A DNA stretch of 64,000 nucleotides, from UHGV virus genome UHGV-1579991; one strand, given 5' to 3'. Numbering within the stretch: position 1 is the stretch's first letter; each line of letters begins with the position of its first letter. Shown one piece after another: positions 1 through 64,000 of this stretch. The notes beneath the pieces were generated by a model. The model did no database searches and was not told the DNA's origin. It saw only the letters and a list, made by a program, of their open reading frames with translations. This DNA comes from a virus. A program made the translations under genes and the position numbers.

Positions 1-180
1 ACAACTCCACTTGCGCACAATGTATCAATCACTGAACAATGTTCTTAGCATCAATGAGGTCGCCAAATTGTGCTGAGGTGGGCGACAACTCCACTTGCGC
101 ACAATGTATCAATCACTGAACAATGTTCTTAGCATCAATGAGGTCGCCAAATTGTGCTGAGGTGGGTGATGACTCCACTT
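1..180. repeat. tandem direct repeat, 84-bp unit, about 2.1 copies (1-84; 85-168 with one mismatch; partial copy 169-180)
   Basis: Read directly from the sequence. The window starts inside the array, so further copies may lie upstream. Confidence 0.85.
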
Positions 181-197
181 ACAAATAACACAAAAAT

Positions 198-223
198 GCT
201 CCACTGAGAAATCTCAGTGGAGC
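198..223 (-). terminator. rho-independent terminator-like hairpin (11-bp stem, 4-nt loop) downstream of the gene ending at 251
   Basis: gctccactgag/aaat/ctcagtggagc; on the minus strand it is followed by a T-rich run (complement of caaaaat). Confidence 0.6.
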
Positions 224-250
224 ATTGCTTATATGTGAAGCATCTGTCAG

Positions 251-773
251 TTAGCTGACTTTCTTTGCATTCTTAAGTATGATTGATACGATATCACTAT
301 TGTTAACTTTGACAGATGGGTTTGACATTGGCAATGTAAACTTATCACCAACACCCAATGGATACTGCCATGCCATAGAAGTTAACAGTATAGGATTGCC
401 ACCAGGGCTTGTGCTGTTGATGTTGGCATACGCATTGATGTTGTAAATATTGCCGGTGCCACGGCCATCTGCTGCATAACAGCCAAAGCCAATTTTTGCA
501 GCAAAGTTTGAGTAGTCATAAGCTTTTGGCATCATTAACGCACCAATGGCGTAAGTTTCACCACCGCGGCATTCCATCATTTTGATAGGAAAGCCTGACG
601 TTGGTATGTTAACTGTCACATTGTCAAGCGATATTGTACCTTGTATCGCCATTGTTTCAGTAGTGCCAAAGTTGTACAATGAAGCATCACCAATAACAAG
701 CTGCAGGTAGACTAATTTAGAGCCCCCCCGCTAGCCCTTGTTGACGCTCAAACCAAAATTGTGGAGTTTTCAT
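251..773 (-). CDS. MKT-leader family protein A; leader and body are in different frames as sequenced (poly-G switch)
   Basis: Leader ORF MKTPQFWFERQQGLAGGL* (ATG at 773, stop 717-719). Body frame is open 251-730 with no ATG (track start is TTG at 679). Frames differ by +1 at the C7 run 723-729; one fewer G fuses leader to body. Paralogous leader at 2337. Confidence 0.5.
723..729 (-). repeat. homopolymeric tract, C7 on plus strand (G7 on coding strand), at leader/body junction of gene A
   Basis: Read directly from the sequence. Confidence 0.9.
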
Positions 774-832
774 ATGTTATATGTTTGAATGTTGTAAGAT
801 ATGTACATATTACATACAAAACTCCTCAAATT

Positions 833-1220
833 ATGAACAATACAATGAACTGGGGGGGGGACACAACAAGCCCTCCGAAGTAAGGCTGTGCAAGTAACAT
901 TTCTTGACTACAATGATGGCTATGAGACTTCATTTGAAACTATTGAAGTTCGTACAAACATGCGCACAATAGCAAATCTTATGAATGAATCTATGCCATT
1001 TGCACTAAAAGATAACGAATATGTCAAACAGTTTATCTTTGACATTTTCAATGGCAATGACAGCAGCAGTGTCGAAGTTACAATAACGTACAATGGCGAA
1101 ACAATATACACGGAAGACATACCGCCACAAGAAAGCTCGACATCATTACGTGCATATCTATCACTAAGACAAACAATCATAGGTGAAACGAATATGATTA
1201 GAGTTATTGAACACCTCTAA
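833..1220 (+). CDS. MNNTMNW-leader family protein B; leader and body are in different frames as sequenced (poly-G switch)
   Basis: Leader ORF MNNTMNWGGDTTSPPK* (ATG 833, stop 881-883). Body frame is open 849-1220 (track start is GTG at 888). Frames differ by +1 at the G9 run 852-860; one fewer G gives MNNTMNWGG-TQQALRSKAVQVTF... Confidence 0.5.
852..860 (+). repeat. homopolymeric tract G9 at leader/body junction of gene B
   Basis: Read directly from the sequence. Confidence 0.9.
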
Positions 1221-1231
1221 ACATCAAAAAA

Positions 1232-1259
1232 AACTCCGCTGAAATTTCTCAGTGGAGTT
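1232..1259. terminator. bidirectional terminator-like hairpin between convergent genes B (+) and C (-)
   Basis: About 11-bp stem with one G-T pair, flanked by an A8 run upstream and a T6 run downstream. Confidence 0.6.
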
Positions 1260-1276
1260 TTTTGATGTTGTAAATA

Positions 1277-1616
1277 TCAATCAATGTAATTGAATGCGAC
1301 ATTGAAATTGGTGCTACTAAGTTTACGACTCATCTCTGCAGGTGATGGCGTTACGCCCATTAGCTGAAATTTGCATTTCATAGTTGAGTCTACTATTGCA
1401 GTAACTGTGGCGCTGCCAGTGTATTGTTCAGAACCAACGCCACTGCTAAATAGCTTAACTAATTTAGTTGCAAGCTTATTGTTGACATCATAGTACGTAA
1501 TGTTTGCTGAGCCCTGCTTTGTTGAATTACATGTCACATTGTACTTAGCAGTCTTGTACGCCGGTCCAGCTTGGAGGGCTTGTTGTGCCCCCCCCCCAGT
1601 TCATTGTGTTGTTCAT
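1277..1616 (-). CDS. MNNTMNW-leader family protein C; leader and body are in different frames as sequenced (poly-G switch)
   Basis: Leader ORF MNNTMNWGGGTTSPPSWTGVQDC* (ATG 1616, stop 1545-1547). Body frame is open 1277-1600 (track start is GTG at 1537). C10 run 1588-1597; one fewer G gives MNNTMNWGG-AQQALQAGPAYKTAKYNV... About 70 nt of 5' UTR plus leader is nearly identical to gene B. Confidence 0.5.
1588..1597 (-). repeat. homopolymeric tract, C10 on plus strand (G10 on coding strand), at leader/body junction of gene C
   Basis: Read directly from the sequence. Confidence 0.9.
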
Positions 1617-1640
1617 GATTTGAGGAGTTTTATGTGAAAC

Positions 1641-2337
1641 TTACGCATATTTAAGTGAGTTTTGAATTTCATAGACATGTATCATGCTTGACGTACCTGC
1701 AACAATTGCACTAAACGCATTCATCAAAGGCGCCACATAGTCTGACGCAACAAACTGCCATGGTTCACATGCTTGCAATGTGCCAGCTACACTGCCGCCA
1801 ATCGTGAACGCAGAATTCAATCTATTTGACGCCAATACTGCAGTAGCAGTTATTAAGTTATCACTAATCATAACTTCTGCATTGACTGATACTCGTCTTG
1901 TGAGATTTACAGAAGTTTCAATAGTGCCTGACAAAGAACCTGCACGTGAATTTGATATTGTCAATCTTGCAGAGTATAAGTCGGGGAAGTCTATATTCAA
2001 TGTCGTCCTGTTGCCATAAATGATAGTGAAACTATTTGATATTAGTGATGCATCAGCTTCGTTATTTGCATCAAGCAACGCAAAACTGTGCGGTCTTGTA
2101 GTATCACCAGCAAGTTCTTTGTATTTATTGCCACGTAGCACGAATGTCAAAGAGCCGTCTTCGAATGTAACGAAGTTTGCATTGTAGACATTACCAGTGT
2201 CTTCACAATATAGCCAAACTGGCAAGCCGCATACAGCATGGTCTGCGTTATCTGTAGCATACAATGTGATAATAGTGTCACGAAGAGCCCCCCGCGATTG
2301 ACTGCTGGCGTTCAAACCAGAGTTGAGTAGTTTTCAT
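1641..2337 (-). CDS. MKT-leader family protein D; leader and body are in different frames as sequenced (poly-G switch)
   Basis: Leader ORF MKTTQLWFERQQSIAGGSS* (ATG 2337, stop 2278-2280). Body frame is open 1641-2333 with no ATG (track start is TTG at 2315). C6 run 2288-2293; one fewer G gives ...QQSIAG-ALRDTIITLY... Confidence 0.5.
2288..2293 (-). repeat. homopolymeric tract, C6 on plus strand (G6 on coding strand), at leader/body junction of gene D
   Basis: Read directly from the sequence. Confidence 0.9.
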
Positions 2338-2406
2338 AAGCGAAAAGACTTTTGTATGTGAAATTTATTGACATATTATATATCATGCTGCACTACGCAC
2401 AAAAAG

Positions 2407-2435
2407 AAGAGCATCGGTTGAAAACCGATGCTCTT
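2407..2435 (-). terminator. rho-independent terminator-like hairpin downstream of the gene ending at 2460
   Basis: aagagcatcgg...ccgatgctctt, 11-13 bp stem; T-rich run follows on the minus strand. Confidence 0.6.
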
Positions 2436-2459
2436 TCAAGTTCTGCTGTGAACAGTTCA

Positions 2460-3074
2460 CTATGATACAGTCCACGGGCAGTTTGCAGTAACCGTAACCG
2501 TAACAGCAGGAGTACCGGCCTGAGGAATCGTGATTTCCTGCTTGTCGAGTACCAGCGTCGGGTCACCAGCAGCCTGAACGATTGCAATCTGAGCAGTCTG
2601 AGCACCGTTGGCAGTTACCAAAATCGATGTCGTACGCTCGTCAATCGTCAAGTTGGCGGGAATATCAAGCTCAATGCTGAACGCAAACTCAGCGCTAGCA
2701 CCAGGGTCACCTGTAATTGCGACGCCATTGCCGGTTTCTGCACCAGCAACTGCGTACTTTGCAGGCAGCTCAATAACGAACTCGCCACCATCAACGATGC
2801 TGAATGCCAGCTTCGATGAGTTAGATACACCAGTTACGGTAAGAGTACCACCAGCCTTGGGAGCTGACATCTCTGAGCCGTTGTCAAATGACACGAACTC
2901 AGCCTTTGCAGTCTGCTGTACATTGTACGTTGAAGGCGCTGCAATACCAGCACCCTGAACGGTTACAACACCAGTACGTGCAACACGACCAGTGTGGGCG
3001 TCAGCAGAGTTGGAAATTGAACCATTACCCGAACCAGACGTCGGGGACAGTTTCAACCATGCGGGTTTAGCCAT
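2460..3074 (-). CDS. protein with Ig/BACON-like N-terminal domain (paralog 1 of 3), 204 aa
   Basis: N-terminus MAKPAWLKLSPTSGSGNGS...AHTGR is shared with the next two genes; the pattern resembles BACON/Ig-like domains (motif-level only). Confidence 0.7.
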   Translation of the reverse strand: MAKPAWLKLSPTSGSGNGSISNSADAHTGRVARTGVVTVQGAGIAAPSTYNVQQTAKAEFVSFDNGSEMSAPKAGGTLTVTGVSNSSKLAFSIVDGGEFVIELPAKYAVAGAETGNGVAITGDPGASAEFAFSIELDIPANLTIDERTTSILVTANGAQTAQIAIVQAAGDPTLVLDKQEITIPQAGTPAVTVTVTANCPWTVS

Positions 3075-3131
3075 TGTTCAAAATTGTTTATTAAGTGAGT
3101 GTATATGTTACAAAAATTCGATGATTGCTCA

Positions 3132-3731
3132 TCAAAGAATTTTCCAAGAAGCGTTTGATGTCAAATTCATTGTGATTGTCGTGCCATCATCATCAACTGT
3201 TACAGATTCTGTACTCAGCACAAGAGTTGCTGCAGCAGCTGCTTGAGTAATGCTAACATTCAATGATTTGCCACCAGGAGTTGTCACAGTCAATACAAAT
3301 GATTTCTGTTCAATTGTCAAATTTTGCGGCACTGTAACTTCAATTGACCAAGCAAACTTTGCAATATATCCTGGGTCATTTGCAATTGCAGCATCATTTG
3401 TTGCAGCAGTGCCATTTGCAGTGTACGCAGTCGGAATGTTAAGATTCGGATTTGCAGTTGCAAATTTTAGCTTTGCTGCATTAGACTCACCAGAAACGAC
3501 AATTTTTGTGGTGGCTGCAGTCACATTGTATGATGCTGTGCCAGATACAAATTCTGCAAGAGCAGCTTGGTTGATTGTTGCTTGCTTTGTAACTGTTGGT
3601 GTGGTCTTCGTTTGCACAGTCGCAATTGTGCTACGAATGCCTCTGCCGGTATGAGCTCCTGCAGTAAATGCCAGGATGTCATTGCCCTCACCAGACATCG
3701 GTGAACACTGTGCCCATATAGCTTTTGCCAT
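3132..3731 (-). CDS. protein with Ig/BACON-like N-terminal domain (paralog 2 of 3), 199 aa
   Basis: N-terminus MAKAIWAQCSPMSGEGND...AHTGR; C-terminus is Thr/Ala-rich and variable. Confidence 0.7.
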   Translation of the reverse strand: MAKAIWAQCSPMSGEGNDILAFTAGAHTGRGIRSTIATVQTKTTPTVTKQATINQAALAEFVSGTASYNVTAATTKIVVSGESNAAKLKFATANPNLNIPTAYTANGTAATNDAAIANDPGYIAKFAWSIEVTVPQNLTIEQKSFVLTVTTPGGKSLNVSITQAAAAATLVLSTESVTVDDDGTTITMNLTSNASWKIL

Positions 3732-3802
3732 TGTTACTGTGCAATTTTTAATTGTTTGACATATTATTTATATGCATTGCTTAAGCAATGTTGAATTGAC
3801 AT

Positions 3803-6800
3803 TTATCGAACAAGGAATGACGTACCAACAACCATATTTGGGATTGCCAAGCCATTGCCAGACTGGCTTACTGCAACTGTGCCACTTGTGTAACCTGACA
3901 ATGCTGCAGTAATTGTTGCCGACCTGCTGTTATCTGAACCCCAGTTATTTGCAGCGGACAATGTCGAACCACTGATTGTGAATGCGCCATTGTTCGATGA
4001 GTACGTTGGAGTAACCGCAGCATCTGATGTTGCAGACTGACCTGTCGTGTATGTTGTGACGGTTCGACCTGTCGTAGACAATGTTGCAGTGCCACCAGCA
4101 GCTCCAAAGCTTGTAACAGTTGAGCTAACAATCAGTGTCTTCGTAGTAGAAGTCACACTGTTGGCTTCCTGTGTAGCAGTGATTGCTTTTGAGCCAGTTT
4201 GACCATTCAACGCAACCGTCATATTGACTGTTGCAGTTCTTGCAGAACCAGCTGTTGTGCCACGATTTGCAGCAGTCAATGAACCTGTTGTACTACTGTT
4301 AAGTGTAAAGCCAGTAGTTGCAGCCATACTGTATGAAATCGTACCACCAGACGTAATAGTGGTTTTTGAACCACTTGTGTACGTTGCTGTCTGCGAATAT
4401 GCTGGCGTGCCTGTTGGAGTCTTTGTTGCACCTGCTGCAGCAAATGTTGCATATGATGTTGCTGTAGTAACTGTGACTGCACTGTATGATACACTGTTAG
4501 CTGCTTGATAAACATCAAGAGCTTTTGTAGCAGTCTTAGACCCTTCACCAGTAGCAGTTGCAGTCAAAGTGCCAATCTTTGTACGAGCTTTGACTGTAGT
4601 GCCAAGCGATGATGCGCTGACTTTTGTGCTATACGTAATGCTAACTGAGCCTGCCCTTGTGCTGCCAGACGTATATGTAATTGTCTGTGATGCACTGATG
4701 CCAGACATTGATGCGACTTCACCACCGCCAGCAGGAATATCTGATACAGAACCACCAGAGATTGTTACTGCGCCATATGTCGTAATTGCATTTGCAGCTT
4801 GGTACACATCTACTGCTTTTGTTCCAGATTTGCCATTGACTGTTACAGTAACAGTAGATGTTGTAATCTTTGTGCGAACTTTAGCAGTAGTGCCAAGCGA
4901 ACTACCAGACACTGCGCCAGTAGACGTTGTTACACCAGTGCCAGACCATGATTTGCTACCACCAGATGTAACTGTCTGTGTTGAGCCACTTGACCAAGTA
5001 ACTGACTGACTGAATGACACTGTAGGCGTAACTGAACCACCACCTGCAGGAATATCGCCATAAGTCATCGAAACTGTTGGCGTGCCATATGTAGCAGCAT
5101 TAGCATTTTGAGATGCAGTAGCAGTCTTTGTTCCACTGATAGTCTTTGTGCCTGCTGCGTTGTATGATGCAGTTGGCGTCCATGTAGCCTTTACAGTCTT
5201 TGTAACTGTTGGCGATGTAGTTGCGCCACTTGCAGTAGTGCCCTTTGATGATGCTGTTATAGCACCAGTAGATGCATTGAGTGCAGTGAACAATCCTGAT
5301 GCGCCTGGCCAGCTATATGATGTTGTAGTTGACAATGAACCATACGTAGATGCTGGCGCAGTAGTTGAAGTACTGCCACTACTAAAGTGGTATGTTACTG
5401 TGTTTGCACCATTTGACGGTGTAGATGTTCCGCCGCCTGCAGCAATTGCAGGATATGACATCGAACCAACTGCAATATTGAGTGCAGTCACATAGTTGCC
5501 TGCCTGATAAATCGTGGCAGACTTGCTGGCAGATTTGCCGTTCATTGTGACTTTAACAGTCAGTGTACCTGCAGTAGTCTGGTTAGATATTGTAGTACCC
5601 TTTGATTGCACAGTGACTGTCGATGTATACTCAATTGTTCCGCCGCTTGTCAGTGTTTCTGTCGTCTTTTCACCAGTAGCATATGTCGTAGTTTTGACCT
5701 GCGAGTAAGTTACTGTGCCAGATTTTACAGAACCGCCGCTTGCTGCAATGATAGTTGCAGACGGTGTCAAGTTAACTGTGATATCGCTATATGTAACTGT
5801 GCCGGCAGATTGAGCTGCTTGATAAACATCTGCAGCTTTTGATGCAGACTTACCATTGAGTGCTACTGTGACAGTCAATGTGCCAATCTTTGTTCGTGGC
5901 TTAACTGTTGTGCCAAGTGATGATGCAGTGATACCTGCTGCTGGACTGTATGAAATTGTTGCACCAGTAGTGATGTTCTGTGTTGAAGTTGATGTGTATG
6001 TTGCAGTCTGCGAATATGACACATTGCCGCTCTTAATTGTACCACCAGTTACAGGAATATCTGCTACAGTGAAGCTTGAAATTGTAACTGCGCCATATGA
6101 CACAGTGTTTGCAGCTTGCTTGACTGTGCAAGAACCAGTTTTTGTAACACCGCCCTCAGTGTATGAGCCGGAAATTGTAATGCTGCGTTCTGCGCCTACG
6201 ACTGTTGTGCGATTTGCTGCAGTTACTGTAGTAGTCGACAATGTAAAGCCAGTTGCTGAACCGCTAAGTGTTGCAGATACTGCAGCAGATGACGTTGAGC
6301 CTGATGCATATGTGTATGACGCTGTTGAAGTGATTGTAGTTGAACCGCCACCAGCTGCCAATGTTGCAGCGCCAGGTGTCAATGTCAAGCCATTCAGCGT
6401 CTTTGAGTTTGCAGTTTGTGTTGCAGTAGCAGTTTTTGTAGCAGATTTGCCATTGATTGCTACCGTAACTGTGACAGCATTTGAAGCATCAGTAGAGCCT
6501 ACATATGATGTGCCCATTGACGTTACAGTCAATGCGCCACTTGTTGTATTCAATGTCCAGCGTGACTTAGCAGTCATTGCATAAGACAATGTAGCGCCAC
6601 TTGTCAATGTGCCACCTGAGCCAGCTACACCATTCCAAGTCCAAACTTGTGAATATGAAACAGTTGGATTTGATGTACCACCAGCCGGAGCAATATTTGC
6701 ATATGAGAATGTTCCAATGACAGGCGTTTCATAGACTTTAACGCCTGCAGCTTGGTTGAACGTAATATCTTTTGATGCAGACTTGCCATTTGCAGTGACT

Positions 6801-8131
6801 GTCAAGGTAACAACAAATCCATTACGTGCAGCAGTAGAATTGTTGTTTGTCACTGTGACATTCAAGCCAGATAAGCTATAGCCTGTTACAGCAGTTTTAA
6901 CCACAGCAGTCCATGTGCCACCTGATGCATTACTATCAGTCGAGCCACTGCTATATGTCATTGACTGCGTAAATGTTGCAGATGCATTGACTGCAACAGT
7001 TTGACCTGCTACTGCAAGAGCAACTGGTGTTGTCTTTGTAATGACTGGCGTACCATACGTAATGCTGTTAGCAGCTTGTGTAATCGATACAGTAGCAGTT
7101 GCATTGCCATATGACGCTGTGCCACTAAATGACCGAGCATCACCGACAGTCTTGCCACGATTTGCAGATGTTACAGAATTTGCAGATATCGTAAATCCTG
7201 TTGCTGTGCCTGTAATTGTTGGCTTGACATTTGTTTCAGTAGATGTAACAACACCGTTCCATGTCACAGTGTACGTACCAGTGATGGTTGATGTTCCACC
7301 TGCTGCAGTATGACTTGTTGAATATGTGTTCAAAGCAAGCTTGTACACAACTGAACCAGCTGCTTGCGAGCATTTAACAGTCTTCGACAAACTATGACCA
7401 CTTACAGTCAATGTGGGCGTAACTGCTGCAGTTGATGCGTTGTTTGGCGTGTTAACTGTAATTGTTGCAGGACCTGTGCCAGATGCTTTTGAGACTGACC
7501 AACCTGCAGGTACACCCGAAATTGTCCATGCAAAGTCAGGATTACAAGAAATTGCGAATGTCTTCGATTCACCTTTTGCAACAAATGACAAAGTTTCTGG
7601 TGATACTGCCAATGTTGCACTTGCACCAGCTTGATTTACAGTGAATGTTGCAGATTTGCCACCAGGCGTTGACAATGTGAAAGTGAATGCCTTTGCAGCG
7701 ATTGCAGTATGTGCAGCAATCTGCACTCGTACAATGACTTCAAATTCTGCATTGACACCAGGGTCATTGTCAAAGTTTGTGTTGAGCGCATAATATTTGC
7801 CTGCAACAGTCACGCCAAGCACTGTGCCACTTGCAGTGCCGCCAGTACTGCCAAGCACAAGTTTTTGTGCATTTGTGACACATTTCAATGTTGCAATAGT
7901 GCCACCATTTGACGCAATGTTTGTAGATGCAACTGTAGCTCGTATAGTTTCACCAGGAGACTCTTGCAATACTGCACAGTTTTCAGTTACTACTGGTGAA
8001 CCTGTAGTTGTTTGTGCAGTAAAGCTGCCAGACCTGTTGTTTCGACCAGTATGCACAAATGCTTTGACAGACAACTGCGAGTTGCCTGTGCCAACATCAG
8101 GTGTAACTGTCAACCAAGTAGGCTTTGCCAT
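3803..8131 (-). CDS. large Thr/Ser/Gly-rich multi-repeat Ig-like protein (paralog 3 of 3), 1442 aa; likely virion surface, fibre or adhesin
   Basis: N-terminus MAKPTWLTVTPDVGTGNS...HTGR, followed by more than 10 repeats each ending in a x-Q-A-A-N type motif (VYQAAN, ITQAAN, VKQAAN, ATQTAN, TFNQAAG). Confidence 0.8.
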   Translation of the reverse strand: MAKPTWLTVTPDVGTGNSQLSVKAFVHTGRNNRSGSFTAQTTTGSPVVTENCAVLQESPGETIRATVASTNIASNGGTIATLKCVTNAQKLVLGSTGGTASGTVLGVTVAGKYYALNTNFDNDPGVNAEFEVIVRVQIAAHTAIAAKAFTFTLSTPGGKSATFTVNQAGASATLAVSPETLSFVAKGESKTFAISCNPDFAWTISGVPAGWSVSKASGTGPATITVNTPNNASTAAVTPTLTVSGHSLSKTVKCSQAAGSVVYKLALNTYSTSHTAAGGTSTITGTYTVTWNGVVTSTETNVKPTITGTATGFTISANSVTSANRGKTVGDARSFSGTASYGNATATVSITQAANSITYGTPVITKTTPVALAVAGQTVAVNASATFTQSMTYSSGSTDSNASGGTWTAVVKTAVTGYSLSGLNVTVTNNNSTAARNGFVVTLTVTANGKSASKDITFNQAAGVKVYETPVIGTFSYANIAPAGGTSNPTVSYSQVWTWNGVAGSGGTLTSGATLSYAMTAKSRWTLNTTSGALTVTSMGTSYVGSTDASNAVTVTVAINGKSATKTATATQTANSKTLNGLTLTPGAATLAAGGGSTTITSTASYTYASGSTSSAAVSATLSGSATGFTLSTTTVTAANRTTVVGAERSITISGSYTEGGVTKTGSCTVKQAANTVSYGAVTISSFTVADIPVTGGTIKSGNVSYSQTATYTSTSTQNITTGATISYSPAAGITASSLGTTVKPRTKIGTLTVTVALNGKSASKAADVYQAAQSAGTVTYSDITVNLTPSATIIAASGGSVKSGTVTYSQVKTTTYATGEKTTETLTSGGTIEYTSTVTVQSKGTTISNQTTAGTLTVKVTMNGKSASKSATIYQAGNYVTALNIAVGSMSYPAIAAGGGTSTPSNGANTVTYHFSSGSTSTTAPASTYGSLSTTTSYSWPGASGLFTALNASTGAITASSKGTTASGATTSPTVTKTVKATWTPTASYNAAGTKTISGTKTATASQNANAATYGTPTVSMTYGDIPAGGGSVTPTVSFSQSVTWSSGSTQTVTSGGSKSWSGTGVTTSTGAVSGSSLGTTAKVRTKITTSTVTVTVNGKSGTKAVDVYQAANAITTYGAVTISGGSVSDIPAGGGEVASMSGISASQTITYTSGSTRAGSVSITYSTKVSASSLGTTVKARTKIGTLTATATGEGSKTATKALDVYQAANSVSYSAVTVTTATSYATFAAAGATKTPTGTPAYSQTATYTSGSKTTITSGGTISYSMAATTGFTLNSSTTGSLTAANRGTTAGSARTATVNMTVALNGQTGSKAITATQEANSVTSTTKTLIVSSTVTSFGAAGGTATLSTTGRTVTTYTTGQSATSDAAVTPTYSSNNGAFTISGSTLSAANNWGSDNSRSATITAALSGYTSGTVAVSQSGNGLAIPNMVVGTSFLVR

Positions 8132-8186
8132 TTTATGTCGTTTTATTATTTTCTGTGATATTTACACACACAATGTAACCTGCATT

Positions 8187-10115
8187 TTATCGAACATGCC
8201 AAAGAGTGTTCGACTTCACATTTACAGAGCTCTTAAAGTTATTATGACTGCACAACCAAACATGTGACTTATCAAGTTCTACATAAGCATCTGACTTTAA
8301 GAATGCTTCAGAAGATTTGCTTGTCTGTTGCTTTGTCATTGATGCATCACCTACAAGCATTGCAGTCGAACCTTTGTACACTTGTTGTGCATCATCTGCA
8401 ATCAACGTAGCTTCAAATGGCTGTTGCTGCATAAGCAATGCAAGCGTAGACCTACATGCATCTTTGTCTACTCGTATATGTGTGATTTTGCCAGCAAAAC
8501 CATACAGCTGAACAATGTCTGAGTCATTTGACCAGTCATGCAAAATTGATGTAGACTTAACAACTTCTGTCAAGATTTGCATGTCATTGACTGCGGTCGA
8601 TGTTGACAAACTCAGTACAAGTTCAACGTCACCATTGTTAAGATTGCGTTGTCTAATGACTACGCCGTTCCAGCTCTTGCAAATCTTATCATCTACGCTT
8701 GCTAAGCTTTCGCCAGTTTTGACATCAAGCACATGTAACAAGCCAGATGACACTATAAGCATCAATCTGCCAAGTCGCATCAGTTGCCATGATGCTGCTT
8801 GAGCTTTTGCATTGTCTTCAAGCATAAACAAGCAACATGCAGACCAATCTGACACATCAAGTGATTTGACATACTCAACTGCGATGTCATTGCCAACAGC
8901 ATTCATATCATAAAACGCACCAGACACTGGCACATATTTGAATGACAGCGGTGATTCATTTACACTGACCGCTTTATGAACAAATCTGCGATTTGTCTCA
9001 TACATACTCAAGTCAACATGAGTATCATTAACAAACATATTGAGAGCGATGTCTTCAACTTGTTCGGTCGCAATTTTGTCTGCATCAAAAGCATCGAATG
9101 TTTTTGTGAGCTCGTCCAAATTAAGCATCTCTTTTACATCATCAGCAACTTGCATCTTAGACTCGTCACGATATTCAGGTCGATGCTCATATGACTTCAA
9201 TGTCAGCTCATAATATGGTGTCGATAACATAATGCCATCTGGATGCTGCACAGATGCGACTTCAAGCATTCGATTTGCTATTGGCACATAGCAATAATCG
9301 AATTGCTGTGGTTGTTTGCCAATGCCAAACACTCGTTCATATTCTGCTTTTGGCACATGAGCCGTTATACCTTGTTCAAAGTCAATGTCAAATGTGTCAT
9401 ATGTGACTTTGTTCGTGCTAAATTCATTGTCAACAACCATCAGCTTCAGCCACTTAACTGCACCAGTATGAATCAAGTCATATGCACGTAATGATGCTAC
9501 ACGATGCTCATCTGACACTTCATGGCTGAACCAGATAACAACATGACCAAGCTGACGATTCACAGCATTTACAATGTTGTCTTGCAATGCTATAGCATCT
9601 TGCATGTGCGTGTATGGATTGTACAAATGATTGTCTGACTCAATGACAATTGACGCATGTTTTGCTGGTGCAAAAATCTCGTCAGCATATGTGACATTGT
9701 CAACAGACTCTTCATTGACTTTGATGTCTTCAAGCACATATGAGTCATGACGAACATTTGCTGCATCTGTCCATTGCTTGCGCCATGCAACATCAACAAT
9801 CATAATGAACTTAACATGTACAGGCTCATCTGCAGTTGCATATGCAAGCACGAATTCATTCAAATGTGTTGCAGCATCGTACACAGAACCAGGTTCAGAC
9901 CATGTCTTGCCAGCATCTACAGACCATTTGAACTGCACATTGAGCATTGCACGACATTGCTCAGCATTATCAACAAGCTCAATATTATTCAATGAGCCTT
10001 TGATATCTGCAGCAAATTCAAGATACAGTGTAGAATCTTGTCTTACGATGATGCAATCGTCATCAGCCTTTTGTGACACTGACTGCTTTGTTGATTCGTT
10101 TGATGACTTTGCCAT
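8187..10115 (-). CDS. hypothetical protein, 642 aa (structural block)
   Basis: Long ORF co-directional with its neighbours; no motif recognised. Confidence 0.7.
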   Translation of the reverse strand: MAKSSNESTKQSVSQKADDDCIIVRQDSTLYLEFAADIKGSLNNIELVDNAEQCRAMLNVQFKWSVDAGKTWSEPGSVYDAATHLNEFVLAYATADEPVHVKFIMIVDVAWRKQWTDAANVRHDSYVLEDIKVNEESVDNVTYADEIFAPAKHASIVIESDNHLYNPYTHMQDAIALQDNIVNAVNRQLGHVVIWFSHEVSDEHRVASLRAYDLIHTGAVKWLKLMVVDNEFSTNKVTYDTFDIDFEQGITAHVPKAEYERVFGIGKQPQQFDYCYVPIANRMLEVASVQHPDGIMLSTPYYELTLKSYEHRPEYRDESKMQVADDVKEMLNLDELTKTFDAFDADKIATEQVEDIALNMFVNDTHVDLSMYETNRRFVHKAVSVNESPLSFKYVPVSGAFYDMNAVGNDIAVEYVKSLDVSDWSACCLFMLEDNAKAQAASWQLMRLGRLMLIVSSGLLHVLDVKTGESLASVDDKICKSWNGVVIRQRNLNNGDVELVLSLSTSTAVNDMQILTEVVKSTSILHDWSNDSDIVQLYGFAGKITHIRVDKDACRSTLALLMQQQPFEATLIADDAQQVYKGSTAMLVGDASMTKQQTSKSSEAFLKSDAYVELDKSHVWLCSHNNFKSSVNVKSNTLWHVR

Positions 10116-11613
10116 TGCGAGGATTTATAATTGCAAGTTCAATATCATAGTCGCCGATATGACGAAAATGATGTCTAAAAAGATATTTGTCAGATGTAGC
10201 TTCAATGACTCCACCAGATATTGCATTGCGATATGTGCATGTCCATTTGATGTCATGCGGAGCATAAGCATATGACAGCTCATCTGGGAAGCAGCACACT
10301 TGACTCCCAACTGTCACAGTTGCGCCATTGTCAATCTTGCAGAACCTTGTGTCATTTGGTCTACGTTGCACTGCATAGTGATGCTGACATTCAAACATGT
10401 CTGATTTGATTGACAAAGTTTGCCAAGGTGATTCAACAAGATACCGAGGTTTTTGAGACTCTTCACTTACAAGTTTACAATGCAGCCCAAGATTTTTAAG
10501 CTCTTCAACAAGTTGAGTGTTTGCAATGTGTAGGGTGTAGTGTTTGTCATTTGTGTGTATTTCCACATCATACTCAGTAGTGTCAACGACATCTGCAATG
10601 ATTGTCGCAGGCCAGTTGCCAGTCAGCTCAAAATCATCAAATGCAAAATGCAAGTCGGTGTTAACATGCAATTGTGCTCTGCTCATAGGCTCTTTGCTGT
10701 ACGCATACAATGCCCATTGCATTGAATTGTCAAGCATCTGAATTTCTTGCACAGACCATGTAAACTTTGCAAATTGTGAATCTGCATGCAATTCACAGTA
10801 GTCATTGATTTGCTTAAGCAAGTCTTTAACATCTGCATATGCAATGTTGACTTCATCTGCGTCAACTTGAACGCCATCGACATCGACAAACTCAGACATC
10901 GACATTGCAAATGTGCCAGCATCTTCAATATCAATTTGCATGTTCAGATATGTTGAGCCGTACTGCAACAATCGCATGCAATCAGAATCAATAAGTTTGA
11001 TGTCATTCAAATGGTCAAGCCATAGAACATTTGATTGCACCTTGTCAAGATTGTAGAGCCATTTTATGATTGAGTCGTCTTTTTTGACATTTTCTGGGTC
11101 AAATACGTTAGGGTCTGGGTAGCTCATGAAATCTGGCACACCCAATGCTTTGCGTGTGCTATAGTACAATGTAGCATTGTTCATGCCTGCAATGTCAATT
11201 GACTCATCAGGCTCTTGAAGCTTTGCAGCAATTTGAGACAATGAATTGCCAGCATATGACTGCTCAAGTGAATGTAGTTTGTTGTCTGCAATAGCAATGA
11301 CGAAGTTTGCTTGCAATTCTACGATGTTCAGTGTGCGTTTGAACACTTGCACTTGACCATAGCAATCTTTGAGAGTCAACACAAGTTCATATGCACCTGC
11401 AGTTGTTATGCCAAGCTTAAGATGCTGTTGAACATCAAGATACGTTCTGTCAAACACAAGCTTGCCAGATTCATCATAGATTTCATATGTAGCTTCTCTG
11501 CAATTTTGTATAAGCGCAGATAAGTCTGCGTCTTTTGATGACCATGCTGCAATTGAAATGTCTATAATTGCTACATTGTCTCTATAAAAAAGCCCTATAG
11601 GTTGTGGATTCAT
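10063..11613 (-). CDS. hypothetical protein, 516 aa (structural block)
   Basis: Long ORF; its 3' end overlaps the next gene's start by about 50 nt. Confidence 0.7.
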   Translation of the reverse strand: MNPQPIGLFYRDNVAIIDISIAAWSSKDADLSALIQNCREATYEIYDESGKLVFDRTYLDVQQHLKLGITTAGAYELVLTLKDCYGQVQVFKRTLNIVELQANFVIAIADNKLHSLEQSYAGNSLSQIAAKLQEPDESIDIAGMNNATLYYSTRKALGVPDFMSYPDPNVFDPENVKKDDSIIKWLYNLDKVQSNVLWLDHLNDIKLIDSDCMRLLQYGSTYLNMQIDIEDAGTFAMSMSEFVDVDGVQVDADEVNIAYADVKDLLKQINDYCELHADSQFAKFTWSVQEIQMLDNSMQWALYAYSKEPMSRAQLHVNTDLHFAFDDFELTGNWPATIIADVVDTTEYDVEIHTNDKHYTLHIANTQLVEELKNLGLHCKLVSEESQKPRYLVESPWQTLSIKSDMFECQHHYAVQRRPNDTRFCKIDNGATVTVGSQVCCFPDELSYAYAPHDIKWTCTYRNAISGGVIEATSDKYLFRHHFRHIGDYDIELAIINPRNGKVIKRINKAVSVTKG

Positions 11614-11624
11614 TGTATTGCAGT

Positions 11625-12074
11625 CTATTGATGATTGTTGTTATCACACTTGTTGAGCAACTGGTCATAGTACGTTTGCTCTGTCTTACGTTGCTGCTCT
11701 ATCAAAATAATGATTTGTTCCATTTGAATTTCAAATGCAGTGTTTTTGCGAACAAGTGCTTTATGTTGCTCAGTAGTTAATGCTGCGTCAAGAATGTCCA
11801 ACATATCTGCATGATATGCAGCAATAATTTTGTTGTATTGCTGCATAGCAGTTTGCAAAGATTCAAATGACTGGTCAGATAGTGTTGACAAAATCTGGAC
11901 ATGCATTTTGTCAGTCAAGTCAATTTTTGCTTGCAACAAATCACGTTCTGCTGAATGCTTTCTGTCAATGTTGATGATAAACATCATCAAAATCATCAAT
12001 ACAAAAGCTATAACAGTCTTGTAGTTCTTGTCATCAATGAATCGCAGCAAAAATATGTCTAAAAACTTTTCCAT
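11625..12074 (-). CDS. hypothetical membrane-anchored coiled-coil protein, 149 aa
   Basis: Hydrophobic segment VIAFVLMILMMFIINI followed by a Q/E/K-rich helix-like region. Confidence 0.55.
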   Translation of the reverse strand: MEKFLDIFLLRFIDDKNYKTVIAFVLMILMMFIINIDRKHSAERDLLQAKIDLTDKMHVQILSTLSDQSFESLQTAMQQYNKIIAAYHADMLDILDAALTTEQHKALVRKNTAFEIQMEQIIILIEQQRKTEQTYYDQLLNKCDNNNHQ

Positions 12075-12077
12075 TGC

Positions 12078-13427
12078 TCATTCTGCGATTTCCCAGATTC
12101 GTGTTCGTTTGTTTGCTATGCTTCGTACTATAGCATTGTCACCTATGCGAACATCCCATGCTCGATTTGATGTCAATGTGATATTCTTTGTGCCACCAGG
12201 CTGTTCAAATGACAAGTTTGCTTTGTCAAGTTCAAGCAATGGGGCCAAGTCCATGCTTTGGTCAATAAGCCAATCAAAGTACTCAGCGTCAATTTGCGAC
12301 GTGTCAATGTCTGCTTCAGTGACTACAAAAATGTCATTAAGCTTGTTTGGTCTAACAGTGTCACCAATTGGCTCAAATGCAGTGCTTGGCAGAAGCATTG
12401 TATGTGGACGAATGTAAATGATGTCTTCATCTACAAATGCATTCATATCTTTGACGACAATTTGTGCTGCAGGAGTGTATGGCTTTGACGTTACAATTTC
12501 TGCATTGTCTAAGCCATACAAGTATCGAGCCGTGTATGATGCAAAAACATCAATGCTGACATCTGCAAAATGAATGTGCTCTGGCAAAAATACATCTTCA
12601 AGAATCATGACAAGATACTGCAGCTTCAGCAACAAATCTTGATTGTCTGCCATGTTCTTGACAAATTCAGGCATGCCACAGTTCAGATATTTGCCAGATG
12701 CTTCATTGTATTCATAAGTCAGTTGCAGCAAATTTGTGCGCTTATACATGCCTGCGTATGGTGAAATGTCATCTTGCAATGGCAGCAATGTTCTGTTGTT
12801 GCCATCAAGTGATTTGAGCACTTCATAGATGCGAACAGCTTCACTGTAGCCAAGCCAGTCTAATGCAGCATGCAACCCATTGTATGTGCCAAGCTTGCTG
12901 TCAATATCATCTCGTCGTATAAGCCACTCTCTTGCTTTGCTATTCTGCAATATGAAGTCAACGACATCTTGTCGAATGTCATTCAGCATCAATGCTTTGT
13001 TGTAGTACTCAAGATAGTCATGACCCATATTAGACATCATGACAAGCAAGCGTTCATCTGCGTCAACGACTGTAGCAGTCACATTGACATGCAATGCAAT
13101 GCCATCAACGACAACTTCAATTGCACAAACGTTATTGCCAACATCAACAGCATTGAATATGATGTTTGCAATCATGTCATCGTTGACAAGATGTCGAGTG
13201 GTCTTATCTACAAGCAGCAATTCATTGTTATCGTCAACCATAAAGAAACTCAATGCAGACGATAGCAATCTGACTGTGCATTCAACATTGTCTGAAAACA
13301 ATGATGCAATGTTATATGTGCCCTTTGACACATTGCCAAGCTCTATGTTAGCACCGTCATAGATGCGCTTGCCGAATCTGTCAAAAATGTTTATTGCAGC
13401 CATGTTACAGTTTCTTATCAATGTCAA
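12078..13427 (-). CDS. hypothetical protein, 449 aa
   Basis: Long ORF; no motif recognised. Confidence 0.7.
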   Translation of the reverse strand: MTLIRNCNMAAINIFDRFGKRIYDGANIELGNVSKGTYNIASLFSDNVECTVRLLSSALSFFMVDDNNELLLVDKTTRHLVNDDMIANIIFNAVDVGNNVCAIEVVVDGIALHVNVTATVVDADERLLVMMSNMGHDYLEYYNKALMLNDIRQDVVDFILQNSKAREWLIRRDDIDSKLGTYNGLHAALDWLGYSEAVRIYEVLKSLDGNNRTLLPLQDDISPYAGMYKRTNLLQLTYEYNEASGKYLNCGMPEFVKNMADNQDLLLKLQYLVMILEDVFLPEHIHFADVSIDVFASYTARYLYGLDNAEIVTSKPYTPAAQIVVKDMNAFVDEDIIYIRPHTMLLPSTAFEPIGDTVRPNKLNDIFVVTEADIDTSQIDAEYFDWLIDQSMDLAPLLELDKANLSFEQPGGTKNITLTSNRAWDVRIGDNAIVRSIANKRTRIWEIAE

Positions 13428-13666
13428 AGTTTCTTGTCAATATCAAAATATGACGTAAAGCGATTCACAAATTCAACAAACAAAATCGACAATGCATCAC
13501 ACATACCAATGAGAGTTGATACGCCAAAATACGCTGCAACTCTTGTGCTCTTATTGAACACTACTCTACTATATACACCACTCTGCCATGATGGCTTTGC
13601 GGTGACAAGCATTGATTGCTTGATTTTGTCTCTTGTTGTGAAATTCGATTGCATATTTGTGAATCA

Positions 13667-15277
13667 TCAACATTCTACATACGAGCCATCAGTGTTTTCA
13701 ACAAGCACTTTGATGCTCAAGCCCACATCTGTGCCTTGCTGACTTCTTATCAATGGCACAATGTTTTTTGATCGTGGTGCAATGTTGCCCATATTGTCAA
13801 TGTGCACGTCATTGCCAATGAACTGCACATCTACTGATTTGATGACATCAAGCTCTTCAAGTTTTGCGATTGCAGCAGAACGACTAACGAATGTCGATGC
13901 ATTTGACCATGAGTCTTCTACAAATGCTTTTGCAGCATCAAGTAATTGTTGCTTGACGTCTTCTATATTTTGCAGTACTGCAGTCTTTTTGACAAGAATG
14001 AGCATCTGATAAAATTCAAGTTGCACAGTGTCAAATTGCACATCAGTTAGCAGCACATAGTCACCAGTGTTTTCAATAGCATTGTTCAGATATTGTCTAT
14101 CTATAGAGTCAATCGTAAATTCTGCTATTGGCAATGACCAGTAGTCATACACTATTGAGCCCGCTTTGACATACTTGTCTGCAATGTTAGGCACCAACAC
14201 GACATGAATTGTCTGAGTCTCTGTATTTGACCAGACATCAAGTATCTTGTACTGACCAAAACGTGACATGAATGCTCTGATTGAATCTGCTGAGTGCAAC
14301 ACAAGTGCCCTGTTAATTGAGCCTGCATGTGAACGTATAGATTCGATGTCTTCACCATTGTAACCACCTACAATGTCTGTCAGCTGTTCAATGACTAATA
14401 CACCCTTTGGACTTACTGCAGTAGTGTTTGCATCATACATACCATTGACCCATTCAAATGTTGCATCATTGTCAATCAAAATGTTTCCTGCATAGCCCTC
14501 ACATGCAGTGTATTCTACATTGACGACTGCATTTTGTGCAGGAATTTGACCAGCAGTGCCATTGCCAAACACAATCTGTAGTTTGCCATCATATGACCAG
14601 CGTTCAATGTATCCCTTGCTGTATCGGTCCATTTCATCAAACCCTGCATAGCGAGTCCACAGTTCATTACCAACTGTGACAGTCAATGAATCTTCAGATA
14701 CAATCAAGTTGCGTTCTTCGATAGTGAATGTTGTCATTGACTCACCATCAGAAATATATTGCTGAGACTTGCGTTCACCTTGTCTGACTGCGAATTCATA
14801 TCGTACACCTGTCAACTCATTGTTGATGTTGAGTTGCGCAAAGTCTTGATGTATATCGATGTAGTACATCAATGAGTTCTCTTTGCATTTAATTGCTGCG
14901 TATCGTTTAATGAACACAGTTGGACCAAGCTCTTTGACTGCGTCATATGAAAAACTCAATGCAATTTTGCCTGATGCTGCAATGCCACCAACGCATTTGT
15001 AACATGCAAGCTGCGCAAGGCCTCGTACAGATGCAGTTTGTTCTGCAGTAAGCAAGTTGTTTTCTTTTGTGCCTACTACAATTTGCGTAAAGATGAGTGA
15101 CGCAAGTTCTCTGAAACTCTGAACAAGAATTCCAAAAATTGTGTACTTACCATATTGTTTCTTTGTAGAGTTCAGCAAATTCTGCAGCCAAGTATCTATA
15201 GACTGTGACACACCTGAATATGACATTTGCATTTTCTGCATCCATGTCATATTGTCACGAGTGTTATTTGTGCGCAT
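13667..15277 (-). CDS. hypothetical protein, about 537 aa; start trimmed
   Basis: Track ORF 13667-15400 reads through the terminator hairpin and tandem repeats; start moved to the first ATG after the repeats (15277). Start is uncertain. Confidence 0.65.
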   Translation of the reverse strand: MRTNNTRDNMTWMQKMQMSYSGVSQSIDTWLQNLLNSTKKQYGKYTIFGILVQSFRELASLIFTQIVVGTKENNLLTAEQTASVRGLAQLACYKCVGGIAASGKIALSFSYDAVKELGPTVFIKRYAAIKCKENSLMYYIDIHQDFAQLNINNELTGVRYEFAVRQGERKSQQYISDGESMTTFTIEERNLIVSEDSLTVTVGNELWTRYAGFDEMDRYSKGYIERWSYDGKLQIVFGNGTAGQIPAQNAVVNVEYTACEGYAGNILIDNDATFEWVNGMYDANTTAVSPKGVLVIEQLTDIVGGYNGEDIESIRSHAGSINRALVLHSADSIRAFMSRFGQYKILDVWSNTETQTIHVVLVPNIADKYVKAGSIVYDYWSLPIAEFTIDSIDRQYLNNAIENTGDYVLLTDVQFDTVQLEFYQMLILVKKTAVLQNIEDVKQQLLDAAKAFVEDSWSNASTFVSRSAAIAKLEELDVIKSVDVQFIGNDVHIDNMGNIAPRSKNIVPLIRSQQGTDVGLSIKVLVENTDGSYVEC

Positions 15278-15304
15278 ATCAGTTAATTTGTTTGTATATG
15301 TATT

Positions 15305-15377
15305 CGAATGTGCACACATGAGAATAGGTCTCTTCGAATGTGCACATATGAGAATAGTCTCTTCGAATATGCGCACA
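15305..15377. repeat. tandem direct repeat, about 30-bp unit x 2.5 (cgaatgtgcacacatgagaataggtctctt)
   Basis: Read directly from the sequence; lies between a terminator hairpin and the next gene start. Confidence 0.7.
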
Positions 15378-15381
15378 AAAA

Positions 15382-15407
15382 GAAGAGCTTGCATATGCAA
15401 GCTCTTC
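15382..15407 (-). terminator. perfect palindromic hairpin (gaagagcttgcat/atgcaagctcttc) downstream of the gene ending at 15450
   Basis: About 12-bp stem; T-run follows on the minus strand. Confidence 0.55.
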
Positions 15408-15449
15408 CATCACCAAAACCTATCTAATTATGGAAACACCTCTGAAAGG

Positions 15450-15860
15450 TCAAATTATGAATCGTTTTGTGATTGGCCTGAAGTCTTCTGGCAAATCATA
15501 ACGTTTTGTGATTGTTACATCGCAAACAAGCAAATCGTTCATTTGTGTAGCAGATTTTGTAATGAAACAGTTGACAGACCATTCAAACAAATGCTGCGTA
15601 ACGCTATAGTTTTTGAGTGCTGTGATGATATGCGACTGAATTGTTGCTGTCGAAATGCTTCTGTGATAAAGTGCAGCGTCAATCTTCTCGACATCAAACA
15701 TAATGTCAATTTCATTCAAAAAGACACGCAATGAATCTGTTGTTTGCAATTCGTCGTCTTCTTGAGTTTCTACAAAGTCAATGCCTTGCAGCTCTTGTGA
15801 CATTTGTGATGTATCGAAACGATTATCTGGCATGATATATTTATGCTGTTTGTTGAACAT
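15450..15860 (-). CDS. hypothetical protein, 136 aa
   Basis: ORF in the co-directional array. Confidence 0.55.
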   Translation of the reverse strand: MFNKQHKYIMPDNRFDTSQMSQELQGIDFVETQEDDELQTTDSLRVFLNEIDIMFDVEKIDAALYHRSISTATIQSHIITALKNYSVTQHLFEWSVNCFITKSATQMNDLLVCDVTITKRYDLPEDFRPITKRFII

Positions 15861-17151
15861 TGACAGTCACAAGCACCTGTTTACCAGGTTCTTGTGATTT
15901 CATTTGACGTGACACTTCAATGAATGCATCAAGCAATTGCGCAGGTGAAACAGTCATGCCTTGTTCCATAAGCTGCTTGCGCAACGCTGCAATTTGCTGA
16001 CTTGCATTTTGGTCATTGCCAATTGACAACATTAGTGAATCAAGTCGACGTCCAAGTTCTGCAACTTTAAGCTGAATTGACTGCAATTGTGATGCTGAAT
16101 CTGCAAGTTGACTGATGGCTTGCATGTACAAATCAAGCGATACGCCATCAATATTCGATACTTCAATGGGCGCAAGCCCAACATTGCATGAGCTTACTCG
16201 AGTGCAAATGCGAAATGCAATTGCGTTTGCAGAGCCGTCATCAGACATTGCTTTCTTAACAAAGCGTTGCATGCTATAACCTCTGCCACCTGATTCTTCA
16301 TATCGATTGACAAAGAACAATGAATGCAAGCATCGTGTTTTGACAGATGGATTTGACTGCAGCCAAACATCGCAATACAATGCAATGCAATTGAATTCAA
16401 TGTCTTCGTTGAATGTTTCATAATCTGAGAACTGCAGCTTCAATCTGTCAACTGCACGACTCAGACTGTATCGACTTGCAGGTTCTACAATATCTGCATT
16501 GTCATAGATAGCTTTTGTGAATGTTGTGTCGCCATCTTCAAGACCCTGAGCATTTTCTTGAAATGCTTCTGGCACATAGCCAACTTCAATGCCTGGATAT
16601 GTTGCAGCAGTCCACTTTGCATTGCATCGCTTTGCATTTGCAGGTATGTACAGATACTGTTCTGTGTATGACATGCCATTAAGCTCAACTACACCAAAAT
16701 CTATCGCATTGCCAATGTATGTGACAAGCGGCTGCCAATCTGAACGTTGCACGAATGCTGCGCCATCTGCAGTAGACTCAAGTTCAAGAGCAGAAGCTTT
16801 TTGAAACATCTTCCACAACGCAGATTCTGCAAATGTTTCATTAGCAGACTCAAGCAATGAAGTTGCAAGCAATGAGCAGTTGTCGAGGTAGTTTTGACAC
16901 AATGCTGGCACAAGAGCATTTGCATCTTCGACCATCGTAGTGTCATTGAACTCTGATGGATGCACAAAGAACTTTTGCCCATTATGCTCAGCATCATTGT
17001 ACCAGTCTGGAATGTTCAAACAAGCAAACACAGATGGTGATATGACAATGTCATGATTCAATGTTGCATTTGTCAACAATGTATTTGTGTCAGTGAACAC
17101 AAGTACAGTGCCTTGTGTTAACTTTAATGGGTCGAAAATGGAAACTCTCAT
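15841..17151 (-). CDS. hypothetical protein, 436 aa
   Basis: Long ORF; no motif recognised. Confidence 0.7.
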   Translation of the reverse strand: MRVSIFDPLKLTQGTVLVFTDTNTLLTNATLNHDIVISPSVFACLNIPDWYNDAEHNGQKFFVHPSEFNDTTMVEDANALVPALCQNYLDNCSLLATSLLESANETFAESALWKMFQKASALELESTADGAAFVQRSDWQPLVTYIGNAIDFGVVELNGMSYTEQYLYIPANAKRCNAKWTAATYPGIEVGYVPEAFQENAQGLEDGDTTFTKAIYDNADIVEPASRYSLSRAVDRLKLQFSDYETFNEDIEFNCIALYCDVWLQSNPSVKTRCLHSLFFVNRYEESGGRGYSMQRFVKKAMSDDGSANAIAFRICTRVSSCNVGLAPIEVSNIDGVSLDLYMQAISQLADSASQLQSIQLKVAELGRRLDSLMLSIGNDQNASQQIAALRKQLMEQGMTVSPAQLLDAFIEVSRQMKSQEPGKQVLVTVNVQQTA

Positions 17152-17153
17152 TG

Positions 17154-17588
17154 TTATGAAATTGTCAATCGATGTTCTGCATCAGTTTGCTCACTACTGA
17201 ATGTCACTGTTACTGAGTGCTCAGTGTCATTGAAACTTGCAATGCACTCATGCTCAATGCCAGCGATTCGCAAATGCACATCAGCAAAAGTCTTGTCAAT
17301 TGTTGATTTGATGACATACGCATATTGCGGTACATGTGATTCAAGTCGAGTAACAGTCACATATTGATTGTATACTTGCTCTTCACTATTTACAAGCTCA
17401 GTCAATGTTGGCTTTACTACACTGACATGTGCAAACTGCAATGCTTTAAGTACTGCTTTGCTTCTTGAATCTACTTGTTGCTGATTTGACACCAGCAGTT
17501 TGATTGCAGAGTATGGTGTCTCTACATTAGCATCAATAGTATTGAGTGCAATAGGCTTTACAGTAGCCAAAAATTCTGCAAGTGTCAT
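17154..17588 (-). CDS. hypothetical protein, 144 aa
   Basis: ORF tightly packed with its neighbours. Confidence 0.55.
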   Translation of the reverse strand: MTLAEFLATVKPIALNTIDANVETPYSAIKLLVSNQQQVDSRSKAVLKALQFAHVSVVKPTLTELVNSEEQVYNQYVTVTRLESHVPQYAYVIKSTIDKTFADVHLRIAGIEHECIASFNDTEHSVTVTFSSEQTDAEHRLTIS

Positions 17589-17589
17589 A

Positions 17590-18090
17590 TTATGAAAGCT
17601 GAGCCGTAGTGTACCAAGTTAAGTCAGATTCATTGTACGTCAATGCAATTGTAAGAGCTTGACCAAGTTGCTGTGACAATTGCTTACATGAATCAATGAA
17701 TGCTTGCATATCTGCATATGACTTTGTGTAGAACATGCACCATTCTGTTGTATTGACTGCGACATTATGAACATCTGCAAGATGACAGACTTCTACAGAT
17801 GATACATTAAAGTCTGAGCCATCTTCATCAACATGATGCACATTGTTTGCGCACCAATATTGATACAGACGAGCTTTGTCTGATGCAGTCATGTCAAACT
17901 GCATGCGTTGAGCAATTGATTCATCGATGTTATTAATGAATTGCTTTGCTGATTTTGACTCAAGCATCGCATGATGCAGTGTATGATTTGCATGCCAGTC
18001 TGGAGTGCCGATTGCTACGCTAAGCTGATTTTCAAACACAAACTGCTGTGCTTGAGCTTCTTCGTAGCATTGTGTCCATGTCTTTGTCAT
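17590..18090 (-). CDS. hypothetical protein, about 166 aa; start trimmed
   Basis: Track ORF ran into the sigma gene; start moved to ATG 18090 (MTKTWTQCYEEAQ...). Confidence 0.55.
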   Translation of the reverse strand: MTKTWTQCYEEAQAQQFVFENQLSVAIGTPDWHANHTLHHAMLESKSAKQFINNIDESIAQRMQFDMTASDKARLYQYWCANNVHHVDEDGSDFNVSSVEVCHLADVHNVAVNTTEWCMFYTKSYADMQAFIDSCKQLSQQLGQALTIALTYNESDLTWYTTAQLS

Positions 18091-18208
18091 GTTGTTTATC
18101 TTAAGTTTGTATATGTACAAATAATGTTGATGTTGTATTGAAGCATCGCAAAATAAGGCCAGACTACTCGGTTGAGCTTGCCTGACCTTTTCAAATGCAT
18201 TTTGCTTA

Positions 18209-19105
18209 TTACAGTGTTCCGCAAAGCAATTCACGTAAATCCATGCCAGCTTGTGTACTATACTGAGCAATAAGATTACGTTCTGAATCAGACATGCTCC
18301 AATAAATCTTATGCTGAGCTCTACGAATAATAGTATGAATGCCAGATGTGCTACAATTGAACTTCTTTGCAAGTTCTGCATGAGTTAGCAAATCAGCATC
18401 ACCAAGGCCATACACATGTGTGAGTACAAGCTTTTCATTTTGAGTGAGTTGTTCAAATGCTCTTTGCAGAATCTTTGTGTTGCGTTTGTGAGCATCCTCG
18501 ATTTCAAGAACTTCTTGGCCTGTTTTGAAGTCTGACCTCAAATCATTCTGAACTGGTGACCATGCATCACCATCTTTGTCAAGTGTAGTGTCATCCTTGC
18601 TGGTGAATTGTTTGCCTTCAAGAGCTCTTTCATATGCTCCACGAATGCCAGTAGATAATTGTTGACTTGTCAAATTGAGTTCATCAAGTACATATTTCTT
18701 AATCCAAGGATATGCATATGTGCTAAACTTTGCTTCACGAACTCCTGCAGGCAATACGCCTTCTACATAATTCTTGGCTGCTATTGACAATCCAAGATTG
18801 CCTGCTTGAATGACATCATCCAGCGGAACTGAGCGTTTGCCAGATGCGAACCATAAGCTTCGTGCAACTGATATGACCAGTCTTAAGCAAGATTTGATAA
18901 GAGCTTCACGATTTTCTTGAGTCTTCTTGAATCGAGTAACATCACAATATCGCTTTGCAGTAGCCAGCGATTTGACTTCTTCAGGAGTAAGCTCATTCTC
19001 CATCCTCATTTGCTTGAGCTCCTCCTTTGTGTATAGACGTTCTCTTGTTATTCTACCTACGTCCTTTACGTAGCCTTGATTGATTTGTGAATTTGAACCT
19101 GCCAT
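18209..19105 (-). CDS. sigma-70 family RNA polymerase sigma factor, 298 aa
   Basis: Region-2-like FSTYAYPWIKKYV and region-4-like HTH (LTHAELAKKFNCSTSGIHTIIRRAQHKI). Confidence 0.65.
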   Translation of the reverse strand: MAGSNSQINQGYVKDVGRITRERLYTKEELKQMRMENELTPEEVKSLATAKRYCDVTRFKKTQENREALIKSCLRLVISVARSLWFASGKRSVPLDDVIQAGNLGLSIAAKNYVEGVLPAGVREAKFSTYAYPWIKKYVLDELNLTSQQLSTGIRGAYERALEGKQFTSKDDTTLDKDGDAWSPVQNDLRSDFKTGQEVLEIEDAHKRNTKILQRAFEQLTQNEKLVLTHVYGLGDADLLTHAELAKKFNCSTSGIHTIIRRAQHKIYWSMSDSERNLIAQYSTQAGMDLRELLCGTL

Positions 19106-19133
19106 GGTTGTGTAACTTATTTAGTTTTAATTT

Positions 19134-19162
19134 GTTATATAAATTTAATCATTTTTTGTCAC
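19134..19162 (-). promoter_or_regulatory. sigma70-like promoter candidate (GTGACA-N17-TATAAC) upstream of the sigma factor gene
   Basis: Hexamers read on the minus strand with 17-nt spacing, about 30 nt upstream of ATG 19105. Confidence 0.4.
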
Positions 19163-19208
19163 ACGTGAAAATGTTTTGCACATTATTTTCATATAAAGTG
19201 TAAAAAAG

Positions 19209-20267
19209 TTATGAACATTTTGTTAACAATGCATGACCACAATCATAAACTGCAACATAGCCAGTGTTAAGCATCTCTTGCTCATCTTGGCCGGCGTCTA
19301 CAATATGTTCTTTGCTGTTAAGTTTGACCCAGTGCTTGCAGATTGTTGACTTATCATCTGACAATTTAGGGTTAATGCAGAAGTCTGTTGAGCTTATTGT
19401 GTTGTCGAGATGCTGTTTGATGATATTGACAACTTGTTCAGGCGTCATCCAATCAAACACTGTTATGCAAGTGTAGCCATGCTTGAGGGCAAGCTGAGTT
19501 TTGTTGAAGTGATAGTCGAATGGGAGCGCATAGTTATGCTTAGACTTGCCAATTGCATATGCATAGCCATACGTAGAGTTGTGACTGATTGTTGGGCAAA
19601 TTTCAATCAGCAAATGCTTATAATGCAGGTCATATGACTGGCGTTCAATATTGACGTCATCACAGTCAAATGCAAGCCCAAGTTCTTGTAGCAGCAAAGT
19701 TTGCCATCGTTTGTTTGTAGCTGATATGACATTTTTGTGAGCATTGCGACATTTTTGATGCATACAAAAGAATGGGACACCATATTTTTGCTGCATCAAT
19801 TTAGTGTCAATGCCTGCTGCATTGCCATAACGTTCAAGCTTCGTTGCTCTAATTTTGTCAGCATCACCCCAAATGTTGCCATATCGTTTGCGCTTTGTGT
19901 CTTGAGACTTCTTAATGTTGCCACTGCGGTTGCCATAAATAAGTTCCTTTGATTGACACGCATGTTCAGCAGCATCTGGCCCATATATGTGACCGTATTT
20001 TTGAAGCTTAATTTCATTGATACGTTCTACTGGGCCATTTGGATGACCATAGCGTTCTTGTTTGATGCGTTTTGTGTGCTCAATTGTTGACTTTAATGCA
20101 AGCTTTGACGTAACGCCAAATTTGCGCAAACAGCCTATTCTAATATTGAAACTACGTTTAATATGCGATGCTTCTATTTTTGTAACAGCCAATTGCAATG
20201 CAGCATCACGTTCAGTTTCAAGCATGCAAATTTGTTCATCAATTGTCATAGCATCAAACCATTTCAT
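19209..20267 (-). CDS. repeat-rich (RYG-x-G) putative free-standing homing endonuclease or DNA-binding protein, paralog 1
   Basis: Tandem roughly 18-aa (R/K)YG repeats and a conserved C-terminal domain (LIEICPTISHNSTYGYAYAIGKSK) shared with 35445-36719 and 48935-50126. Confidence 0.7.
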   Translation of the reverse strand: MKWFDAMTIDEQICMLETERDAALQLAVTKIEASHIKRSFNIRIGCLRKFGVTSKLALKSTIEHTKRIKQERYGHPNGPVERINEIKLQKYGHIYGPDAAEHACQSKELIYGNRSGNIKKSQDTKRKRYGNIWGDADKIRATKLERYGNAAGIDTKLMQQKYGVPFFCMHQKCRNAHKNVISATNKRWQTLLLQELGLAFDCDDVNIERQSYDLHYKHLLIEICPTISHNSTYGYAYAIGKSKHNYALPFDYHFNKTQLALKHGYTCITVFDWMTPEQVVNIIKQHLDNTISSTDFCINPKLSDDKSTICKHWVKLNSKEHIVDAGQDEQEMLNTGYVAVYDCGHALLTKCS

Positions 20268-21837
20268 TCAACTTGTCAACATTCTTTTTGGCATCTGCAC
20301 TTTGTACAAATGCATAGACGTTGTCATAGACTTTGCTAATTGCTGCATCTGTATAGTCATAGAAGTTGTGTCGAGTTCTTGAAGTTCTACCACCTTTGAT
20401 GCCGAGTGATGTTTTGTCAGAATCTGATGGTTTCCAATATGTTCGCCCAAACCCAGTAGATAAAATCATACTTTCCACACCAGACCTATCTCGAGGCATA
20501 GCATGCTTCAAATGGCAAGTTACAATGAAGTCAGTTGGAAAGTCATCATAGCCAAGCTCACTTGATGCGGGTTGTATGTCGGTCTTCGTCAAGATAAGAT
20601 TGCCAATGCTTGCTATTGGTCGAAGTGGGTTTCCTAATAGCAAGTGCCATTCGCCGATGGCGTCGCCCTTCAACAAACTATTCATAACTGGAATTGCTGG
20701 CCGACCAATAGTGTTCAAGAATTTTGCGACTGCAAAGCGCTGAAATGCAAGTTTAGCAATCTGTTGCAATTTTTGTTTTGCTGCTTCTTTTCCACCACCG
20801 CTTGCATTCATAATGTTTTGGGCAATACCTTTGAAGAAGTCTGTGATTGAGTTGAATGAACCATCAAGTGCATCTTGAATAACTGCAGATTCAAGTTCAA
20901 GCGCTTTGTTCCAGAATATTGAAGGCTGACCGCCGACCCAATATCGACCCCCACCCCAAAACTTTGCATCATTGTATGTGCATTGCATCACATTGCTCAA
21001 CAAGTCAAGCATTGCTGTTTTGGGATTGATTCCATCAATTGACTTCAATGAATAAAAGAATTTGACAGTCAATTCATGCTCAAAATTCAAGCCGACATCA
21101 CGAATATGTGTTTGCGTAATTGAATCAATCGGGCCATAAACTTTGTTATGGTCATGTGTAGGGTCTATTGACAGTCGTGCTTTGCCACGCATTTGGTCTT
21201 TTGCATACACTGGGTCCATCAATTTTGCTACTCGGCCCATCCAGCCACTGATGCCATAATTGCCTCCACTGTCACCACGCATTTCGCCTTGCTCCAATGC
21301 TGCAGACAATTCTTTCCAACGCATGCCAAAACTGAAGCTCAACAAATCTTCAAGTTTGTTGTTTTCGCCATCAAACCACGTAATCATATGGGCGATTTCT
21401 GGTGTTTGCTGAACTGTTGTGTTGAAGATGTCATCTTGGCATGGCTCAGCAAATCTGCGCAATGTTATGAGTCTGTTGTTCGGGATTTGACCAAGAAATC
21501 TACAATACGCAAAGTCTTGCCAATCATATGTTGATGCGCCAATGGGGTTGTTGATGATATTTGCTGCAGTAGGCGTCAAGTATTGCAGGCCTTGCAAGTC
21601 TTGGTCAAAGTACACAGTTTTGCCATCAGGCAATTGCGGTGCTGCAAATAGATTCCATGCATTGAACAATGATTGCACACCTTGTTTTGATGCGTCTTCT
21701 GCACCACGAGGCATATCCGCATTGAGCTTCTTTTCATAAAAACCATGCTCATAATCTGTTTCTTGTGCAAATGCGCCAGTCAGAGTGCTACTATCTGCAT
21801 TGAGCTTATTGTCTTTTGGCGGAGCTATTGTAGCCAT
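20254..21837 (-). CDS. hypothetical protein, 527 aa (possibly a virion structural protein)
   Basis: Long ORF; no motif recognised. Confidence 0.7.
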   Translation of the reverse strand: MATIAPPKDNKLNADSSTLTGAFAQETDYEHGFYEKKLNADMPRGAEDASKQGVQSLFNAWNLFAAPQLPDGKTVYFDQDLQGLQYLTPTAANIINNPIGASTYDWQDFAYCRFLGQIPNNRLITLRRFAEPCQDDIFNTTVQQTPEIAHMITWFDGENNKLEDLLSFSFGMRWKELSAALEQGEMRGDSGGNYGISGWMGRVAKLMDPVYAKDQMRGKARLSIDPTHDHNKVYGPIDSITQTHIRDVGLNFEHELTVKFFYSLKSIDGINPKTAMLDLLSNVMQCTYNDAKFWGGGRYWVGGQPSIFWNKALELESAVIQDALDGSFNSITDFFKGIAQNIMNASGGGKEAAKQKLQQIAKLAFQRFAVAKFLNTIGRPAIPVMNSLLKGDAIGEWHLLLGNPLRPIASIGNLILTKTDIQPASSELGYDDFPTDFIVTCHLKHAMPRDRSGVESMILSTGFGRTYWKPSDSDKTSLGIKGGRTSRTRHNFYDYTDAAISKVYDNVYAFVQSADAKKNVDKLNEMV

Positions 21838-21890
21838 ATCTTCAAATTGTATTTAGGATATGTACCAAACAAACAAAAAGCTTGACTTAT

Positions 21891-22379
21891 TCAGTCAAGC
21901 TTTTGTTCAGAAAGTTCAATAATTTGTGTTTCGTATAGTCGTCTTAGTTCATCAAATCTTACACAGTTTTTGTCATACAGTGTAGCAAGGCCTTGCAATG
22001 CTTGTTGTTTGCTTGTCCATATGATGTCAGCAGTCAAATCCCATAGCCACTTTTGTGCATAATAGAACTTCCAGTCATGCCAAAATGTCTGTGCAGTAAT
22101 TTGTTGTTCTTTGTCATCGATGTAGATGAAGTGATGTGTTGGATTGCCACTTTCAAGGTCTACAAATCTGAATGTCTTATTTGCTACATGTTCAGCAACC
22201 CATTCATTAGATGCAATGACTTCTTGCAATGCACATTGATAATAGTAACGCTTTGCAATGTCAAAGTGTCGAACTACTACACCACGAAACAACGTCCATA
22301 GCCATGGCTCTTCTTCTGAACTTCTAATCCAATAAACTTCTTGATTTACTGGTAGAAAATTGTAGTGAACGAGGTCCAT
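21891..22379 (-). CDS. hypothetical protein, 162 aa
   Basis: ORF in the array. Confidence 0.55.
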   Translation of the reverse strand: MDLVHYNFLPVNQEVYWIRSSEEEPWLWTLFRGVVVRHFDIAKRYYYQCALQEVIASNEWVAEHVANKTFRFVDLESGNPTHHFIYIDDKEQQITAQTFWHDWKFYYAQKWLWDLTADIIWTSKQQALQGLATLYDKNCVRFDELRRLYETQIIELSEQKLD

Positions 22380-22382
22380 TGC

Positions 22383-23000
22383 TTACAAATGCACATTAAC
22401 GCTTGTAACAAGGTCGCAATCAATCAATGCTTTGAGCGTGTCAATTTCATTGTATCCGAATGCGCGTGTAGCAGCAAGCACGTGATTGACATCGACTGCA
22501 GCAGTAATGTCAACTACAACAGTCTTGTCATCTTCAAGTGGCTGCAAACGCTTGATGAGTTGATGCAGCATATCATCTGCTGGTACACTTGGCTGTTGCA
22601 CAGATTCAGCAACATAAGTGGTTTTGACTGGCTGTTGAGCAGGATACGTGGGCACAGGTGACACGGGTTCAATGGGTCGTTCTGTTTGCGGTGCTACAAT
22701 TGGCTGAGTTGGCAAAATGGTCTCTGACACAGTGCTGCCATCTGCTGCAGTTGTAGATACACTTGGAATCACTATTGGTTGAGAAAACACGTCATCTTGA
22801 GGGCGATTCCAAGTTTCAATTTCAGACAATGCATAAAGACGATTTTGACTGTCCCATGCCTTGTCAGCTTCTTCGTCAATTGCAACAATTGTCCGAATTT
22901 CTGCCGTTGCTGGTCTATCGCCATTTTCAAGCTGTTCAATGACTCTGATAGGCGCTATTGATGTTCGTGCCATATTTGGATGGTTTTTTATATTGTACAA
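22383..23000 (-). CDS. hypothetical protein with Pro-rich linker, about 200 aa
   Basis: ORF; true start may be the internal MARTS methionine. Confidence 0.55.
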   Translation of the reverse strand: MYNIKNHPNMARTSIAPIRVIEQLENGDRPATAEIRTIVAIDEEADKAWDSQNRLYALSEIETWNRPQDDVFSQPIVIPSVSTTAADGSTVSETILPTQPIVAPQTERPIEPVSPVPTYPAQQPVKTTYVAESVQQPSVPADDMLHQLIKRLQPLEDDKTVVVDITAAVDVNHVLAATRAFGYNEIDTLKALIDCDLVTSVNVHL

Positions 23001-23098
23001 CGCAAAGCATGCTTTTGCATCTGTGCATGCTATTTTATGCTAAGTACCCTGTGTAAAATAGTGAAATGCTTATTTTACGCAGGGTGCATCAAGTTAAA

Positions 23099-26000
23099 CT
23101 ATCGTACGATAAAGGGCTTGCTGATATCTTCAATAATCATTGAGCCGATGCCATGCAGCTCTTGAGTAACCTCGACAGATACATCTTGTGCAGTGTTGTA
23201 TGAGCACTTGAATGCTGCAACTCGACTAAATGCGTCAATGTCTGAATAACTGAGTTCATCAACTTGTATTGAGATTTCACCAATTGCTGGCGTAGTCTTT
23301 GATGGTGTAATTGTGATGTCATGTAGCCAGCCCGGATTGCCAACTATGACTGCTGTCAATGATTCGCCATCAATTGGGTTGATGATTTCATAGTTGAAGC
23401 TTAAAGTCTTTGCAGTATCATCAGTTGTTGCTGATGCAGGCGTAATGTTTATTGTTGTTACGCCCTTAGCAGCTTGGATTACTTGTGCAGTGACATCTTG
23501 AGCATTGATGTGAGAGAACTTAACTGAGCAGCTACGTTGTTCTGTTGTTAAGTTGCGGTCACATTCAATAGTCAAGTAGCCCTTGCCAGTGTTGTCATCA
23601 TATTCAAAGTTTGTATCGATAAATGCACCATCATTGTCAAGAACTGCATATGACAATTGCTGACCTGCAATTGGATTGCCAACAGTGATTTCGAATTGTG
23701 CTTGAGTGTCAGTTGACTTCAATTGAGCTGTCATTGGCTCAACAATTATCGTTGATACACCTTGAGCTGCTTGTGTGATGCTGACCGTTACATTGTCAGC
23801 AGTCATGTATGACAGTCTCAAGTATAAGTTACGAGTAGCTGTTGCAGTGTTGATGTCAAGCGCAAATTGTATTGTGCCAGCTGACATGTTTACTGCAGGT
23901 TCGCCAACAAAGCCAGAGCCCTCTGCTGCAACTGTTAATGTTTCGCCTTCAATAGGATTGCTGATGTTAAAGTTAACTGTGAATGAACCACCATTAGCTG
24001 CTGCATTGATTGTCAGTGGTTCAGCATTGATAACTGTAGCTTCTTTAGCTGCCTGAGTAAGCAAGACTGCTACATTGTCAGCAGTTGGATATTGCAGTAC
24101 AATGTTTGCTGTACGAGCACTTGTTTGCAATGTCTTGTCATAATCAAATGTAATCTTGCCATCAGCAACTTGAACATTGTGAATCCAGCTTTCTGTTGCA
24201 TATGCAGTGACTGCAGCACCAGCATAGCCATTACGAATTTGATATGTAATTTCAGATGAACCGCCAGCAGCATTAAGTGACATAGAGCTTGTGACAATGA
24301 TTTCAGGCCTTGTTGATGCACCTGTACTGTATTGAACTACAGATGCAATTACACGAGGCTCAAATATGACAGCATTTGCAGAGCCGCCAAATGTCGGTGT
24401 TGCAATCACATAGATTGGCCAAACGCCACTTGATGCGACATTACGTAAGATTGCTTGATAATGCAGTTCATTGCATGCATCTTGCAATTCACTCCACGTT
24501 TTTGCAGTGTCAATTGATGTCAAGCATGCTGGCAATACTGCGCATGTTGATGGCTTATCAGCATCAATTTGTGTTGCAGCGCCACCTGATACTGGTCTGT
24601 AGCTCAAGTCGACTTTAACAGATGCATAGCCATTGCCATACACAATGAATGGCACAGTGATATCAAGTAAAATATCAACAGTCGCAGGCATGTTCAGATA
24701 TGCTGGCAGCGGTACAAGTGTTTGCATTGCTGTCGTGCCTGGCACATGGTCATCAAATGATTCGACATACACAGGTGGCGTCAAATCATCTTTGTGAGCA
24801 TATTCTGCATGAGTGTGGTCTGAATGTGACACTGTGCTTGCATAGCCAGACCCAGCAAAGTCTTTGTTGAATGCAGACTTCTTTGCTTCTTCAGTCAATC
24901 TGCCGGAGCCATCATATGCCAGCACAGTATTTGATGCGCCGACACCTGCTGCAAGATGATTTGAGCCATCAATGAAGACATGTTTGTATTGACATTCAAA
25001 CAAATGAGCATCAAAATTGTCAAATATCGAATTGAACAACTTTTTGACTGCAGATGCTGTAGGCAGATGCTTGTTTGCATTTGCGCCATCGATAATGATG
25101 CTTGACCAATTGTCTGAGCTCTTGAAGATGCTAAGAAGCATATCAACAACTTTGCCAGTAGCATCTGTGCCAAGAACACTTGCACCGGGCAGTTTCATCA
25201 ATTGCAAGTCGACTGTTGCAGCAAGTTTAAGCAACTGCTTTGTCAATGTCAGAATGTCTGTGACAACTCCAGCATCTGACAATGCTGCAATGCGATATGA
25301 CTGATTGATGAGTTGCGCAAACTTGTATGCACGAATGAATGATTCTCGCTTTGATTCTGCATCCAAGCCTTTTGCTAAGAACAACTCATCGTACTTCAGA
25401 TTTGCATATGACAATATGTCAAGCTCATTGACTGCAGATGTAAAATGGTTGCGAAGCCTAATGCCCTCATATGACTGCCACAATGTAGCCAAATCAGCAA
25501 ATGACTTGACATGCGAATCATCTGATGCAAAGCCAAACACAAGACCACTATTAAAGTCATTTTGCAGCAGCATATGTGGAAATGCATCAAGACCTGGCAA
25601 CTGGTTCTTTTTGTCAGCATCAAGACGATTCAATGTTCTTTGCGTGAGGTCATAATAGTAATATGGATTGCCCAATATCTGCACGACAGGCTTTGCTGCT
25701 TTGTTGTTTGCATTGCCAAGACCATCAATTTGTGTATCACTCGGTGCAAGCAGAATAACTGAGCTATCGACATTATTATATCGAGGCACGCTTTCAAGCC
25801 CTATTGATAAAGCTCCTGTATGTTTGTTTGAGTAGTTGTTGTCGATTTCTGCACCAGGCTGACCATCTGCTGCAATGTTGAACATCGCTGCATATGACTT
25901 GATTGTACCGCCGTACTTTGTTTTGATGAGCTCTTCAATGATTTGCGTAATGATGACATTCAAGTTATCATTGTCACTCGTCAACAACTGCAAGCCTGTG

Positions 26001-26506
26001 AATTGCCACCATTGTGCATCATCTGATGACGCGTCATACCAGTACACTTTGCCATCTGGTGCAATGACCCAGTCTGCGTATGACAAAGCGTCTGTATGCA
26101 AAATGTTGCAAAACGCAGGTTTGTTTGCATCTGAACAGAACTCATTGAATGCTGCAGCATCGACAACTTTTGCAGTACCTGCGTCATTTTGCGTAGCTGA
26201 CCAATCACTGCCAAATGTTGCATTGATATCAGCAAGTGATGCATACATAATGCGGTTGCCTCGATAGCCATCGAAGCCAGGCAAACCACGGTCACCAGTT
26301 TCACCAATACGCCCCTTAAATAGGGGTGAATTCACTATACGTGAAAAGTTATAGTTGAGCGCCTCGATAAGCGCTGGGTACGAATCAACTTGTAACTTTT
26401 TCAGTACAATTGGCTGTGCTTTATGTTCTGCAGACATATTGTTCAGATATTTTGCTTTGTATATGTATTCGAGACTTTGTTGAGAATCGTCTGTCACTAT
26501 GTGCAT
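23099..26506 (-). CDS. fibre-like protein, 1135 aa: short collagen-like Gly-X-Y stretch plus C-terminal Ig-like repeats
   Basis: GRIGETGDRGLPGFDGYRGN near the N-terminus; 4-5 C-terminal repeats ending in TQAAK/TQAAQ, the same inter-domain motif as the 1442-aa protein. Confidence 0.7.
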   Translation of the reverse strand: MHIVTDDSQQSLEYIYKAKYLNNMSAEHKAQPIVLKKLQVDSYPALIEALNYNFSRIVNSPLFKGRIGETGDRGLPGFDGYRGNRIMYASLADINATFGSDWSATQNDAGTAKVVDAAAFNEFCSDANKPAFCNILHTDALSYADWVIAPDGKVYWYDASSDDAQWWQFTGLQLLTSDNDNLNVIITQIIEELIKTKYGGTIKSYAAMFNIAADGQPGAEIDNNYSNKHTGALSIGLESVPRYNNVDSSVILLAPSDTQIDGLGNANNKAAKPVVQILGNPYYYYDLTQRTLNRLDADKKNQLPGLDAFPHMLLQNDFNSGLVFGFASDDSHVKSFADLATLWQSYEGIRLRNHFTSAVNELDILSYANLKYDELFLAKGLDAESKRESFIRAYKFAQLINQSYRIAALSDAGVVTDILTLTKQLLKLAATVDLQLMKLPGASVLGTDATGKVVDMLLSIFKSSDNWSSIIIDGANANKHLPTASAVKKLFNSIFDNFDAHLFECQYKHVFIDGSNHLAAGVGASNTVLAYDGSGRLTEEAKKSAFNKDFAGSGYASTVSHSDHTHAEYAHKDDLTPPVYVESFDDHVPGTTAMQTLVPLPAYLNMPATVDILLDITVPFIVYGNGYASVKVDLSYRPVSGGAATQIDADKPSTCAVLPACLTSIDTAKTWSELQDACNELHYQAILRNVASSGVWPIYVIATPTFGGSANAVIFEPRVIASVVQYSTGASTRPEIIVTSSMSLNAAGGSSEITYQIRNGYAGAAVTAYATESWIHNVQVADGKITFDYDKTLQTSARTANIVLQYPTADNVAVLLTQAAKEATVINAEPLTINAAANGGSFTVNFNISNPIEGETLTVAAEGSGFVGEPAVNMSAGTIQFALDINTATATRNLYLRLSYMTADNVTVSITQAAQGVSTIIVEPMTAQLKSTDTQAQFEITVGNPIAGQQLSYAVLDNDGAFIDTNFEYDDNTGKGYLTIECDRNLTTEQRSCSVKFSHINAQDVTAQVIQAAKGVTTINITPASATTDDTAKTLSFNYEIINPIDGESLTAVIVGNPGWLHDITITPSKTTPAIGEISIQVDELSYSDIDAFSRVAAFKCSYNTAQDVSVEVTQELHGIGSMIIEDISKPFIVR

Positions 26507-26536
26507 TTTGCATCACGAAGTGCATTTTGCATATCA

Positions 26537-29500
26537 TCATTGCCACTCTACAATGCACATTGCAGCGCCTTGTTGAGCTTCAAATTGCACTGTGACATAT
26601 GAATTTGAACTGTCTCTGTTCAATGCAATTGGCATGATGAGCTGACCTGTAAAGACATCATAGAATGTCAACGTTGGCTGTGGCAGTTTCGAAATCAAGT
26701 AATTTGCATATTGCATTGATTTTGCATTGTCACCAAGCAATTTTGCAAGTGCTGCTACAAGCGATAAACGTTGTTCTGCGCCAGCAACATCAGGCAATTG
26801 TAGTTCTGCTGTTTTTGTTGTAGCAACGGACATAATTGCTGCGAACATGCAAAGTTCAAACACTGTAGGGCCTGCGATATGCTCAAATGCGCCATCAAGC
26901 CAAACTCTCGACAATTGCGTTGACAATGGGCTAATGACTTGTTCTACTGTAAGAACTTCATTGTCAATCAATGACCACAAATGAACTGAACTTGACTGAG
27001 CAAATGCTACTTTGTGTTGCAAAGACTCATCATCATTTGCAAGCGCAGACCATTGCGTAACTTGAGTCAATTCAGGCAAACAATATGCACCATATCGAGT
27101 CAAATTGACAAGCAGCTTATTTGTTGGACTTGCATTTGCAGGGTCTGCATCAATGATTTGCTGCTGCATAAACTTTTGCATTACTGCAATTCCGTCAAGC
27201 GCATTGATTGCATCACGTTGATTGTAGAATGCTATTGGCGCGAATCTATGAATCATTGTCTGCATTGTTGGCATAACTTGCATTACAATGCTTGTCATCA
27301 TTGACTCAAGAATTCGTGGTCTAACAGAGCCCTCAATAAATGCATCGACGTCATTGTCAAATGTCACAGCAAGTTCTGTTTGTATCATATGTCGAGGCCA
27401 ACTGTATGTTTCACCAGACTCGTATTCAATTGATGGAATGATGTCTTTGACCCAGATGATTGCTTCTGTGTCATTCAGCAAGTTCACTTCAATCACATCA
27501 AACAGTTGTACAACTGCAGTCTTATATGCTACTGCACTTGTCCAGTTTGTTATGTCAAGTTTGACATTTGTGCCTACAATGAAGATGTCCTTAATTGAGA
27601 ACAAGTTTTGCAATGCAATAACTTTGATTGCAATATCAATTGAGCCATCATCATTTATGACGATTGGCTTGTCTACTGTAGCGCCTTTGTATGGAAAGCT
27701 CGCGACAGTTTTGCTAAGTGGATAACAGTTGAATGCAATATCTACTTGTGTAATTTTGCTGTCATCAAGAGCAACAATGTTTGAATTGTCATAGTAGATG
27801 CTTTTGTCAATTGCAGATGTCTGCAAAATGCCATCAAGATTGACAAGAGACTGGTCAATAACTTTGAATGGCAATGCAACTGTCAATGTTTTGAACTTGT
27901 TATTGATAATAAGCTGCGGTTTGCATTCAAATATGCTGTCACCATCTACTCTGACTACTGCAAAACGCCAGCCGACATATGATGATGACACACTGTATTC
28001 AACACCCTTAAACAACGCAAATGCTGTGATATGGTCTGGCTTGGCGTAGCAGTATGTGTAGCATGGCACTTCAAGAAGTGCTTTGTCAGTTATAGCAAAT
28101 TTATGTGTCAGCTTTGTATCAAACACGTCGATAGTAGTGTCAGCAAACTCTTTTATGTCAATTGCTTCTGTAGCATATGACTTACAAAGCAGTTTTGCGT
28201 GTTGATGTTGCAGCACATAGTCAGGGCAGCCAGACCCTTCAACAAACCAGCTGTAATTAAATGAATCTAATGCAATGCCTGTCAAGCGTTCATATGGCGC
28301 AAAACCAGTGCAGTTGAATGCTATTGAATTGTTTACTCTGTATTGCTTGTTCAACGCATCAGTAGCTTCAACTGCAGCAAAATGACATTGACGAATGTTT
28401 GGCTTATTGTCCTCATCATTGATTGCGAGGTCATCAAATCTGTCATAGACAGAATCAGAAAATATCAATGCAGAGTCTTTTGACTCAAGAGTTTTGATTG
28501 CATTTGGCTGTGAGTTGCCTTGCAATTGCTTAACATGTTGGGCTATTGCATCAGCATATTGTAGTCGTTTAGACTTTTCTGCTGCAGCAGTCATGCTGGT
28601 TGCCCATGCATCAATGTCAAACTCTGTGTTTGTTGTCAGTCTCAATTCTGACTCATAGAAGCCTGACCAGTCATACACATCATGCAATCTGCAAAGTCTG
28701 GCTTGTGCAGCTTGAATTTGCAGCATGTCAAATGCAATTTTGACTGCAATGTCTGGTAGCACATCATCTACAAGCACTACAAGCGAATCAGTAGTTGTCA
28801 ATGACTCATCAATTTCTGCAAGAGTCATCAATTGACGAATTCGTACTTTGATTGCATCGGTGTCATTAAGATGCAGCAACAATGCATTTGCAGTTTGCAA
28901 GTATTGTCGCATTGTAGCACTAATGACAAGTGAATTATTGACAGTAACTGCTGCATCAAATTGCACTGTTTGACTGCTGTATGTACTTTTCTTGTACATC
29001 GACCACGGCAGCAAAACTTCAATGTTGACGTCATTTGAGTTGCAATTTGTCTCAATTCGCAGTCTTGGATTGCTTTCTGCACTATACTTTGACGATGGCA
29101 ACACTGTTACAGCGTAGTCATATGTAGACTTTGCTGAAGCATTTTTGAATGCTTCAATGAATCTGTCAATGCTTTCTTGCCAGTTTAGACCAAACAAGAA
29201 TTGATTGTCATCGACTGTTTGGCCATCTTCCCATGCATACAGACGTTCGCCATCGATGCCAGCATCTTTCATCTGACAAACAACTTGCACATCGACCTTG
29301 CCATCTACAATGATTTCGAATTTTTCACCAGGCGTCATTTTGCCCGTCAATTCCAAATCAAGTGTTCGCTTTCGTGTAAATGTGTTTGGCTTAAGCCCAT
29401 CATTTGCAGAAAATGATGCTACAACAGTTTCTGCATACAGCTTAGATGAATCAAGCAATGTAGGCAATTTGACAGTGTAGCCATCAATGTATGTCAGCAA

Positions 29501-30340
29501 GCCAAGCGCATCACCAGATACATATGCATCAATGAATGGTAAATGTGACAATGACATCGTTGGCGTCCACTCTGTCATTTGAGCATCTGACACATACAAG
29601 CCGACATATCGATGCTCACCTGGAGTGACATCTTCAAATTCAAATGACAAGTTGACAATTTGCGAGCATATCAGACCATTGTCTCGCCAAGCTTCTGATA
29701 ATGCAGCGTCAAAGTCATATGGTGACAATTCTGTATCATCAATATTTGGCACACCAAGTGTAGCATCTTTATATTGCGCAGTGACTGCATCAAAGCCCCA
29801 CACACGACTTTGCTGATTGCTGCTATGTGACACAAAACATGCAGCTTCAGACATTGATGCTTGATGCTTTGTCAACTCAACAATGTCTTTCAATCGCCAT
29901 TGATGAACAAGTACAGCGTCTTTTATGATGCTTTGCCAATCTGTTGCAGTTAAGTTATCTGAACGCAATACAACAAAGTATTGTGGCATATCTGTCTTTG
30001 ACAGCAACAATGGTGCAAAATATCTGAACACATTGAGTCGCTTCGTATATCTGCAGCCACACACATATGTCATATCGAACTGTTTTGCAAGTTCGTCATT
30101 TTGCTGCATGCCAATGAGTGTGCTTTGTTGCACATTGCAAATCTTCGATATGCCCCACTTAAGACGAGACCACATTGCAGCAGCATTGTCTGCATATGAG
30201 CCTGCATTCGAGTCAAACTCAAGTGAACTTGAATTTGTAAGTGGCGCAAACTTGACTTTGCTATACATGTCTACAATGCATTGTACATCGCCAGACAGCA
30301 ATGTATTTGTGCGAAACAGTGCTTTTGATTCGTGTATCAT
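26537..30340 (-). CDS. large hypothetical virion or tail protein, 1267 aa
   Basis: Long ORF immediately downstream of the tape-measure-like gene. Confidence 0.75.
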   Translation of the reverse strand: MIHESKALFRTNTLLSGDVQCIVDMYSKVKFAPLTNSSSLEFDSNAGSYADNAAAMWSRLKWGISKICNVQQSTLIGMQQNDELAKQFDMTYVCGCRYTKRLNVFRYFAPLLLSKTDMPQYFVVLRSDNLTATDWQSIIKDAVLVHQWRLKDIVELTKHQASMSEAACFVSHSSNQQSRVWGFDAVTAQYKDATLGVPNIDDTELSPYDFDAALSEAWRDNGLICSQIVNLSFEFEDVTPGEHRYVGLYVSDAQMTEWTPTMSLSHLPFIDAYVSGDALGLLTYIDGYTVKLPTLLDSSKLYAETVVASFSANDGLKPNTFTRKRTLDLELTGKMTPGEKFEIIVDGKVDVQVVCQMKDAGIDGERLYAWEDGQTVDDNQFLFGLNWQESIDRFIEAFKNASAKSTYDYAVTVLPSSKYSAESNPRLRIETNCNSNDVNIEVLLPWSMYKKSTYSSQTVQFDAAVTVNNSLVISATMRQYLQTANALLLHLNDTDAIKVRIRQLMTLAEIDESLTTTDSLVVLVDDVLPDIAVKIAFDMLQIQAAQARLCRLHDVYDWSGFYESELRLTTNTEFDIDAWATSMTAAAEKSKRLQYADAIAQHVKQLQGNSQPNAIKTLESKDSALIFSDSVYDRFDDLAINDEDNKPNIRQCHFAAVEATDALNKQYRVNNSIAFNCTGFAPYERLTGIALDSFNYSWFVEGSGCPDYVLQHQHAKLLCKSYATEAIDIKEFADTTIDVFDTKLTHKFAITDKALLEVPCYTYCYAKPDHITAFALFKGVEYSVSSSYVGWRFAVVRVDGDSIFECKPQLIINNKFKTLTVALPFKVIDQSLVNLDGILQTSAIDKSIYYDNSNIVALDDSKITQVDIAFNCYPLSKTVASFPYKGATVDKPIVINDDGSIDIAIKVIALQNLFSIKDIFIVGTNVKLDITNWTSAVAYKTAVVQLFDVIEVNLLNDTEAIIWVKDIIPSIEYESGETYSWPRHMIQTELAVTFDNDVDAFIEGSVRPRILESMMTSIVMQVMPTMQTMIHRFAPIAFYNQRDAINALDGIAVMQKFMQQQIIDADPANASPTNKLLVNLTRYGAYCLPELTQVTQWSALANDDESLQHKVAFAQSSSVHLWSLIDNEVLTVEQVISPLSTQLSRVWLDGAFEHIAGPTVFELCMFAAIMSVATTKTAELQLPDVAGAEQRLSLVAALAKLLGDNAKSMQYANYLISKLPQPTLTFYDVFTGQLIMPIALNRDSSNSYVTVQFEAQQGAAMCIVEWQ

Positions 30341-30345
30341 GTCTC

Positions 30346-33300
30346 TTATTTGTGTACTTTTATGCCTGCGCCTTCAAGCAATTCGAAGATGTCAATCAAT
30401 ATCGACATTACAGGATTTGACGGGTCATCAGCAAACTCTGCATACTTGTCTGCGCCTTCTACAGGATTGCTTTCAGTGCCAAGCTTGAGCATAGGCTGCA
30501 TTACACCAGCAGTTGCAGGCAATGCATTCATTGAGCTGAAGTTGTCTTTGTCAGTGTCCTTGTTCAAGAATGACTCAAGAGTGTCGAACAGCTTCTTGAG
30601 TGATTGAACAAGCGGCCCTTCTATCGTTGCTGCGACTTGTTTCAAACCTGCAATCATTTCTTGAGACTGCAATGACTTATATTGCATGTCGAGCTTTGTT
30701 AGCTTTTCAAAGTTGAGTGAATTGATTGCAGTTTGAATGTTCTCGATGTTTGTTGCAGTAGATTGCAGTTCTTTATTGCGCTTATCCAGGTCACCATCGG
30801 CAAGAACATCAAAGAATGCATCAAGCGCTTTGCCAGTATCTTTGACTCTGCTTGTATCAATGCCTTGCATGTCATCAAACATCGATACAATAGCGCCTAC
30901 TGCTGCTTTTGCTGTTGGCGCAAAAGTCTTTTCAATATAATTGACATCAAGTTTTTGTTGCGAGAAGCCTGTTATGAGATTGACAAGTGGGTCAAGTATT
31001 GTGCCAATTCCATCAAAGCCAGCTTTTGCTTGTCGCATACGCTTCTTGAAATCTTCACGTTCAGCTGCGTTTATGCAAGCATTTACAAGAGAATCAATAA
31101 CTGATTCAAGGCCTACACCAACTTTTGGCAATGCTTCAGACAAATCAATTGTGCCGACAACTACGAGTTCACCATTTCGAGCTTCATATTTTGGGAACAC
31201 AAGAGTCGCCATGCCCTTGATGCCCTCAGACAATTGATATACGAGATTGCCAAGACCTGACAATGCATTGATTGCTTTCTTAGCACCCTTTGCTTTGTCT
31301 TCAACACCATCAAGAGCATCAACCATAACCTTGATGAATGTTGCAAGATTGTTGCCAATGCTTACAAGTTCAGCATCAGTTAAGTTGACTTCTGACATTG
31401 TCTTGATTGTCTTTGCAAAATTAAGCATTGACAATCCAACTGCGCCAAGTGCTGCAGCACCTGCAAGTGTAAATGGTAACGTGAATGGGTTGCCTGTTAC
31501 AGTAGCAACGCCTACAAGAGCTGCTACAGTGCCAGCAATTGAAGCAATGTCAAGGTCTTTGACTGTCTGCATCTTTTCAAGTGCAGCAGCAAAGACATAT
31601 GTCGCCGCACCTGTAGCAGCCATTGCACCAGCGCCAAGCAACGCTAATGGGCCAACCAAGCCAAGTGCAGTTGCTGCAGCAGTTACTGTAACTACAAATG
31701 CGCCAAGAGCAAGCATTGTAGTGCCATCAACAGATTGAGCTTTGACAAGAGCGTTTGCATACATTGTAGTGCCGACTGCAGATAATACAAGTGCAGCGCC
31801 ACCAAGCAATGCAGTCGCACCCATATTACCCAGAATTGCGATTGCACCCACATTTGCTGCAATAAACAAGCCCATCATGATAGCAGTTTCACTATCAACT
31901 GCATTTGCAATAAGCAATGCACCAGCAAGTAACGCAACACCAACAGAAGTTACAATGAGTGCACCTGCAGCAACCAATGGTGAGCCTTTACTTGATAGAG
32001 CCATCAATGCTGCAAGTGCACCAGTTACAACTGCAAGTGCTGCACCAGCTTTGCTCATGTCTTCCCAATCAAGCAATTTATATGGCAACATTGCAATGCC
32101 AAGAATGCCGACTGCTGCAGCCATGACAACAACACCAGTAGCAATTGACATAACTTGTTTGCTATCTTTTGCAACTCTTGTCATTACTGCGAAAATCGTA
32201 GCAAGTACGCCGATGCCAAGCGCAGCTTTACCCATGTCTTCCCACTCGACAATTCGCCAAGCAAATATGCTAAGTGCAAGTACGCCAACCGCTGCAGACA
32301 TTGCAAGCACGCCTAAGCCAAGCTTTTGCATATCGCCATCTTTGCCAGCAAGATGATTTGCGCCAGCCATTGCCAATGCAAGTGTAGTGATTGTTATTGC
32401 AGGCGCAAATGCATATGTGTAATCAGGGATGAGTTCGTGCCAAGCCCAAATTGACAATGCAAGCACCGCTATTGAACCTGCAATCATCATCATTTGAGCA
32501 CCAATGCCACCCTTGAGATTTGAGCCCTCTGTCTGCATTTTGCTGAACGCTTCGGCATTACCTTTGCCAGCAAGCGTCATACCAAGACCTGCGCCTGCAG
32601 ATGATATGCCATTTGCAAAGCCGATTGCAAGACCCAATGCAACAATGACACCAAAGATTAAGCCAACAGATTCCCAGCTTGCTTCCATCAATTCACCTGC
32701 AGCAACCACTGCAAGCACAAACAGAGCAATTGAACCTGACAGCATCAACATTTCTTTGCCCACTGCATTCTGCTGTCCTTTCTTGCCGCCGCCTGAACCA
32801 AACAGCGATTCACCAGACAACGCCTTGCCAAGTACCCAGATTGCTCCGCTAACTGCAAGCAAAGCAACTGAACCCATAACAACACCGCCCCACGACACAT
32901 TACTAAACAGCATCATTGACAATGCTACCATGCTAAGTGCGCCTGCAATCATCATGACATTCTTTGCACCAGCTGATGCATCTTTGTCAGTAATTTTGCC
33001 AATTGCCCAATATGCTGCAATGAATGTCAATGTGCCAAGCGTGAACATTCCAAGAGCTTCAAATGTCACAAGTTGACCAAATGACCATATTGTAAGACCC
33101 ACAAGAGCAATTGCTGCAGCAGCTTTCATGACAACCTCTGTCGTTCTATCAAGAGATGCCACAAGTGATTCAACTTGGCTGACCATGTCAGCCACTGCAG
33201 TCATTGACTCTTTATGAGATTTCAGAGTTTCAGCAGCATTCAAATACGAATCGACAAGCTTATTCAAGGCAGCCTCAAATCTTGGAGCAGCCTTTTCAAG

Positions 33301-34068
33301 CCTGTCGACAATCAAATCGATAGCTTCAAGACCGCTTTCAAGCTGCAACCGTTTGACAGGCGACATATTTGTCAAAGAGTCAATGATTGTCGCAAAAGCA
33401 GTAGCTATCGTGCCCATTTTTGGGTCAATGTTGGGCGCATTGCTTGCATTGGCCTTGATGTTTGCGATTGAGTCTTTTTCTTGACGTTCTGCAATGACGT
33501 CTGCAAATGTTGTCAGGTCATCAAGTTTTGATGACATCAATGCAAAGATGTTGCGTTGATTTTCCTCGATAACTTCAAGATAGACTCTTACAAGATCGCA
33601 ATGTTGTGTAAATTCAGTATGTTGTGATTCAACATGCTCTGCAATCACATCAAGCAAAACAGAAGCATCTGATATGTTTGTTGCAGCAGCTTTGTTTTCA
33701 ATATGCTCTGCAATGATTTCGAGCAATGCGTTTGTGTCAGACAATAATGCAGATACTGATGTTGCTGAAGATGATTCGTCTGTTTGCAGTTCAGATATGA
33801 TTTGAGCAAGACCTGCAAACATATTTGTTTCTGCACTCGAATCTTTTTCTTTCCATGATTGATACAAAACTGCACCAACAGTTGAGCACAATGACGCAAC
33901 AATAGTGTCATTGCCAACAATTGACATGAAAGTGTTTTCAAGCTTTGTCAGCTCATCATCACTGACATCAGTCGAAGATGCTAACGATGTGTCAGCATCT
34001 TCGAACTCTTGCCAGTTTGTTGGCTTGTCGCCTGTAGAATCATAGACGTTTGTTTTGTCTTCAGCCAT
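30346..34068 (-). CDS. tail tape-measure-like protein, 1240 aa
   Basis: Very long Ala/Gly-rich protein with many hydrophobic helices and coiled-coil-like N-terminal region, typical of tape measure proteins; inference from composition. Confidence 0.55.
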   Translation of the reverse strand: MAEDKTNVYDSTGDKPTNWQEFEDADTSLASSTDVSDDELTKLENTFMSIVGNDTIVASLCSTVGAVLYQSWKEKDSSAETNMFAGLAQIISELQTDESSSATSVSALLSDTNALLEIIAEHIENKAAATNISDASVLLDVIAEHVESQHTEFTQHCDLVRVYLEVIEENQRNIFALMSSKLDDLTTFADVIAERQEKDSIANIKANASNAPNIDPKMGTIATAFATIIDSLTNMSPVKRLQLESGLEAIDLIVDRLEKAAPRFEAALNKLVDSYLNAAETLKSHKESMTAVADMVSQVESLVASLDRTTEVVMKAAAAIALVGLTIWSFGQLVTFEALGMFTLGTLTFIAAYWAIGKITDKDASAGAKNVMMIAGALSMVALSMMLFSNVSWGGVVMGSVALLAVSGAIWVLGKALSGESLFGSGGGKKGQQNAVGKEMLMLSGSIALFVLAVVAAGELMEASWESVGLIFGVIVALGLAIGFANGISSAGAGLGMTLAGKGNAEAFSKMQTEGSNLKGGIGAQMMMIAGSIAVLALSIWAWHELIPDYTYAFAPAITITTLALAMAGANHLAGKDGDMQKLGLGVLAMSAAVGVLALSIFAWRIVEWEDMGKAALGIGVLATIFAVMTRVAKDSKQVMSIATGVVVMAAAVGILGIAMLPYKLLDWEDMSKAGAALAVVTGALAALMALSSKGSPLVAAGALIVTSVGVALLAGALLIANAVDSETAIMMGLFIAANVGAIAILGNMGATALLGGAALVLSAVGTTMYANALVKAQSVDGTTMLALGAFVVTVTAAATALGLVGPLALLGAGAMAATGAATYVFAAALEKMQTVKDLDIASIAGTVAALVGVATVTGNPFTLPFTLAGAAALGAVGLSMLNFAKTIKTMSEVNLTDAELVSIGNNLATFIKVMVDALDGVEDKAKGAKKAINALSGLGNLVYQLSEGIKGMATLVFPKYEARNGELVVVGTIDLSEALPKVGVGLESVIDSLVNACINAAEREDFKKRMRQAKAGFDGIGTILDPLVNLITGFSQQKLDVNYIEKTFAPTAKAAVGAIVSMFDDMQGIDTSRVKDTGKALDAFFDVLADGDLDKRNKELQSTATNIENIQTAINSLNFEKLTKLDMQYKSLQSQEMIAGLKQVAATIEGPLVQSLKKLFDTLESFLNKDTDKDNFSSMNALPATAGVMQPMLKLGTESNPVEGADKYAEFADDPSNPVMSILIDIFELLEGAGIKVHK

Positions 34069-34077
34069 AGTGTATCA

Positions 34078-34332
34078 TCAGAACTTTGGCAGTTCAAAAT
34101 TGTTGTTGAACTTTGGCATTGGCAGACTTGTTGGCATCATTGACTTTGCTTTGCGCATATATGCGTCTTGCTGAGCCTTGATACTTTTCTGAGTACTGCC
34201 TTGCGAATCGCCATCGCCTTTTCGAGCTTCTTCTTCAGTTTTGATAAGCTCAAGTACATCATCCAACAGCCATTGATATTCATAGTATGGCAATGCGTCC
34301 AATTCAGAAAACTGAAGAGGGCATTTTTGCAT
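34078..34332 (-). CDS. hypothetical small protein, about 84 aa; start trimmed
   Basis: Track ORF 34078-34476 overlaps the upstream gene; an internal ATG at 34332 lies just after that gene's stop. Confidence 0.5.
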   Translation of the reverse strand: MQKCPLQFSELDALPYYEYQWLLDDVLELIKTEEEARKGDGDSQGSTQKSIKAQQDAYMRKAKSMMPTSLPMPKFNNNFELPKF

Positions 34333-34348
34333 GATGTATATGCGATTC

Positions 34349-35371
34349 TTACAAAAGTTCCGATTCGAGATTTTGAACTGGTTGAAAAATCTGCTTGATT
34401 CCCTCTGGAAATCGAAACGGGGCTTCACCCTCCATGTGACACTTCGGGCAAGTGAACTTGATATTGTTAGATGCAAGAATCATGCACTTAGACAAAATCT
34501 TCAGTTTAAGCGGCAATTCTTTGAATGCATCCATTGCTTGGAACGACTGACAAATTTGCTCAGCTTTCTTGACATTAAGACCTCGCCAATCAGGTGTAAG
34601 CCACTGAGCTGCAAGAATATATGTCTTTGCATTCATCAATGTGTCTTTGTCAAGTGTTCGCATGTACTCTGCAAAAACTTTGCCAACGCCGATTGTCGAT
34701 GGCTTGAGTACAAGTTCGCCATACGAACGAGTTTGAACTCGATAGCAGCCGGTTTCAGAATCAATGTACTTGTCCATTGACTCATCGGGCTCATCCCAAG
34801 TCATGTTATCAGCAGTCAAGTCAAGCTTAAAATTATGCTTGCAAGTGCCTGATGAAATTTCCAGCGTAATTGGATTTGTCAGCTCAGAGTTCTCAGGGAA
34901 TGTGAGGTCGTGAATCAACATTATTAAGCGCCACTTGTCATGTTCGTATATATCATCAACTGACCAATGATTCATACCAGACTTGCTGACACATCGAACA
35001 CATACCTTGACAATGTCGTTCAAATATGTTGCTGCTTCAGCTGGATTTGCATTGTCATCAAGATTTGACCAGTGACGAATTTCACCTGCTCGGCAAGCTC
35101 GATAGATAATTTGCAAATCACTTGGGTACAGTCGGCCTTGCTTAGCAAGCTTCGTCATGTCAACATTGAACCAGCCAGTATCTGTAACTTCTGATTGACG
35201 CGCTCTTTCTGCAATGCGCTCTTGAGCTACTTCAGTTGCAGCGTCAATTGCGCTGTCATTGATTTTTGTAGCTGCTTCAGCTTCTTCTACTGCAGATGCA
35301 AGTGGATTGTTTCGACCTGCATTCTCACCACCATCTGCTGGAATGCTAAGACGTTTTCTTTCTTGTGGCAT
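34349..35371 (-). CDS. hypothetical protein, 340 aa, with C-terminal Cys motif (FTCPKCHMEG)
   Basis: ORF upstream of the tape-measure-like gene. Confidence 0.65.
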   Translation of the reverse strand: MPQERKRLSIPADGGENAGRNNPLASAVEEAEAATKINDSAIDAATEVAQERIAERARQSEVTDTGWFNVDMTKLAKQGRLYPSDLQIIYRACRAGEIRHWSNLDDNANPAEAATYLNDIVKVCVRCVSKSGMNHWSVDDIYEHDKWRLIMLIHDLTFPENSELTNPITLEISSGTCKHNFKLDLTADNMTWDEPDESMDKYIDSETGCYRVQTRSYGELVLKPSTIGVGKVFAEYMRTLDKDTLMNAKTYILAAQWLTPDWRGLNVKKAEQICQSFQAMDAFKELPLKLKILSKCMILASNNIKFTCPKCHMEGEAPFRFPEGIKQIFQPVQNLESELL

Positions 35372-35444
35372 ATTGTAATGTATTTGAATGGTTTTGTTTT
35401 GTTTTTGCTATCGCATTTCAAAGACAAATGATATAATCATTTGT

Positions 35445-36719
35445 TTATATATTTGACAGCTGTTTGCGTTGCAAAATTGCATGACCGCAGTCATATACTG
35501 CAACATAACCTGCATCAATCATCTCTTGCTCATTTTGTCCGCAGTCTTCAATATGTTCTTTTGTCTTTAAATGACACCAGTGTTTGCGAATTGTTGACTT
35601 GTCATCTGACAGTTGCGGATTAAGTGCGAAGTTAGTTGAGTCTACTGGTTCACCTGCAAGATGCTTTCGAATGACATCAATGACTTCATTGTCATCCATC
35701 CATTCGAATATTGTAATGCAAGTGTAGCCAAGCTTAAGAGCAAGCTGAGTTTTGTCGAAGTGATAGAATTTGCTAACATGCTTATTGTGTGTAGTACGGC
35801 CAATTAAATATGCAAAACCATATGTTGAATTGTGTGACCAAGTTGGATTGATTTCAATCAATAATTTGCAATGTTCATTACTGTAATTGAGGTCATATGA
35901 CCATCGCTCAAGATTGACATCATCAAGCCCACAATCAATCCCAAGTTCTTGCAGCAATTTGTCATGCCACCAATGGTTTGCTCGTGATTTTACATGACCT
36001 TGAGCATCACGACATTTAGCAGTCATACAAAAATATGGGACACCATAGCGTTGCATGTTAGTTGACGCAATTTTTTGCAAATCGCCTGCAGCAGACCCAT
36101 ATTTTTGTCGTTTTGTTGCAACTGCTACTGCAATATTGCCAAATTTGTTGCCATATCGTTTCTGTTTAGTTTCAAGTGCTTTGTCAATATTTATGATGCC
36201 TCTTGTACCATGTTCTTTTTCACGTTTAGCTAAAATTGTTTGCATGTCGCCAAGTTTGTTGCCATATCGTTGCAATTTAGTTTCATGCATTTTTGCAATA
36301 TTTGTCCAACTATCACCATAATGTTGTCTATGTGTTGCAGCGCAACGTGCTTTGTCACCAAACATGTGTCCAAACTTTGCTAAACGACGCTCAACAAATT
36401 TTTGCATGTCACCCATGCCATTACCATATCGTTTCTGCTTAGTTGCAACAGCCTTTTGCATATTGACACCTCGATAGCCATAACGCATTTCTATTGTTGT
36501 AGTAATTTTATCACTGATGACTTTTGATTGCTGAGCATACTCAAAACCATATTTACGCAAGCAGCCAATTCGCTTATTATATTTCAAACGAATTTTACCA
36601 TGTGATGTCTTCTTTGGGCCATACCATTCATATGGCGTTTCTGCAATCAATTTATCACGTTCAGCTTCAAGTTCTTTTATTCGAGCTTCAAGAGCTTCAC
36701 CTATTAATTGTGTTGCCAT
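35445..36719 (-). CDS. repeat-rich (RYG-x-G) putative homing endonuclease or DNA-binding protein, paralog 2, 424 aa
   Basis: Same repeat architecture and C-terminal domain (LIEINPTWSHNSTYGFAYLIGR) as the gene at 19209-20267. Confidence 0.7.
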   Translation of the reverse strand: MATQLIGEALEARIKELEAERDKLIAETPYEWYGPKKTSHGKIRLKYNKRIGCLRKYGFEYAQQSKVISDKITTTIEMRYGYRGVNMQKAVATKQKRYGNGMGDMQKFVERRLAKFGHMFGDKARCAATHRQHYGDSWTNIAKMHETKLQRYGNKLGDMQTILAKREKEHGTRGIINIDKALETKQKRYGNKFGNIAVAVATKRQKYGSAAGDLQKIASTNMQRYGVPYFCMTAKCRDAQGHVKSRANHWWHDKLLQELGIDCGLDDVNLERWSYDLNYSNEHCKLLIEINPTWSHNSTYGFAYLIGRTTHNKHVSKFYHFDKTQLALKLGYTCITIFEWMDDNEVIDVIRKHLAGEPVDSTNFALNPQLSDDKSTIRKHWCHLKTKEHIEDCGQNEQEMIDAGYVAVYDCGHAILQRKQLSNI

Positions 36720-36728
36720 TATAAAATA

Positions 36729-36757
36729 TTGAGATATTCAATATATGTACATATAAT
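36729..36757 (+). promoter_or_regulatory. sigma70-like promoter candidate TTGAGA-N17-TATAAT upstream of terL
   Basis: Hexamers with 17-nt spacer; -10 element ends about 21 nt before ATG 36779; a 7-bp inverted repeat (atattga-N5-tcaatat) overlaps the -35 element. Confidence 0.45.
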
Positions 36758-36778
36758 ACGAATATTCAAATTAAACAT

Positions 36779-38770
36779 ATGTCTGAAGTTAAGCATCAAG
36801 TATATGACCCTGTAGCACAATTCAAATCTGCAGAAGAAAAGGAAGCTGCAAGAGTCGTGTGGTGTTCAGAAAGTGTGCGTCGTGCATATGCAGCAGTTGA
36901 CCAAGGCCTGCCATTACGGTCGAATCCCTGGTTCTTTGGCAATATTGCATTGCGTAAGCCAGGACTATTGTATAGATACTCTGACGTAGAGCTACGTGAA
37001 TGGCTTAGATGTGCTTATGATATACTGTACTTTGCCAACACATACGCTACACTCATGACACCTGCAGGTGTGCGAATGCATATTACGTTGCGACCATATC
37101 AGAAAAAAATGCTTCGTGCGTATCAAAAGCAAAAGTACATTATAAGTTTGTGTGGACGACAAATAGGCAAAACTACGACTGCTGCAATTTTCCTCGCTTG
37201 GGCTGTCATTTTCAATCGTGAGCTCAACATAGCAGTACTTGGCGACCGCTTGGCTACATCAAGTGAAAACCTGAACAAAACAAAAGACATCATAAACAAT
37301 CTGCCATTCTTTATGAAGCCTGGTGTGTTTGTTTGGAATGGTGGAATGGTCGCATTTGACAATGGCTGCAAAATTATCACAGGTACTGCTCAAAAGTCAT
37401 CACTTGTCGGTAAAACAATTCACATCTTGTATCTTGATGAGCTCGCAATTCCGCCTGCTCAGCAATCAAAGACTCTTGTAGACTATGCATTGCCCACAAT
37501 TGCATCATTGCCAACTGGCAAAGTTATCGTAACATCTACGCCATCTGGTGATAATGTGTTCAAGACTTTGTGGCTTGGTGCAATTAACAAAACAAATGGA
37601 TTCTTTCCAATTCAAGTAAACTGGTGGGACATTCCAGGTCGTGATGAAAAGTGGAAAGCTGAACAAATTGCAATTCTTGGTGAAGATGCTTTCAATGAGC
37701 AATACAACTGCGTGTTCTTGTCAGGTGCAACGTCAATTTTCAATTCAAGAGCAATTGATGATATTGCAAGACGACAACAAAAGTATGAATTTGTTGCTGA
37801 TGAGCGTCTTGAATCGCTGCTCAGATTTTTCATTGCTGATTCAGATGTTGGCACTGAACCTGAGCCGCATTCATTTATGACTTGGCGTGCAGATATTGAC
37901 CCAGCGACACTCAAAAATGAAACATGTATCATCAACATCGACATCGCTGAAGGCTTATCTGGCGACTTTTCTGTCATACATGTGCATCGTATAGTTGACA
38001 TTGCAAAAGATGCTGAACTTGAACTTGATGCAAGCAATCTGTATGATATGTTTGACGATGACAAAAAATCATTGTTTGCAAAAGCAGTTGAAATGCAACG
38101 TCAAATGTCGGCAACACAAGCTCAAGATGATGACGATGATGACGATGACGACTGGTTTGGCGCAGACGATGATGTTGCTCAAGGAGTCGATGCATATCAA
38201 GATTATGCGAATGCTGCAGTAGAAGAGATTGGCTTGTGGCGCTCAAATGTGACGTCAATTAAAGTCATGGCTCTGTATTTGCAGTTCTTAATGACATATG
38301 TGTTTGACGCAAACAAAACAAAGATTATCTATGAACGCAACAAATATGGTGGAGAGTTTCGTTCATATTGTTTGTCTGAACGTGCACGCAATATTGCAAT
38401 TGATGAAGAGAGCTTCGTAAGCTTCCAACGAACTCTTGGTTCAGAACAACTTGCACCAGGCTGTTCAATTACGCCTGGCACCAAACCAGTGTACGTAAGA
38501 CAGCTCAAAGACCTTATTGAAACTGGCAAGATTCTTGAAAACAATGCAGATACGCAAAGAGAGCTTACATACTTTGGCGGTGTCAAAGGCAAGAATGGTC
38601 ATGTGTCATATCAGGCATCACCAGGCTTCCATGATGACATTGCAATGACTCTTGTATCTCTTGCAGCATTTATGGACACTCGATGCAACGATTGGCTTGA
38701 ACTGCTTGATGTGTTCTACAATGGCAGCAGTCAAACAAGTTCTGATGATGACGATGATGACTGGATTTGA
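36779..38770 (+). CDS. terL: terminase large subunit, 663 aa, with unusual poly-Asp insertions
   Basis: Walker A GRQIGKTT and Walker B ILYLDE in the N-terminal ATPase domain; acidic runs QAQDDDDDDDDDWFGADDD and C-terminal SSDDDDDDWI. Confidence 0.9.
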   Translation: MSEVKHQVYDPVAQFKSAEEKEAARVVWCSESVRRAYAAVDQGLPLRSNPWFFGNIALRKPGLLYRYSDVELREWLRCAYDILYFANTYATLMTPAGVRMHITLRPYQKKMLRAYQKQKYIISLCGRQIGKTTTAAIFLAWAVIFNRELNIAVLGDRLATSSENLNKTKDIINNLPFFMKPGVFVWNGGMVAFDNGCKIITGTAQKSSLVGKTIHILYLDELAIPPAQQSKTLVDYALPTIASLPTGKVIVTSTPSGDNVFKTLWLGAINKTNGFFPIQVNWWDIPGRDEKWKAEQIAILGEDAFNEQYNCVFLSGATSIFNSRAIDDIARRQQKYEFVADERLESLLRFFIADSDVGTEPEPHSFMTWRADIDPATLKNETCIINIDIAEGLSGDFSVIHVHRIVDIAKDAELELDASNLYDMFDDDKKSLFAKAVEMQRQMSATQAQDDDDDDDDDWFGADDDVAQGVDAYQDYANAAVEEIGLWRSNVTSIKVMALYLQFLMTYVFDANKTKIIYERNKYGGEFRSYCLSERARNIAIDEESFVSFQRTLGSEQLAPGCSITPGTKPVYVRQLKDLIETGKILENNADTQRELTYFGGVKGKNGHVSYQASPGFHDDIAMTLVSLAAFMDTRCNDWLELLDVFYNGSSQTSSDDDDDDWI

Positions 38771-38776
38771 TTTGTG

Positions 38777-38836
38777 GCACATCATCACAAAACAAGCCAG
38801 CAGAATTGTCTGCTGGCTTGTTTTGTGATGATGTGC
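38777..38836. terminator. 28-bp perfect inverted repeat with 4-nt loop between convergent terL and DHFR genes
   Basis: gcacatcatcacaaaacaagccagcaga/attg/tctgctggcttgttttgtgatgatgtgc; no strong U-tract on either side. Confidence 0.6.
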
Positions 38837-38838
38837 TG

Positions 38839-39342
38839 TCATCGTTTTCGATGGAAGACTTTGAATTTGTATCGTAACGTTCTGTCATTATCTGTGCATG
38901 TGTATAGTGCAGACTCAGATTTTTTAGTCCACATTCGCCAATTGACTGCAGGAAATCGAACGTCGCCCTCAACATAATTGTCAATCATCGTCAAGTACAT
39001 TCTGTCTGCATAAATCATTGCTTCTTCAAACAACTTAGAACCGCCGATGATAAACATGTTAGACGCAAATGCAGACTTGCAATATGCTATTGCATTGGCT
39101 AGCGTGCTAAATACGAAATAGTCGCTTGTTGGCTGCAATGTAGAGCTTATAACAATGTTAATTCTGTCAGGCAAGGGTTTGCAATTCATCGACTCAAAAG
39201 TCTTACGACCCATGATGACAATGTGATTCTTTGTGAGTTTCTTGAAGTGCTGCAAGTCATATGGAATATGCCAGGGCAAATCACCATTGCGACCTATGAC
39301 ATTGTTATTTGATACTGCTGCTATGATATTGATGTATTGCAT
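38839..39342 (-). CDS. folA: dihydrofolate reductase, 167 aa
   Basis: IAAVSNNNVIGRNGDLPWHIPYDL, VIMGRKTFES and IIGGSKLFEE motifs typical of DHFR. Confidence 0.85.
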   Translation of the reverse strand: MQYINIIAAVSNNNVIGRNGDLPWHIPYDLQHFKKLTKNHIVIMGRKTFESMNCKPLPDRINIVISSTLQPTSDYFVFSTLANAIAYCKSAFASNMFIIGGSKLFEEAMIYADRMYLTMIDNYVEGDVRFPAVNWRMWTKKSESALYTCTDNDRTLRYKFKVFHRKR

Positions 39343-39357
39343 TGTTGATGAAGTTGT

Positions 39358-39669
39358 TTATAATGAGTCAGACACTACAGATGCATATTGCAAGACCTGT
39401 TTGCGAATATCACTGCCAATCAGTCGTTCATATTGCAGACGCAGTTCTGTAACTGTCATATTATCTGGCAGCTCTTTGACTTTGATAAAGATGCCTGCAG
39501 TGTCACCTTTAGCAATATAGCCTGTTTTCTCGCACATGTTACGCAAACAGTCAATATATGAATGTCGCTCAGATTTGACTGCACATAGCATTTGCTGCCT
39601 GCTAAATGACTCACCTACTGCAATGCTTGCAATGAATGACTTAAATGCATGCCAACGTGTCATTGTCAT
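39358..39669 (-). CDS. hypothetical protein, 103 aa
   Basis: ORF in the array. Confidence 0.5.
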   Translation of the reverse strand: MTMTRWHAFKSFIASIAVGESFSRQQMLCAVKSERHSYIDCLRNMCEKTGYIAKGDTAGIFIKVKELPDNMTVTELRLQYERLIGSDIRKQVLQYASVVSDSL

Positions 39670-40124
39670 TACAGATTTGATTTGTATGTTTCACAGCGTT
39701 TCCAATCTGTTGCAGCTTTCAGACCCTTCAAGTATTCTACATACATTGGATGTTCCCATGCAGGGTCATCAGTTACAGCAACATAGCCTTTGCTATGCTT
39801 GTCTTTGTCAATAAGCATCTCTGCATATTTTGGCGCAAGCAGTCGTTTGTTTGCAGCCCAAGCAAAATGACATTTGATAAAGTGTCGCGTAATTCTTGTG
39901 TATGCCGCTTTGACAGACTTTAGCATATCAGGGTCTGCAATAACATCTGCCAAATTCTGTGGCGCTGCTGCAATGAAAACTGCTTCGCAGTCTTTATGCT
40001 TTGCAGCTATTTGCTGCAATAAGTCTTTATGTGAATTGAGATGCAGAATTGTCGAACAAATGACTACAATGTCTGTTGCAGGTTCAATTCGTTTTGCTTG
40101 TTCTTTAAGAGATGGTTGTTCCAT
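39669..40124 (-). CDS. hypothetical protein, 151 aa
   Basis: ORF in the array. Confidence 0.55.
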   Translation of the reverse strand: MEQPSLKEQAKRIEPATDIVVICSTILHLNSHKDLLQQIAAKHKDCEAVFIAAAPQNLADVIADPDMLKSVKAAYTRITRHFIKCHFAWAANKRLLAPKYAEMLIDKDKHSKGYVAVTDDPAWEHPMYVEYLKGLKAATDWKRCETYKSNL

Positions 40125-40130
40125 GTTGTG

Positions 40131-40385
40131 TCAGATTTTGATATGTCGTAGCAAAATTTTATGCAAATTCAACAATGATTGCGCTGCATATGCTGGATTT
40201 GGTTGAAGCTCTTTGCAGTTGTCGCATTTCAATGACTGCTCAGTTATTTGAGCATCTGTGTCAATGTTAATTGCAGTTTGACAAACTATGCATTGCCATT
40301 TAAGCGTATGCGTATGTAAGTTGTCTACGAACAATGTAGAGCCAAACTTATCTTGCCAGTCTTCTGCGCATTTTGGATGAAACAT
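40131..40385 (-). CDS. small Cys-rich zinc-ribbon-like protein, 84 aa
   Basis: C-x2-C ... C-x2-C spacing (CIVCQ ... CDNCK). Confidence 0.5.
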   Translation of the reverse strand: MFHPKCAEDWQDKFGSTLFVDNLHTHTLKWQCIVCQTAINIDTDAQITEQSLKCDNCKELQPNPAYAAQSLLNLHKILLRHIKI

Positions 40386-40389
40386 ATTG

Positions 40390-41397
40390 TTATGCGTTGT
40401 GAGCCCAGTTCAGCCAAACGTCATCTATTGACTGTGTAGTGTATTCACAATCATACAAGAAATTTACAAGAGCATCATAATTGCGTCTGCCCCACAATTT
40501 GTGCTTCAAACTGCCGATTTCTTCGTCTTTCTTGTAATTGTTGTAGATTCGTTCAAGCATTGCTGAAGAGCCTGCTTTTGTGTCATATTCTGCCTCAAAC
40601 AAACAGCCACAACTTGCTTTCTTTACAATTATGCGGTCATACATTGACACTACTGCTCTCAAAATGCTTTTTGACTGCAATCGTAACACATCAAGTTTAT
40701 TGCATTGAGACTCCCATTTTTTGTACAATGTGTTGAATGATGGATTGTCAAGCAGCTTGTCTGCAATTGCGTATGCAAACGACATTGCATGCCAATCATC
40801 TGTTCTGAAGTCCTCTGTGTTATGCTTATTGTAATATGCGCCAGTCGGTGCACAACCAATAAATGCTTCAAGTTGTCCAGCGTCATTTCGCAATATACGC
40901 AATGAATGCTTATTAAAGAATGACACCCATATGCGATTATGCGCAACTATCACAGAATACTTGTTTTCACATTTTGCTGCAGCATCGCTTATTGAACGAC
41001 AATCAATCTGCTTGCAAATTGATGTTATGAATGCTGCAAACTCTTCATGCTTCTTGAGCTTGTTTTGCGTGACGTCATATAGATGCAACAAACCATTGAC
41101 AACAGAGTCAAGCTTAGCTTCATCAGACTCAAAACTACCAAATGTTTCAAAGACTCGCATCTCTTTGTCAACAAGCATTTCTACGATTGCGTCAATATCT
41201 TTGCTAAGCAGTGTTTTGGGTTCTAACGTTGCATGCATAAATGTCAATTGAAGCAGCGCATTCGCAGTTTGTTCAGACAGCACGTCATTTGCGCGCGCAA
41301 TGTCGATTGCAGCTTTAAGTTCTGTTCGTTTGACTTCAAAATATCGTTGCAGCTGTAGTTTAAGTTGCTGAGAATAGACATTATTTGGTCTGAGCAT
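40390..41397 (-). CDS. hypothetical protein, 335 aa
   Basis: Long ORF; no motif recognised. Confidence 0.65.
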   Translation of the reverse strand: MLRPNNVYSQQLKLQLQRYFEVKRTELKAAIDIARANDVLSEQTANALLQLTFMHATLEPKTLLSKDIDAIVEMLVDKEMRVFETFGSFESDEAKLDSVVNGLLHLYDVTQNKLKKHEEFAAFITSICKQIDCRSISDAAAKCENKYSVIVAHNRIWVSFFNKHSLRILRNDAGQLEAFIGCAPTGAYYNKHNTEDFRTDDWHAMSFAYAIADKLLDNPSFNTLYKKWESQCNKLDVLRLQSKSILRAVVSMYDRIIVKKASCGCLFEAEYDTKAGSSAMLERIYNNYKKDEEIGSLKHKLWGRRNYDALVNFLYDCEYTTQSIDDVWLNWAHNA

Positions 41398-41500
41398 ATT
41401 TGGGATGGACTCTTACGTTTATTTAAGAATAAAGTACCACAAGTTGTCAAGTTTTGCTAACTTTGACGACTTGTGGTACGTCTGTTTTATGCATGCACTG

Positions 41501-41869
41501 TTATTTGATTGCGCGTTCAAACATTCTGCAGCACCAGTCTTTATATGCTGGATTGCCCTTAACATCTGCTCGGAATGCACAGTTGATAAGAGTCTTCTCT
41601 TCATCAACAAAGCATGCATAACGACAGTTTGCACAGCAACGAGCATCTTCTTGCTTAGTACAGAATGCTGCACATGTCATGTCATCTTCTGTGTTGCGAA
41701 TTGTTTTTGTTGGCGTGTATTCATAAGTGCACTGACAAATGCCATTATGTTCACGATGAAAGAAGCAATTTTTGCAAACATGCGCAACTTCTTCAACTGG
41801 TGCTGATGCTGCATATGTTTGTTCTTGCTCTACTGCAGACTGTGCAGCAGCTTTAGTCTTTTTTGCCAT
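41501..41869 (-). CDS. Cys-rich small protein, about 122 aa; start trimmed
   Basis: Track ORF started inside the tandem repeat (TTG); first ATG is at 41869 (MAKKTKAAAQ...); 14 Cys residues. Confidence 0.55.
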   Translation of the reverse strand: MAKKTKAAAQSAVEQEQTYAASAPVEEVAHVCKNCFFHREHNGICQCTYEYTPTKTIRNTEDDMTCAAFCTKQEDARCCANCRYACFVDEEKTLINCAFRADVKGNPAYKDWCCRMFERAIK

Positions 41870-41894
41870 TGTATCAAATGTTTGTATTTGTAAG

Positions 41895-41970
41895 TTGTTT
41901 TGATGCAAAATGCAAAACAATATAAAATTGTTTTGATGCAAAATGCAAAACAATATAAAATTGTTTTGAT
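41895..41970. repeat. tandem direct repeat, 33-bp unit x about 2.3 (ttgttttgatgcaaaatgcaaaacaatataaaa)
   Basis: Read directly from the sequence; intergenic, upstream of the Cys-rich gene; each unit carries two TGCAAAA half-sites. Confidence 0.8.
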
Positions 41971-41972
41971 AT

Positions 41973-43877
41973 CTACAAAGATTTGAACAATTCCTCGTAT
42001 GTTACAATTTTCTTGCCTTTTGCAAGTGCTGCTTTCATTTTGTTCGACAGCTTGTTGACATCATTTGTGACAACATAGTCACATGCATCAATGTTTGCAC
42101 CGACATCTTCAAGCTTACCATTTGCTGCATCAATAAATGCACCTTTTGTTGCCCAAGTAGGCTTAGGCGAGCCTGTCATGACAACCTTGATTGTGTTAGC
42201 ATGCGCAGATGCTTCTTTATGCATTTCATTGAACATCACGAAGCATTGTGGAAAGCGCTTGAGTAATCTTTGTATGACATTCAACTTTATGAGCCTGTCA
42301 ATTGGCTCCATGCTCAAGCCCTTAAAGTCATACTGGCAATTGCTAAAGTACGCAGACAACTGATATGCAGCTTTACCACCGAGACCAGGAATCTGCATGC
42401 ATTCAATGAAATGCGACAAGTGAATGCTACTGAAGCGTTCACGTAAGCCTGCAATGACTGTACGGTCATTTTTGCTGTTTGTGTCAAACTGCAGCAGCTC
42501 AAACAGTCGTTCATTGTCAACTTCTTGCACAATGCAGAACAAGTCTTCAATTGTGGGCGCATCAGAGAATGTCAACATGACATCAAGATTGTCTTGTGCA
42601 ATAAGCAATGCTTCACAAATTTTCGTAGCATAAACCCAGCCAAGCCCATCAATATTAAGCTTGCAAACGCCTTTGATAAACCTCGTGCATCTTGCAAATT
42701 CCTCAGGCATCATCAAGTGAATGCCATCGACATATGCATGTACAGGAATGTCAGCTTTGCTGCTATCACCAGGTTCAATACATTCTTGAATGTCTGGAAT
42801 AATGTCACCGCCCTTTTCAATACGAACAAGAGCGCCTGGCCAAATACCATTTGCATGCAAAAAGCCATAGTGAAATGCTGAAGCTGCTTTTACTGTAGTG
42901 CCATCAAGCTCAACAGGCTCAAGTTCAACTCTCGGAAAAAGCTCACCATTGATTCGCTGACGCCAATCAATTCGAGTCACTCGAGTTACAGCAGACATTG
43001 CGTCAAGCTTCAATGCAACCATGTTTGCATATTCTGCTGCATTTGCAAACTGCTGCTCAATCCACAAGTCATCTGCAAAAGGCTTGACTACAATGCCATC
43101 AATGCGATATTTGAATTCTGAACGCCCATTGGCAATTTTTGTGCAAGTTTCTGCAAACTCATTGTAATCAGTGACTTCAAAGACTTCTGCAATGAATTCT
43201 GCAGGCCAGCCAACTTTAGCAAGAGCATCTGCAGGATTGGTTTGCTCATATGTTTTGCCATCAAGTGTGTCAGTCAGCATGTATGCCATAGGGTCAATGT
43301 CTTCCATGCCACACATGTCTAATGACTTCACAAATGCTGCAGCAGTATTGCGCTCATTTTTGTATTTGACAGAGCCATCAGCATTGAAATGATATTTTTG
43401 TGCAAAAATGTCTTTTGCAATGACAGCCTCAAAGCGAATTTGATATGGCTGTTCTGCTGCAGCAAGCTGCATCGGCACTTTGCCTGCTACAACAAATTTG
43501 CGCGTGACATCATAGCCCGTATAGCCATCACCACGAGTAACAACTTTTAGCAATCTGCCATCAGTGTCGTAATGTGCTTCACAGCCCATGCCATCATACT
43601 TGTGCATAAGCAGCATTTCATGACCAACAATGTTGCACACAGTATCATGCAACGCAGTTGTAAACTGTGACTTTGTATGAATTGCAGCAAGACTCAATGC
43701 AGGTGTAAGATGCTTAACTTCTTGTTTATTTGACTCTTCAAAGCGAATCTTATGTTTAATGTCGCTATTTGCAAGAAGCTGCTGTTCAAGAGCATCAAAT
43801 GCCTCATCAGACATTATCGGATTGCCTGCATAATACGCAGCTATTGCGTCATGGTACATATTGAGTGTATCAGTCAT
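41973..43877 (-). CDS. ligA: NAD-dependent DNA ligase-like protein, 634 aa
   Basis: N-terminal Ia-like segment (AYYAGNPIMSDEAFDALEQQL) and adenylation motif KYDG with downstream TRGDG; motif-level call. Confidence 0.65.
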   Translation of the reverse strand: MTDTLNMYHDAIAAYYAGNPIMSDEAFDALEQQLLANSDIKHKIRFEESNKQEVKHLTPALSLAAIHTKSQFTTALHDTVCNIVGHEMLLMHKYDGMGCEAHYDTDGRLLKVVTRGDGYTGYDVTRKFVVAGKVPMQLAAAEQPYQIRFEAVIAKDIFAQKYHFNADGSVKYKNERNTAAAFVKSLDMCGMEDIDPMAYMLTDTLDGKTYEQTNPADALAKVGWPAEFIAEVFEVTDYNEFAETCTKIANGRSEFKYRIDGIVVKPFADDLWIEQQFANAAEYANMVALKLDAMSAVTRVTRIDWRQRINGELFPRVELEPVELDGTTVKAASAFHYGFLHANGIWPGALVRIEKGGDIIPDIQECIEPGDSSKADIPVHAYVDGIHLMMPEEFARCTRFIKGVCKLNIDGLGWVYATKICEALLIAQDNLDVMLTFSDAPTIEDLFCIVQEVDNERLFELLQFDTNSKNDRTVIAGLRERFSSIHLSHFIECMQIPGLGGKAAYQLSAYFSNCQYDFKGLSMEPIDRLIKLNVIQRLLKRFPQCFVMFNEMHKEASAHANTIKVVMTGSPKPTWATKGAFIDAANGKLEDVGANIDACDYVVTNDVNKLSNKMKAALAKGKKIVTYEELFKSL

Positions 43878-44109
43878 CGTCTTCTTCTGTTAAATCATTT
43901 TCTTCTACCAATGTGTCAGTTGTGTCAATATCTGGAAATTCGTAGTTGTTAGGTCGTTTTACGCTAATGTCATGCAAATGCTTCATAAGTTCATCACGAG
44001 TCATAAAGAACGTGTTATTATTGTCATTTGCATACATTAAAGACTTTGCTGTAGATTCATATGTAGTTGCCGTGCACATATACAACGGCAAGCCATTCAG
44101 TGTTGGCAT
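43870..44109 (-). CDS. hypothetical small acidic protein, 79 aa
   Basis: ORF; C-terminal EENDLTEEDDD. Confidence 0.45.
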   Translation of the reverse strand: MPTLNGLPLYMCTATTYESTAKSLMYANDNNNTFFMTRDELMKHLHDISVKRPNNYEFPDIDTTDTLVEENDLTEEDDD

Positions 44110-44110
44110 T

Positions 44111-44554
44111 TCATTGCAATTGTTTTTGATACGCTATCAATTCATTAAGCAGTTCATCTGCATGACATTGAACAAGTAGTTGCCACGTTTTTGAATCAAT
44201 GTCTTCAGTTTGCATGTACAAGTCTACTACTCGTTTGTCAAACTTGTTTATTGCATCTATAGTAGCATTACTTACAGGCTTGTCAACTTTCTTACCGCTG
44301 ATAAAAGACCATTTTGGCTGTCTTGCATTACTAAGTTCTCTATGATAAGCATTCATAACTTGTGTCATGTCCATACCGAGTTTGTTGAATGCTTGAGCAA
44401 TCTGCGGAAAGGCTATGGCAACATTGCGATTTGTCATGAATGCATTGTCTGCTTTTTGTTTTGCAGTCAACTTATCATAATCGCTATCACGAACATACAG
44501 CAACTCCTTAAATTTGAAGAAGTCTACTTTTTGTGTGATGAATTGTTCTGCCAT
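44111..44554 (-). CDS. hypothetical protein, 147 aa
   Basis: ORF in the array. Confidence 0.55.
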   Translation of the reverse strand: MAEQFITQKVDFFKFKELLYVRDSDYDKLTAKQKADNAFMTNRNVAIAFPQIAQAFNKLGMDMTQVMNAYHRELSNARQPKWSFISGKKVDKPVSNATIDAINKFDKRVVDLYMQTEDIDSKTWQLLVQCHADELLNELIAYQKQLQ

Positions 44555-44608
44555 TGAAGTTTATTGTTATATAGTGATATAATACAACAAAAATCTCAAA
44601 TTTGCACA

Positions 44609-45118
44609 CTACGATGGCTTTTTGTCATCAAATTTGAAAATGACTGGCATTGCAGAATCAGGCTTTATGTCGCCTTTGTTAACTGCGTCATTTAAGCATT
44701 CTACAATCTTTTTGCCAAGGTCTTTTACTTCTGCAGGAATTTTCTCGTATGGCACATTTGATGACAGTTGAAGCTCATTTTGCTGATGCTCGTTTTGTTG
44801 AAGCTCTGCTGTTTCAGATAGCTGCTTGTCAATTCGAGTAAACATCAATTCATCACGTGCATCAATAAATTCTTGAATTGCTTGCAGCTGCTCAATGCTG
44901 CATATGACAACACATTGCAATAAGTTTGATGCATCATAGAATGACATGCCAATAATTCGTGTAGTGTCACAATCGAATGCGCAATTGATGTCTTTCAATG
45001 TGTCCATAAATGACATTGATAAGTCTTCAATGCCTGATACATCTGCAATGCTGAACACAAATTGTGTGCTGCCAACGCATTCATGCTCATCTGAAAATAT
45101 GAGCTTATCTACTGTCAT
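44609..45118 (-). CDS. hypothetical protein, 169 aa
   Basis: ORF in the array. Confidence 0.55.
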   Translation of the reverse strand: MTVDKLIFSDEHECVGSTQFVFSIADVSGIEDLSMSFMDTLKDINCAFDCDTTRIIGMSFYDASNLLQCVVICSIEQLQAIQEFIDARDELMFTRIDKQLSETAELQQNEHQQNELQLSSNVPYEKIPAEVKDLGKKIVECLNDAVNKGDIKPDSAMPVIFKFDDKKPS

Positions 45119-45330
45119 TTCGTAGTTGCTTTTGTGATGATGCCCTTTGCAAGCATCTTTTTGTATGTGTCATAGCCGATAATGTCAATTGTTGTGTCGT
45201 TTACTCGCCGAACAATCAACTCTGCTTTATCTGCAGCAGACATGATGTTATCTGCAGCTTCTTTGTTTGCAGTGATAGCAGACCATTTACCATTACCGAG
45301 CTTAGTTATGTTTGCTTTGATTGATGTCAT
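45115..45330 (-). CDS. hypothetical small protein, 71 aa
   Basis: ORF with 4-nt overlap to the downstream gene. Confidence 0.45.
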   Translation of the reverse strand: MTSIKANITKLGNGKWSAITANKEAADNIMSAADKAELIVRRVNDTTIDIIGYDTYKKMLAKGIITKATTK

Positions 45331-45335
45331 TGTTG

Positions 45336-46679
45336 TCAGAATTGAAACATGTTATTGATAAATGCGTCGCCAAACTGCGCATCTGCAGCTTTTGACGTTG
45401 TGTCATACGTTGCTGCATTGATGCCAAGTGCAGTTATTGTTGATTGCGCATCTACAAGTTCATACACTTTGCAGCTCGGCTTTGTAATGTCTGTAAACGA
45501 CATTGTGTACATGAAGTTTTCAAAGATATGTCTTGGTACTTCACGTGCATTCAAACATGCAAGTTGTCTATTTTCTGCAAATCGCGCCTTGAGCCATTCA
45601 AAGTCATCTGCAGGTACTGAGTCAACATTCATGAATGTCTTATATGCTGCAGTCAAAAACATTGCAATGACTTCGTCATCATACAAATCTTCACCAAGCA
45701 TATATCGCATGCCAGGTTCCAACTGTTTTGCATTGTTAGTTTCAATACCAAGAGACTTCAATGCATCGTAGATTTGGCCTACAGATAAATGCGACCAATT
45801 GTTGCCACGTTTCTTGAGCTTGCCAAACAATTCTGGGATGTTGTCACCAGCATCACCAAGCACAATCTTGTAAAACAAGAAACTTGGCACATGTTCATGA
45901 ATCTCAGCATCAACATACTCAAGCAATGCTGCATATGGGTTGTCAAGAATACGTGTTTTAACTTGAGCACCAGCAAAGCTGTCGAAGATGCTGCCGCCGA
46001 CATTCTGCGACTTTTCACCAGCAAGTTCTTTGATGTGTTCAAGCACAAACTTGTCGCCCATCAGTACTCGAGACTTCTGCCACCCATTTGCTTTGCAGCC
46101 ATTTTTGATGATTGCATATGCTGAACATGCGCCAGTGTTTGTGTTGACACATACACATTGAGTCAAGTCTTTATCAGTGCCTTGATACAGCACATTGCGG
46201 CCTTTTGATGTTGCATATCTACTAAGCATGAAGATGACATCATCAGCCTCTGCTTCAGAAAGCTTGATGTGACGAATGCCATGTACTTCTTGCATCAACT
46301 TAAGCCATTCAAAATATACACCATAAACTTTGAGCCAGTTGATTGTCTGGTCATACGTTCGAGTGCCTTTGTAACCAGCATCTTCACCTTGTTCAAAGCC
46401 TTCTCTTGTCAAATATTGATGCTTTGAGCGCCACAAATTCGACTTTTTGTCATCGACAGCAATAATGACATCATCAACGACATCTTCAAGTCTACGAAGC
46501 TCATTACAAAGGTCGAGCGTTAACTTGGATATCAAAGACAGTCTTGATGCATTCTCATTCTTTTCGAATGACAAGTCTGTACCTGATTTTGCTAATACTG
46601 GCACTCTGCTCTTAACCCACCAGCTCCCGTCAATTACGTAAATGAACTTGTGATTATGAGTATTGTCAAGCTTTGTCAT
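45336..46679 (-). CDS. 5'-3' exonuclease / flap endonuclease (FEN, RNase H-like), 447 aa
   Basis: FIYVIDGSWW, SEAEADDVIFML and GDAGDNIP motifs matching the 5'-3' exonuclease family. Confidence 0.8.
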   Translation of the reverse strand: MTKLDNTHNHKFIYVIDGSWWVKSRVPVLAKSGTDLSFEKNENASRLSLISKLTLDLCNELRRLEDVVDDVIIAVDDKKSNLWRSKHQYLTREGFEQGEDAGYKGTRTYDQTINWLKVYGVYFEWLKLMQEVHGIRHIKLSEAEADDVIFMLSRYATSKGRNVLYQGTDKDLTQCVCVNTNTGACSAYAIIKNGCKANGWQKSRVLMGDKFVLEHIKELAGEKSQNVGGSIFDSFAGAQVKTRILDNPYAALLEYVDAEIHEHVPSFLFYKIVLGDAGDNIPELFGKLKKRGNNWSHLSVGQIYDALKSLGIETNNAKQLEPGMRYMLGEDLYDDEVIAMFLTAAYKTFMNVDSVPADDFEWLKARFAENRQLACLNAREVPRHIFENFMYTMSFTDITKPSCKVYELVDAQSTITALGINAATYDTTSKAADAQFGDAFINNMFQF

Positions 46680-46927
46680 TGTCTGAATGCTTTTGCAATT
46701 GCTGATGTTGAGAGCATTGGCACACTACCATTTTTGAAGCGAGGCTTTTTGTTTGACAACGACCACTTTTGCTTATGCCACTTTGAACAGCTTGTGCCAC
46801 GATTTGTTACATCTGCGCCGGACCTTGAGCACTTGAGTCGGAAATCTTGTGCAGATGTGCCATGCTTCTTTATTGAATGTTGACAATTATAACAGCATTT
46901 ATCGTGTCGTTCTACTGGATATCTCAT
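46676..46927 (-). CDS. small Cys/His-rich protein, about 83 aa; start trimmed
   Basis: Internal ATG of track ORF 46676-47035, placed just after the upstream gene's stop; HDKCCYNCQH motif. Confidence 0.4.
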   Translation of the reverse strand: MRYPVERHDKCCYNCQHSIKKHGTSAQDFRLKCSRSGADVTNRGTSCSKWHKQKWSLSNKKPRFKNGSVPMLSTSAIAKAFRQ

Positions 46928-46928
46928 G

Positions 46929-47396
46929 TCATTCAATGATAAGTGTATGACCAACTTCTTTCGCAAATGATACAATGCAGCCAAACAATTGCGGGTCGCA
47001 CCAAGGTTTGATGAACTGCTGCCACCAGTGAACATCAGATGACACCATCATTTCTTTGACAAGGTCTTCCTTTTCCCTGTCAAGATATGCAATATCACCC
47101 AACGCAAACATTGACTTCAAGATATTATCATCACTCATGTCAAACTTGCCAAGCCCTTGTTCGTCAACTTTTCGTGCAACTTTGATTGCATCGGGCAGCT
47201 TACATGCGCCATTTGCGCACAAACATGCTGCAAGAATTACAAATGCAGGCTTCTTATCCTGTGCAAGTCTGTATGCCCAATTGCGTGTAGCAGGAAAGTT
47301 TGGCACTCTGATGTCTACACCTTGAGGCAGATTGGATTCTTTAACTGCTTTAAGCTTGGCATCACTGCCAACCATGCCCATCTTTATTTGTGTCAT
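46929..47396 (-). CDS. hypothetical protein, 155 aa
   Basis: ORF in the array. Confidence 0.55.
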   Translation of the reverse strand: MTQIKMGMVGSDAKLKAVKESNLPQGVDIRVPNFPATRNWAYRLAQDKKPAFVILAACLCANGACKLPDAIKVARKVDEQGLGKFDMSDDNILKSMFALGDIAYLDREKEDLVKEMMVSSDVHWWQQFIKPWCDPQLFGCIVSFAKEVGHTLIIE

Positions 47397-47523
47397 ATAT
47401 CAATCTTGGTCAAGAAATTGTTCTTCGTCATTTGGTTGTTTCTTTGTCGACTCATCGACATTGTCTGCATCAAGCCACTTGTCATCTTGCTCGACTGTTC
47501 CAGTATCTGGTGTGTTCATATTG

Positions 47524-47919
47524 TTATCGGTTCTTTGAAAATGAAACTTGCGTTGATTGCTGTGGTCGAACATCAACAAACACTGAATCTACTGCGTCAA
47601 ACTTAAGCGTAGCAAGTGAATCAATTGTTTGCCTTGCTTTTTGCAAATTGCGTGCTTTGATGCCTGATACTGTTGCAGATTTTTCAAGCAGATATGCATC
47701 ACGAGGCGTCCAGTAGCGAGCCTGCCAACGCATATGCATAGAGTCGACAACCAAATTTTCTGCTGCAGCATCAATAATTGCTGCAGTTGATTGCTGAGTT
47801 GCATCAAGTCGTTGCTGCAATACTGCTAATTGCTTTGTGTGCTGCTGTTGATGTTTGAATACTATGCTGATTGCTCCAAATAAGAGAAACCATGCAATAA
47901 AACGCAAAAATGACTTCAT
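47524..47919 (-). CDS. hypothetical membrane-anchored protein, 131 aa
   Basis: N-terminal hydrophobic segment FIAWFLLFGAISIVF. Confidence 0.5.
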   Translation of the reverse strand: MKSFLRFIAWFLLFGAISIVFKHQQQHTKQLAVLQQRLDATQQSTAAIIDAAAENLVVDSMHMRWQARYWTPRDAYLLEKSATVSGIKARNLQKARQTIDSLATLKFDAVDSVFVDVRPQQSTQVSFSKNR

Positions 47920-48890
47920 GATTGCTGCACGAATTTTGAGAGCTCGAATGACAATGCGAGCATTGTTATGAATTGGTCAATTGACTGTTTAGACTCTACA
48001 CTGTATTTGTGAGCTGCAATGACAATGTCTCCAAGTCGTGCAACAAAACCAGGCGTATTCTTTGAGAGCTTTGCATAGCACCAATTTGCAAAGTCAGTTG
48101 AGAGAGCATTGATGACTTCAGTTTCACGACCTTTGTATTGTGACAATGTTTTGTAAAATTCACGCGGGTCTTTGCATGCGACAATGAAGTCATACAGTTC
48201 TTCAAACTTTGCTGACATGCCCTTTGTGACATGCTCAAGCGTTATATGACGCTCACCTTGATTGAAGACAAAGTAGCAAATGTTCAGAATTTTGCGGAAG
48301 TCTGGATAGTTATCTTGAATTAGCTTGATGAGCGCTTCTTTTTCAATGGTGCATTCATTTTCCTTCAAGATATTGTAGACGCGAACCATGCACTTCTTCA
48401 TCAACTGTTCTGCAATATCATCAGAAAAGTCGAATGACAGCATTTTGAGACGAGATTGAGCAATTGATGCATCAATACGGTCTGGATAATTGCAAGTTGC
48501 AATGAAAAACGCAATGCCTGCAAACTCTTCAATGGTGCCTCGCAAAGCCATCTGGCTTTGTGTCGATAGATAATCCATTTCATCAAGCAGCACAACCTTT
48601 ACGCCACTTGACGACAATGACATATGCTGACAGAATTCTGAAATTGTGTTGCGAACTGTGTCAATGCCAGAATTCTTTGAGCAGTTGATTTGCAGAATTG
48701 AACGTCTATCAGTCCACTTCAATGCCAATGCTCTTGCTGCGGTTGTTTTTCCACTTCCTGGTGCTCCTGCGAACAAATAATTTTGCGGCTGACCATTAAA
48801 TGCCGCAGCATAATCATCAGGCACAATTAACTCTTCGACTTTTGTTGGCCTGTAGCGTTCTAACCAAGTTCTATCTTTAAGGGATGCCAT
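47916..48890 (-). CDS. clamp loader subunit (RFC / gp44-like AAA+ ATPase), about 324 aa; start trimmed
   Basis: WLERYRPTKVEEL ... LFAGAPGSGKTT (Walker A) ... LLDEMDYL (Walker B); start moved to ATG 48890 (MASLKD). Confidence 0.75.
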   Translation of the reverse strand: MASLKDRTWLERYRPTKVEELIVPDDYAAAFNGQPQNYLFAGAPGSGKTTAARALALKWTDRRSILQINCSKNSGIDTVRNTISEFCQHMSLSSSGVKVVLLDEMDYLSTQSQMALRGTIEEFAGIAFFIATCNYPDRIDASIAQSRLKMLSFDFSDDIAEQLMKKCMVRVYNILKENECTIEKEALIKLIQDNYPDFRKILNICYFVFNQGERHITLEHVTKGMSAKFEELYDFIVACKDPREFYKTLSQYKGRETEVINALSTDFANWCYAKLSKNTPGFVARLGDIVIAAHKYSVESKQSIDQFITMLALSFELSKFVQQS

Positions 48891-48934
48891 TTGTTGTTTG
48901 TTGATATATGTAAAAATATTGTACAACAATACTG

Positions 48935-50126
48935 TCATTTTTGCACAGCATGGCCGCAATCGTACACAGGCACATAACCAGCGTCAAGCATTTGTTGTTC
49001 ATCTACTTCTGCAGTATGCGCAGCATACAGTCGCTTCTTGTAATTCCACCAATGTTTTCTAATAGTCAATTTGTCATTGCATATGACAGGATTTTTTGAC
49101 AAGTCTGTGCTATCTACACGTTCATTGCATAAATGCTGTCGTATGATTTCTACAACGTCATCAGGGTTATCCCAATCCCATATTGTAATGCATATGTAGC
49201 CTGCTGTAAGTGCTGCTTGAGTTTTTCTAAAATGTCTATCATTAGGAATTGGCAAATTGCGTTTAGATTTGCCAATTGCATATGCAAAGCCAAATGCAGC
49301 ATTATGTGAAAACGATGGGTTGATTTCTATTAGTAGATGCTTATAATGCAAATCATAAGAAAATCTGCCAATATTGACATCATCAAATGTGCAATCAATG
49401 TTAAGTCGTTGCAGCAAAAAATCATGCCACCAACGATTAACCGTTGTAATGGTGCGCCCATTAGCATGCCGACAACGCTCAGTCATAACAAACCAAGGTA
49501 CACCATAGCGTTCAAGATTTGTTTGCATGCGTTTTGCAGTGCCACCATATTCATCACCGTATCGTAATCTGCGTGTATGAACTGCTTTTAATGGGTTGCC
49601 AGCAGAATTGCCATATCGTAGCATCTTTGTTTGCTGCGCTTTAGCAGTAATTACACCATGGTCAGGATAGTGTTCGCGTATTGTTTGCTGCACTTTAGTA
49701 GCATTCCATGTGCGATAGCCGTACTTGTGTAATTTTGTTTGCTGGGCTTTTTGCATGTTGTTATAATATGGGTCGCCATAGCGTTCTTCTTTAATTTTGC
49801 ACATTAACTGTTGGTCGCCAAATGCATTGCCATATTTTGCAAGTTTTGTTGCCTTAAATTTAGTCATGTCGCCAAGCCCATTGCCATATCTTTCTCGTTT
49901 TGTTGCGACACCTTTGTTTGTAAATTCTTTTTAATTGCGCAGTGTTTTCAACACCATATTTACGCAAATTGCTTATACGACTGTTATATGTACGTTTGCA
50001 AATTGTGTATTGTGAGTAGCGTTTATGCTGAGGTCGTTCTTTAGACGCAGTTTGCAATATCACATCTCTTTCCTCTTCAAGTTCTTTTATGCGAGCTTCA
50101 AGAGCTTCTCCAGTTAATGGTTCCAT
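48935..50126 (-). pseudogene. repeat-rich (RYG-x-G) homing-endonuclease-like gene, paralog 3, split by a frameshift
   Basis: Two overlapping ORFs (49860-50126 and 48935-49867); homology to paralog 2 continues across a T5 run at about 49928-49932 only if one base is removed. Confidence 0.6.
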
Positions 50127-50155
50127 ATGTCATTTGTGTAAATGTCAACAAAAAT

Positions 50156-50192
50156 AGCGCAGCAGTGTAATCTCACGACTAACTGCTGCGCT
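50156..50192 (-). terminator. terminator-like hairpin (10-bp stem agcgcagcag/ctgctgcgct, 17-nt loop) downstream of the helicase gene
   Basis: T-run follows on the minus strand (atttttgttg). Confidence 0.5.
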
Positions 50193-50362
50193 TGAACATT
50201 GTGCTATGAAAGAATGACCATCCCAAACACCCAAACAAGCACAAATGTTCCGACACAAGAAAACGGAAGAACCCGAAAGAAGCGAGGAGCACGCTTTGTT
50301 TGTGACTGGATTATGTTATCAATGTATGTACTTATAGGGTGTTTGTTCGTGGGTTCTTGTCA

Positions 50363-53300
50363 TCAAAAGCCTCGATTCATCAGTTCATCAGCAAGTCGTT
50401 CAAGTTCAGTAGCAGCTTTTTGTCGCTTGGCTTCTCTTTCTGCTTCAACATCTGCTTTGCTTACTGGCGATTCCAAGTCTTTTGCAGGTGCATCTTCAAT
50501 AACAGTCAAATTGTTGTCATCAAACTTGTTGTCAATGTCAACTCGTTTGAATGATATGATGCCTGATGACACCTGAGCTTCTACTTGTTGTTTGTCAAAT
50601 ACAAGACTACTAATCGTTGATTGCAGTTTTGTAGATGCCAGCAATCGTTCTGTGTTATCTGCAAAAATGTCATCAGTAAACAATACATGCAGCATTTGAG
50701 CAATCGAATCACGACTTCTGCTGTAGCCACTGTCAAATGCAGGCAACTGCTTAATTGCATAGATGTCGCCATCATGTACAGTAATTGCATTGAACATGCG
50801 TCTTGCAATTGATGCCACCGAATCAAGTACATCTGGTGATTGCGGCGTGTAGCCTCGTGAATCAAAGTATATGAGTGCAGAGTTCTTAACAATTTGATCG
50901 ACTACTTCTGATGCAATTGAGACTGCATCTTTGCTGTTATTGAAGACATCATTTAGCATATATGACACAATCTTGATGTTCGACTCATGCATTGTGCCAC
51001 TTGAGCCAGCATCAAATATTGACACTGCGTCTTTGATTGATTTGAGTCTTGCAAGTCGATACATGTCTTTGTTATCAATGACATACATATCGATAGTCTT
51101 CATAATTGTGTCGAACAAGTAATGATGCGATAGTGTTCGCAATGCATGTCGCCAATCATCAAATACTCGTCTGTCTTCTACAAGATATGCAAGCTTGCCA
51201 TTTTTCTTGACAAGTTCAAATCTGTCTGATTCTTGAATTTGCTCTGCCGGCAAATTCATGATGACTTCGAATGTAGCCTGATTGACAAATGATGCAAACA
51301 TTTTGCCAATCTTGCTGTTCTTTTCTTGACGGTACTCTGCTCGAGCTTCTTTTGCAGCATTGAGAACTTGAGCAATCATCATGTCATCTGCAACAACATC
51401 TTGCACGACTTTGCATTCATAGCCATACGATGACAATGTGTTCTGAATGATGACAAGCTGAGTAGCCCATTGTCGCCATTTCTGCTCAAACATATTGAGC
51501 TTATACGCAGTCAAGTGAATCTTGATTTCACCTGTGTACGGGTCACGATAAAAGTACGGTGCATTGAATGCCCATTCAAAGAAATCAAAGAGACTTCTTG
51601 AGTCATTGCGCTTTGTCTGCATTTGCAAAATGTCCCAGAATGTCAACTTTTCAACATTTGTTAATGTCAAGTCAAGCTCATCATATGCAGTGATGTTTCG
51701 TGGGTCACCATTCGCTTTTGTCATACTGAAATACACATATGACTGAATGGATATTTTGCGAAGTCGTGAGTTGAACTGCTCAATTTCTTGACCAGTGAAT
51801 GCCTCGTCATAAATGACATCGAATTCGTAGCTGTCATTGATATCAATGCCAACTGACAAGTAATTTGTGCAGAATAGCAGTTCAATATCACCGATTGTGC
51901 CAGATTCATTGATTGATTGAACAAAGTCATGCATTGCATTGTCACGCTTGTAGTACTTGACTTTTGGATTTCTGCCAAGCATCATTCGAACTGCACCAAC
52001 AATTGCATGAGTAAATGCATCGCCTTTGTTTGTTGGGAACAGAATTCGTTTGCCTGCTTTAATTGCTGTTGAGATATGTGATGCAAGTTTTGTAATCTTG
52101 TCGCCGTCATGTTTGCAGCAGACAAATCTGACACCTTTGTTGTAATTAAGTGGCTTATCGCAGAATACGACAGTATCAAAATGACAGAACATGTGTTCAG
52201 CTACAGGTGTGCCTGTCATCAAAATGACTTTTGTCTGTAACTTTGTTAAGTTGTCAATCACATTTGCAGGTACAACATCACGATATGCAGACATTGTCAA
52301 CAAGTGCGACTCGTCGACGACGACGTAGTCATATAAAATTGACACTTCCTCTGGGTCAGCTAATGTAAATTTATCGAATGTCAAAGCTACATTGACATGC
52401 TTAGACAATTCAAGACCACGCTGACCAAATGAGCAATACATGCCAAGGTCTGACATCTCAATCTTTGATTGCAAGATTGATGTGTATGGTTCAATCAGCA
52501 TGACTCGTTTTCCATCACGAGTAAGCTGTTTGATGAATTCTGTCTTGCCTGAACCTGGTCGTGCAATCAAATAGTTGATGCCAGTTACAAATGCTTCTTC
52601 AAGTTCATGCTTGTATGTCGACAAATACTCATTTTCTGCAAGTTTGAAGACATGCGTATGTCGAAGTTCAAAGTCTTTTTGCTGTGCAACTTTCGACATA
52701 ATGTATTGACTGATTGCGTCTTCTGTATTGTGTTCAGCAATCAGTTCATTGACAGTTACAGACGACTTGTTAGCAAACTTGAATTTGAAGCCATGTTTTT
52801 CACGAAGTTCTTTGACAGATGACCATACACATGGACAAGTGCCTGCTGCATTACGTTCAACTGCAGACCTGAATGAGTTTGCCCAGCTGTTATGCTCTGC
52901 ATTGAACTTTGGATTGCCCGAACACATTTGCAAGAACATTTGCAACACATGTTGATATTGTGCAGAAGTCGTTGATTGCAAATCATATAAAAATGCTAAA
53001 GTATATGCAAGTCTGTATCTACCAGTGTTATCGTAGTTTTGTGGAGTGATTGTGAGCATTGTGCCCTCTTCAATCATTGTGATGTCGTCACGTTGAGTAA
53101 AGACTTGCTCGCCGTCAGTCATTGCAGTCATATGAGACTTCGGTGCATAATCAAAACGACCACGAAGTCTATCAAACATTGTCTTCAGTTTGTCGATGCA
53201 GAATTTTGCATCAACTGAAGCATAAATGCTAACATCAAACTCTGGTTGCTCAATGAATTGCGCGTTTTGATTGATGATGACATCTTTATCTCGTGCAACA

Positions 53301-53962
53301 AATAGTGGCTGACTAATTTTGCAAACAGACGCATCAACTACTCGAGATTCAGACATTTGACCTGACTTTTCAAGTCGTCTTGACAATGTATTGTTGACAG
53401 GATGCACTTCTCGAGCCATGTCATGATTGCCCTCTGATTCAAGCTGGTCACTCAGCAACACAAGGCATTTCCAAATGACATACAGTTTTGCCTCATATGC
53501 ATCAAGATATACTTTCTTTGCTGCAGAAGCATTTTCAGATGACACAAATACAGCATCTTCAGTTTGAATTGACAGAGGCTTTGAGATTGTATAGACGTGC
53601 AAGCCTGAACCAGAAGTCGACTTAAGCACAGCAACACACCACGGATATTTGCAAAGCATTGCAGCCAAACGTGGTTTAATGACTTCTACAAGTTCTTTTG
53701 AGTGAAAGTCCAAATCGACTGGCTGTAAGCCTGACCAAGTCAAGTAGTCATGAACTTGTTGTTTTGGTCGAGCAAACATTGTCGATTGCGACACAAAGGG
53801 ACGATGCGCTTTATCTACTGTGTCAAGTGACTCATCATTTGCAACTTTCATGATGAGGTCATACAATGAAATTTGTTGCTTATTGACAGTGTCTTCTGTT
53901 TTACGAACACTGTCGCCCATCATGAACTTTATGCCACTGAGCAAATCTTTGACGTTTGACAT
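50363..53962 (-). CDS. P-loop NTPase helicase (DExH-type), possibly primase-helicase, about 1199 aa; start trimmed
   Basis: Walker A ARPGSGKTEF and Walker B VVVDESHLL; start moved to ATG 53962 because the track N-terminus overlaps the upstream gene. Confidence 0.6.
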   Translation of the reverse strand: MSNVKDLLSGIKFMMGDSVRKTEDTVNKQQISLYDLIMKVANDESLDTVDKAHRPFVSQSTMFARPKQQVHDYLTWSGLQPVDLDFHSKELVEVIKPRLAAMLCKYPWCVAVLKSTSGSGLHVYTISKPLSIQTEDAVFVSSENASAAKKVYLDAYEAKLYVIWKCLVLLSDQLESEGNHDMAREVHPVNNTLSRRLEKSGQMSESRVVDASVCKISQPLFVARDKDVIINQNAQFIEQPEFDVSIYASVDAKFCIDKLKTMFDRLRGRFDYAPKSHMTAMTDGEQVFTQRDDITMIEEGTMLTITPQNYDNTGRYRLAYTLAFLYDLQSTTSAQYQHVLQMFLQMCSGNPKFNAEHNSWANSFRSAVERNAAGTCPCVWSSVKELREKHGFKFKFANKSSVTVNELIAEHNTEDAISQYIMSKVAQQKDFELRHTHVFKLAENEYLSTYKHELEEAFVTGINYLIARPGSGKTEFIKQLTRDGKRVMLIEPYTSILQSKIEMSDLGMYCSFGQRGLELSKHVNVALTFDKFTLADPEEVSILYDYVVVDESHLLTMSAYRDVVPANVIDNLTKLQTKVILMTGTPVAEHMFCHFDTVVFCDKPLNYNKGVRFVCCKHDGDKITKLASHISTAIKAGKRILFPTNKGDAFTHAIVGAVRMMLGRNPKVKYYKRDNAMHDFVQSINESGTIGDIELLFCTNYLSVGIDINDSYEFDVIYDEAFTGQEIEQFNSRLRKISIQSYVYFSMTKANGDPRNITAYDELDLTLTNVEKLTFWDILQMQTKRNDSRSLFDFFEWAFNAPYFYRDPYTGEIKIHLTAYKLNMFEQKWRQWATQLVIIQNTLSSYGYECKVVQDVVADDMMIAQVLNAAKEARAEYRQEKNSKIGKMFASFVNQATFEVIMNLPAEQIQESDRFELVKKNGKLAYLVEDRRVFDDWRHALRTLSHHYLFDTIMKTIDMYVIDNKDMYRLARLKSIKDAVSIFDAGSSGTMHESNIKIVSYMLNDVFNNSKDAVSIASEVVDQIVKNSALIYFDSRGYTPQSPDVLDSVASIARRMFNAITVHDGDIYAIKQLPAFDSGYSRSRDSIAQMLHVLFTDDIFADNTERLLASTKLQSTISSLVFDKQQVEAQVSSGIISFKRVDIDNKFDDNNLTVIEDAPAKDLESPVSKADVEAEREAKRQKAATELERLADELMNRGF

Positions 53963-54029
53963 ATTTTGTTGATGCTTTTGTTTGGTCAAAATTATATTGA
54001 ATATGATACAACACTTGTGACATTTTTGC

Positions 54030-54671
54030 TTAGAATGCGACACCGACATGTGCGCCAATCATAGCAGCTTTTGAGTCAACTTGCTTCATGCAGCCAGCAT
54101 CAATACCGACACGCCATTGTAAACTACCTTTGCCAAATTGACGAGTGTATGACAGCCAATACATGTCAATTGATTGCTTGTCAAATGTGCCAAATGCATA
54201 ATGAAAGTCTACATTATTTCGTGGCGCATCATGGTCAATGACTTTAATTGTCGTAGTTTGCACTTCACGAATGACTGTGTCTGCTTTGAACATCAAAACG
54301 TCCCAATCACGTTGCTTAATTGCGTTTTGTGTGACATAGTCTTTTATTGCTATTTGCAGTTTGTCTGACTTCAATGTGTCTGCGTACTCATATTGTGCAA
54401 AGTAGTCATTAACATAATGCATAAGCTTTGTTGTGTCAATGTCAACTACAAGAGTCGTGTCACAATACACTGGCACTGGTATTGTCTTGCCAGGTATATG
54501 AACTGTGTCGTGTTTAATGAATGTGTCAACTTTGACAATTGGCTCTGCATTTATAGCATCTTGATATGTTTGCCAGTCTTTTGGGCTGACAAAATGCCAA
54601 TCTTTGAAAATCATGACAGCAGTCAATACAATGACTGCTGTCATGACTATGATTTTGAGTGTCTTCAACAT
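54030..54671 (-). CDS. membrane-anchored protein, 213 aa
   Basis: N-terminal transmembrane segment IIVMTAVIVLTAVMIF. Confidence 0.55.
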   Translation of the reverse strand: MLKTLKIIVMTAVIVLTAVMIFKDWHFVSPKDWQTYQDAINAEPIVKVDTFIKHDTVHIPGKTIPVPVYCDTTLVVDIDTTKLMHYVNDYFAQYEYADTLKSDKLQIAIKDYVTQNAIKQRDWDVLMFKADTVIREVQTTTIKVIDHDAPRNNVDFHYAFGTFDKQSIDMYWLSYTRQFGKGSLQWRVGIDAGCMKQVDSKAAMIGAHVGVAF

Positions 54672-54677
54672 GGTTGC

Positions 54678-56273
54678 TTATGCTTTTGCAGTTACAGATG
54701 ATAAGACAATTCGCTGTAGGAAATTGCCCGTAGTGTCCATGATGTCCCAAGTAGTACTTGAGCCCTCATTGTTTGACAATGTAAATCTGATGTAATTCGA
54801 TGTTCTTGTCAATTCATCGCGAATGATATTGTTGCCTGAACGTGCAATGTAACTACCAAATTTCTGCAATGCAATTTGAGCATTGTCTGTGTCAAGCAAT
54901 GCAATTGATATGTCTACAGAAGAGCCTTTTGGACAGTTAATTGTCTTGACAACGAACAATGATTGAGCATCATCATTTATCACAAGCTTGCTGATAAGCG
55001 TAGGCACTGGTCTGTCAATCTGCAAGACTCTATCTACGCCTGCTTTAGCATTGCCAATGACAGTCTTTTGATTGATAACTTTATGCACAATGTCATATGA
55101 TTCAAATTTGACTTGAGGCTTACGATGCCAGCAAAGCATTGCAATGTCGTCTTCAGACAGAATCAATTGCATTGAACGACTTATACGCACTTGTCCAAGA
55201 GTCGACACGTAATCAAGTACAGCAGTAACATACACAAGAGCCATTTTTGGCTTGTTATCTGGATTGTCATTATCTACAATGATGGGTGACCATTCAACTG
55301 CTTGTGTCGCATTGTCAACATTTGCAAATTGCATATGTCGTATGCTTGAGTCTATGAGAGAGCCTTCTGCATTGTATGCTTGCAAGATGACGTCATATGT
55401 TACATTCGCATCATCAATCAACTCAAGTCTTGAAATCCAATCTGACAATTGCATTGTGCGATGCTTCATCTGCATTTCAATACATGCAGGCGCGTATTCG
55501 GATTCTTGTCTAAGTACTACATCTGCATACAAAGTCTCATCTTCATTGCCGGTCAACAGCAATGCTTGTTTGATTTCTCGAAGAGCAAACTGAGTAAACG
55601 TTCTGACTGCACCAGATACAAGTGACTGCTCAAATGAATAGACTTTGTCATCATATACAAGGCCAATTTCTACATTGATATTTGATTGCAGTGCTCGTCT
55701 TGTAGATGTACCAAACACGAACTCACGAACTTTAGACATTTCGTCACTGTTCATTGAACACAAAAAGTCAATATCAACAATTTTGAATTCAATTTCAGTA
55801 GTGAATTGCTCATTGTCAATGACAACAATTTTGTTCTTGACAGGTGCAAACAATGAACGTGCTTTGATGTCAAGCAATGACATCAAACTGTATTTGACAT
55901 CATCAATGTCAATTGACAGTCTAAGCCAAACGCCAATGACATTTGATGCATAACGAAATCCGCTGACTGCGTATAATCTGCATGTTAGATATTGCAGTTT
56001 GTCAAGCGATGTCGTTTTATATGCTGAATCTGCAAAATTTGCAACAATTGTGTCTGTGTATGAGTCTGGTGTCAGATATGTCGGCACCTGATATGTAGTG
56101 TTTTGTGCAACTGAACTATATTCACGAACATTGTGTGTTTCTGCACCATCGGCATTCAATAAATGCACAACACCACCACTTGCAATCTTATGCAAGGGCA
56201 CATCTGTCATATCATAGACACTTGAATCACCAATCTCAAGGGCAAAATCTTCAGTCAGTCTCAGTCGTTGCAT
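54678..56273 (-). CDS. hypothetical protein, 531 aa
   Basis: Long ORF; no motif recognised. Confidence 0.7.
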   Translation of the reverse strand: MQRLRLTEDFALEIGDSSVYDMTDVPLHKIASGGVVHLLNADGAETHNVREYSSVAQNTTYQVPTYLTPDSYTDTIVANFADSAYKTTSLDKLQYLTCRLYAVSGFRYASNVIGVWLRLSIDIDDVKYSLMSLLDIKARSLFAPVKNKIVVIDNEQFTTEIEFKIVDIDFLCSMNSDEMSKVREFVFGTSTRRALQSNINVEIGLVYDDKVYSFEQSLVSGAVRTFTQFALREIKQALLLTGNEDETLYADVVLRQESEYAPACIEMQMKHRTMQLSDWISRLELIDDANVTYDVILQAYNAEGSLIDSSIRHMQFANVDNATQAVEWSPIIVDNDNPDNKPKMALVYVTAVLDYVSTLGQVRISRSMQLILSEDDIAMLCWHRKPQVKFESYDIVHKVINQKTVIGNAKAGVDRVLQIDRPVPTLISKLVINDDAQSLFVVKTINCPKGSSVDISIALLDTDNAQIALQKFGSYIARSGNNIIRDELTRTSNYIRFTLSNNEGSSTTWDIMDTTGNFLQRIVLSSVTAKA

Positions 56274-56310
56274 ATTGTCGAAATCTTGTTTGTGTTATAT
56301 GTACACAAAA

Positions 56311-56336
56311 CTGCACCAGCAAAATTGCTGGTGCAG
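56311..56336 (-). terminator. rho-independent terminator-like hairpin (ctgcaccagc/aaaatt/gctggtgcag)
   Basis: 10-bp stem; T-run follows on the minus strand; sits between stop 56340 and next start 56273. Confidence 0.55.
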
Positions 56337-56339
56337 TCG

Positions 56340-56597
56340 TTAATTGTTGAGATACTGCTGAAGCTCGGCTTCTGTTGCAAGTCTACATTGCTTAATATTG
56401 AACACTGTCATAATATGACAACTCTTGCATTTATGCCAAATTTCAGCAACAGCAGTTTGTGTGTTCTTTGGCAATGAGTGTCTGTACTTGACAATGTCTG
56501 TAGTACCGCAGCATTTACATGTGCCAAGCACTACATACAATTTTGAGTTAGTCGCGCTCAATTGTGACATGTCTAACTTCTGCTTCTTCATAGCCAT
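56340..56597 (-). CDS. small zinc-ribbon-like protein, 85 aa
   Basis: CKCCG ... CKSCH motifs. Confidence 0.5.
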   Translation of the reverse strand: MAMKKQKLDMSQLSATNSKLYVVLGTCKCCGTTDIVKYRHSLPKNTQTAVAEIWHKCKSCHIMTVFNIKQCRLATEAELQQYLNN

Positions 56598-57969
56598 GCT
56601 CTCTTAGCTTTTCAATGAGCGCTTCAACATCTGCTCGATAAGTATCGCGATTGTCGGAACGTTCAACTATTTTGTACTCTTTCTTAAGTTCTACAATCTT
56701 TGCTTTAAGCTTTTTCTGTTCATCTTGAGTCAATCTGCTGACTGCAATTTCAAGAACTTTGTGATTGATTGAATGCTCATCAAGAATAGACTTGACTTGC
56801 TTAGTCGTCATTTTGTGCAGCACAATGACTTCGTCAAGCACAAGTTGAATGAACTTCATGATGTCTTCATACCACTGAATTGTAGTACGAATGTCTTCAA
56901 GTCGTTTTTGCTTGCGAATTTCATAGAATTGCAAACGCCACTCGACAAATCGCATAATGAGTGAACCGACTGTTTTGTATCGACGAATCTTGTCATCGAA
57001 GTCAATGACAGTCAAGTTGTCACGTTCAATTCTGCAGAACATTGCAAGAGTCCAGTATAATGAATCTTTTGCAAGCAACTCAGCAAGTTTTGCTTTCGTA
57101 AACTTTATCTCATACAGAATCTTGTCTTTGTGAGAGTAATTTGTCCATGCTTCAATAATGTCACGGTCAAGCAGCATATTGAGATGGTTTTCATAGCCAT
57201 CGAATGTGTTGTTGTATGGGATTGCAGTTACATTGACTGTAGTGTCATCAACAACTTCCATTCGACCATGATGCTCATATACACCATTGACAAGTCGCCA
57301 TTCTCCTTGCAAGCCTTTGACATATGGCGTAATTTTACGTTCAGAAATATCTTCGCCATCAAGAGCATCAATAACAGCATTGCAAACTTCAATTGGATTA
57401 CGATTGATAATTGTGCTTGAGTAGCCAACCGCAATGCCCATAATTGAATTTAGCAAAATTGTGGGCACAATTGGCAGATAAAATTGCGGCTCAACTTCAA
57501 TGCCCTCTTGCCAACGATTTGTAAGCAACTCATTGTCTTTCATAAGCAACTCAAATGCATCTGACAATCGAACAAAGATGTATCGAGGCGCACCTGCATA
57601 TGGGCTATAGAACGTACCAAACTGGCCTTCACCAATAAAATATGGAATGTTCTGCTTAAAGTCCTGAGACATGATTGTGATATTGCCCTCAAGACTTGTC
57701 TGGCCGTGTTCGTAACCACCCTCTGCTTTTACATAGCCTGCAAATGCACCTACAGTTTGCTTAACGCCACCTTTAAGACGCTTGAGTGCAACATACATGA
57801 TTTTTCGTGCAGTAGGCTTAAAGCCATCACGAACATCAGGTATCGCACGTTCAAATGCTGTGTGTAATGCGTACTCTTTATATCGAGTATTCAAAAATTC
57901 CGCAATGGAAATTTGAATATCTTGTTCTGTCAATGGTTCTGTGTAAACTTCTTGTTTTCGTCGTGCCAT
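56548..57969 (-). CDS. type IIA topoisomerase A-subunit-like protein (GyrA / ParC / T4 gp52-like), about 473 aa; start trimmed
   Basis: AFERAIPDVRDGFKPTARKIMY and FGTFYSPYAGAPRYIFVRL (active-site Tyr context) match GyrA N-terminal motifs; track start is TTG, first ATG at 57969. Confidence 0.75.
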   Translation of the reverse strand: MARRKQEVYTEPLTEQDIQISIAEFLNTRYKEYALHTAFERAIPDVRDGFKPTARKIMYVALKRLKGGVKQTVGAFAGYVKAEGGYEHGQTSLEGNITIMSQDFKQNIPYFIGEGQFGTFYSPYAGAPRYIFVRLSDAFELLMKDNELLTNRWQEGIEVEPQFYLPIVPTILLNSIMGIAVGYSSTIINRNPIEVCNAVIDALDGEDISERKITPYVKGLQGEWRLVNGVYEHHGRMEVVDDTTVNVTAIPYNNTFDGYENHLNMLLDRDIIEAWTNYSHKDKILYEIKFTKAKLAELLAKDSLYWTLAMFCRIERDNLTVIDFDDKIRRYKTVGSLIMRFVEWRLQFYEIRKQKRLEDIRTTIQWYEDIMKFIQLVLDEVIVLHKMTTKQVKSILDEHSINHKVLEIAVSRLTQDEQKKLKAKIVELKKEYKIVERSDNRDTYRADVEALIEKLREHGYEEAEVRHVTIERD

Positions 57970-58016
57970 TGTAGCTAATTTGATTTTATTTCCTATATTA
58001 TTGTACAACGATGTTG

Positions 58017-58190
58017 TTAGATTTGCATCATTTGAATATCTTCAAATCTGCAAAGCTGCGCAGTAGACTGAATACGGAATACTAAGAATACACCGCAATC
58101 AGTGACACGTTTAACAAGTGCATCTTCATTTGTAGGCGTATACAGTACAACATCCCAAGGTTCGAGTTGTTTTGCTTCTTCTGCTGTCAT
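58017..58190 (-). CDS. possible small ORF, 57 aa, below the track cut-off
   Basis: ATG at 58190 to TAA at 58017-58019 fills the gap between neighbouring genes: MTAEEAKQLEPWDVVLYTPTNEDALVKRVTDCGVFLVFRIQSTAQLCRFEDIQMMQI. Confidence 0.3.
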   Translation of the reverse strand: MTAEEAKQLEPWDVVLYTPTNEDALVKRVTDCGVFLVFRIQSTAQLCRFEDIQMMQI

Positions 58191-58205
58191 ATTTGTAGTA
58201 ATGTT

Positions 58206-59174
58206 TTAGTCGAGCCAATGCAGCATATTCTCGTCATCAAAACGAGATTCAAGCTCTGCTGTCGTAATGAATGCAAGTTTGTTCAGCATATACTGCTGCA
58301 ATTCACGTTTGCGAATTGATTCAAATCTGACAAATGTTTCAGGCACTTCAAGCTCACCATCAGCATCATATGTTGCAACAGAAGTGTCAACATTGATGTT
58401 GTGAATCTTTTCGCATGACACTCTGTACTTTGTCAAGTCAAAGCCTGGTTTGCCATCATTACGAGGCAACAAACTCCACATAGCAAAGTTTTCTACAGCT
58501 TCAGCAACAAATGCAAGAGCTTCATGCATGTCAACACTGTAGTCTTCTATAAGATTTGCGTATAGTGTAGCTACAATGTTTTGATGTGTCGCAAGGTCAA
58601 GCTTATTGCTAATTGCATGCTCAAAAATGTCTTTGAAGTTCTCATACATAGTAAAGTTCTTCAAGACAAGTCGCTGTAATGCTGTGCGGTCTTCAAGAGC
58701 TGCATATGCAGTGTCATCATGCATTGCAGAAGCCGCTGCTTGCTGAGCATTCAGTACAACTGATACGTCATGAATGACAAATTTTGAGTCAATCAGCACT
58801 GACACTGCAATAAACGGTGCAACAGACTTTGAGTCTTTTTGAGCAAAGTCAATCTCAATGTGAAATGAATTGCCTTGTCGCGATTGCACCGAATGATAAA
58901 TTTCATAGTCATTGACGTACAGCTTAAAGTGCTGCTTAATTGCGTCATTGACTGCATTGATGCCCGCATCATAAATGTTGCCAATCACTTCAAGTGCACG
59001 AGTGTTAAGTGTATGTGCAAGAAATGCTACATTTTGATAGTTGACGAGTTTGTGAGACAAATCAGTCGTGTTGTTAAGTTGTCTCATCAAATCATGCAGT
59101 GCATCATATGACAGTTTGATGTCATCTAACGTGTTGCACTCATGTATTGCGTTAATTTGCTGTGTCAGAGTCAT
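58206..59174 (-). CDS. hypothetical protein, 322 aa
   Basis: ORF in the array. Confidence 0.65.
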   Translation of the reverse strand: MTLTQQINAIHECNTLDDIKLSYDALHDLMRQLNNTTDLSHKLVNYQNVAFLAHTLNTRALEVIGNIYDAGINAVNDAIKQHFKLYVNDYEIYHSVQSRQGNSFHIEIDFAQKDSKSVAPFIAVSVLIDSKFVIHDVSVVLNAQQAAASAMHDDTAYAALEDRTALQRLVLKNFTMYENFKDIFEHAISNKLDLATHQNIVATLYANLIEDYSVDMHEALAFVAEAVENFAMWSLLPRNDGKPGFDLTKYRVSCEKIHNINVDTSVATYDADGELEVPETFVRFESIRKRELQQYMLNKLAFITTAELESRFDDENMLHWLD

Positions 59175-59418
59175 TTTGTGTATGTTCTTGATTTGCTTGT
59201 TCTGCTAAGTTGTTTATGAATGCTTTGAGCAATTCAATGATTGTTGTTAGTAACTGAATTTGAAACAATACAATGCTAAACATGACAATTGCTACAATGC
59301 AAATTGAAATGAAGAGCATATTGATGTCAAATTTGTTTGCTATCAATGTTTGCAGCCAAGTTATGACTGCAAACATTGAAATCAGTATGAATACTTTGTG
59401 CTGTGATAACGATTTCAT
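59152..59418 (-). CDS. small membrane protein with two predicted TM helices, 88 aa (holin-like topology, speculative)
   Basis: Hydrophobic segments VFILISMFAVITWL and FISICIVAIVMFSIVLF. Confidence 0.45.
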   Translation of the reverse strand: MKSLSQHKVFILISMFAVITWLQTLIANKFDINMLFISICIVAIVMFSIVLFQIQLLTTIIELLKAFINNLAEQANQEHTQNDSDTAN

Positions 59419-60134
59419 TTGAAATGTGCGGATGTCGGATTAGTGTCGGTCATTCTAATGTGCCAGTCATAAATGAACCATCTTGCGAGGTCATCATTTT
59501 TGATGTTATGAGTTTTGACATACTGTTCAGGGCCTAATGCCTCGCCGGTTTCAGGATTGACTGCGAAGTGGGATTCATCTACATTAGTAGACTTGTTTTT
59601 GATGTTTGAGATTCGGAGCTTTGTATGCAGTTCAGTGCCATCAGATTGCAGTGTTTTGACATAGAATGCAGTTTTTGTCGTTGCTTCATTGTCAAGCCAT
59701 ACACCGAACTTAACTCCGTGCGATTTCCAGTATGCATTGTCAGCATCCCTGATTGCTTTGAAGTTCGGGTCATCAAGCCAAGGCTTGAAGACATATACAG
59801 CATGTTGTTCCTTTCGAGTGATTTCGCCTTTGCCTTCACAAACTGTATGATACAGCCGCATTGCAGTTTCTTCATCGAAATAATAAGTCAGATTGCCTGG
59901 CTTATCGAATGTGCCAAACTGCTGACCATCGATTACGAGAATGAATGTGTAACGTGAATCCTTGAAGAACTCTACTCGTACAGGCTGTTTGTGCTGTCTG
60001 CTGTTAAGCAGTCTGTCAATTGTAATGACTGCCCAGTTGGTGCCTGTCTTTGTTTTGTTGCCGTGAAACAGTTCAGGATATGAAACTGTGTAAGGCAATG
60101 CTTTGTACTTCCAATGTTCATTAAAACTTTTCAT
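59415..60134 (-). CDS. hypothetical protein, 239 aa
   Basis: ORF in the array. Confidence 0.6.
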   Translation of the reverse strand: MKSFNEHWKYKALPYTVSYPELFHGNKTKTGTNWAVITIDRLLNSRQHKQPVRVEFFKDSRYTFILVIDGQQFGTFDKPGNLTYYFDEETAMRLYHTVCEGKGEITRKEQHAVYVFKPWLDDPNFKAIRDADNAYWKSHGVKFGVWLDNEATTKTAFYVKTLQSDGTELHTKLRISNIKNKSTNVDESHFAVNPETGEALGPEQYVKTHNIKNDDLARWFIYDWHIRMTDTNPTSAHFK

Positions 60135-60235
60135 ATGTAGAGATTTTTGTAGTTTGTATCAATTGCATTCTATATCAATTGCATCTTGTATCAAATACAT
60201 TATATTGATATATGATAATTGTACTACAAAAATCC

Positions 60236-60339
60236 CAAATTTGCACACTTTGATAATCAAAAGTGCAAACAAAATTCAAAGTTATATTGTACATCATAAA
60301 GTGCAAATTTGCACTTTATGATGCTGCAAAATGTTTGCA
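60236..60339. promoter_or_regulatory. cluster of TTTGCAC/GTGCAAA half-sites including a 20-bp perfect palindrome aaagtgcaaatttgcacttt (about 60298-60317)
   Basis: Read directly from the sequence; AT-rich intergenic region that also carries two atcaattgcat direct repeats (about 60158-60184). Confidence 0.4.
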
Positions 60340-60349
60340 TAAAAAAATA

Positions 60350-60373
60350 AGCAGCTTAGATTGCTAAGCTGCT
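60350..60373 (-). terminator. terminator-like hairpin (agcagcttag/attg/ctaagctgct) downstream of the membrane protein gene
   Basis: 10-bp stem; followed on the minus strand by a T7 run. Confidence 0.5.
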
Positions 60374-60397
60374 GTCATTGTATGTATGCAGTCACTG

Positions 60398-60883
60398 TCA
60401 TTTGTAGTGTTCAGTTATGTATGCAGAGCATAGCAAAACAACTGATACACAAATGACAATGTATGTTGGCGTAATCAGTGTCACATTGAATAACAATGCA
60501 GTCAATGCGCATACTGTTACTGATATGAGTGTTGAAATGAATGCAGCATATGCACTAAACTTGCTTTTTAACAAACGTTCGATGATATATGTTGTCGCAA
60601 CAGACAGTAAGACTACACATGCAAATAACAACAGCCAAGTTGAGTTTGACGTTGTCGGCTCTTCAATAAACTGCAATGTTGCTGATGGCACTTCAATATT
60701 GTTTGATGCTTGTAATGTGCCACTTGCAGCATCTGCGTACATCACAGTTAAGTAGTGTCGTTGAATTTCTGCTGCGTCTACTTTATAGATTCTATGCCAT
60801 GCAACATCTGATATGATGTATGTTGCAGCCATAAATGCAGCAATGCATAGCATATAAGAGCCAAACTTTGCAATCGGTTTCAT
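60398..60883 (-). CDS. multi-pass membrane protein, about 161 aa; start trimmed
   Basis: Several hydrophobic helices; first ATG with a sensible N-terminus is at 60883 (MKPIAKFG). Confidence 0.55.
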   Translation of the reverse strand: MKPIAKFGSYMLCIAAFMAATYIISDVAWHRIYKVDAAEIQRHYLTVMYADAASGTLQASNNIEVPSATLQFIEEPTTSNSTWLLLFACVVLLSVATTYIIERLLKSKFSAYAAFISTLISVTVCALTALLFNVTLITPTYIVICVSVVLLCSAYITEHYK

Positions 60884-61258
60884 GCAAATATATTTTTGTT
60901 TGTATATGTACATAAAAGAGCAAGTTCTCCACATTGAGAACTTGCTCAGCTGACCTGTTACCAGGTGAAAGCGTGGTGCAGCACCTTGTGCTGCAATGGC
61001 TATGCTGCCATCGCCATAACGGGCTGAGCATTGCCCAGCATCATTACACGACCAGCTGCATTAAGCGTACGCTTTGCTTTGTTGAAAAATTTGCCAGTTA
61101 TCTGGTATCTGCACATCTATTCAAGCGACCTACTATGCAATCAAATGCCTGTCGAGCCCAATGTTTGAGCAGTTGTTTGTCAGATGCTCAGCTGACTGCA
61201 GTCTTTCTGAGTGTATCAAGTTCAGCGATTCTGCATCTTTGCTAAATGGCAATGGTTC

Positions 61259-61300
61259 AGGTGGACTCGCCGAGAATCGAACTCGGGTCTTACATAGCGC
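61259..61300 (-). other. tRNA 3'-half-like element (T-arm plus acceptor 3' strand) with no 5' partner
   Basis: CCGAG/TTCGATT/CTCGG T-arm followed by CGAGTCC-A-CC; no complementary 5' acceptor strand was found upstream. Confidence 0.2.
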
Positions 61301-61342
61301 ATCCTTGACTTGGTCCTGTAAACAGGGTTGTCAACATGCATT

Positions 61343-61413
61343 GCAATACGACAGGACTCGAACCTGCGACCTCGGATTGGACGTCCGCGCTCTTACCGCT
61401 GAGCTACGTATTC
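61343..61413 (-). tRNA. tRNA-like gene with canonical D- and T-arms but non-canonical anticodon arm (possible pseudo-tRNA)
   Basis: GCTC/AGCGGTAA/GAGC D-arm and GCAGG/TTCGAGT/CCTGT T-arm; acceptor stem 6 of 7 pairs; the region GTCCAAT could not be folded into a standard anticodon stem-loop by hand. Confidence 0.35.
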
Positions 61414-61506
61414 TTATCAATTGACTGCACTGCAATGCAATCAATCGTGCCAATGATATTTGACACGCATAATTGCAGTTATGCGTAACAATTCAAATGT
61501 CATTTG

Positions 61507-61579
61507 AGCCAACTGCAGGAATCGAACCTGTAACCTGCTGAGTACAAATCAGCTGCTCTACCAATTGAGCTAAGTTGGC
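61507..61579 (-). tRNA. tRNA-Thr (anticodon TGT)
   Basis: Hand-folded cloverleaf: 7-bp acceptor stem GCCAACT/AGTTGGC, D-arm GCTC..GAGC, anticodon stem GCTGA/TCAGC with loop TTTGTAC, T-loop TTCGATT; CCA not encoded. Confidence 0.8.
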
Positions 61580-61584
61580 ATAAA

Positions 61585-61658
61585 GTCGTTGGGCCATTGC
61601 AACCCAAACCTATCATCTTTGCCTAACCAAAGATGCAAGCGCTCTCTTACACCACGAC
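61585..61658 (-). other. tRNA-like element with irregular arms (possible degenerate tRNA)
   Basis: Acceptor-like pairing GTCGTGG/CCAACGAC (6 of 7) and a long hairpin CATCTTTG/GTTAGG/CAAAGATG; T-loop atypical. Confidence 0.2.
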
Positions 61659-61661
61659 TTG

Positions 61662-61733
61662 TAGCCGAACTTGGAGTCGAACCAAGCTTTCGAGAATGAA
61701 AATCTCGCGTCCTAACCGATAGACGAAACGGCC
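61662..61733 (-). tRNA. tRNA-Glu (anticodon TTC), with two mismatches in the acceptor stem
   Basis: D-stem GTCT/GGAC, anticodon stem CGAGA/TCTCG with loop TTTTCAT, T-arm CTTGG/TTCGACT/CCAAG; acceptor 5 of 7 pairs. Confidence 0.55.
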
Positions 61734-61916
61734 AAGAGCAGTTCAAGTCTGCAGCATTGAACTGCGGAAACAATGCCTGTACGGGCAACCAATTGTGCAG
61801 ATACAGCGACATTGCAAAATCACACCGAACCAAGTTTGTGGCTCTTCTGTCTCATAAAAACAAGTAATCATTACACTTGGCACCAATGATTTTGATGTAA
61901 AAATCGGTGTGTTACG

Positions 61917-62001
61917 CGGAGAGTAAGGGATTCGAACCCCTGGTACGTTGCCGTACAGTGGTTTTCAAGACCACCGCCATCGACCGCTCGGCCAACTCTC
62001 C
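61917..62001 (-). tRNA. tRNA-Ser (anticodon TGA), type II with long variable arm
   Basis: Acceptor GGAGAGT/ACTCTCC, D-arm GCCGAGCGGTCGATGGC, anticodon stem GTGGT/ACCAC with loop CTTGAAA, long variable arm, T-loop TTCGAAT. Confidence 0.8.
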
Positions 62002-62194
62002 ATAAAACATTGCATAAGCATTCTTATCTCTTGATGAGGCCAAGTAGCTAATTTGGCAAGTTTGTTATATCTATCGTGACTGTTGCAGTTTGTTGTCACT
62101 CAATACACAAAACTTTCGAACATTCATTGACAACACTGCAATATCGCTTTTTAAGCTCAGCCATCAATGTATTTATGCAATGTATAACAATTCG

Positions 62195-62276
62195 TAGCCA
62201 AACCGGGACTTGAACCCAGACTCCTAATGGAACAACATTTTGAGTGTTGCGTGTCTACCAATTCCACCATTTGGCC
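62195..62276 (-). tRNA. tRNA-Leu (anticodon CAA), type II
   Basis: Acceptor GGCCAAA/TTTGGCT, anticodon stem CAACA/TGTTG with loop CTCAAAA, 13-nt variable arm, T-loop TTCAAGT. Confidence 0.75.
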
Positions 62277-62373
62277 ATTTGCAAATGCAAGCTGTTTCAC
62301 AACTGTTTGCATTTGCATTTGCATTGTTTAACACACTAAAATATGATTCATCTAATCAAAAACCAGAGAATTG

Positions 62374-62446
62374 TCGAGAATGTGCGATTTGAACGCCAAT
62401 TATACGTCCCAAACGTATCGTGTTACCGGATTACACTACATTCTCG
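62374..62446 (-). tRNA. tRNA-Pro (anticodon TGG), with irregular D-arm and T-stem
   Basis: Acceptor CGAGAAT/ATTCTCG perfect; anticodon stem ATACG/CGTAT with loop TTTGGGA; T-loop TTCAAAT. Confidence 0.6.
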
Positions 62447-62453
62447 TTAATTG

Positions 62454-62524
62454 TTGAACTGTCTGGACTCGAACCAGAAATATATCATCCAAAGTGATAT
62501 GTGTTACCATTACACCACAGCTCA
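62454..62524 (-). tRNA. tRNA-Gln (anticodon TTG)
   Basis: Acceptor TGAGCTG/CAGTTCA (one G-T pair), D-stem GTGT/ACAC, anticodon stem TATCA/TGATA with loop CTTTGGA, T-arm TCTGG/TTCGAGT/CCAGA. Confidence 0.8.
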
Positions 62525-62629
62525 GTATATAATGTATGCTTGTGTTATTATGTATATTTGTTAGTAATTATATGAATAATATACTACATTTATTTATGAT
62601 TTGCACCATATACTGCAACTTTGTATCAC

Positions 62630-62992
62630 TTAATTGCACAATGTGACTCTGTCTTTAAGTTTATGCATGTGTAGCACGTTTGCAATATCTACTGGCAACT
62701 TATATGACCCATCAGATATTGCAAATGCTGCAAGTTGCATAATCAAATCTGCATTGTCTGTAAGAACTTCTGCAAATTTACTGGCATCACAACATGCGTA
62801 ATACTTGCGAATTGTTGCTGCTTGCTTTTGTATGATGACACGCACATATACAGTTTGAGCAATGACTGCGCGTCGTAAATCAACTTTGACAATACACATA
62901 GTGTCATCGTCGTCTTTCACGACATGTCGCCATACGCCGTCATTGCAAATGCCATGCTGTGCTATAAGTGTTTTAGTGATATCAGACATCAT
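62630..62992 (-). CDS. hypothetical protein, 120 aa
   Basis: ORF downstream of the tRNA cluster. Confidence 0.55.
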   Translation of the reverse strand: MMSDITKTLIAQHGICNDGVWRHVVKDDDDTMCIVKVDLRRAVIAQTVYVRVIIQKQAATIRKYYACCDASKFAEVLTDNADLIMQLAAFAISDGSYKLPVDIANVLHMHKLKDRVTLCN

Positions 62993-63037
62993 CTCTACTC
63001 AAATATAATTTTTTGATAATAAAATTCCATACAAATA

Positions 63038-63535
63038 TCATTCGATGTTACCAGATAATATCCGAATGGCATCCAATGCATTTTCTCGTATCAAGCCAAA
63101 CTTACCTATAACTTGAACAAAATGTTTGTCATTTTCAAATGTTGAGTCATCAAGAATGACATATTGTTTGATGTTATGTTTCTCAACAAGCGCAGGCACT
63201 GCAGCAAATCTGTCATGAAAGCCCTCAGCATAAATTGATGGCAACAAATAGCCTGGCATATTGCGCTTAAGCCACATTATCTTGCAGTCATCAAGAATAG
63301 CCCAACTGCTTATTAAGCATATTGCACCAACATCTGACATTTGACAAATGTATCTCAACCAGCCAACACAACGTTCATCGAACAATTGGCCAAACTCATC
63401 TTTTGACTGCACATCCATGTTTGCACGATGCTTTGACATGTGCAACATATTGAGATTATCTTGGCTATTCAGAACACCATCAATGTCCAAGAATATCACT
63501 TTGTCAGGCCAAATCACTTTGTTTGTTGTGTTCAT
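63038..63535 (-). CDS. HAD-superfamily hydrolase-like protein, 165 aa (phosphatase or nucleotidase type)
   Basis: Motif I FLDIDGVLN (DxDG) and C-terminal VILDDS. Confidence 0.55.
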   Translation of the reverse strand: MNTTNKVIWPDKVIFLDIDGVLNSQDNLNMLHMSKHRANMDVQSKDEFGQLFDERCVGWLRYICQMSDVGAICLISSWAILDDCKIMWLKRNMPGYLLPSIYAEGFHDRFAAVPALVEKHNIKQYVILDDSTFENDKHFVQVIGKFGLIRENALDAIRILSGNIE

Positions 63536-64000
63536 GACGATGTTTTGTTATGTCTTCTACTGTTAGCTTGAGTTCAGGCCAAGTGTCAAACACTTTCTGC
63601 AGCTGCTCATCTGACTTGTTAAGAAGCTTCTTGTATATTGTGTGTATTGATTGATAATGAGCATCAAGAGCTTTGCCGATGTGCACAAACGGTATTTGCA
63701 AATGCACAATGCAATGCAGTATGAATGCTTGTTTACGAAGTCTTTGAACACCGCCATCCAAACGCCAAATTTGTAGTACACCTGCATTCAGTGCATCTTC
63801 ATACAATGACTGTACAACTTGTATGTTATGTTCTGCTGTAGCACGTTTGTTATCGCGCTTTGCTGCTGCAAGCGACCTACGTGAATCTGGCATTGCTCTT
63901 GTGTGCTTAGTAGTCTGTACTGTGACATCATTGATATGACTATGAATGTTCTCAACATCAATGAATTCAGTACGATGTTCTTTTGCTGCAGTTTTTCGTC
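63504..64000 (-). CDS. hypothetical protein, 5'-partial at the window edge
   Basis: Frame of track ORF 63504-63893 stays open upstream to the end of the window, so the gene probably starts beyond position 64000. Confidence 0.5.
   Translation of the reverse strand, partial: RKTAAKEHRTEFIDVENIHSHINDVTVQTTKHTRAMPDSRRSLAAAKRDNKRATAEHNIQVVQSLYEDALNAGVLQIWRLDGGVQRLRKQAFILHCIVHLQIPFVHIGKALDAHYQSIHTIYKKLLNKSDEQLQKVFDTWPELKLTVEDITKHRHEHNKQSDLA

What the first reader, a model, noticed from the sequence alone, without database searches (positions are those of the whole stretch)
18209..19162. Phage-encoded sigma-70 family factor with its own sigma70-like promoter inside the structural block
The 298-aa protein has recognisable region 2 and region 4 segments, and is preceded by GTGACA-N17-TATAAC. 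terL has a similar TTGAGA-N17-TATAAT. The phage therefore appears to use host sigma70-type promoters for some genes while encoding a sigma factor that could redirect RNA polymerase to late genes.
Basis: partly seen in the sequence, partly recalled or inferred. Interest (0 to 1): 0.4.

Follow-up and report, generated by a model that had tools for sequence, protein, structure and literature searches.

The report
Jumbo-phage sigma factor gene cassette

Summary
The 298-aa ORF at 18209-19105 (-) is a sigma-70-family protein. Pfam regions 2 and 4 and TIGR02937 all pass their curated cut-offs, and the fold matches sigma factors in RNA polymerase holoenzymes. The window comes from an uncultured jumbo myophage of the PAU / MA9V-1 / PTm1 group. 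Orthologues in those phages are already annotated as sigma factors, so this is a new member of a known kind.

The gene sits in a conserved structural block as its own cassette, with a conserved upstream element and its own terminator.

GTGACA-N17-TATAAC is present. On its own it is unremarkable, because 9% of shuffles give an equal match. It does lie in a roughly 35-bp block conserved in register in 8 lineages (rTGAAw-N9-TAAWTTTA-tAtAwC). The "-10" usually ends in C rather than the canonical T.

The terL "sigma-70 promoter" is an accident of a palindromic copy of a recurrent single-element motif, RTACATATA. This motif lies about 20-27 nt before the start codons of structural, packaging and some other genes, often just after a terminator.

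A separate bipartite class, GTGCAA-N17-TAYAAT, precedes tRNA genes and early-type genes.

Which class this sigma reads is untested. I favour the late RTACATATA class.

The PAU orthologue carries a depositor's note calling it an internal capsid protein, which raises the possibility of a virion-delivered sigma.

The parts
18209..19105 (-). Sigma-70-family gene, 298 aa. Layout: region-1.2-like N-terminus (~22-55), region 2 (~62-145), poorly ordered linker (153-196, no detectable region 3), region 4 (~200-270), and a clade-specific two-helix C-terminal tail (273-295).
19134..19162 (-). Conserved upstream control element: GTGACA (19162-19157), 17-nt spacer containing TGATTAAATTTA (19151-19140; TAAATTTA box at 19147-19140), then TATAAC (19139-19134). 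Consensus over 8 lineages is rTGAAw-N9-TAAWTTTA-tAtAwC.
   Evidence: chance estimate
18149..18189 (-). Intrinsic terminator after the sigma gene: GGUCAGGC...GUCUGGCC hairpin followed by UUAUUUUG.
   Evidence: dG -27.9 kcal/mol, z = -4.1; 0 of 200 shuffles fold as well. Equivalent hairpin plus T-run in all relatives.
18105..18121 (-). Single-element promoter-like motif (class II) TTTGTACATATACAAAC. It lies directly after the sigma terminator and serves the next gene, 17590-18090, which heads the module running to the baseplate wedge.
   Evidence: orthologous sites in L005, L009, L011, L012
21852..21868 (-). Class II motif TTGGTACATATCCTAAA after a terminator. It serves the 527-aa gene 20254-21837 and the overlapping homing-endonuclease-like gene.
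   Evidence: orthologous sites in L005, L009, L011, L012
19209..20267 (-). Homing-endonuclease-like gene (352 aa) inserted between the 527-aa gene and the sigma cassette. It is a paralogue of 35445-36719. It is absent at this position in L005, L007, L009 and L011 and present (434 aa) in the 99% relative L012.
15290..15306 (-). Class II motif CGAATACATATACAAAC before the baseplate-wedge gene. The corrected start is ATG at 15277, giving 536 aa as in L012.
26455..26471 (-). Class II motif CGAATACATATACAAAG before the large structural-block gene. The likely true start is ATG at 26436.
56291..56307 (-). Class II motif TGTGTACATATAACACA after a terminator, before gene 54678-56273. Further class II sites on the minus strand: 60898-60914, 48900-48916 and 41963-41979.
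22992..23020 (-). Bipartite class I promoter-like site ATGCAA-N17-TACAAT, 18 nt before ATG 22973 of the ~196-aa gene. The orthologous positions in L012, L005 and L011 carry GTGCAA or TTGCAA-N17-TACAAT or TATAAT.
60218..60314 (-). Two class I sites, GTGCAA-N17-TACAAT at 60286-60314 and 60218-60246. Other class I sites on the minus strand: 62578-62606 (before the tRNA cluster), 48918-48946 (before the clamp-loader gene, in tandem with a class II motif) and 44579-44607.

Best explanation
The ORF encodes a working sigma-70-family specificity subunit that binds the host core RNA polymerase and redirects it to phage promoters.

The gene is an autonomous cassette. It has its own conserved bipartite-looking control element (rTGAAw-N9-TAAWTTTA-tAtAwC) and its own intrinsic terminator. 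It is wedged between two structural-gene units, each of which starts with a different, single-element motif (RTACATATA, no -35 partner, ending about 20-27 nt before the ATG). The sigma gene can therefore be switched on independently of, and probably before, its late neighbours.

My preferred reading is that this sigma reads the RTACATATA class, which precedes baseplate, fibre-like and large structural genes, terL and a few others. The canonical-looking GTGCAA-N17-TAYAAT class, which precedes tRNAs, small early-type genes and the clamp-loader gene, would be read earlier by another holoenzyme, presumably the host's.

Shown: sigma-family membership, the cassette structure, and the existence and conservation of three motif classes. 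Inferred: that the motifs are promoters, their timing, and which holoenzyme reads which class.
For: Family membership:
- Pfam r2 and r4 and TIGR02937 pass their cut-offs.
- PHROG sigma family hit at 5e-25.
- Residue-level alignment to primary sigma regions 1.2-2.4 and 4.2.
- An AF2 model with confident sigma2 and sigma4 domains matches sigma chains in holoenzyme structures, Foldseek probability 1.0.

Cassette:
- The order ~200 aa, ~160 aa, ~520 aa | sigma | ~170, ~175, ~436, ~135 aa | baseplate wedge is conserved in five diverged contigs.
- A terminator follows the sigma gene.
- The upstream element is conserved in register in 8 lineages and occurs once in the 64 kb.

Class II motif:
- The exact 9-mer TGTACATAT occurs at 5 loci. 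Four are intergenic and the fifth lies within the first 31 nt of an ORF whose start appears over-called.
- GTACATA is 23-fold enriched in intergenic DNA.
- A weight matrix trained only on 12 sites from relatives puts 11 of its top 14 window hits 9-18 nt before a start codon.
- Sites are conserved at orthologous positions.
- There is no information content upstream of about -5 from the core, so no -35 partner.
- The core lacks a canonical -10, because no register has both A at -11 and T at -7.

Link to this sigma (indirect):
- Region 2.3-2.4 (KFSTYAYxWIKKY) is the segment best conserved between this protein, PAU gp1 and MA9V-1 ORF23. TACATA-type motifs also recur in those phages' intergenic regions.
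- The region 4.2 recognition helix is not conserved across the wider group.
- The residues that read -12 in primary sigmas are substituted.
- No gp55- or gp33-type late factor was found among 31 small ORFs of the window.

Precedent: the phiEco32 gp36 sigma reads a single element, tAATGTAtA (PMC8948821). RNA-polymerase-less jumbo phages commonly encode sigma factors (PMC7824862; PMC13282480).
Against: - No expression or biochemical data exist.
- The protein keeps a well-conserved region 4. In the phiEco32 / 7-11 comparison a sigma with region 4 reads bipartite promoters and the sigma without it reads the single element. That favours the GTGCAA-N17-TAYAAT class for this sigma.
- A gp55-like late factor could be encoded outside the 64-kb window.
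- Class II motifs also precede the clamp-loader gene and a gene beside the DNA ligase, so 'late' is not a clean label.
- No clear terminator separates the upstream late unit from the sigma gene, so read-through could make it a late gene as well.
- The host is unknown, so which class is 'host-type' cannot be settled.
Confidence: 0.45

Rival explanations
1. Same functional sigma, different targets. It reads the bipartite GTGCAA-N17-TAYAAT class, acting as a middle- or early-class factor. The single-element RTACATATA late class is read by another factor, for example a T4 gp55/gp33-type system encoded outside the window.
For: - Regions 2 and 4 are both intact and conserved within the clade.
- Class I sites have a fixed 17-nt spacer and a conserved -35, GTGCAA in 7 of 9 clear sites, and are kept at orthologous positions.
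- In phiEco32-like phages the sigma with region 4 reads bipartite promoters and the sigma without it reads a single element.
- If the host is a Bacteroidota member, its primary sigma would not read this class (PMC6847099), so a phage factor would be needed.
- The phage has T4-like replication genes such as a clamp loader. T4 late promoters are single-element (established knowledge).
Against: - The -10 of class I is canonical (A at -11, T at -7), whereas this sigma has non-canonical residues at the positions that read -12 and form the tryptophan wedge.
- No second sigma-like gene was seen in the window or in the stretches of the MA9V-1 and PAU records examined or in the MA9V-1 paper's ORF table.
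- The region 4.2 recognition helix is not conserved in PAU or MA9V-1, although a class-I-like site exists in PAU.
Confidence: 0.28
2. The sigma homologue is also, or mainly, a virion component. It would be packaged inside the capsid under the vertices, as the PAU depositors' note says for the orthologue gp1, and ejected with the DNA so that host core polymerase can start on phage promoters without new protein synthesis.
For: - GenBank JQ362498 and its RefSeq copy NC_019521 label PAU gp1 'internal capsid vertex protein (mango) subunit 2'.
- gp1 is the orthologue: 31% identity, E = 4e-20, including the KFSTYAY.WIKKY motif, with sub-threshold r2 and r4 hits.
- PAU capsids show strong internal density under the five-fold vertices (PMC5646251).
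- The gene sits in a structural block in every relative.
- Read-through from the upstream late unit looks possible.
Against: - The only evidence is an unpublished annotation note. The held literature says nothing about it.
- In the window clade the gene carries its own non-late control element and lacks a strong class II motif; its best matrix hit ranks 30th at 7.2 bits, against 11.3 bits or more for accepted sites.
- The conserved N-terminus aligns to sigma region 1.2 rather than looking like a capsid-targeting peptide.
- The 527-aa neighbour is not homologous to PAU 'mango subunit 1' gp10.
Confidence: 0.15
3. One reading: GTGACA-N17-TATAAC and TTGAGA-N17-TATAAT are ordinary host sigma-70 promoters.
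For: - Both hexamer pairs are present with 17-nt spacers.
- The terL site matches 11/12, which only 0.4% of shuffles of its 59-nt region reach.
- The sigma-gene '-35' keeps T2, G3 and A4 in register across lineages.
Against: - The terL -35 is lost and its -10 becomes TATAAC in relatives whose TerL is 94% identical, while the palindromic class II core is kept.
- The sigma-gene '-10' ends in C or A in 6 of 8 lineages, and its spacer holds an invariant 8-mer, which is unusual for a plain sigma-70 promoter.
- Sigma-70-like matches are not enriched over shuffles.
- Only 1 of 56 genes has even GGA in -20..-4, and the cultured relatives infect Flavobacteriia.
Confidence: 0.1
4. The protein has lost sigma function and is only a structural or DNA-binding protein.
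For: The PAU note. The PAU and PTm1 orthologues score below Pfam thresholds.
Against: In the window clade the core-binding and melting motifs of regions 2.1-2.3 and the region 4 helix-turn-helix are conserved and pass curated cut-offs.
Confidence: 0.04

Closest known systems
Sigma-like proteins of related jumbo myophages: Sphingomonas phage PAU gp1, Chryseobacterium phage MA9V-1 ORF23, Tenacibaculum phage PTm1 gp168
   Same: - Orthologues by sequence: 28-31% identity, E = 1e-20 to 4e-20 for PAU and MA9V-1.
- Same KFS(T/A)YAY.WIKK region 2.3-2.4 motif.
- Same kind of genome: TerL 32-49% identical.
- In PTm1 the downstream order sigma, ~180 aa, ~465 aa, ~120 aa, baseplate wedge is the same.
- Already annotated as RNA polymerase sigma factor in MA9V-1 and in RefSeq PAU.
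   Different: - The window protein is shorter (298 aa against 362 and 387) and lacks their extra C-terminal regions.
- It scores better against the sigma profiles. PAU is sub-threshold, MA9V-1 hits r2 only, and PTm1 has no Pfam hit.
- The MA9V-1 and PTm1 genes are preceded by perfect Bacteroidota-type TAnnTTTG boxes. The window clade has TAAWTTTA, with A in place of the final G.
- PAU gp1 carries a virion-protein note.
Sigma factors of phiEco32-like phages (phiEco32 gp36; Salmonella phage 7-11 gp47)
   Same: - Phage-encoded sigma-70-family proteins that bind host core polymerase and drive middle or late genes from phage-specific promoters.
- gp36 reads a single roughly 9-bp element, tAATGTAtA, with the start site 6-8 bp downstream. 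This resembles the RTACATATA class here in form.
- gp47 reads a bipartite element with a 16-nt spacer (PMC8948821).
   Different: - No detectable close sequence relationship.
- Different phage type: podophages of enterobacteria against a jumbo myophage.
- The promoter assignments there are experimental; here they are inferred.
T4 late transcription (gp55 sigma, gp33, sliding clamp; late promoter TATAAATA)
   Same: A single-element, -10-only, AT-rich promoter before structural genes in a phage with T4-like replication and capsid genes (established knowledge; jumbo-phage survey PMC7824862).
   Different: gp55 is a minimal sigma without region 4. This protein has regions 1.2, 2 and 4. No gp33-like or gp55-like ORF was found in the window.
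Bacillus phage SPO1 gp28 and gp33/34 sigma cascade
   Same: Phage sigma factors replace the host sigma in sequence to time gene expression (recalled from established literature, not tested here).
   Different: No sequence relationship was tested. Different host phylum and different promoter sequences.

Membership tests
Sigma-70 family of RNA polymerase sigma factors | Region 2 domain (core binding, -10 recognition and melting) | tested here: met
   PF04542 scores 33.2 bits against a cut-off of 24, residues 69-143. It aligns to LRLV..IA.. / DLIQEG.LGL / KFSTYA..WI of primary sigmas.
Sigma-70 family of RNA polymerase sigma factors | Region 4 helix-turn-helix domain | tested here: met
   PF04545 scores 26.2 bits against a cut-off of 24.1, residues 216-267. 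It aligns to region 4.2 of cyanobacterial SigA.
Sigma-70 family of RNA polymerase sigma factors | Whole-protein superfamily model and sigma fold | tested here: met
   TIGR02937 scores 67.3 bits against a cut-off of 42.9. All of the top 50 Foldseek PDB matches listed are sigma chains, probability 0.99-1.0. TM-scores are low (~0.2) because the predicted inter-domain arrangement differs.
Sigma-70 family of RNA polymerase sigma factors | Binds core RNA polymerase and confers promoter-specific initiation | not testable with these tools
   Needs biochemistry.
Primary or primary-like sigmas (groups 1-2: RpoD, RpoS) | Region 3 present; score above the subfamily cut-offs | tested here: not met
   No PF04539 hit. 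RpoD_Cterm scores 52.4 against 354, RpoS 50.4 against 378.7, cyanobacterial RpoD 66.3 against 384.5. Residues 153-196 are predicted disordered.
ECF sigmas (group 4) | Only regions 2 and 4, with a short linker and no region 1.2 | tested here: inconclusive
   Only r2 and r4 are detected. However, residues ~25-60 align to the region-1.2 part of RpoD, RpoS and RpoH models, the linker is about 55 aa, and a 30-aa C-terminal tail is present. No ECF subfamily model was matched.
T4 gp55-type late sigma | Minimal sigma with a region 2-like part only and no region 4 | tested here: not met
   Region 4 is present. The PHROG hits are general sigma-factor families.
Escherichia coli-type sigma-70 promoter (for the DNA element upstream of the gene) | -35 TTGACA-like hexamer and a 17 +/- 1 nt spacer | tested here: met
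   GTGACA matches 5/6 with a 17-nt spacer. T2 (8/8), G3 (6/8) and A4 (8/8) are conserved in register.
Escherichia coli-type sigma-70 promoter (for the DNA element upstream of the gene) | -10 TATAAT with A at -11 and T at -7 | tested here: not met
   TATAAC here. The last base is C or A in 6 of 8 lineages and A at position 2 is found in only 5 of 8. The site is rejected by the consensus scan.
Bacteroidota primary-sigma promoter (-33 TTTG / -7 TAHHTTTG) | -7 box with the near-invariant T-12, A-11, T-8, T-7, T-6 and G-5 | tested here: not met
   TAAWTTTA matches 5 of the 6 near-invariant positions, but G-5 is A in all 8 lineages (consensus from PMC6847099 and PMC9723704). There is no consistent TTTG about 20 nt upstream. 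MA9V-1 and PTm1 sigma genes do have full TATATTTG and TATTTTTG boxes.
PAU 'internal capsid vertex protein (mango) subunit 2' | Orthology to PAU gp1 | tested here: met
   BLASTP E = 4e-20, 31% identity over residues 61-267.
PAU 'internal capsid vertex protein (mango) subunit 2' | Physical presence inside the capsid | not testable with these tools
   This rests only on a depositor's note. No paper in the held library describes it.

The most novel reading that the evidence does not exclude
The sigma factor is packaged inside the capsid, as the PAU depositors' note says for the orthologue, and is co-injected with the DNA. The phage would then bring its own promoter-specificity subunit and could use non-host promoters, such as GTGCAA-N17-TAYAAT, from the first minute of infection. 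It would be a sigma-factor counterpart of the virion RNA polymerases of N4-like and phiKZ-like phages.
Probability: 0.12. Interest if true: 0.75.

Novelty: new member of a known kind. Interest (0 to 1): 0.33.

Why it matters
Phage-encoded sigma factors in jumbo phages that lack their own RNA polymerase are expected and already annotated, so the gene itself is ordinary. The added value is a testable regulatory map for a poorly studied, mostly uncultured jumbo-phage group related to PAU, MA9V-1 and PTm1. The map has three parts:
- an autonomous sigma cassette with a conserved control element;
- a single-element RTACATATA class in front of structural and packaging genes;
- a canonical-looking bipartite class in front of tRNAs and early-type genes.

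If the PAU note holds, a virion-borne sigma would be a new way for a phage to take over host transcription.

Tried and rejected
- Megablast of 17000-21000 against GenBank phages found nothing.
- PHROG and Pfam scans of the immediate neighbours found nothing.
- PDB sequence searches with the 527-aa and 436-aa neighbours found nothing useful.
- My first reading of a MAFFT alignment of the sigma upstream regions suggested that the -35 was not conserved. Re-anchoring on the invariant TAAWTTTA box showed a conserved rTGAAw hexamer in register, so I withdrew that conclusion.
- I looked for host-type Bacteroidota TAnnTTTG boxes. They are only weakly enriched in intergenic DNA (12 of 80 matches, where intergenic DNA is 9% of the window) and only four lie near start codons. 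This neither confirms nor excludes a Bacteroidota host.
- I used the sigma profile to look for phage contigs binned with host genomes. It returned only cellular sigma genes from Cloacimonadales, Verrucomicrobiota and one Klebsiella MAG, so it gave no host information.
- Literature searches for the PAU 'mango' and 'banana' proteins and for virion-packaged sigma factors found nothing specific.
- I checked whether the 527-aa neighbour is PAU 'mango subunit 1' gp10. It is not.
- ARAGORN's tmRNA call at 60909-61351 was not supported by Rfam.
- I searched for a gp55- or gp33-like late factor among 31 small ORFs and found none. This covers only the 64-kb window.
Full report
**What is at the coordinates**

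The minus strand carries an ATG-initiated ORF at 18209-19105 encoding 298 aa. It passes the curated Pfam thresholds for Sigma70_r2 (residues 69-143, 33.2 bits against 24) and Sigma70_r4 (residues 216-267, 26.2 against 24.1). It also passes the NCBIfam superfamily model TIGR02937 (67.3 against 42.9) and hits phrog_351 'RNA polymerase sigma factor' at 5e-25. Every subfamily model (RpoD, RpoS, RpoH, FliA, SigK and others) falls far below its cut-off, and region 3 is not detected.

PDB sequence alignments show the usual region 2.1-2.3 motifs (LRLVISVA, DVIQAGNLGL, KFSTYAYPWIKKY) and a region 4.2 helix-turn-helix. They also show non-canonical residues where primary sigmas read the -12 base and form the tryptophan wedge. 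An N-terminal stretch of roughly residues 25-60 aligns to region 1.2 of RpoD, RpoS and RpoH models.

An AlphaFold model built on ten family members has mean pLDDT 67.7. The sigma2 and sigma4 domains are confident and the 153-196 linker is disordered. It matches only sigma chains in holoenzyme structures.

A profile search of 1.84 billion representative proteins finds only about ten with E <= 1e-30, after which the hits merge into the general sigma-70 superfamily. This is a small phage clade within a very large family.

**Where the window comes from**

The window has no near-identical GenBank phage. TerL and the sigma both find the same distant relatives: Chryseobacterium phages MA9V-1 and MA9V-2, Sphingomonas phage PAU, and Tenacibaculum phages PTm1 and PTm5, all jumbo myophages of 213-227 kb.

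Nearly all genes are on the minus strand. They include a baseplate wedge, a tape-measure-like protein, TerL, an NAD-dependent ligase, a clamp loader and a topoisomerase II, plus seven tRNAs.

Closer relatives exist only as metagenome contigs, with sigma 55-99% identical.

Only 1 of 56 genes has even GGA in positions -20 to -4. Lack of Shine-Dalgarno sequences is typical of Bacteroidota (PMC6847099), and most cultured relatives infect Flavobacteriia. However, the PAU intergenic regions I inspected also show no obvious Shine-Dalgarno sequence, although its listed host is an alphaproteobacterium. The host phylum of this phage therefore remains an inference.

**The gene is a cassette inside a conserved structural block**

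Five diverged contigs share the same order: ~200 aa, ~160 aa, ~520 aa | sigma | ~170, ~175, ~436, ~135 aa | baseplate wedge. PTm1 shares the downstream half.

In the window, and in its 99% relative, a 352-aa (434-aa) gene is inserted between the 527-aa gene and the sigma. It is a 42%-identical paralogue of the DUF7487 / homing-endonuclease-like gene that lies divergent from terL. It is therefore a mobile insertion, and it left the sigma control region intact.

A strong hairpin with a U-run follows the sigma gene (dG -27.9 kcal/mol, z = -4.1). Every relative has an equivalent terminator there.

GTGACA-N17-TATAAC is present at 19162-19134. Taken alone it is weak evidence:
- 9% of shuffles of the 103-nt region give an equal or better match.
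- Generic sigma-70-like sites are not enriched, at 35 observed against 32 +/- 6.7 expected.
- TATAAC lacks the T at -7.

Comparison changes the picture. All relatives share an invariant TAAWTTTA box. Anchoring on it shows the following:
- The '-10' hexamer is TATAAC, ATAAAA, CTATAC, ATAAAT, AATATC, TATATT, TATATC or CAATAC.

The element differs from a canonical sigma-70 promoter in two ways: the last base of the '-10' is T in only 2 of 8 lineages, and the spacer contains an invariant 8-mer.

TGATTAAWTTTA occurs once in the 64 kb. TAAWTTTA resembles the Bacteroidota -7 box TAHHTTTG but always has A in place of the near-invariant G. The MA9V-1 and PTm1 sigma genes are preceded by perfect TATATTTG and TATTTTTG boxes. 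A related string, TTTAyATAAC(ATAAC)AAA, recurs just upstream of the sigma gene in PAU and L033 and upstream of two small genes next to it in MA9V-1.

TTGAGA-N17-TATAAT at 36729-36757 matches 11/12 and is one of only three such sites in the window. In two relatives whose TerL is 94% identical, the -35 is replaced by unrelated sequence and the -10 reads TATAAC. What is conserved there is TATATGTACATATAA[CT]ACGAATATTCAA. The TATAAT is the edge of the palindrome ATATGTACATAT, which presents the same motif to both divergent genes.

**A recurrent single-element motif (class II)**

- The exact 9-mer TGTACATAT occurs at five loci in the window. Four are intergenic and the fifth lies within the first 31 nt of an ORF whose start appears over-called.
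- GTACATA is 23-fold enriched in intergenic DNA.
- The sites lie about 20-27 nt before start codons and often directly after a terminator hairpin.
- The same motif sits at orthologous positions in the relatives: before the ~520-aa gene, before the gene after the sigma, before the baseplate wedge, and before a large structural gene.
- A weight matrix trained only on 12 sites from relatives places 11 of its top 14 window hits 9-18 nt before a start codon, where about 0.06 would be expected.
- The information content is confined to about 12 positions, (t)(g/a)TACATATA.AA, with nothing in the -35 region.
- No register of the core has both A at -11 and T at -7, so it is not a canonical -10.
- TACATA-type motifs are also visible in PAU, PTm1 and MA9V-1 intergenic regions.
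- The sigma gene's own upstream region scores only 7.2 bits and ranks 30th. The sigma gene therefore does not carry a good class II site.

**A bipartite class (class I)**

GTGCAA-N17-TAYAAT has a G just before the -10 and T at -7 in every copy except 62578 (TATATT). It precedes the tRNA cluster, two small genes, the clamp-loader gene (in tandem with a class II motif) and the ~196-aa gene in the structural block. The orthologous sites in L012, L005 and L011 are kept. This class is the real 'sigma-70-architecture' promoter set of the phage.

**Mechanism**

That this protein is a functional sigma which reprograms host core polymerase is well supported by sequence, fold and precedent (PMC7824862, PMC13282480, PMC8948821). 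Which promoter class it reads is not shown.

I prefer the single-element class II, for these reasons:
- Class II is non-canonical and needs a special factor.
- Region 2.3-2.4 is the part of the protein conserved across the whole PAU-to-window group, as is the TACATA core.
- Region 4.2 is not conserved across that group, and class II has no -35 partner.
- No gp55/gp33-type factor is seen in the window.

The main counter-argument is that region 4 is intact. In phiEco32-like phages, possession of region 4 goes with bipartite promoters, which favours class I.

My estimates for the target class are about 0.45 for class II, 0.28 for class I, and the remainder for other or both.

**The virion-protein lead**

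The GenBank record of PAU, in the depositors' own note, calls the orthologue gp1 'internal capsid vertex protein (mango) subunit 2' and gp10 'subunit 1'. The PAU capsid paper reports strong density under the five-fold vertices but names no proteins. I found no publication on this.

Three observations count against it for this clade:
- The gene has its own non-late control element.
- Its conserved N-terminus is region-1.2-like.
- Its 527-aa neighbour is unrelated to PAU gp10.

**Verdict**

The sigma factor is real, and orthologues are already annotated as sigma factors in related phages. Its upstream hexamers mark a genuine conserved control element, but one that is not a textbook sigma-70 promoter. 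The terL 'promoter' is a by-product of a phage-specific motif. The phage has at least three promoter-like classes whose assignment to host or phage sigma needs experiments.

Noticed in passing
window 19209-20267 (-) and 35445-36719 (-): Two paralogous genes (42% identity) with repeated x[RK]YGxxxG motifs and a weak DUF7487 / homing-endonuclease PHROG hit. One is inserted just upstream of the sigma cassette and the other lies divergent from terL. The copy next to the sigma is absent in four relatives and longer (434 aa) in the 99% relative. They look like free-standing mobile endonuclease genes.
   Followed up: partly
window 799-876 and 1573-1650: 78-nt inverted repeats, 86% complementary and 696 nt apart. 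Each arm carries a run of 8-10 G or C. The outer end of the left arm overlaps a palindromic TGTACATAT motif. This could be an invertible segment or a small mobile element.
   Followed up: no
window 60909-62524 (-): A cluster of seven tRNA genes (Gly, Thr, Glu, Ser, Leu, Pro, Gln) is confirmed by Rfam. ARAGORN also calls a permuted tmRNA at 60909-61351, which Rfam does not support at gathering threshold. It is probably a false call.
   Followed up: partly
whole window: Shine-Dalgarno sequences are essentially absent: 1 of 56 genes has GGA in positions -20 to -4. Leaders are short and A-rich. This fits a Bacteroidota-like host, but the PAU intergenic regions inspected look the same.
   Followed up: partly
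window 13667-15400, 22383-23000, 23099-26506, 47916-48959, 60398-60934, 17590-18381 (all -): The mechanical ORF starts (often TTG, or the most upstream ATG) run through promoter motifs and terminators. Likely true starts are ATG at 15277, 22973, 26436, 48884, 60883 and 18090. The apparent overlap of the 263-aa ORF with the 3' end of the sigma gene is an artefact.
   Followed up: yes
L009:13429-13521, L009:15811-15885, L009:10910-11080: In one relative, several intergenic regions of the same structural block carry short tandem repeats (for example GTATCGTTATAA x4, AATGCACATATTAATA-like units and a roughly 33-nt duplicated block) that are absent from the window.
   Followed up: no
L002 (PAU) 94-1182 and 4439-6070: The depositors' notes call the PAU sigma orthologue gp1 and gp10 'internal capsid vertex protein (mango)' subunits 2 and 1, and gp9 'capsid decoration protein (banana)'. 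I found no publication describing this.
   Followed up: partly
window, one of 31 small ORFs (not identified individually): A dihydrofolate reductase (phrog_316, 2.7e-47) is encoded among the small ORFs. No late-sigma or gp33-like family was hit.
   Followed up: no
L023-L028 (Cloacimonadales MAG chromosomes): In a scan of one genome per species, seeded with two conserved peptide patterns from the sigma, the confirmed cellular matches to region 2 (35-48% identity over about 70 aa) are mostly sigma genes of Candidatus Cloacimonadales. This may hint at the origin of the gene or at the host lineage. The evidence is weak.
   Followed up: no

What the first reader, a model, noticed from the sequence alone, without database searches (positions are those of the whole stretch)
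19209..50126. Family of three repeat-rich homing-endonuclease-like genes inserted next to core genes
Genes at 19209-20267, 35445-36719 and 48935-50126 share an N-terminal coiled-coil-like segment (EALEARIKELE), 6-8 tandem roughly 18-aa (R/K)YG-x3-G repeats and a conserved C-terminal domain (SYDL..LLIEINP.SHN..G.AY). They sit beside the sigma factor, terL and the clamp loader, the typical placement of free-standing homing endonucleases. I cannot assign the catalytic family by eye.
Basis: partly seen in the sequence, partly recalled or inferred. Interest (0 to 1): 0.5.

Follow-up and report, generated by a model that had tools for sequence, protein, structure and literature searches.

The report
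Mobile Vsr-type homing endonuclease gene family
Three related genes in this large gut phage encode selfish DNA-cutting enzymes of the known Hef/Vsr-like homing endonuclease kind, in a trimmed-down form, and closely related phages show them being gained, lost, swapped and broken next to essential genes.

Summary
Three minus-strand paralogs (41-47% aa identity) lie beside the sigma factor, terL and the clamp loader. Each has an N-terminal helix, 7-10 tandem 18-aa KxxxTKxxRYGNxxG repeats (weak Pfam DUF7487) and a conserved C-terminal domain.

Relatives with 92-97% identical flanks show turnover at every site:
- Gene 1 is cleanly absent in one relative.
- Genes 2 and 3 are replaced by alleles only 35-46% identical, with sharp boundaries.
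- One copy is frameshifted and one is interrupted.
- Alleles at one site are polyphyletic.

The terL 5' segment next to gene 2 exists as three ~70%-identical haplotypes ending at the Walker A codons.

Verdict: a real, mobile homing-endonuclease family and a new architectural variant of a known kind. Cleavage activity and target sites are untested. Interest is moderate.

The parts
19209..20267 (-). Gene 1 (352 aa): intact family member between a 527-aa gene (20254-21837, 14-nt overlap) and the sigma factor gene. About 7 repeats (aa 39-169) and a Vsr-like core around D213/E222/H229/N230/H253.
   Evidence: 97% identical ortholog in L012 and absent in L013; dN/dS 0.14-0.21
19229..20251 (.). Presence/absence segment at the sigma site. 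In relative IMGVR_UViG_3300045988_149023 these 1023 nt are replaced by 10 nt (TCTACATGTG). The first 16 nt and last 18 nt of the gene 1 ORF remain.
35445..36719 (-). Gene 2 (424 aa): intact family member transcribed divergently from terL. Helix aa 7-27, 10 repeats (aa about 46-232, nt about 36024-36584), Vsr-like core aa about 245-355 (nt about 35655-35987, D276/E289/H296/N297/H320), and a small C-terminal beta subdomain aa about 375-412.
48935..49867 (-). Gene 3, downstream ORF (310 aa from the first ATG): repeats plus the Vsr-like core. The reading frame continues upstream to the frameshift.
49860..50126 (-). Gene 3, N-terminal fragment (88 aa) ending in a premature stop after the frameshift.
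49928..49932 (-). A5 homopolymer run (A4 in the intact 396-aa orthologs): the 1-nt insertion that splits gene 3.
36696..37192 (+). Hypervariable tract next to gene 2: the intergenic region plus the first ~414 nt of terL (to 37192), ending just after the Walker A (GRQIGKT) codons. At least three haplotypes ~70% identical exist among genomes whose remaining terL is 94-97% identical. Candidate co-conversion or target region.
18209..19105 (-). Sigma-70-type factor gene, the conserved neighbour downstream of gene 1.
36779..38770 (+). terL (T4-type large terminase), the conserved neighbour of gene 2.
47916..48890 (-). Clamp-loader (gp44-like AAA+) gene, the conserved neighbour downstream of gene 3. 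The likely ATG start is at 48890.

Best explanation
These are free-standing homing endonuclease genes of the Vsr-like (EDxHD/Hef-type) lineage, in a reduced architecture.

Proposed mechanism:
1. The array of 18-aa helical DUF7487 repeats lays the protein along DNA and selects a long target.
2. The N-terminal helix and/or the nuclease core mediates dimerisation.
3. The Vsr-like core uses the invariant Asp, Glu, His-Asn and second His to cut a site in or near the adjacent essential gene of a co-infecting relative that lacks that allele.
4. Recombinational repair from the endonuclease-carrying genome copies the gene and some flanking DNA.

Over time this gives invasion, replacement by other family members, decay and loss at a handful of fixed intergenic sites.

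Shown here: the homology, the fold, conservation of putative catalytic residues, purifying selection, the presence/absence and allele-replacement polymorphisms, pseudogenisation, and a mosaic flank in terL.

Inferred: DNA binding by the repeats, cleavage activity, target location and the homing event itself.
For: Fold and homology:
- Viral structure hits are 'endonuclease-like' and 'putative homing endonuclease' proteins.
- Gene 2 is homologous to long metagenomic relatives (P0031, E 3e-47). These match CP220/IBB_35 'homing endonuclease/Hef' genes in 402 phage records and phrog_3339.
- The core profile aligns to CP220 gp054 at 93.5% hhalign probability.
- PMC3239194 places Hef-type endonucleases in the Vsr-like family. 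PMC2988022 reports that U5 Hef cleaves nrdB.

Functional constraint:
- D276, H296, N297 and H320 are invariant and E289 nearly so, in an alignment with 24% mean column identity.
- dN/dS is 0.14-0.23.

Mobility:
- Gene 1 is cleanly absent in one relative.
- Sites 2 and 3 hold alleles 35-46% identical inside flanks that are 96-100% identical, with sharp edges.
- Three different alleles occur at a fourth site.
- Alleles at one site are polyphyletic; gene 2 nests among helicase-site alleles.
- Gene 3 is frameshifted, and the gene 2 ortholog is interrupted in one relative.
- The terL 5' tract is mosaic and ends at the Walker A codons.
- There is no intron or intein context.
Against: - No cleavage or homing data exist for this subfamily.
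- Direct sequence matches to known families are weak: phrog_3339 E 1e-5 for gene 2 only, DUF7487 just below the cutoff, no PDB sequence hit, and no phage-database tblastn hit at E<=1e-5.
- The residue two positions before the catalytic Asp is Glu in CP220 and P0039 but Ser/Thr/other in this family. No equivalent of I-Bth0305I D222 was identified.
- Gene 1 has Cys where most members have Asn291.
- Three of the four sites are always occupied in the relatives examined. A naive empty target is seen only at site 1, and that allele may be a deletion derivative.
- terL 5' haplotypes are not strictly linked to the endonuclease allele.
Confidence: 0.75

Rival explanations
1. Conflict nucleases rather than homing elements. 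They would derive from the REase-Mom fusion proteins of large phages, which are proposed to act like single-chain restriction-modification modules. The nuclease would attack host or superinfecting phage DNA, and the rapid allele turnover would reflect diversifying selection in phage-phage or phage-host arms races, not self-propagation.
For: The long relatives carry a Pfam Mom domain next to the nuclease core. Iyer et al. (PMC7824862) predict such fusions to be restriction components protected by momylation. Three of the four sites are always occupied, as expected for useful genes. dN/dS is well below 1.
Against: The Mom core is deleted in all window copies, and no Mom-like sequence exists elsewhere in the window, so there is no cognate self-protection. 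Clean absence, a frameshift and an interruption in close relatives indicate dispensability. Placement beside core genes and the mosaic terL flank fit homing better. The characterised family member Hef behaves as a homing endonuclease.
Confidence: 0.13
2. Domesticated or catalytically dead DNA-binding proteins, for example regulators of the neighbouring sigma, terL and clamp-loader genes. They would keep the repeat array and a nuclease-like fold but no longer cut DNA.
For: Departures from the EDxHD-type residues: Ser instead of Glu before the Asp, Asn/Cys/Ser at the Asn291 position, and no clear second Asp. The positions are fixed next to regulatory or essential genes.
Against: A regulator would not be freely absent, frameshifted or swapped for a 35%-identical allele between 95%-identical genomes. 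The invariant Asp, His-Asn and His pattern points to a maintained active site.
Confidence: 0.05
3. The apparent allele swapping is an assembly artefact. Paralogous, repeat-rich genes in mixed metagenomic populations could be mis-joined, creating false mosaics, truncations and frameshifts.
For: All data come from metagenome assemblies. One disruption coincides with contig ends. The frameshift lies in a homopolymer run.
Against: The same alleles recur at the same sites in independent samples and assemblers (IMG/VR, ENA, Logan) with intact ORFs. Boundaries are identical in two relatives. The frameshifted fragments are seen in other contigs.
Confidence: 0.04

Closest known systems
Hef and Hef-like free-standing homing endonucleases (phage U5 Hef; Campylobacter phage CP220 gp054 and IBB_35 'Hef'; Dickeya phage LIMEstone F-LimIII/VII/VIII/X; phrog_3339)
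   Same: Free-standing genes next to core genes of large myoviruses, often in several copies per genome. They have N-terminal KxxTxxxRYG-type DUF7487 repeats followed by a Vsr-like core (YDL / LxIE...H / YH..KT / G..hhhhF), with homology traceable through intermediates.
   Different: The window proteins lack the ~110-aa Mom/GNAT-like core inserted after the nuclease domain. They have EINP..SHN instead of EYDG..FHS, Ser instead of Glu before the catalytic Asp, an N-terminal amphipathic helix instead of zinc ribbons, and only marginal direct HMM scores.
I-Bth0305I, the EDxHD family prototype (PDB 3R3P)
   Different: I-Bth0305I is intron-encoded in recA and uses two NUMOD/HTH motifs. Here the genes are free-standing, no NUMOD was detected, and binding presumably relies on 7-10 DUF7487 repeats. 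The D222 equivalent is unclear.
Vsr very-short-patch repair endonuclease (PDB 1CW0)
   Different: There is no significant sequence similarity, no dcm-type methyltransferase partner, added repeat arrays, and phage-mobile behaviour.
T4 seg and mob free-standing homing endonuclease genes
   Same: Same behaviour: intergenic insertion beside essential genes, sporadic distribution, replacement of one endonuclease gene by another at the same locus, cleavage sites hundreds of bp away in conserved coding sequence, and co-conversion of flanks.
   Different: Unrelated catalytic folds (GIY-YIG, HNH).
REase-Mom fusion proteins of jumbo phages (Iyer et al. 2021, PMC7824862)
   Same: The long relatives of this family have exactly this architecture.
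   Different: The window proteins have lost the Mom core, so they cannot be modification enzymes.

Membership tests
Free-standing homing endonuclease gene (functional class) | Encodes a DNA endonuclease domain | tested here: met
   Vsr-like nuclease fold. The putative catalytic Asp and His residues are invariant. Activity itself was not assayed.
Free-standing homing endonuclease gene (functional class) | Lies between genes, not inside an intron or intein | tested here: met
   The ORF map shows intergenic placement. No group I or II intron was found by Rfam.
Free-standing homing endonuclease gene (functional class) | Sporadic presence among close relatives, with conserved flanks | tested here: met
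   Gene 1 is absent in contig 149023 and present in 152288 and SRR8316648. Other sites carry non-orthologous alleles with sharp boundaries.
Free-standing homing endonuclease gene (functional class) | Cleaves the endonuclease-less allele and is copied into it by gene conversion | not testable with these tools
   Needs biochemistry and phage crosses.
Free-standing homing endonuclease gene (functional class) | Co-conversion or mosaic tracts in flanking conserved genes | tested here: inconclusive
   The terL 5' 420 nt occurs in three ~70%-identical haplotypes ending at the Walker A codons. The haplotype is not strictly linked to the endonuclease allele. No such tract is seen at sites 1 and 3.
EDxHD / Vsr-like homing endonucleases | Vsr-like variant of the PD-(D/E)xK fold | tested here: met
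EDxHD / Vsr-like homing endonucleases | Conserved E, D, H, D active-site residues | tested here: inconclusive
   Asp (D276) and His (H296) are conserved, and Asn291 matches I-Bth0305I N208 by spacing. The Glu two residues before the Asp (present in CP220 and P0039) is Ser/Thr/other here. No counterpart of D222 was identified; the invariant H320 is a candidate. The mapping is by sequence spacing and hhalign to CP220, not by superposition.
EDxHD / Vsr-like homing endonucleases | NUMOD-type N-terminal DNA-binding motifs (as in I-Bth0305I) | tested here: not met
   No NUMOD hit appears in the Pfam scan at E<=1. DUF7487 repeats are found instead.
Hef-like family (phrog_3339 architecture) | DUF7487 repeat array | tested here: met
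   PF24308 scores 26.6 bits for gene 2 (cutoff 27) and weaker for genes 1 and 3. PF24308.2 is precomputed for P0001, which is gene 2. The same repeat type occurs in CP220 gp054. The 18-aa periodicity is shown.
Hef-like family (phrog_3339 architecture) | Significant match to the family HMM | tested here: inconclusive
   Gene 2 scores E 1.1e-5 and genes 1 and 3 get no hit. The link is transitive through P0031, P0039 and P0044 and hhalign at 93.5%.
Hef-like family (phrog_3339 architecture) | Mom/GNAT-like domain after the nuclease core | tested here: not met
   The alignment shows about 110 residues (ARKC...LGF) missing from all short-form members. No Mom-like sequence exists in the window.
REase-Mom restriction-modification-like fusions | Functional Mom acyltransferase domain providing self-protection | tested here: not met
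Vsr mismatch-repair endonuclease | Sequence membership and association with a Dcm-type methyltransferase | tested here: not met
   hhalign versus E. coli Vsr gives probability 0.4%. The neighbours are the sigma factor, terL and the clamp loader.

The most novel reading that the evidence does not exclude
The 18-aa DUF7487 units could be a modular DNA-reading array. Conserved K2, T6, K7, R10, Y11 and G12 would form the scaffold, and the variable positions 3, 4, 8, 14, 15 and 18 would act as specificity determinants. Repeat number (2-13 strict copies) and composition would then retarget a minimal Mom-less Vsr-type nuclease.

In this reading, whole 'specificity plus nuclease' cassettes shuttle between four or more fixed loci by recombination through the conserved first ~20 codons and the terminal YDCGHA codons. 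That would amount to a self-diversifying homing-endonuclease system, and a naturally compact scaffold for programmable nucleases.
Probability: 0.1. Interest if true: 0.75.

Novelty: new variant of a known kind. Interest (0 to 1): 0.42.

Why it matters
Hef-like endonucleases are abundant in large phages: about 3,800 clusters at 50% identity match the core profile, and 402 phage records match a long relative (P0031) by tblastn. Yet they are almost unstudied, and the roles of their DUF7487 repeats and Mom-like domain are unknown.

This lineage is a natural Mom-less minimal version, so it offers a direct test of what the Mom domain contributes.

The set of near-identical genomes gives concrete substrates for cleavage and homing assays: one empty site, several swapped alleles, one frameshifted copy, one interrupted copy, and a terL segment with three deep haplotypes ending at the Walker A codons.

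It is also a clear example of nuclease genes marking the boundaries of genetic exchange in uncultivated gut phages.

Tried and rejected
- Megablast and tblastn of the terL region and gene 2 against 50,697 phage records found nothing.
- phmmer of gene 2 and a core-domain profile against PDB sequences gave only chance hits or none.
- NCBIfam gave no hit for gene 2.
- hhalign of the core profile against E. coli Vsr was not significant, so the Vsr link rests on fold alone.
- Pfam gave no NUMOD, HNH, GIY-YIG or LAGLIDADG hits. The weak 'HNH endonuclease' label of phrog_559 is a naming artefact of a family that also matches Hef-like proteins.
- A literature search for DUF7487 returned no papers. The Sandegren 2005 Hef paper is not held, so Hef's properties are cited from reviews.
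- An intron-encoded origin was considered and rejected.
- A programmed frameshift in gene 3 was considered but judged unlikely. The intact A4 form predominates among the cluster members read: ten 396-aa entries against the frameshifted P0177. Nothing suggests a functional two-frame product, though this is not excluded.
- The empty site-1 allele was examined for target-site duplication or clear direct repeats. Only weak microhomology was seen, so insertion and deletion cannot be told apart.
Full report

Genes 1 and 2 are intact minus-strand ORFs: 19209-20267 (352 aa) and 35445-36719 (424 aa).

The third interval is not one gene. It holds an 88-aa ORF (49860-50126) and a 310-aa ORF (48935-49867) in different frames. 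Alignment with an intact 396-aa ortholog (P0011, locus L018) shows a single extra A in an A5 run at 49928-49932. The two fragments also occur in other assemblies, so the frameshift is probably a real allele. With the frameshift corrected, dN/dS against P0011 is 0.135, so it is recent.

The three products are 41-47% identical, with tblastn E-values of 1e-75 to 1e-109. No other copy lies in the window. A fourth paralog, P0015, lies elsewhere on the same 181,037-bp metagenomic contig.

Repeats follow a strict 18-aa period, with 7, 10 and about 9 units in genes 1, 2 and 3. Over 196 units from the family the consensus is xKxx(A/Q)TKxxRYGNxxGNx. Positions 3, 4, 8, 14, 15 and 18 are variable.

The genome is a large myovirus of about 180 kb with a baseplate wedge protein, a tape-measure-like protein, an NAD ligase and a tRNA cluster.

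**2. What the protein is**

Direct searches are nearly blind:
- Pfam gives only sub-threshold DUF7487 hits over the repeats.
- PHROGs gives phrog_3339 'homing endonuclease' at E 1e-5, for gene 2 only.
- PDB sequences and NCBIfam give nothing.
- No phage record matches by tblastn at E<=1e-5.

The 5.8-billion-protein search found only 39 relatives, all from metagenomes.

RAP domains, which are also Vsr-like, follow. Matches among viral structures are 'endonuclease-like', 'putative homing endonuclease' and DUF7487 proteins.

The family's distant members (P0031, P0033, P0039) carry about 110-130 extra residues after the nuclease core. These longer proteins match:
- Campylobacter phage CP220/IBB_35 'homing endonuclease/Hef' and 402 phage records in all
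- phrog_3339, at E 1e-46 to 1e-124
- in CP220 gp054, Pfam DUF7487 plus Pfam Mom (PF25680, above threshold)

A profile of the window-type core aligns to CP220 gp054 with 93.5% hhalign probability. It pairs YDL with ELD, LLIEINPTWSHN with LAIEYDGLFFHS, and YHFDKTQ...GYTCITIF with YHLKKTE...GIQLFHIF. An exhaustive HMM search finds about 3,790 clusters at 50% identity, and most are the long form.

The I-Bth0305I paper places 'Hef type' phage endonucleases in the Vsr-like EDxHD family. The T4 mobile-element review reports that U5 Hef cleaves nrdB.

The window genes are therefore a diverged, shortened branch of the Hef-like, Vsr-type homing endonucleases. They keep the DUF7487 array and the nuclease core. 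They have lost the Mom/GNAT-like core, retaining only its flanking strands (HW...VYDCGHA). They carry a coiled-coil-like helix at the N-terminus. No Mom-like sequence exists elsewhere in the window.

**3. Is it functional?**

Across 32 members with 24% mean column identity, D276, P292, H296, N297, H320 and W340 (gene 2 numbering) are invariant, and E289 is nearly so.

By spacing, D276, N291 and H296 correspond to I-Bth0305I D196, N208 and H213, which are Vsr D51, H64 and H69. Two points are uncertain:
- The Glu two residues before the Asp in CP220 and P0039 is Ser or another residue here.
- No counterpart of D222/D97 could be assigned; H320 is a candidate.

dN/dS between orthologs is 0.14-0.23, against 0.05-0.08 for the sigma factor. 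The proteins are under purifying but somewhat relaxed selection.

**4. Evidence for mobility**

Two IMG/VR genomes (152288 and 149023) and several ENA and Logan contigs share 92-97% nucleotide identity with the window.

Site 1 (sigma factor):
- Gene 1 is present in 152288 (97% aa) and in SRR8316648 (P0022, 424 aa; 86% aa identity over the aligned 340 residues).
- In 149023, window 19229-20251 is replaced by 10 nt. Only the first 16 nt of the ORF, which overlap the upstream gene's stop, and the last 18 nt remain.

Site 3 (clamp loader):
- Flanks are 96-100% identical up to the ORF edges.
- Inside the ORF, identity drops to 48-70%. The relatives carry intact 343-aa and 455-aa alleles that are 46% and 39% identical to gene 3.
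- The first ~20 codons and the last few codons are shared.

Site 2 (terL):
- 152288 carries a 431-aa allele only 35% identical to gene 2.
- 149023 carries a gene 2 ortholog split after KRYGNKFG by about 1.34 kb of foreign DNA with a 327-aa ORF. The split coincides with contig ends, so this needs caution.
- P0014, P0016 and P0020 are further divergent alleles confirmed at this site.

Site 4 (upstream of a DEAD helicase, outside the window):
- Three different alleles occur in three genomes.

Other evidence:
- In a neighbour-joining tree, alleles from one site are polyphyletic. Gene 2, at the terL site, nests among helicase-site alleles at 59-61% identity, while other terL-site alleles are only 35-40% identical to it.
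- More distant phages hold family members beside a gp23-like capsid gene, with three copies there, and beside a large protein with a faint prohead-protease-family (Peptidase_S77) hit.

Together these show gain or loss, replacement, decay and movement between sites, which is the life cycle expected of selfish endonuclease genes.

**5. A flank signature**

Next to gene 2, the segment from about 36696 to 37192 comprises the intergenic region plus the first ~414 nt of terL. It is only 65-80% identical between the window and 152288 or 149023, while the rest of terL is 94-100% identical. Of the 37 amino-acid differences in terL, 35 fall in residues 1-137. The boundary lies immediately after the Walker A codons (GRQIGKT).

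Across six genomes the segment forms three haplotypes about 70% identical to each other, against a background of 94-97%.

Free-standing phage endonucleases typically cut conserved, functionally critical coding sequence hundreds of bp from their own gene, and they co-convert the intervening DNA. This tract is therefore a candidate target and co-conversion region. The haplotype is not strictly linked to the endonuclease allele, so I treat this as suggestive only.

**6. Rival readings**

Iyer et al. interpret REase-Mom fusions of jumbo phages as restriction-modification-like conflict modules. That could apply to the long relatives. The window proteins lack the Mom core and are dispensable in close relatives, so a pure conflict role is less likely, though it is not excluded (0.13).

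A catalytically dead regulator (0.05) and assembly artefacts (0.04) are disfavoured. The putative active-site residues are conserved, and the same alleles recur in independent assemblies.

**7. Comparison, novelty and verdict**

In function and ancestry these are Hef-like, Vsr-type free-standing homing endonucleases, which is a known kind. They differ in architecture:
- no Mom-like core
- an N-terminal helix instead of zinc ribbons
- EINP..SHN in place of EYDG..FHS
- sequence divergence large enough that standard annotation misses them

I rate them a new variant of a known kind.

Interest is moderate (0.42). A specialist would not be surprised by homing endonuclease genes in a large phage. However, the Mom-less minimal form, the well-resolved turnover at four loci, and the terL mosaic ending at Walker A make concrete experiments possible.

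The most novel reading not excluded is that the DUF7487 units are a modular, exchangeable DNA-reading array on a compact nuclease (probability about 0.1).

Noticed in passing
window 36696-37192 (terL 5' end and upstream intergenic): The first ~420 nt of terL occur as at least three haplotypes ~70% identical among six genomes whose remaining terL is 94-97% identical. The boundary sits right after the Walker A codons.
   Followed up: yes
L004 1-1220 plus L024 1-119 (IMGVR_UViG_3300045988_149023, contig ends), equivalent to window ~36140: The gene 2 ortholog is split after ...KRYGNKFG by about 1.34 kb of unrelated DNA carrying a 327-aa ORF on the opposite strand, with GNG(K/R)F-type repeats and a hydrophobic N-terminus. 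It coincides with the ends of a circularly permuted contig, so it could be an assembly artefact.
   Followed up: partly
window 61343-62524 (minus strand): A cluster of seven tRNA genes (Gly, Thr, Glu, Ser, Leu, Pro, Gln). ARAGORN also calls a permuted tmRNA at 60909-61351 that Rfam does not support and that overlaps an ORF, so it is probably a false positive.
   Followed up: partly
window 39400-39700: A second short block of low identity (74-77%) to relative 152288 within otherwise 95-100% identical DNA. It covers small ORFs 39358-39669 and 39669-40124. The cause is unknown.
   Followed up: no
L020 5001-11131 (ENA ERZ987522 gut metagenome contig, a distant phage): Three family members flank a gp23-like major capsid gene: a 612-aa copy upstream with a triplicated N-terminal helix module, and 340-aa and 356-aa copies downstream.
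   Followed up: partly
L001/L002 (same genome lineage, outside the window): Genes for dCMP deaminase, an exostosin-like glycosyltransferase, thioredoxin and a papain-like peptidase lie near the fourth endonuclease site. They hint at possible DNA modification in this phage, which could bear on self-protection from its own nucleases.
   Followed up: no
window 38839-39342 and 41973-43877: By synteny with L026-L028, the 167-aa ORF after terL is a dihydrofolate reductase. ORF 41973-43877 is an NAD-dependent DNA ligase (phrog_3869, E 3e-82).
   Followed up: partly
Hef-like proteins in general (CP220 gp054, L017 1234-2958): Annotated Hef-like 'homing endonucleases' contain a Pfam Mom (GNAT-fold DNA-modifying) domain after the Vsr-like core. 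Its role in a homing endonuclease is unexplained, and the literature interprets it in two incompatible ways.
   Followed up: partly

What the first reader, a model, noticed from the sequence alone, without database searches (positions are those of the whole stretch)
36779..38770. Terminase large subunit carries poly-aspartate insertions
Between the ATPase and the C-terminal region the protein has QAQDDDDDDDDDWFGADDD (nine consecutive Asp, encoded by mixed GAT/GAC codons rather than a nucleotide homopolymer) and it ends SSDDDDDDWI. Long acidic tracts are not a usual feature of terminases; they could mediate interaction with a basic partner or be recent low-complexity expansions.
Basis: seen in the sequence. 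Interest (0 to 1): 0.4.

Follow-up and report, generated by a model that had tools for sequence, protein, structure and literature searches.

The report
Acidic disordered add-ons in phage terminase
The DNA-packaging enzyme of this large phage carries two floppy, strongly acidic segments ending in aromatic residues; a whole clade of related phages has them, so they are an old, selected feature, probably docking motifs, and not a recent sequence accident.

Summary
ORF 36779-38770 (+) is a T4-type large terminase (TerL, 663 aa) with a D9 run (aa 450-458) and a C-terminus ending SSDDDDDDWI.

- **Position.** The internal tract is not a linker between the two domains. It sits in a 71-aa insertion (aa 408-478) at the tip of the beta2-beta3 hairpin of the RNase-H-like nuclease domain. 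T4 gp17 has a tight turn there.
- **Structure.** AlphaFold2 predicts both acidic segments as disordered.
- **Charge.** Together they carry about -24 of the protein's -26 net charge.
- **Distribution.** Of 255 aligned homologues, 32 (31-98% identity, including Chryseobacterium phage MA9V-1 relatives) have an acidic insert at this site. Of those, 31 also have an acidic, aromatic-ended tail. The other 223 have a neutral 20-43 aa segment there, bar four with longer near-neutral ones.
- **Selection.** Composition is conserved while sequence is not. Run lengths are held across 5% nucleotide divergence, with synonymous changes inside the runs.
- **Age.** The acidic modules are ancient and selected. 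Only the pure poly-Asp form is specific to this lineage; it is built from a 9-nt GATGATGAC tandem unit.
- **Likely function (inferred, not shown).** Acid-plus-aromatic short linear motifs that dock TerL to a basic partner, most plausibly the portal.

This is a new variant of a known kind, of moderate-to-low interest.

The parts
36779..38770 (+). Large terminase subunit (TerL) CDS, 663 aa, T4 gp17 type
   Evidence: ORF and translation. Pfam Terminase_6N E 2.4e-22. PHROG 5989 and PHROG 2 terminase large subunit. phmmer to T4 gp17 3ezk/3cpe, E about 1e-43. Foldseek top hit T4 gp17, E 7e-35.
37154..37174 (+). Walker A, GRQIGKT (aa 126-132)
   Evidence: Aligns to T4 SRQLGKT. R127, Q128 and K131 are invariant in 77 sequences. 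Coordinates.
37424..37441 (+). Walker B plus catalytic Glu, ILYLDE (aa 216-221)
   Evidence: D220 and E221 are invariant. Aligns to T4 MIYIDE.
37940..37942 (+). First nuclease catalytic Asp, D388, at the end of beta1 in IDIAEG
   Evidence: Invariant in 77 sequences. Corresponds to T4 D401 in LDCSEG. beta1 is 383-388 in the model.
38000..38212 (+). Clade-specific insertion (aa 408-478) at the beta2-beta3 hairpin tip of the nuclease domain: helices 408-416, 421-424 and 427-453, a disordered acidic loop 455-470, and helix 472-477
   Evidence: AF2 model. The D396-to-N490 segment is 93 aa here, 20-23 aa in T4-like TerLs and 40-43 aa in the intermediate clade. The insert's charge at pH 7 is -18.
38117..38173 (+). 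Acidic-aromatic core QAQDDDDDDDDDWFGADDD (aa 447-465). The D9 run is 38126-38152, 3 copies of GATGATGAC
   Evidence: The D-run itself scores low (10-residue blocks 441-450 and 451-460 average pLDDT 64 and 48), and pLDDT is below 50 over 455-470. Equivalent acid-plus-aromatic windows occur in all 32 clade members.
38333..38335 (+). Second nuclease catalytic residue, E519
   Evidence: Invariant. By position it matches T4 E458 of the D401/E458/D542 triad.
38573..38617 (+). Terminase-specific regulatory beta-hairpin (aa 599-613), intact and separate from the insertion
   Evidence: Strands 599-603 and 609-613 in the model. Aligns to the T4 stretch just before GYHDD. The T4 hairpin is aa 525-535 (PMC3074133).
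38633..38638 (+). Third catalytic position, D619-D620, in GFHDDIAM
   Evidence: Invariant. Aligns to T4 GYHDDLVM, D542.
38732..38767 (+). Disordered acidic C-terminal tail QTSSDDDDDDWI (aa 652-663). The D6 run is 38744-38761, 2 copies of GATGATGAC
   Evidence: pLDDT is below 50 over 652-663. 31 of 32 clade members have at least 4 D/E and at most 1 K/R in the last 15 residues. It is a 24-nt near-copy (92%) of 38135-38158.
36729..36757 (+). Promoter-like site, TTGAGA-17-TATAAT (11 of 12), 22 nt upstream of the TerL ATG
   Evidence: Consensus scan only. Function not shown.
38777..38836 (.). Perfect 28-nt inverted repeat with a 4-nt loop, between the convergent TerL and DHFR genes; possibly a bidirectional terminator
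   Evidence: the repeat finder. The terminator scan did not score it, as there is no T-run.

Best explanation
**Shown.** The gene encodes a complete T4-type large terminase, an ATPase plus an RNase-H-like nuclease. Its nuclease domain carries two intrinsically disordered, strongly acidic modules:
- a 71-aa insertion at the tip of the beta2-beta3 hairpin, whose core is D9 followed by Trp-Phe;
- a 12-aa C-terminal tail, D6 followed by Trp-Ile at the carboxy terminus.

Both modules are hallmarks of one clade of large (about 180-215 kb) PAU/MA9V-related myophages. They are conserved in composition (acidic, no basic residues, aromatics retained) but not in sequence.

**Inferred.** The two modules act as acid-plus-aromatic short linear motifs. 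The polyanionic stretch steers TerL by long-range electrostatics towards a basic surface, and the aromatic or hydrophobic residues anchor it in a pocket. The most likely partner is the portal (clip) or procapsid vertex, where the TerL C-terminal tail docks in other phages. With two motifs per subunit, a pentameric motor would present ten.

**Also inferred.** The extreme poly-Asp form in this lineage arose by tandem duplication of a 9-nt GATGATGAC unit within an already acidic segment.
For: **Identity and fold**
-. All catalytic motifs are present and invariant.

**Position and disorder**
- The AF2 model of the query (mean pLDDT 86.5) places the insert between beta2 (398-407) and beta3 (479-489). 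pLDDT is below 50 at 455-470 and 652-663.
- An independent model of a 34%-identical clade member, P0019, shows the same architecture.

**Clade-wide conservation**
- Of 255 aligned homologues, 32 have an insert of 57-117 aa with net acidity of 9 to 24. Of those, 31 also have an acidic last 15 residues. The exception, P0121, has the acidic-aromatic stretch followed by an extension.
- Of the other 223, 219 have a 20-50 aa (mostly 20-43 aa) segment with roughly neutral charge. Four have 56-66 aa segments of near-neutral charge; one of those (P0135) lacks the aligned catalytic residues and is probably misaligned.
- Across the 32 members, the most acidic 25-aa window averages 12.7 D/E, 0.5 K/R and 2.4 F/W/Y. 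The last 20 aa average 8.0 D/E, 0.3 K/R and 2.7 F/W/Y.
- An acid-embedded motif, F-x-x-[ML]-[VIF]-D-D (FDAMVDD, FSDLVDD, FADMVDD), recurs in about half the clade, across both deep branches.

**Selection**
- Window versus L004: 95.1% nt identity, with 84 synonymous and 10 non-synonymous codon changes. GAT/GAC swaps occur inside both runs, but the run lengths are identical.
- D9 is present in 12 of 13 full-length members read from the 90% cluster, and D6 in all 14 members that include the C-terminus.

**Specificity**
- No other protein in the window has such runs.

**Precedent for the partner**
- The TerL C-terminal tail is thought to bind the portal or procapsid (PMC5389665).
- A negatively charged C-terminal cluster in T4 gp17 is proposed to be involved in portal interaction, and nearby S583 is reported as proven to be involved (PMC5727402).
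- The T4 portal clip has a positively charged region near the channel entrance (PMC9958956).

**Origin of the homopolymer**
- TRF finds 3.0 and 2.0 copies of GATGATGAC. A 24-nt direct repeat links the two tracts.
Against: - No partner was identified. No portal gene could be recognised in the window: 20 large ORFs were scanned against PHROGs and 10 against Pfam. The closest isolate's paper annotates none. Charge complementarity therefore could not be examined.
- In the T4 cryo-EM model, the portal-interacting residues are placed in the ATPase domain (PMC9958956; alternative arrangement noted in PMC5389665).
- The described 'C-terminal arm' of other TerLs carries conserved positive residues (PMC5727402). 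That is the opposite of this tail.
- The query itself has only a degenerate version (WFGADDD) of the clade motif.
- A pure poly-Asp run would serve a non-specific polyanion role equally well.
Confidence: 0.42

Rival explanations
1. Cis-acting DNA mimic or autoinhibitor. The polyanionic disordered loop and tail occupy TerL's own basic DNA-binding surfaces (the nuclease groove or the DNA-gripping ATPase domain). This keeps the nuclease and motor off DNA until assembly on the procapsid displaces them. It would work like the acidic tails of T7 gp2.5, T4 gp32 and SSB, which compete with DNA for the protein's own binding site.
For: - The insert and tail carry -24 charge, while the query's ATPase domain is basic (pI 8.9, +6).
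- ATPase domains of the acidic clade are more positive on average (+4.6) than those of the other groups (-2.1 and -0.7; Mann-Whitney p 4.5e-7 and 6e-5).
- The T4 nuclease groove is lined by basic residues, and nuclease activity must be held off during translocation (PMC3074133; PMC9958956).
- The D6E C-terminal arm docks on its own ATPase active site in the resting monomer (PMC5727402).
- The gp2.5 tail competes with ssDNA for the same surface (PMC10359462).
Against: - The charge correlation is phylogenetically confounded and holds only in the query's sub-branch. The P0018/P0128-type members have an acidic insert but neutral or negative ATPase domains.
- AF2 does not dock either segment onto the body of the protein; pLDDT is below 50.
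- The base of the insert is at the end of the sheet opposite the active site. This is a topological inference from strand directions, not a measurement.
- A conserved hydrophobic motif inside the acid stretch points to a specific protein pocket, not to simple phosphate mimicry.
Confidence: 0.25
2. Tolerated low-complexity decoration with no specific partner. The hairpin tip and the C-terminus are permissive sites where slippage-generated acidic repeats accumulate. At most they improve solubility or repel non-specific DNA (an entropic bristle).
For: - The tracts are 9-nt tandem repeats.
- The sequence of the acidic segments is unalignable between sub-branches, and their length varies from 57 to 117 aa.
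- The same hairpin has expanded stepwise, from about 22 to about 41 to 57-117 aa. That marks it as an insertion-tolerant site.
- One cluster member has D10.
Against: - Net acidity, near-absence of K/R and retention of aromatics are kept in all 32 members, down to 31% identity.
- The insert and the acidic tail co-occur in 31 of 32 members.
- Run length is fixed across 5% nt divergence, with synonymous changes inside the runs, and in 12 of 13 population variants.
- A shared linear motif exists across deep branches.
- No other protein in the window has such runs.
Confidence: 0.15
3. Docking site for a different basic partner: the still unidentified small terminase, whose basic C-terminal tail binds TerL in P22-like systems (my own knowledge), or another phage protein such as a late-transcription or replication factor.
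For: - The same SLiM-type evidence as for the best explanation.
- No TerS is recognisable next to TerL. TerL is a lone + strand gene between - strand genes, so the holoenzyme's composition is unknown.
Against: There is no candidate partner in the window. MA9V-1's upstream 117-aa ORF is acidic (pI 5.4) and has no homologue in the window. Published evidence for the TerL C-terminus points to the portal.
Confidence: 0.1
4. Counter-defence. The bulky, charged, disordered insert on the nuclease domain hinders recognition by bacterial TerL sensors. Among Avs1-3 and Upx, at least SeAvs3 is reported to bind the folded nuclease domain.
For: - The model's Foldseek hits include Avs3-bound PhiV-1 terminase, 8dgc.
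- SeAvs3 binds the terminase nuclease extensively in its native conformation. KpAvs2 can be activated by nuclease domains of some terminases (PMC13601566).
Against: - There is no direct evidence.
- Avs3 targets active-site features, and the insert's base is at the other end of the sheet (an inference).
- EcAvs2 and, by a co-folding prediction, Upx recognise mainly the ATPase domain.
- This idea does not explain the matching C-terminal motif or the conserved hydrophobic residues.
Confidence: 0.06

Closest known systems
Bacteriophage T4/T2 gp17 large terminase (PDB 3CPE, 3EZK)
   Same: - Two-domain architecture.
- Walker A, Walker B and the catalytic Glu.
- RNase-H-like nuclease with a D/E/D triad, and the terminase-specific beta-hairpin before the HDD motif.
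- Best sequence and fold match among solved structures.
   Different: - In T2 gp17, used here as the close proxy for T4, beta2-beta3 is a tight turn (IIDVTDDVWEQVGV). The segment is about 22 aa, against 93 aa here.
- Its C-terminus (…SAEYVPVSHGMSMV) is not polyacidic.
- Only 21-29% identity.
TerL of Chryseobacterium phages MA9V-1 and MA9V-2, the closest cultured relatives, plus metagenomic relatives P0001-P0020
   Same: - MA9V-1 is 40.6% identical over 95% of the protein.
- It has an acidic/aromatic insert at the same site (…DGDDDFQMGDDLFEDYDIYW…).
- It has an acidic/aromatic C-terminus (…DDFYGDGFDEWVG).
- The gene orientation relative to its downstream neighbours is the same.
   Different: - MA9V-1 has no homopolymeric Asp runs.
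- Its insert is shorter and lacks the long helix.
- The published descriptions do not mention these features.
Sphingomonas (Sphingobacterium) phage PAU gp87 and Tenacibaculum phage PTm1/pT24 TerL
   Same: They belong to the same broad jumbo-myophage group and are 32-34% identical.
   Different: - PAU has a short, non-acidic beta2-beta3 connection.
- PAU has a long non-acidic C-terminal extension, although it ends …DDSAESLMDMF.
- These phages mark the boundary of the acidic-insert clade.
Portal-binding C-terminal tail or 'C-terminal arm' of large terminases (D6E, Sf6, P74-26, T4)
   Same: A flexible segment after the last nuclease helix that is thought to contact the portal. In T4 a negatively charged cluster lies there (PMC5727402; PMC5389665).
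   Different: - The described arms have a conserved positively charged tip (D6E R421, T4 K567).
- This tail has no basic residue in its last 20 aa.
- This protein also has a second, internal copy of the acidic-aromatic element.
Acidic C-terminal tails of phage and bacterial ssDNA-binding proteins (T7 gp2.5; E. coli SSB …DDDIPF; T4 gp32)
   Same: A disordered polyacidic tail with a terminal aromatic or hydrophobic residue. These tails bind partner proteins and compete with DNA for the protein's own binding surface (PMC10359462; the SSB motif is from my own knowledge).
   Different: The fold and the process are unrelated: an OB-fold replication protein versus a packaging ATPase/nuclease. This is an analogy of mechanism only, not homology.

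Membership tests
T4-type large terminase (Pfam PF03237 Terminase_6N; gp17-like) | N-terminal ASCE ATPase with Walker A, Walker B plus a catalytic Glu, and the coupling (C) motif | tested here: met
   GRQIGKT 126-132, ILYLDE 216-221 and VTSTP 251-255. The residues are invariant across 77 homologues. Pfam E 2.4e-22, above the curated cut-off.
T4-type large terminase (Pfam PF03237 Terminase_6N; gp17-like) | C-terminal RNase-H-like nuclease with an acidic catalytic triad (T4 D401/E458/D542) | tested here: met
   D388, E519 and D619/D620 are invariant. HDD aligns to T4 GYHDD. The nuclease domain matches RB49 and G20c nuclease structures.
T4-type large terminase (Pfam PF03237 Terminase_6N; gp17-like) | Overall fold like solved TerL structures, including the terminase-specific beta-hairpin | tested here: met
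   AF2 mean pLDDT 86.5. Foldseek: T4 gp17 E 7e-35; ATPase domain rmsd 2.0 A over 275 columns. The hairpin is at 599-613.
T4-type large terminase (Pfam PF03237 Terminase_6N; gp17-like) | ATP-driven DNA packaging and headful or terminal cleavage activity | not testable with these tools
   This needs biochemistry or genetics.
TerL 'C-terminal arm' as defined for D6E/Sf6/P74-26/T4 | A short segment after the last nuclease helix carrying a conserved positively charged residue at its tip | tested here: not met
   A flexible segment follows helix 637-653. The last 20 residues have 0 K/R and 7 D/E. PMC5727402 describes conserved positive residues.
SSB/gp2.5-type acidic C-terminal interaction tail (functional class, not a homologous family) | A disordered polyacidic C-terminus ending in an aromatic or hydrophobic residue | tested here: met
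   …SSDDDDDDWI, with pLDDT below 50. The same pattern holds across the clade.
SSB/gp2.5-type acidic C-terminal interaction tail (functional class, not a homologous family) | The tail binds a basic or hydrophobic pocket on partner proteins, or competes with DNA for the protein's own site | not testable with these tools
   No partner was identified, and no complex prediction was available.
SSB/gp2.5-type acidic C-terminal interaction tail (functional class, not a homologous family) | The tail is attached to an OB-fold ssDNA-binding domain | tested here: not met
   The protein is an ATPase plus an RNase-H-like nuclease.
Intein or homing-endonuclease insertion in TerL (seen in some homologues) | Intein splicing or LAGLIDADG domains interrupting the host protein | tested here: not met
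   Pfam finds only Terminase_6N in the query. The insert is 71 aa, helical plus disordered. Inteins are present in other homologues such as P0069 and P0089.

The most novel reading that the evidence does not exclude
The two polyacidic, aromatic-tipped disordered segments are a built-in pseudo-substrate switch. In free TerL they occupy the enzyme's own DNA-binding surfaces and silence the headful nuclease and motor. Capture of their aromatic tips by the portal releases the inhibition. Procapsid docking would thus be coupled directly to activation, a regulatory logic not described for any terminase. A further possibility is that they also blunt recognition by Avs-type terminase sensors.
Probability: 0.15. 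Interest if true: 0.6.

Novelty: new variant of a known kind. Interest (0 to 1): 0.3.

Why it matters
How the large terminase docks on the portal, and how its nuclease is held off during packaging, are still debated. Opposite orientations have been proposed for T4 and for HK97/P74-26.

This clade of large phages has TerLs with two conspicuous, conserved, disordered acid-plus-aromatic motifs on the nuclease domain. Their small size makes them easy handles for peptide pull-downs, deletions and complex prediction. Such experiments could identify the contact partner and the orientation of the motor in this group.

The analysis also documents an insertion hot-spot, the beta2-beta3 hairpin tip, in the terminase nuclease fold. 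Otherwise the gene is an ordinary, complete terminase.

Tried and rejected
- **Close DNA relatives.** Megablast of the gene against 50,697 phage records found nothing. Relatives had to be found at protein level.
- **Finding the portal, to test charge complementarity.** Twenty large window ORFs were scanned against PHROGs and ten against Pfam. Only baseplate, tape-measure, ligase, exonuclease, clamp-loader and topoisomerase hits came back, and no portal. The MA9V-1 paper annotates no portal. I abandoned this line.
- **A small terminase next to TerL.** None is present. MA9V-1's upstream 117-aa ORF is acidic and has no homologue in the window.
- **Measuring where the acidic loop sits relative to the active site.** Model coordinates are not exposed to the script environment. 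Only topological inference was possible.
- **Intein or homing-endonuclease remnant as the origin of the insert.** Rejected: no such domain, and the insert is too small.
- **A proteome-wide poly-Asp habit.** Rejected: TerL is the only ORF in the window with long runs.
- **A hypervariable slippage tract.** Largely rejected: run lengths are identical at 5% nt divergence and in 12 of 13 cluster members.
- **Gene conversion between the two tracts.** There is a 24-nt repeat, 92% identical in the window and 96% in L004, and the last Asp codon co-varies. With only two Asp codons, the chance probability is about 0.02-0.1, so I leave it as a curiosity.
- **Literature.** Searches found no description of acidic inserts in terminases.
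Full report
**1. The observation**

ORF 36779..38770 on the + strand encodes a 663-aa protein containing QAQDDDDDDDDDWFGADDD (aa 447-465) and ending SSDDDDDDWI. The D9 run (aa 450-458, nt 38126-38152) is encoded GAT GAT GAC GAT GAT GAC GAT GAC GAC. The D6 run (aa 656-661, nt 38744-38761) is encoded GAT GAT GAC GAT GAT GAC.

Tandem Repeats Finder also shows that both runs are built from one 9-nt unit, GATGATGAC, with 3.0 and 2.0 copies.

The window's 61 likely ORFs (19,915 aa) have an Asp frequency of 6.5%, so about 4e-7 D9 runs are expected by chance. TerL is the only one of these ORFs with a D/E run of 6 or more. The only other run of 5 is the EEDDD tail of a 79-aa ORF.

**2. What the protein is**

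It is a complete T4-type large terminase:
- Pfam Terminase_6N, E 2.4e-22.
- PHROG terminase families.
- phmmer to T4 gp17 structures, E about 1e-43.
- The AlphaFold2 model (mean pLDDT 86.5) has T4 gp17 as its best Foldseek match in the PDB (E 7e-35). The ATPase domain superposes at 2.0 A.

Walker A (GRQIGKT 126-132), Walker B with the catalytic Glu (ILYLDE 216-221), the C-motif (TSTP) and the nuclease residues D388, E519 and D619/D620 are all present. They are invariant in alignments of 29 and 77 homologues. Nothing suggests a pseudogene or an intein.

**3. Where the acidic tracts sit**

The internal tract is not a linker between the ATPase and nuclease domains. In the model, beta1 of the nuclease domain is 383-388, ending at the catalytic D388. 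beta2 is 398-407 and beta3 is 479-489.

Residues 408-478 are an insertion at the beta2-beta3 hairpin tip. It consists of:
- two short helices (408-416 and 421-424);
- a 27-residue helix (427-453, pLDDT about 64-72);
- a disordered loop (455-470, pLDDT below 50) holding the end of the D9 run and the WFGADDD that follows; the D-run itself also scores low (blocks 441-450 and 451-460 average 64 and 48);
- a short helix (472-477).

In T2 gp17, used here as the close proxy for T4, the same connection is a tight turn, IIDVTDDVWEQVGV.

The terminase-specific regulatory beta-hairpin (T4 aa 525-535; PMC3074133) corresponds to aa 599-613 here. It is intact and separate from the insertion. The last 12 residues (652-663) follow the final helix and are also predicted to be disordered.

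The insert and the tail contribute about -18 and -6 to a total charge of -26. The ATPase domain alone is basic (pI 8.9, +6).

**4. Distribution**

There is no close DNA relative among 50,697 phage records. By protein, the closest isolates are:
- Chryseobacterium phage MA9V-1: 40.6% identity over 95% of the protein;
- Chryseobacterium phage MA9V-2;
- Sphingomonas phage PAU gp87: 31.8% identity;
- Tenacibaculum phages PTm1 and pT24.

Metagenomic databases hold relatives at 98%, 74%, 55-62% and 31-46% identity. The exact protein lies on contigs up to 181 kb.

I aligned 255 full-length homologues and measured the segment between the columns of D396 and N490:
- 68 sequences (T4/cyanophage-like) have 20-29 aa.
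- 136 have 40-49 aa with roughly zero net charge.
- 32 (the query, P0001-P0020, P0023, P0030, P0032, P0121, P0124-P0128, P0133, P0138, P0141) have 57-117 aa with a net acidity of 9 to 24.
- The remaining 19 have other lengths. Four of them (P0122, P0123, P0135, P0184) have 56-66 aa with near-neutral charge.

Of the 32 with an acidic insert, 31 also have at least 4 D/E and at most 1 K/R in the last 15 residues. The exception, P0121, has the acidic-aromatic stretch followed by an 18-aa extension. MA9V-1 shows both features; PAU shows neither in this form.

Among the other 223 sequences, acidic hydrophobic-ended C-termini occur only sporadically (16 cases).

A second AF2 model, of the 34%-identical clade member P0019, gives the same architecture. 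It has a low-confidence acidic loop at 431-453 between beta2 and beta3, and a disordered tail.

The two features are therefore hallmarks of one clade and co-occur. Because this is a single clade, the co-occurrence is not statistically independent evidence of coupling.

**5. Evidence for selection**

The acidic segments cannot be aligned residue by residue between sub-branches, yet their composition is constant:
- The most acidic 25-aa window of the insert averages 12.7 D/E, 0.5 K/R and 2.4 aromatic residues.
- The last 20 residues average 8.0 D/E, 0.3 K/R and 2.7 aromatic residues.
- The whole-protein background is 14.7% acidic, 11.2% basic and 10.9% aromatic.

Retention of aromatics at background level in disordered, polyacidic segments is what is seen in short linear interaction motifs (my own knowledge).

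About half the clade shares an acid-embedded motif, F-x-x-[ML]-[VIF]-D-D (FDAMVDD, FSDLVDD, FADMVDD, FEFMVDD). These members span both deep branches. The query has a degenerate form, WFGADDD.

At the nucleotide level, the window and a 95.1%-identical relative (L004) differ by 84 synonymous and 10 non-synonymous codons. GAT/GAC changes fall inside both runs, but the run lengths are identical.

Among the members read from the 90% cluster, 12 of the 13 full-length ones have D9 and one has D10. All 14 members that include the C-terminus have the D6 tail. This argues against a freely slipping, neutral tract.

**6. What is recent**

The homopolymeric form is confined to the query's immediate lineage. 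The 74% relative has DDDYDDDDDYYD and a DEDDD end. The 55-62% relatives have mixed D/E/aromatic stretches and …DDGFGL or …DDGYGI ends.

The 9-nt tandem structure fits expansion in DDD units. So does the 24-nt near-identical direct repeat linking the end of the internal tract to the C-terminal tract. That repeat is 92% identical in the window and 96% in L004.

It may also reflect duplication or conversion between the two sites. With only two Asp codons, however, the chance probability of that similarity is about 0.02-0.1. I treat it as a curiosity.

**7. Mechanism**

*Shown:* two disordered, polyanionic, aromatic-tipped modules on the nuclease domain, conserved in composition across a clade.

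*Inferred, best explanation (confidence about 0.4):* they are docking motifs for a basic partner, with the portal clip or procapsid vertex the leading candidate. The supporting literature is:
- The TerL C-terminal tail is thought to bind the portal (PMC5389665).
- In T4 gp17 a negatively charged C-terminal cluster is proposed to be involved in portal interaction, and nearby S583 is reported as proven to be involved (PMC5727402).
- The HK97 cryo-EM assembly has the nuclease domains fitted directly under the portal clip (PMC10359639).
- The T4 clip has a positively charged region (PMC9958956).

*Against:*
- No portal could be identified in the window.
- The geometry could not be checked.
- The T4 cryo-EM model puts the ATPase domain, not the nuclease domain, at the portal.
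- The described C-terminal arms carry positive residues, not negative ones.

*Main rival (about 0.25):* a cis-acting DNA mimic or autoinhibitor, by analogy with the gp2.5 and SSB tails and with the D6E arm, which docks on its own ATPase.
- It is weakly favoured by the basic ATPase domain.
- It is also weakly favoured by the more positive ATPase domains in the acidic clade (+4.6 versus -2.1 and -0.7).
- That trend holds only in the query's sub-branch and is phylogenetically confounded.

*Lesser rivals:* neutral or solubility decoration (0.15), another basic partner such as an unidentified small terminase (0.1), and shielding from Avs-type terminase sensors (0.06).

**8. Comparison with what is known, and novelty**

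Membership in the T4-type TerL family is met on every sequence and fold criterion tested. The acidic modules resemble SSB/gp2.5 tails in form only. They do not match the positively tipped 'C-terminal arm' described for other TerLs.

Literature searches found no description of an acidic beta2-beta3 insertion or a polyacidic tail in terminases. This is a new variant of a known kind. The enzyme is ordinary and complete; its clade-specific, evidently selected disordered add-ons have an untested function.

Interest is moderate to low (0.3). It would rise if the motifs proved to be a portal-triggered autoinhibitory switch.

Noticed in passing
window 38777-38836: A perfect 28-nt inverted repeat with a 4-nt loop (GCACATCATCACAAAACAAGCCAGCAGA / TCTGCTGGCTTGTTTTGTGATGATGTGC). 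It fills the gap between the convergent TerL stop (38770) and the DHFR stop (38839). It is probably a bidirectional terminator, but the T-run-based scan did not call it.
   Followed up: partly
window 36720-36778; gene order 35445-39342: TerL is a lone + strand gene among - strand neighbours. A near-consensus promoter-like site (TTGAGA-17-TATAAT, 36729-36757) lies in the 59-nt divergent intergenic region. In phage PAU, TerL is likewise flanked on both sides by opposite-strand genes. In MA9V-1 the downstream genes are opposite-strand but a small co-oriented ORF sits just upstream.
   Followed up: partly
window 35445-36719 (-): A 424-aa ORF divergent from TerL contains about six copies of a degenerate motif, K(Q/R)(K/R)YGNxxGD(M/L)Q. 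It has a sub-threshold hit to DUF7487 (26.6 bits against a cut-off of 27). Function is unknown, and it is conserved next to TerL in the 95%-identical relative.
   Followed up: no
window 38135-38158 versus 38744-38767; L004 4357-4380 versus 4966-4989: The end of the internal Asp tract plus its Trp codon is a 24-nt near-copy of the C-terminal tract (92% in the window, 96% in the relative). The last Asp codon before Trp is GAC at both sites in the window and GAT at both sites in L004. This hints at intragenic duplication or conversion, but the statistics are weak.
   Followed up: partly
window 43870-44109 (-): A 79-aa ORF is the only other protein in the window with an acidic tail (…VEENDLTEEDDD). 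It lies just upstream of the NAD-dependent DNA ligase gene (41973-43877).
   Followed up: no
homologues P0069, P0087, P0089, P0090, P0097 and several 800-1070-aa representatives (for example P0176, P0251): A number of related TerLs are interrupted by inteins or homing-endonuclease domains (PF05204, PF14528, PF14890) and match the query in 3-4 separate stretches. The query has none.
   Followed up: no
window 38839-39342, 41973-43877, 45336-46679, 47916-48959, 56548-58008, 13667-15400, 30346-34068 (all -): The surrounding genes are DHFR, NAD-dependent DNA ligase, an exonuclease, a clamp loader, topoisomerase II, a baseplate wedge protein and a tape-measure-like protein. Most of the large structural ORFs (up to 1442 aa) have no PHROG or Pfam match. 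This fits a poorly characterised jumbo myophage of the PAU/MA9V group, whose known hosts are Bacteroidota.
   Followed up: partly
alignment of 255 TerL homologues (D396-N490 segment): The beta2-beta3 hairpin of the terminase nuclease domain falls into three discrete length classes: about 22 aa, about 41 aa and 57-117 aa. This suggests stepwise expansion at one insertion-tolerant site.
   Followed up: yes
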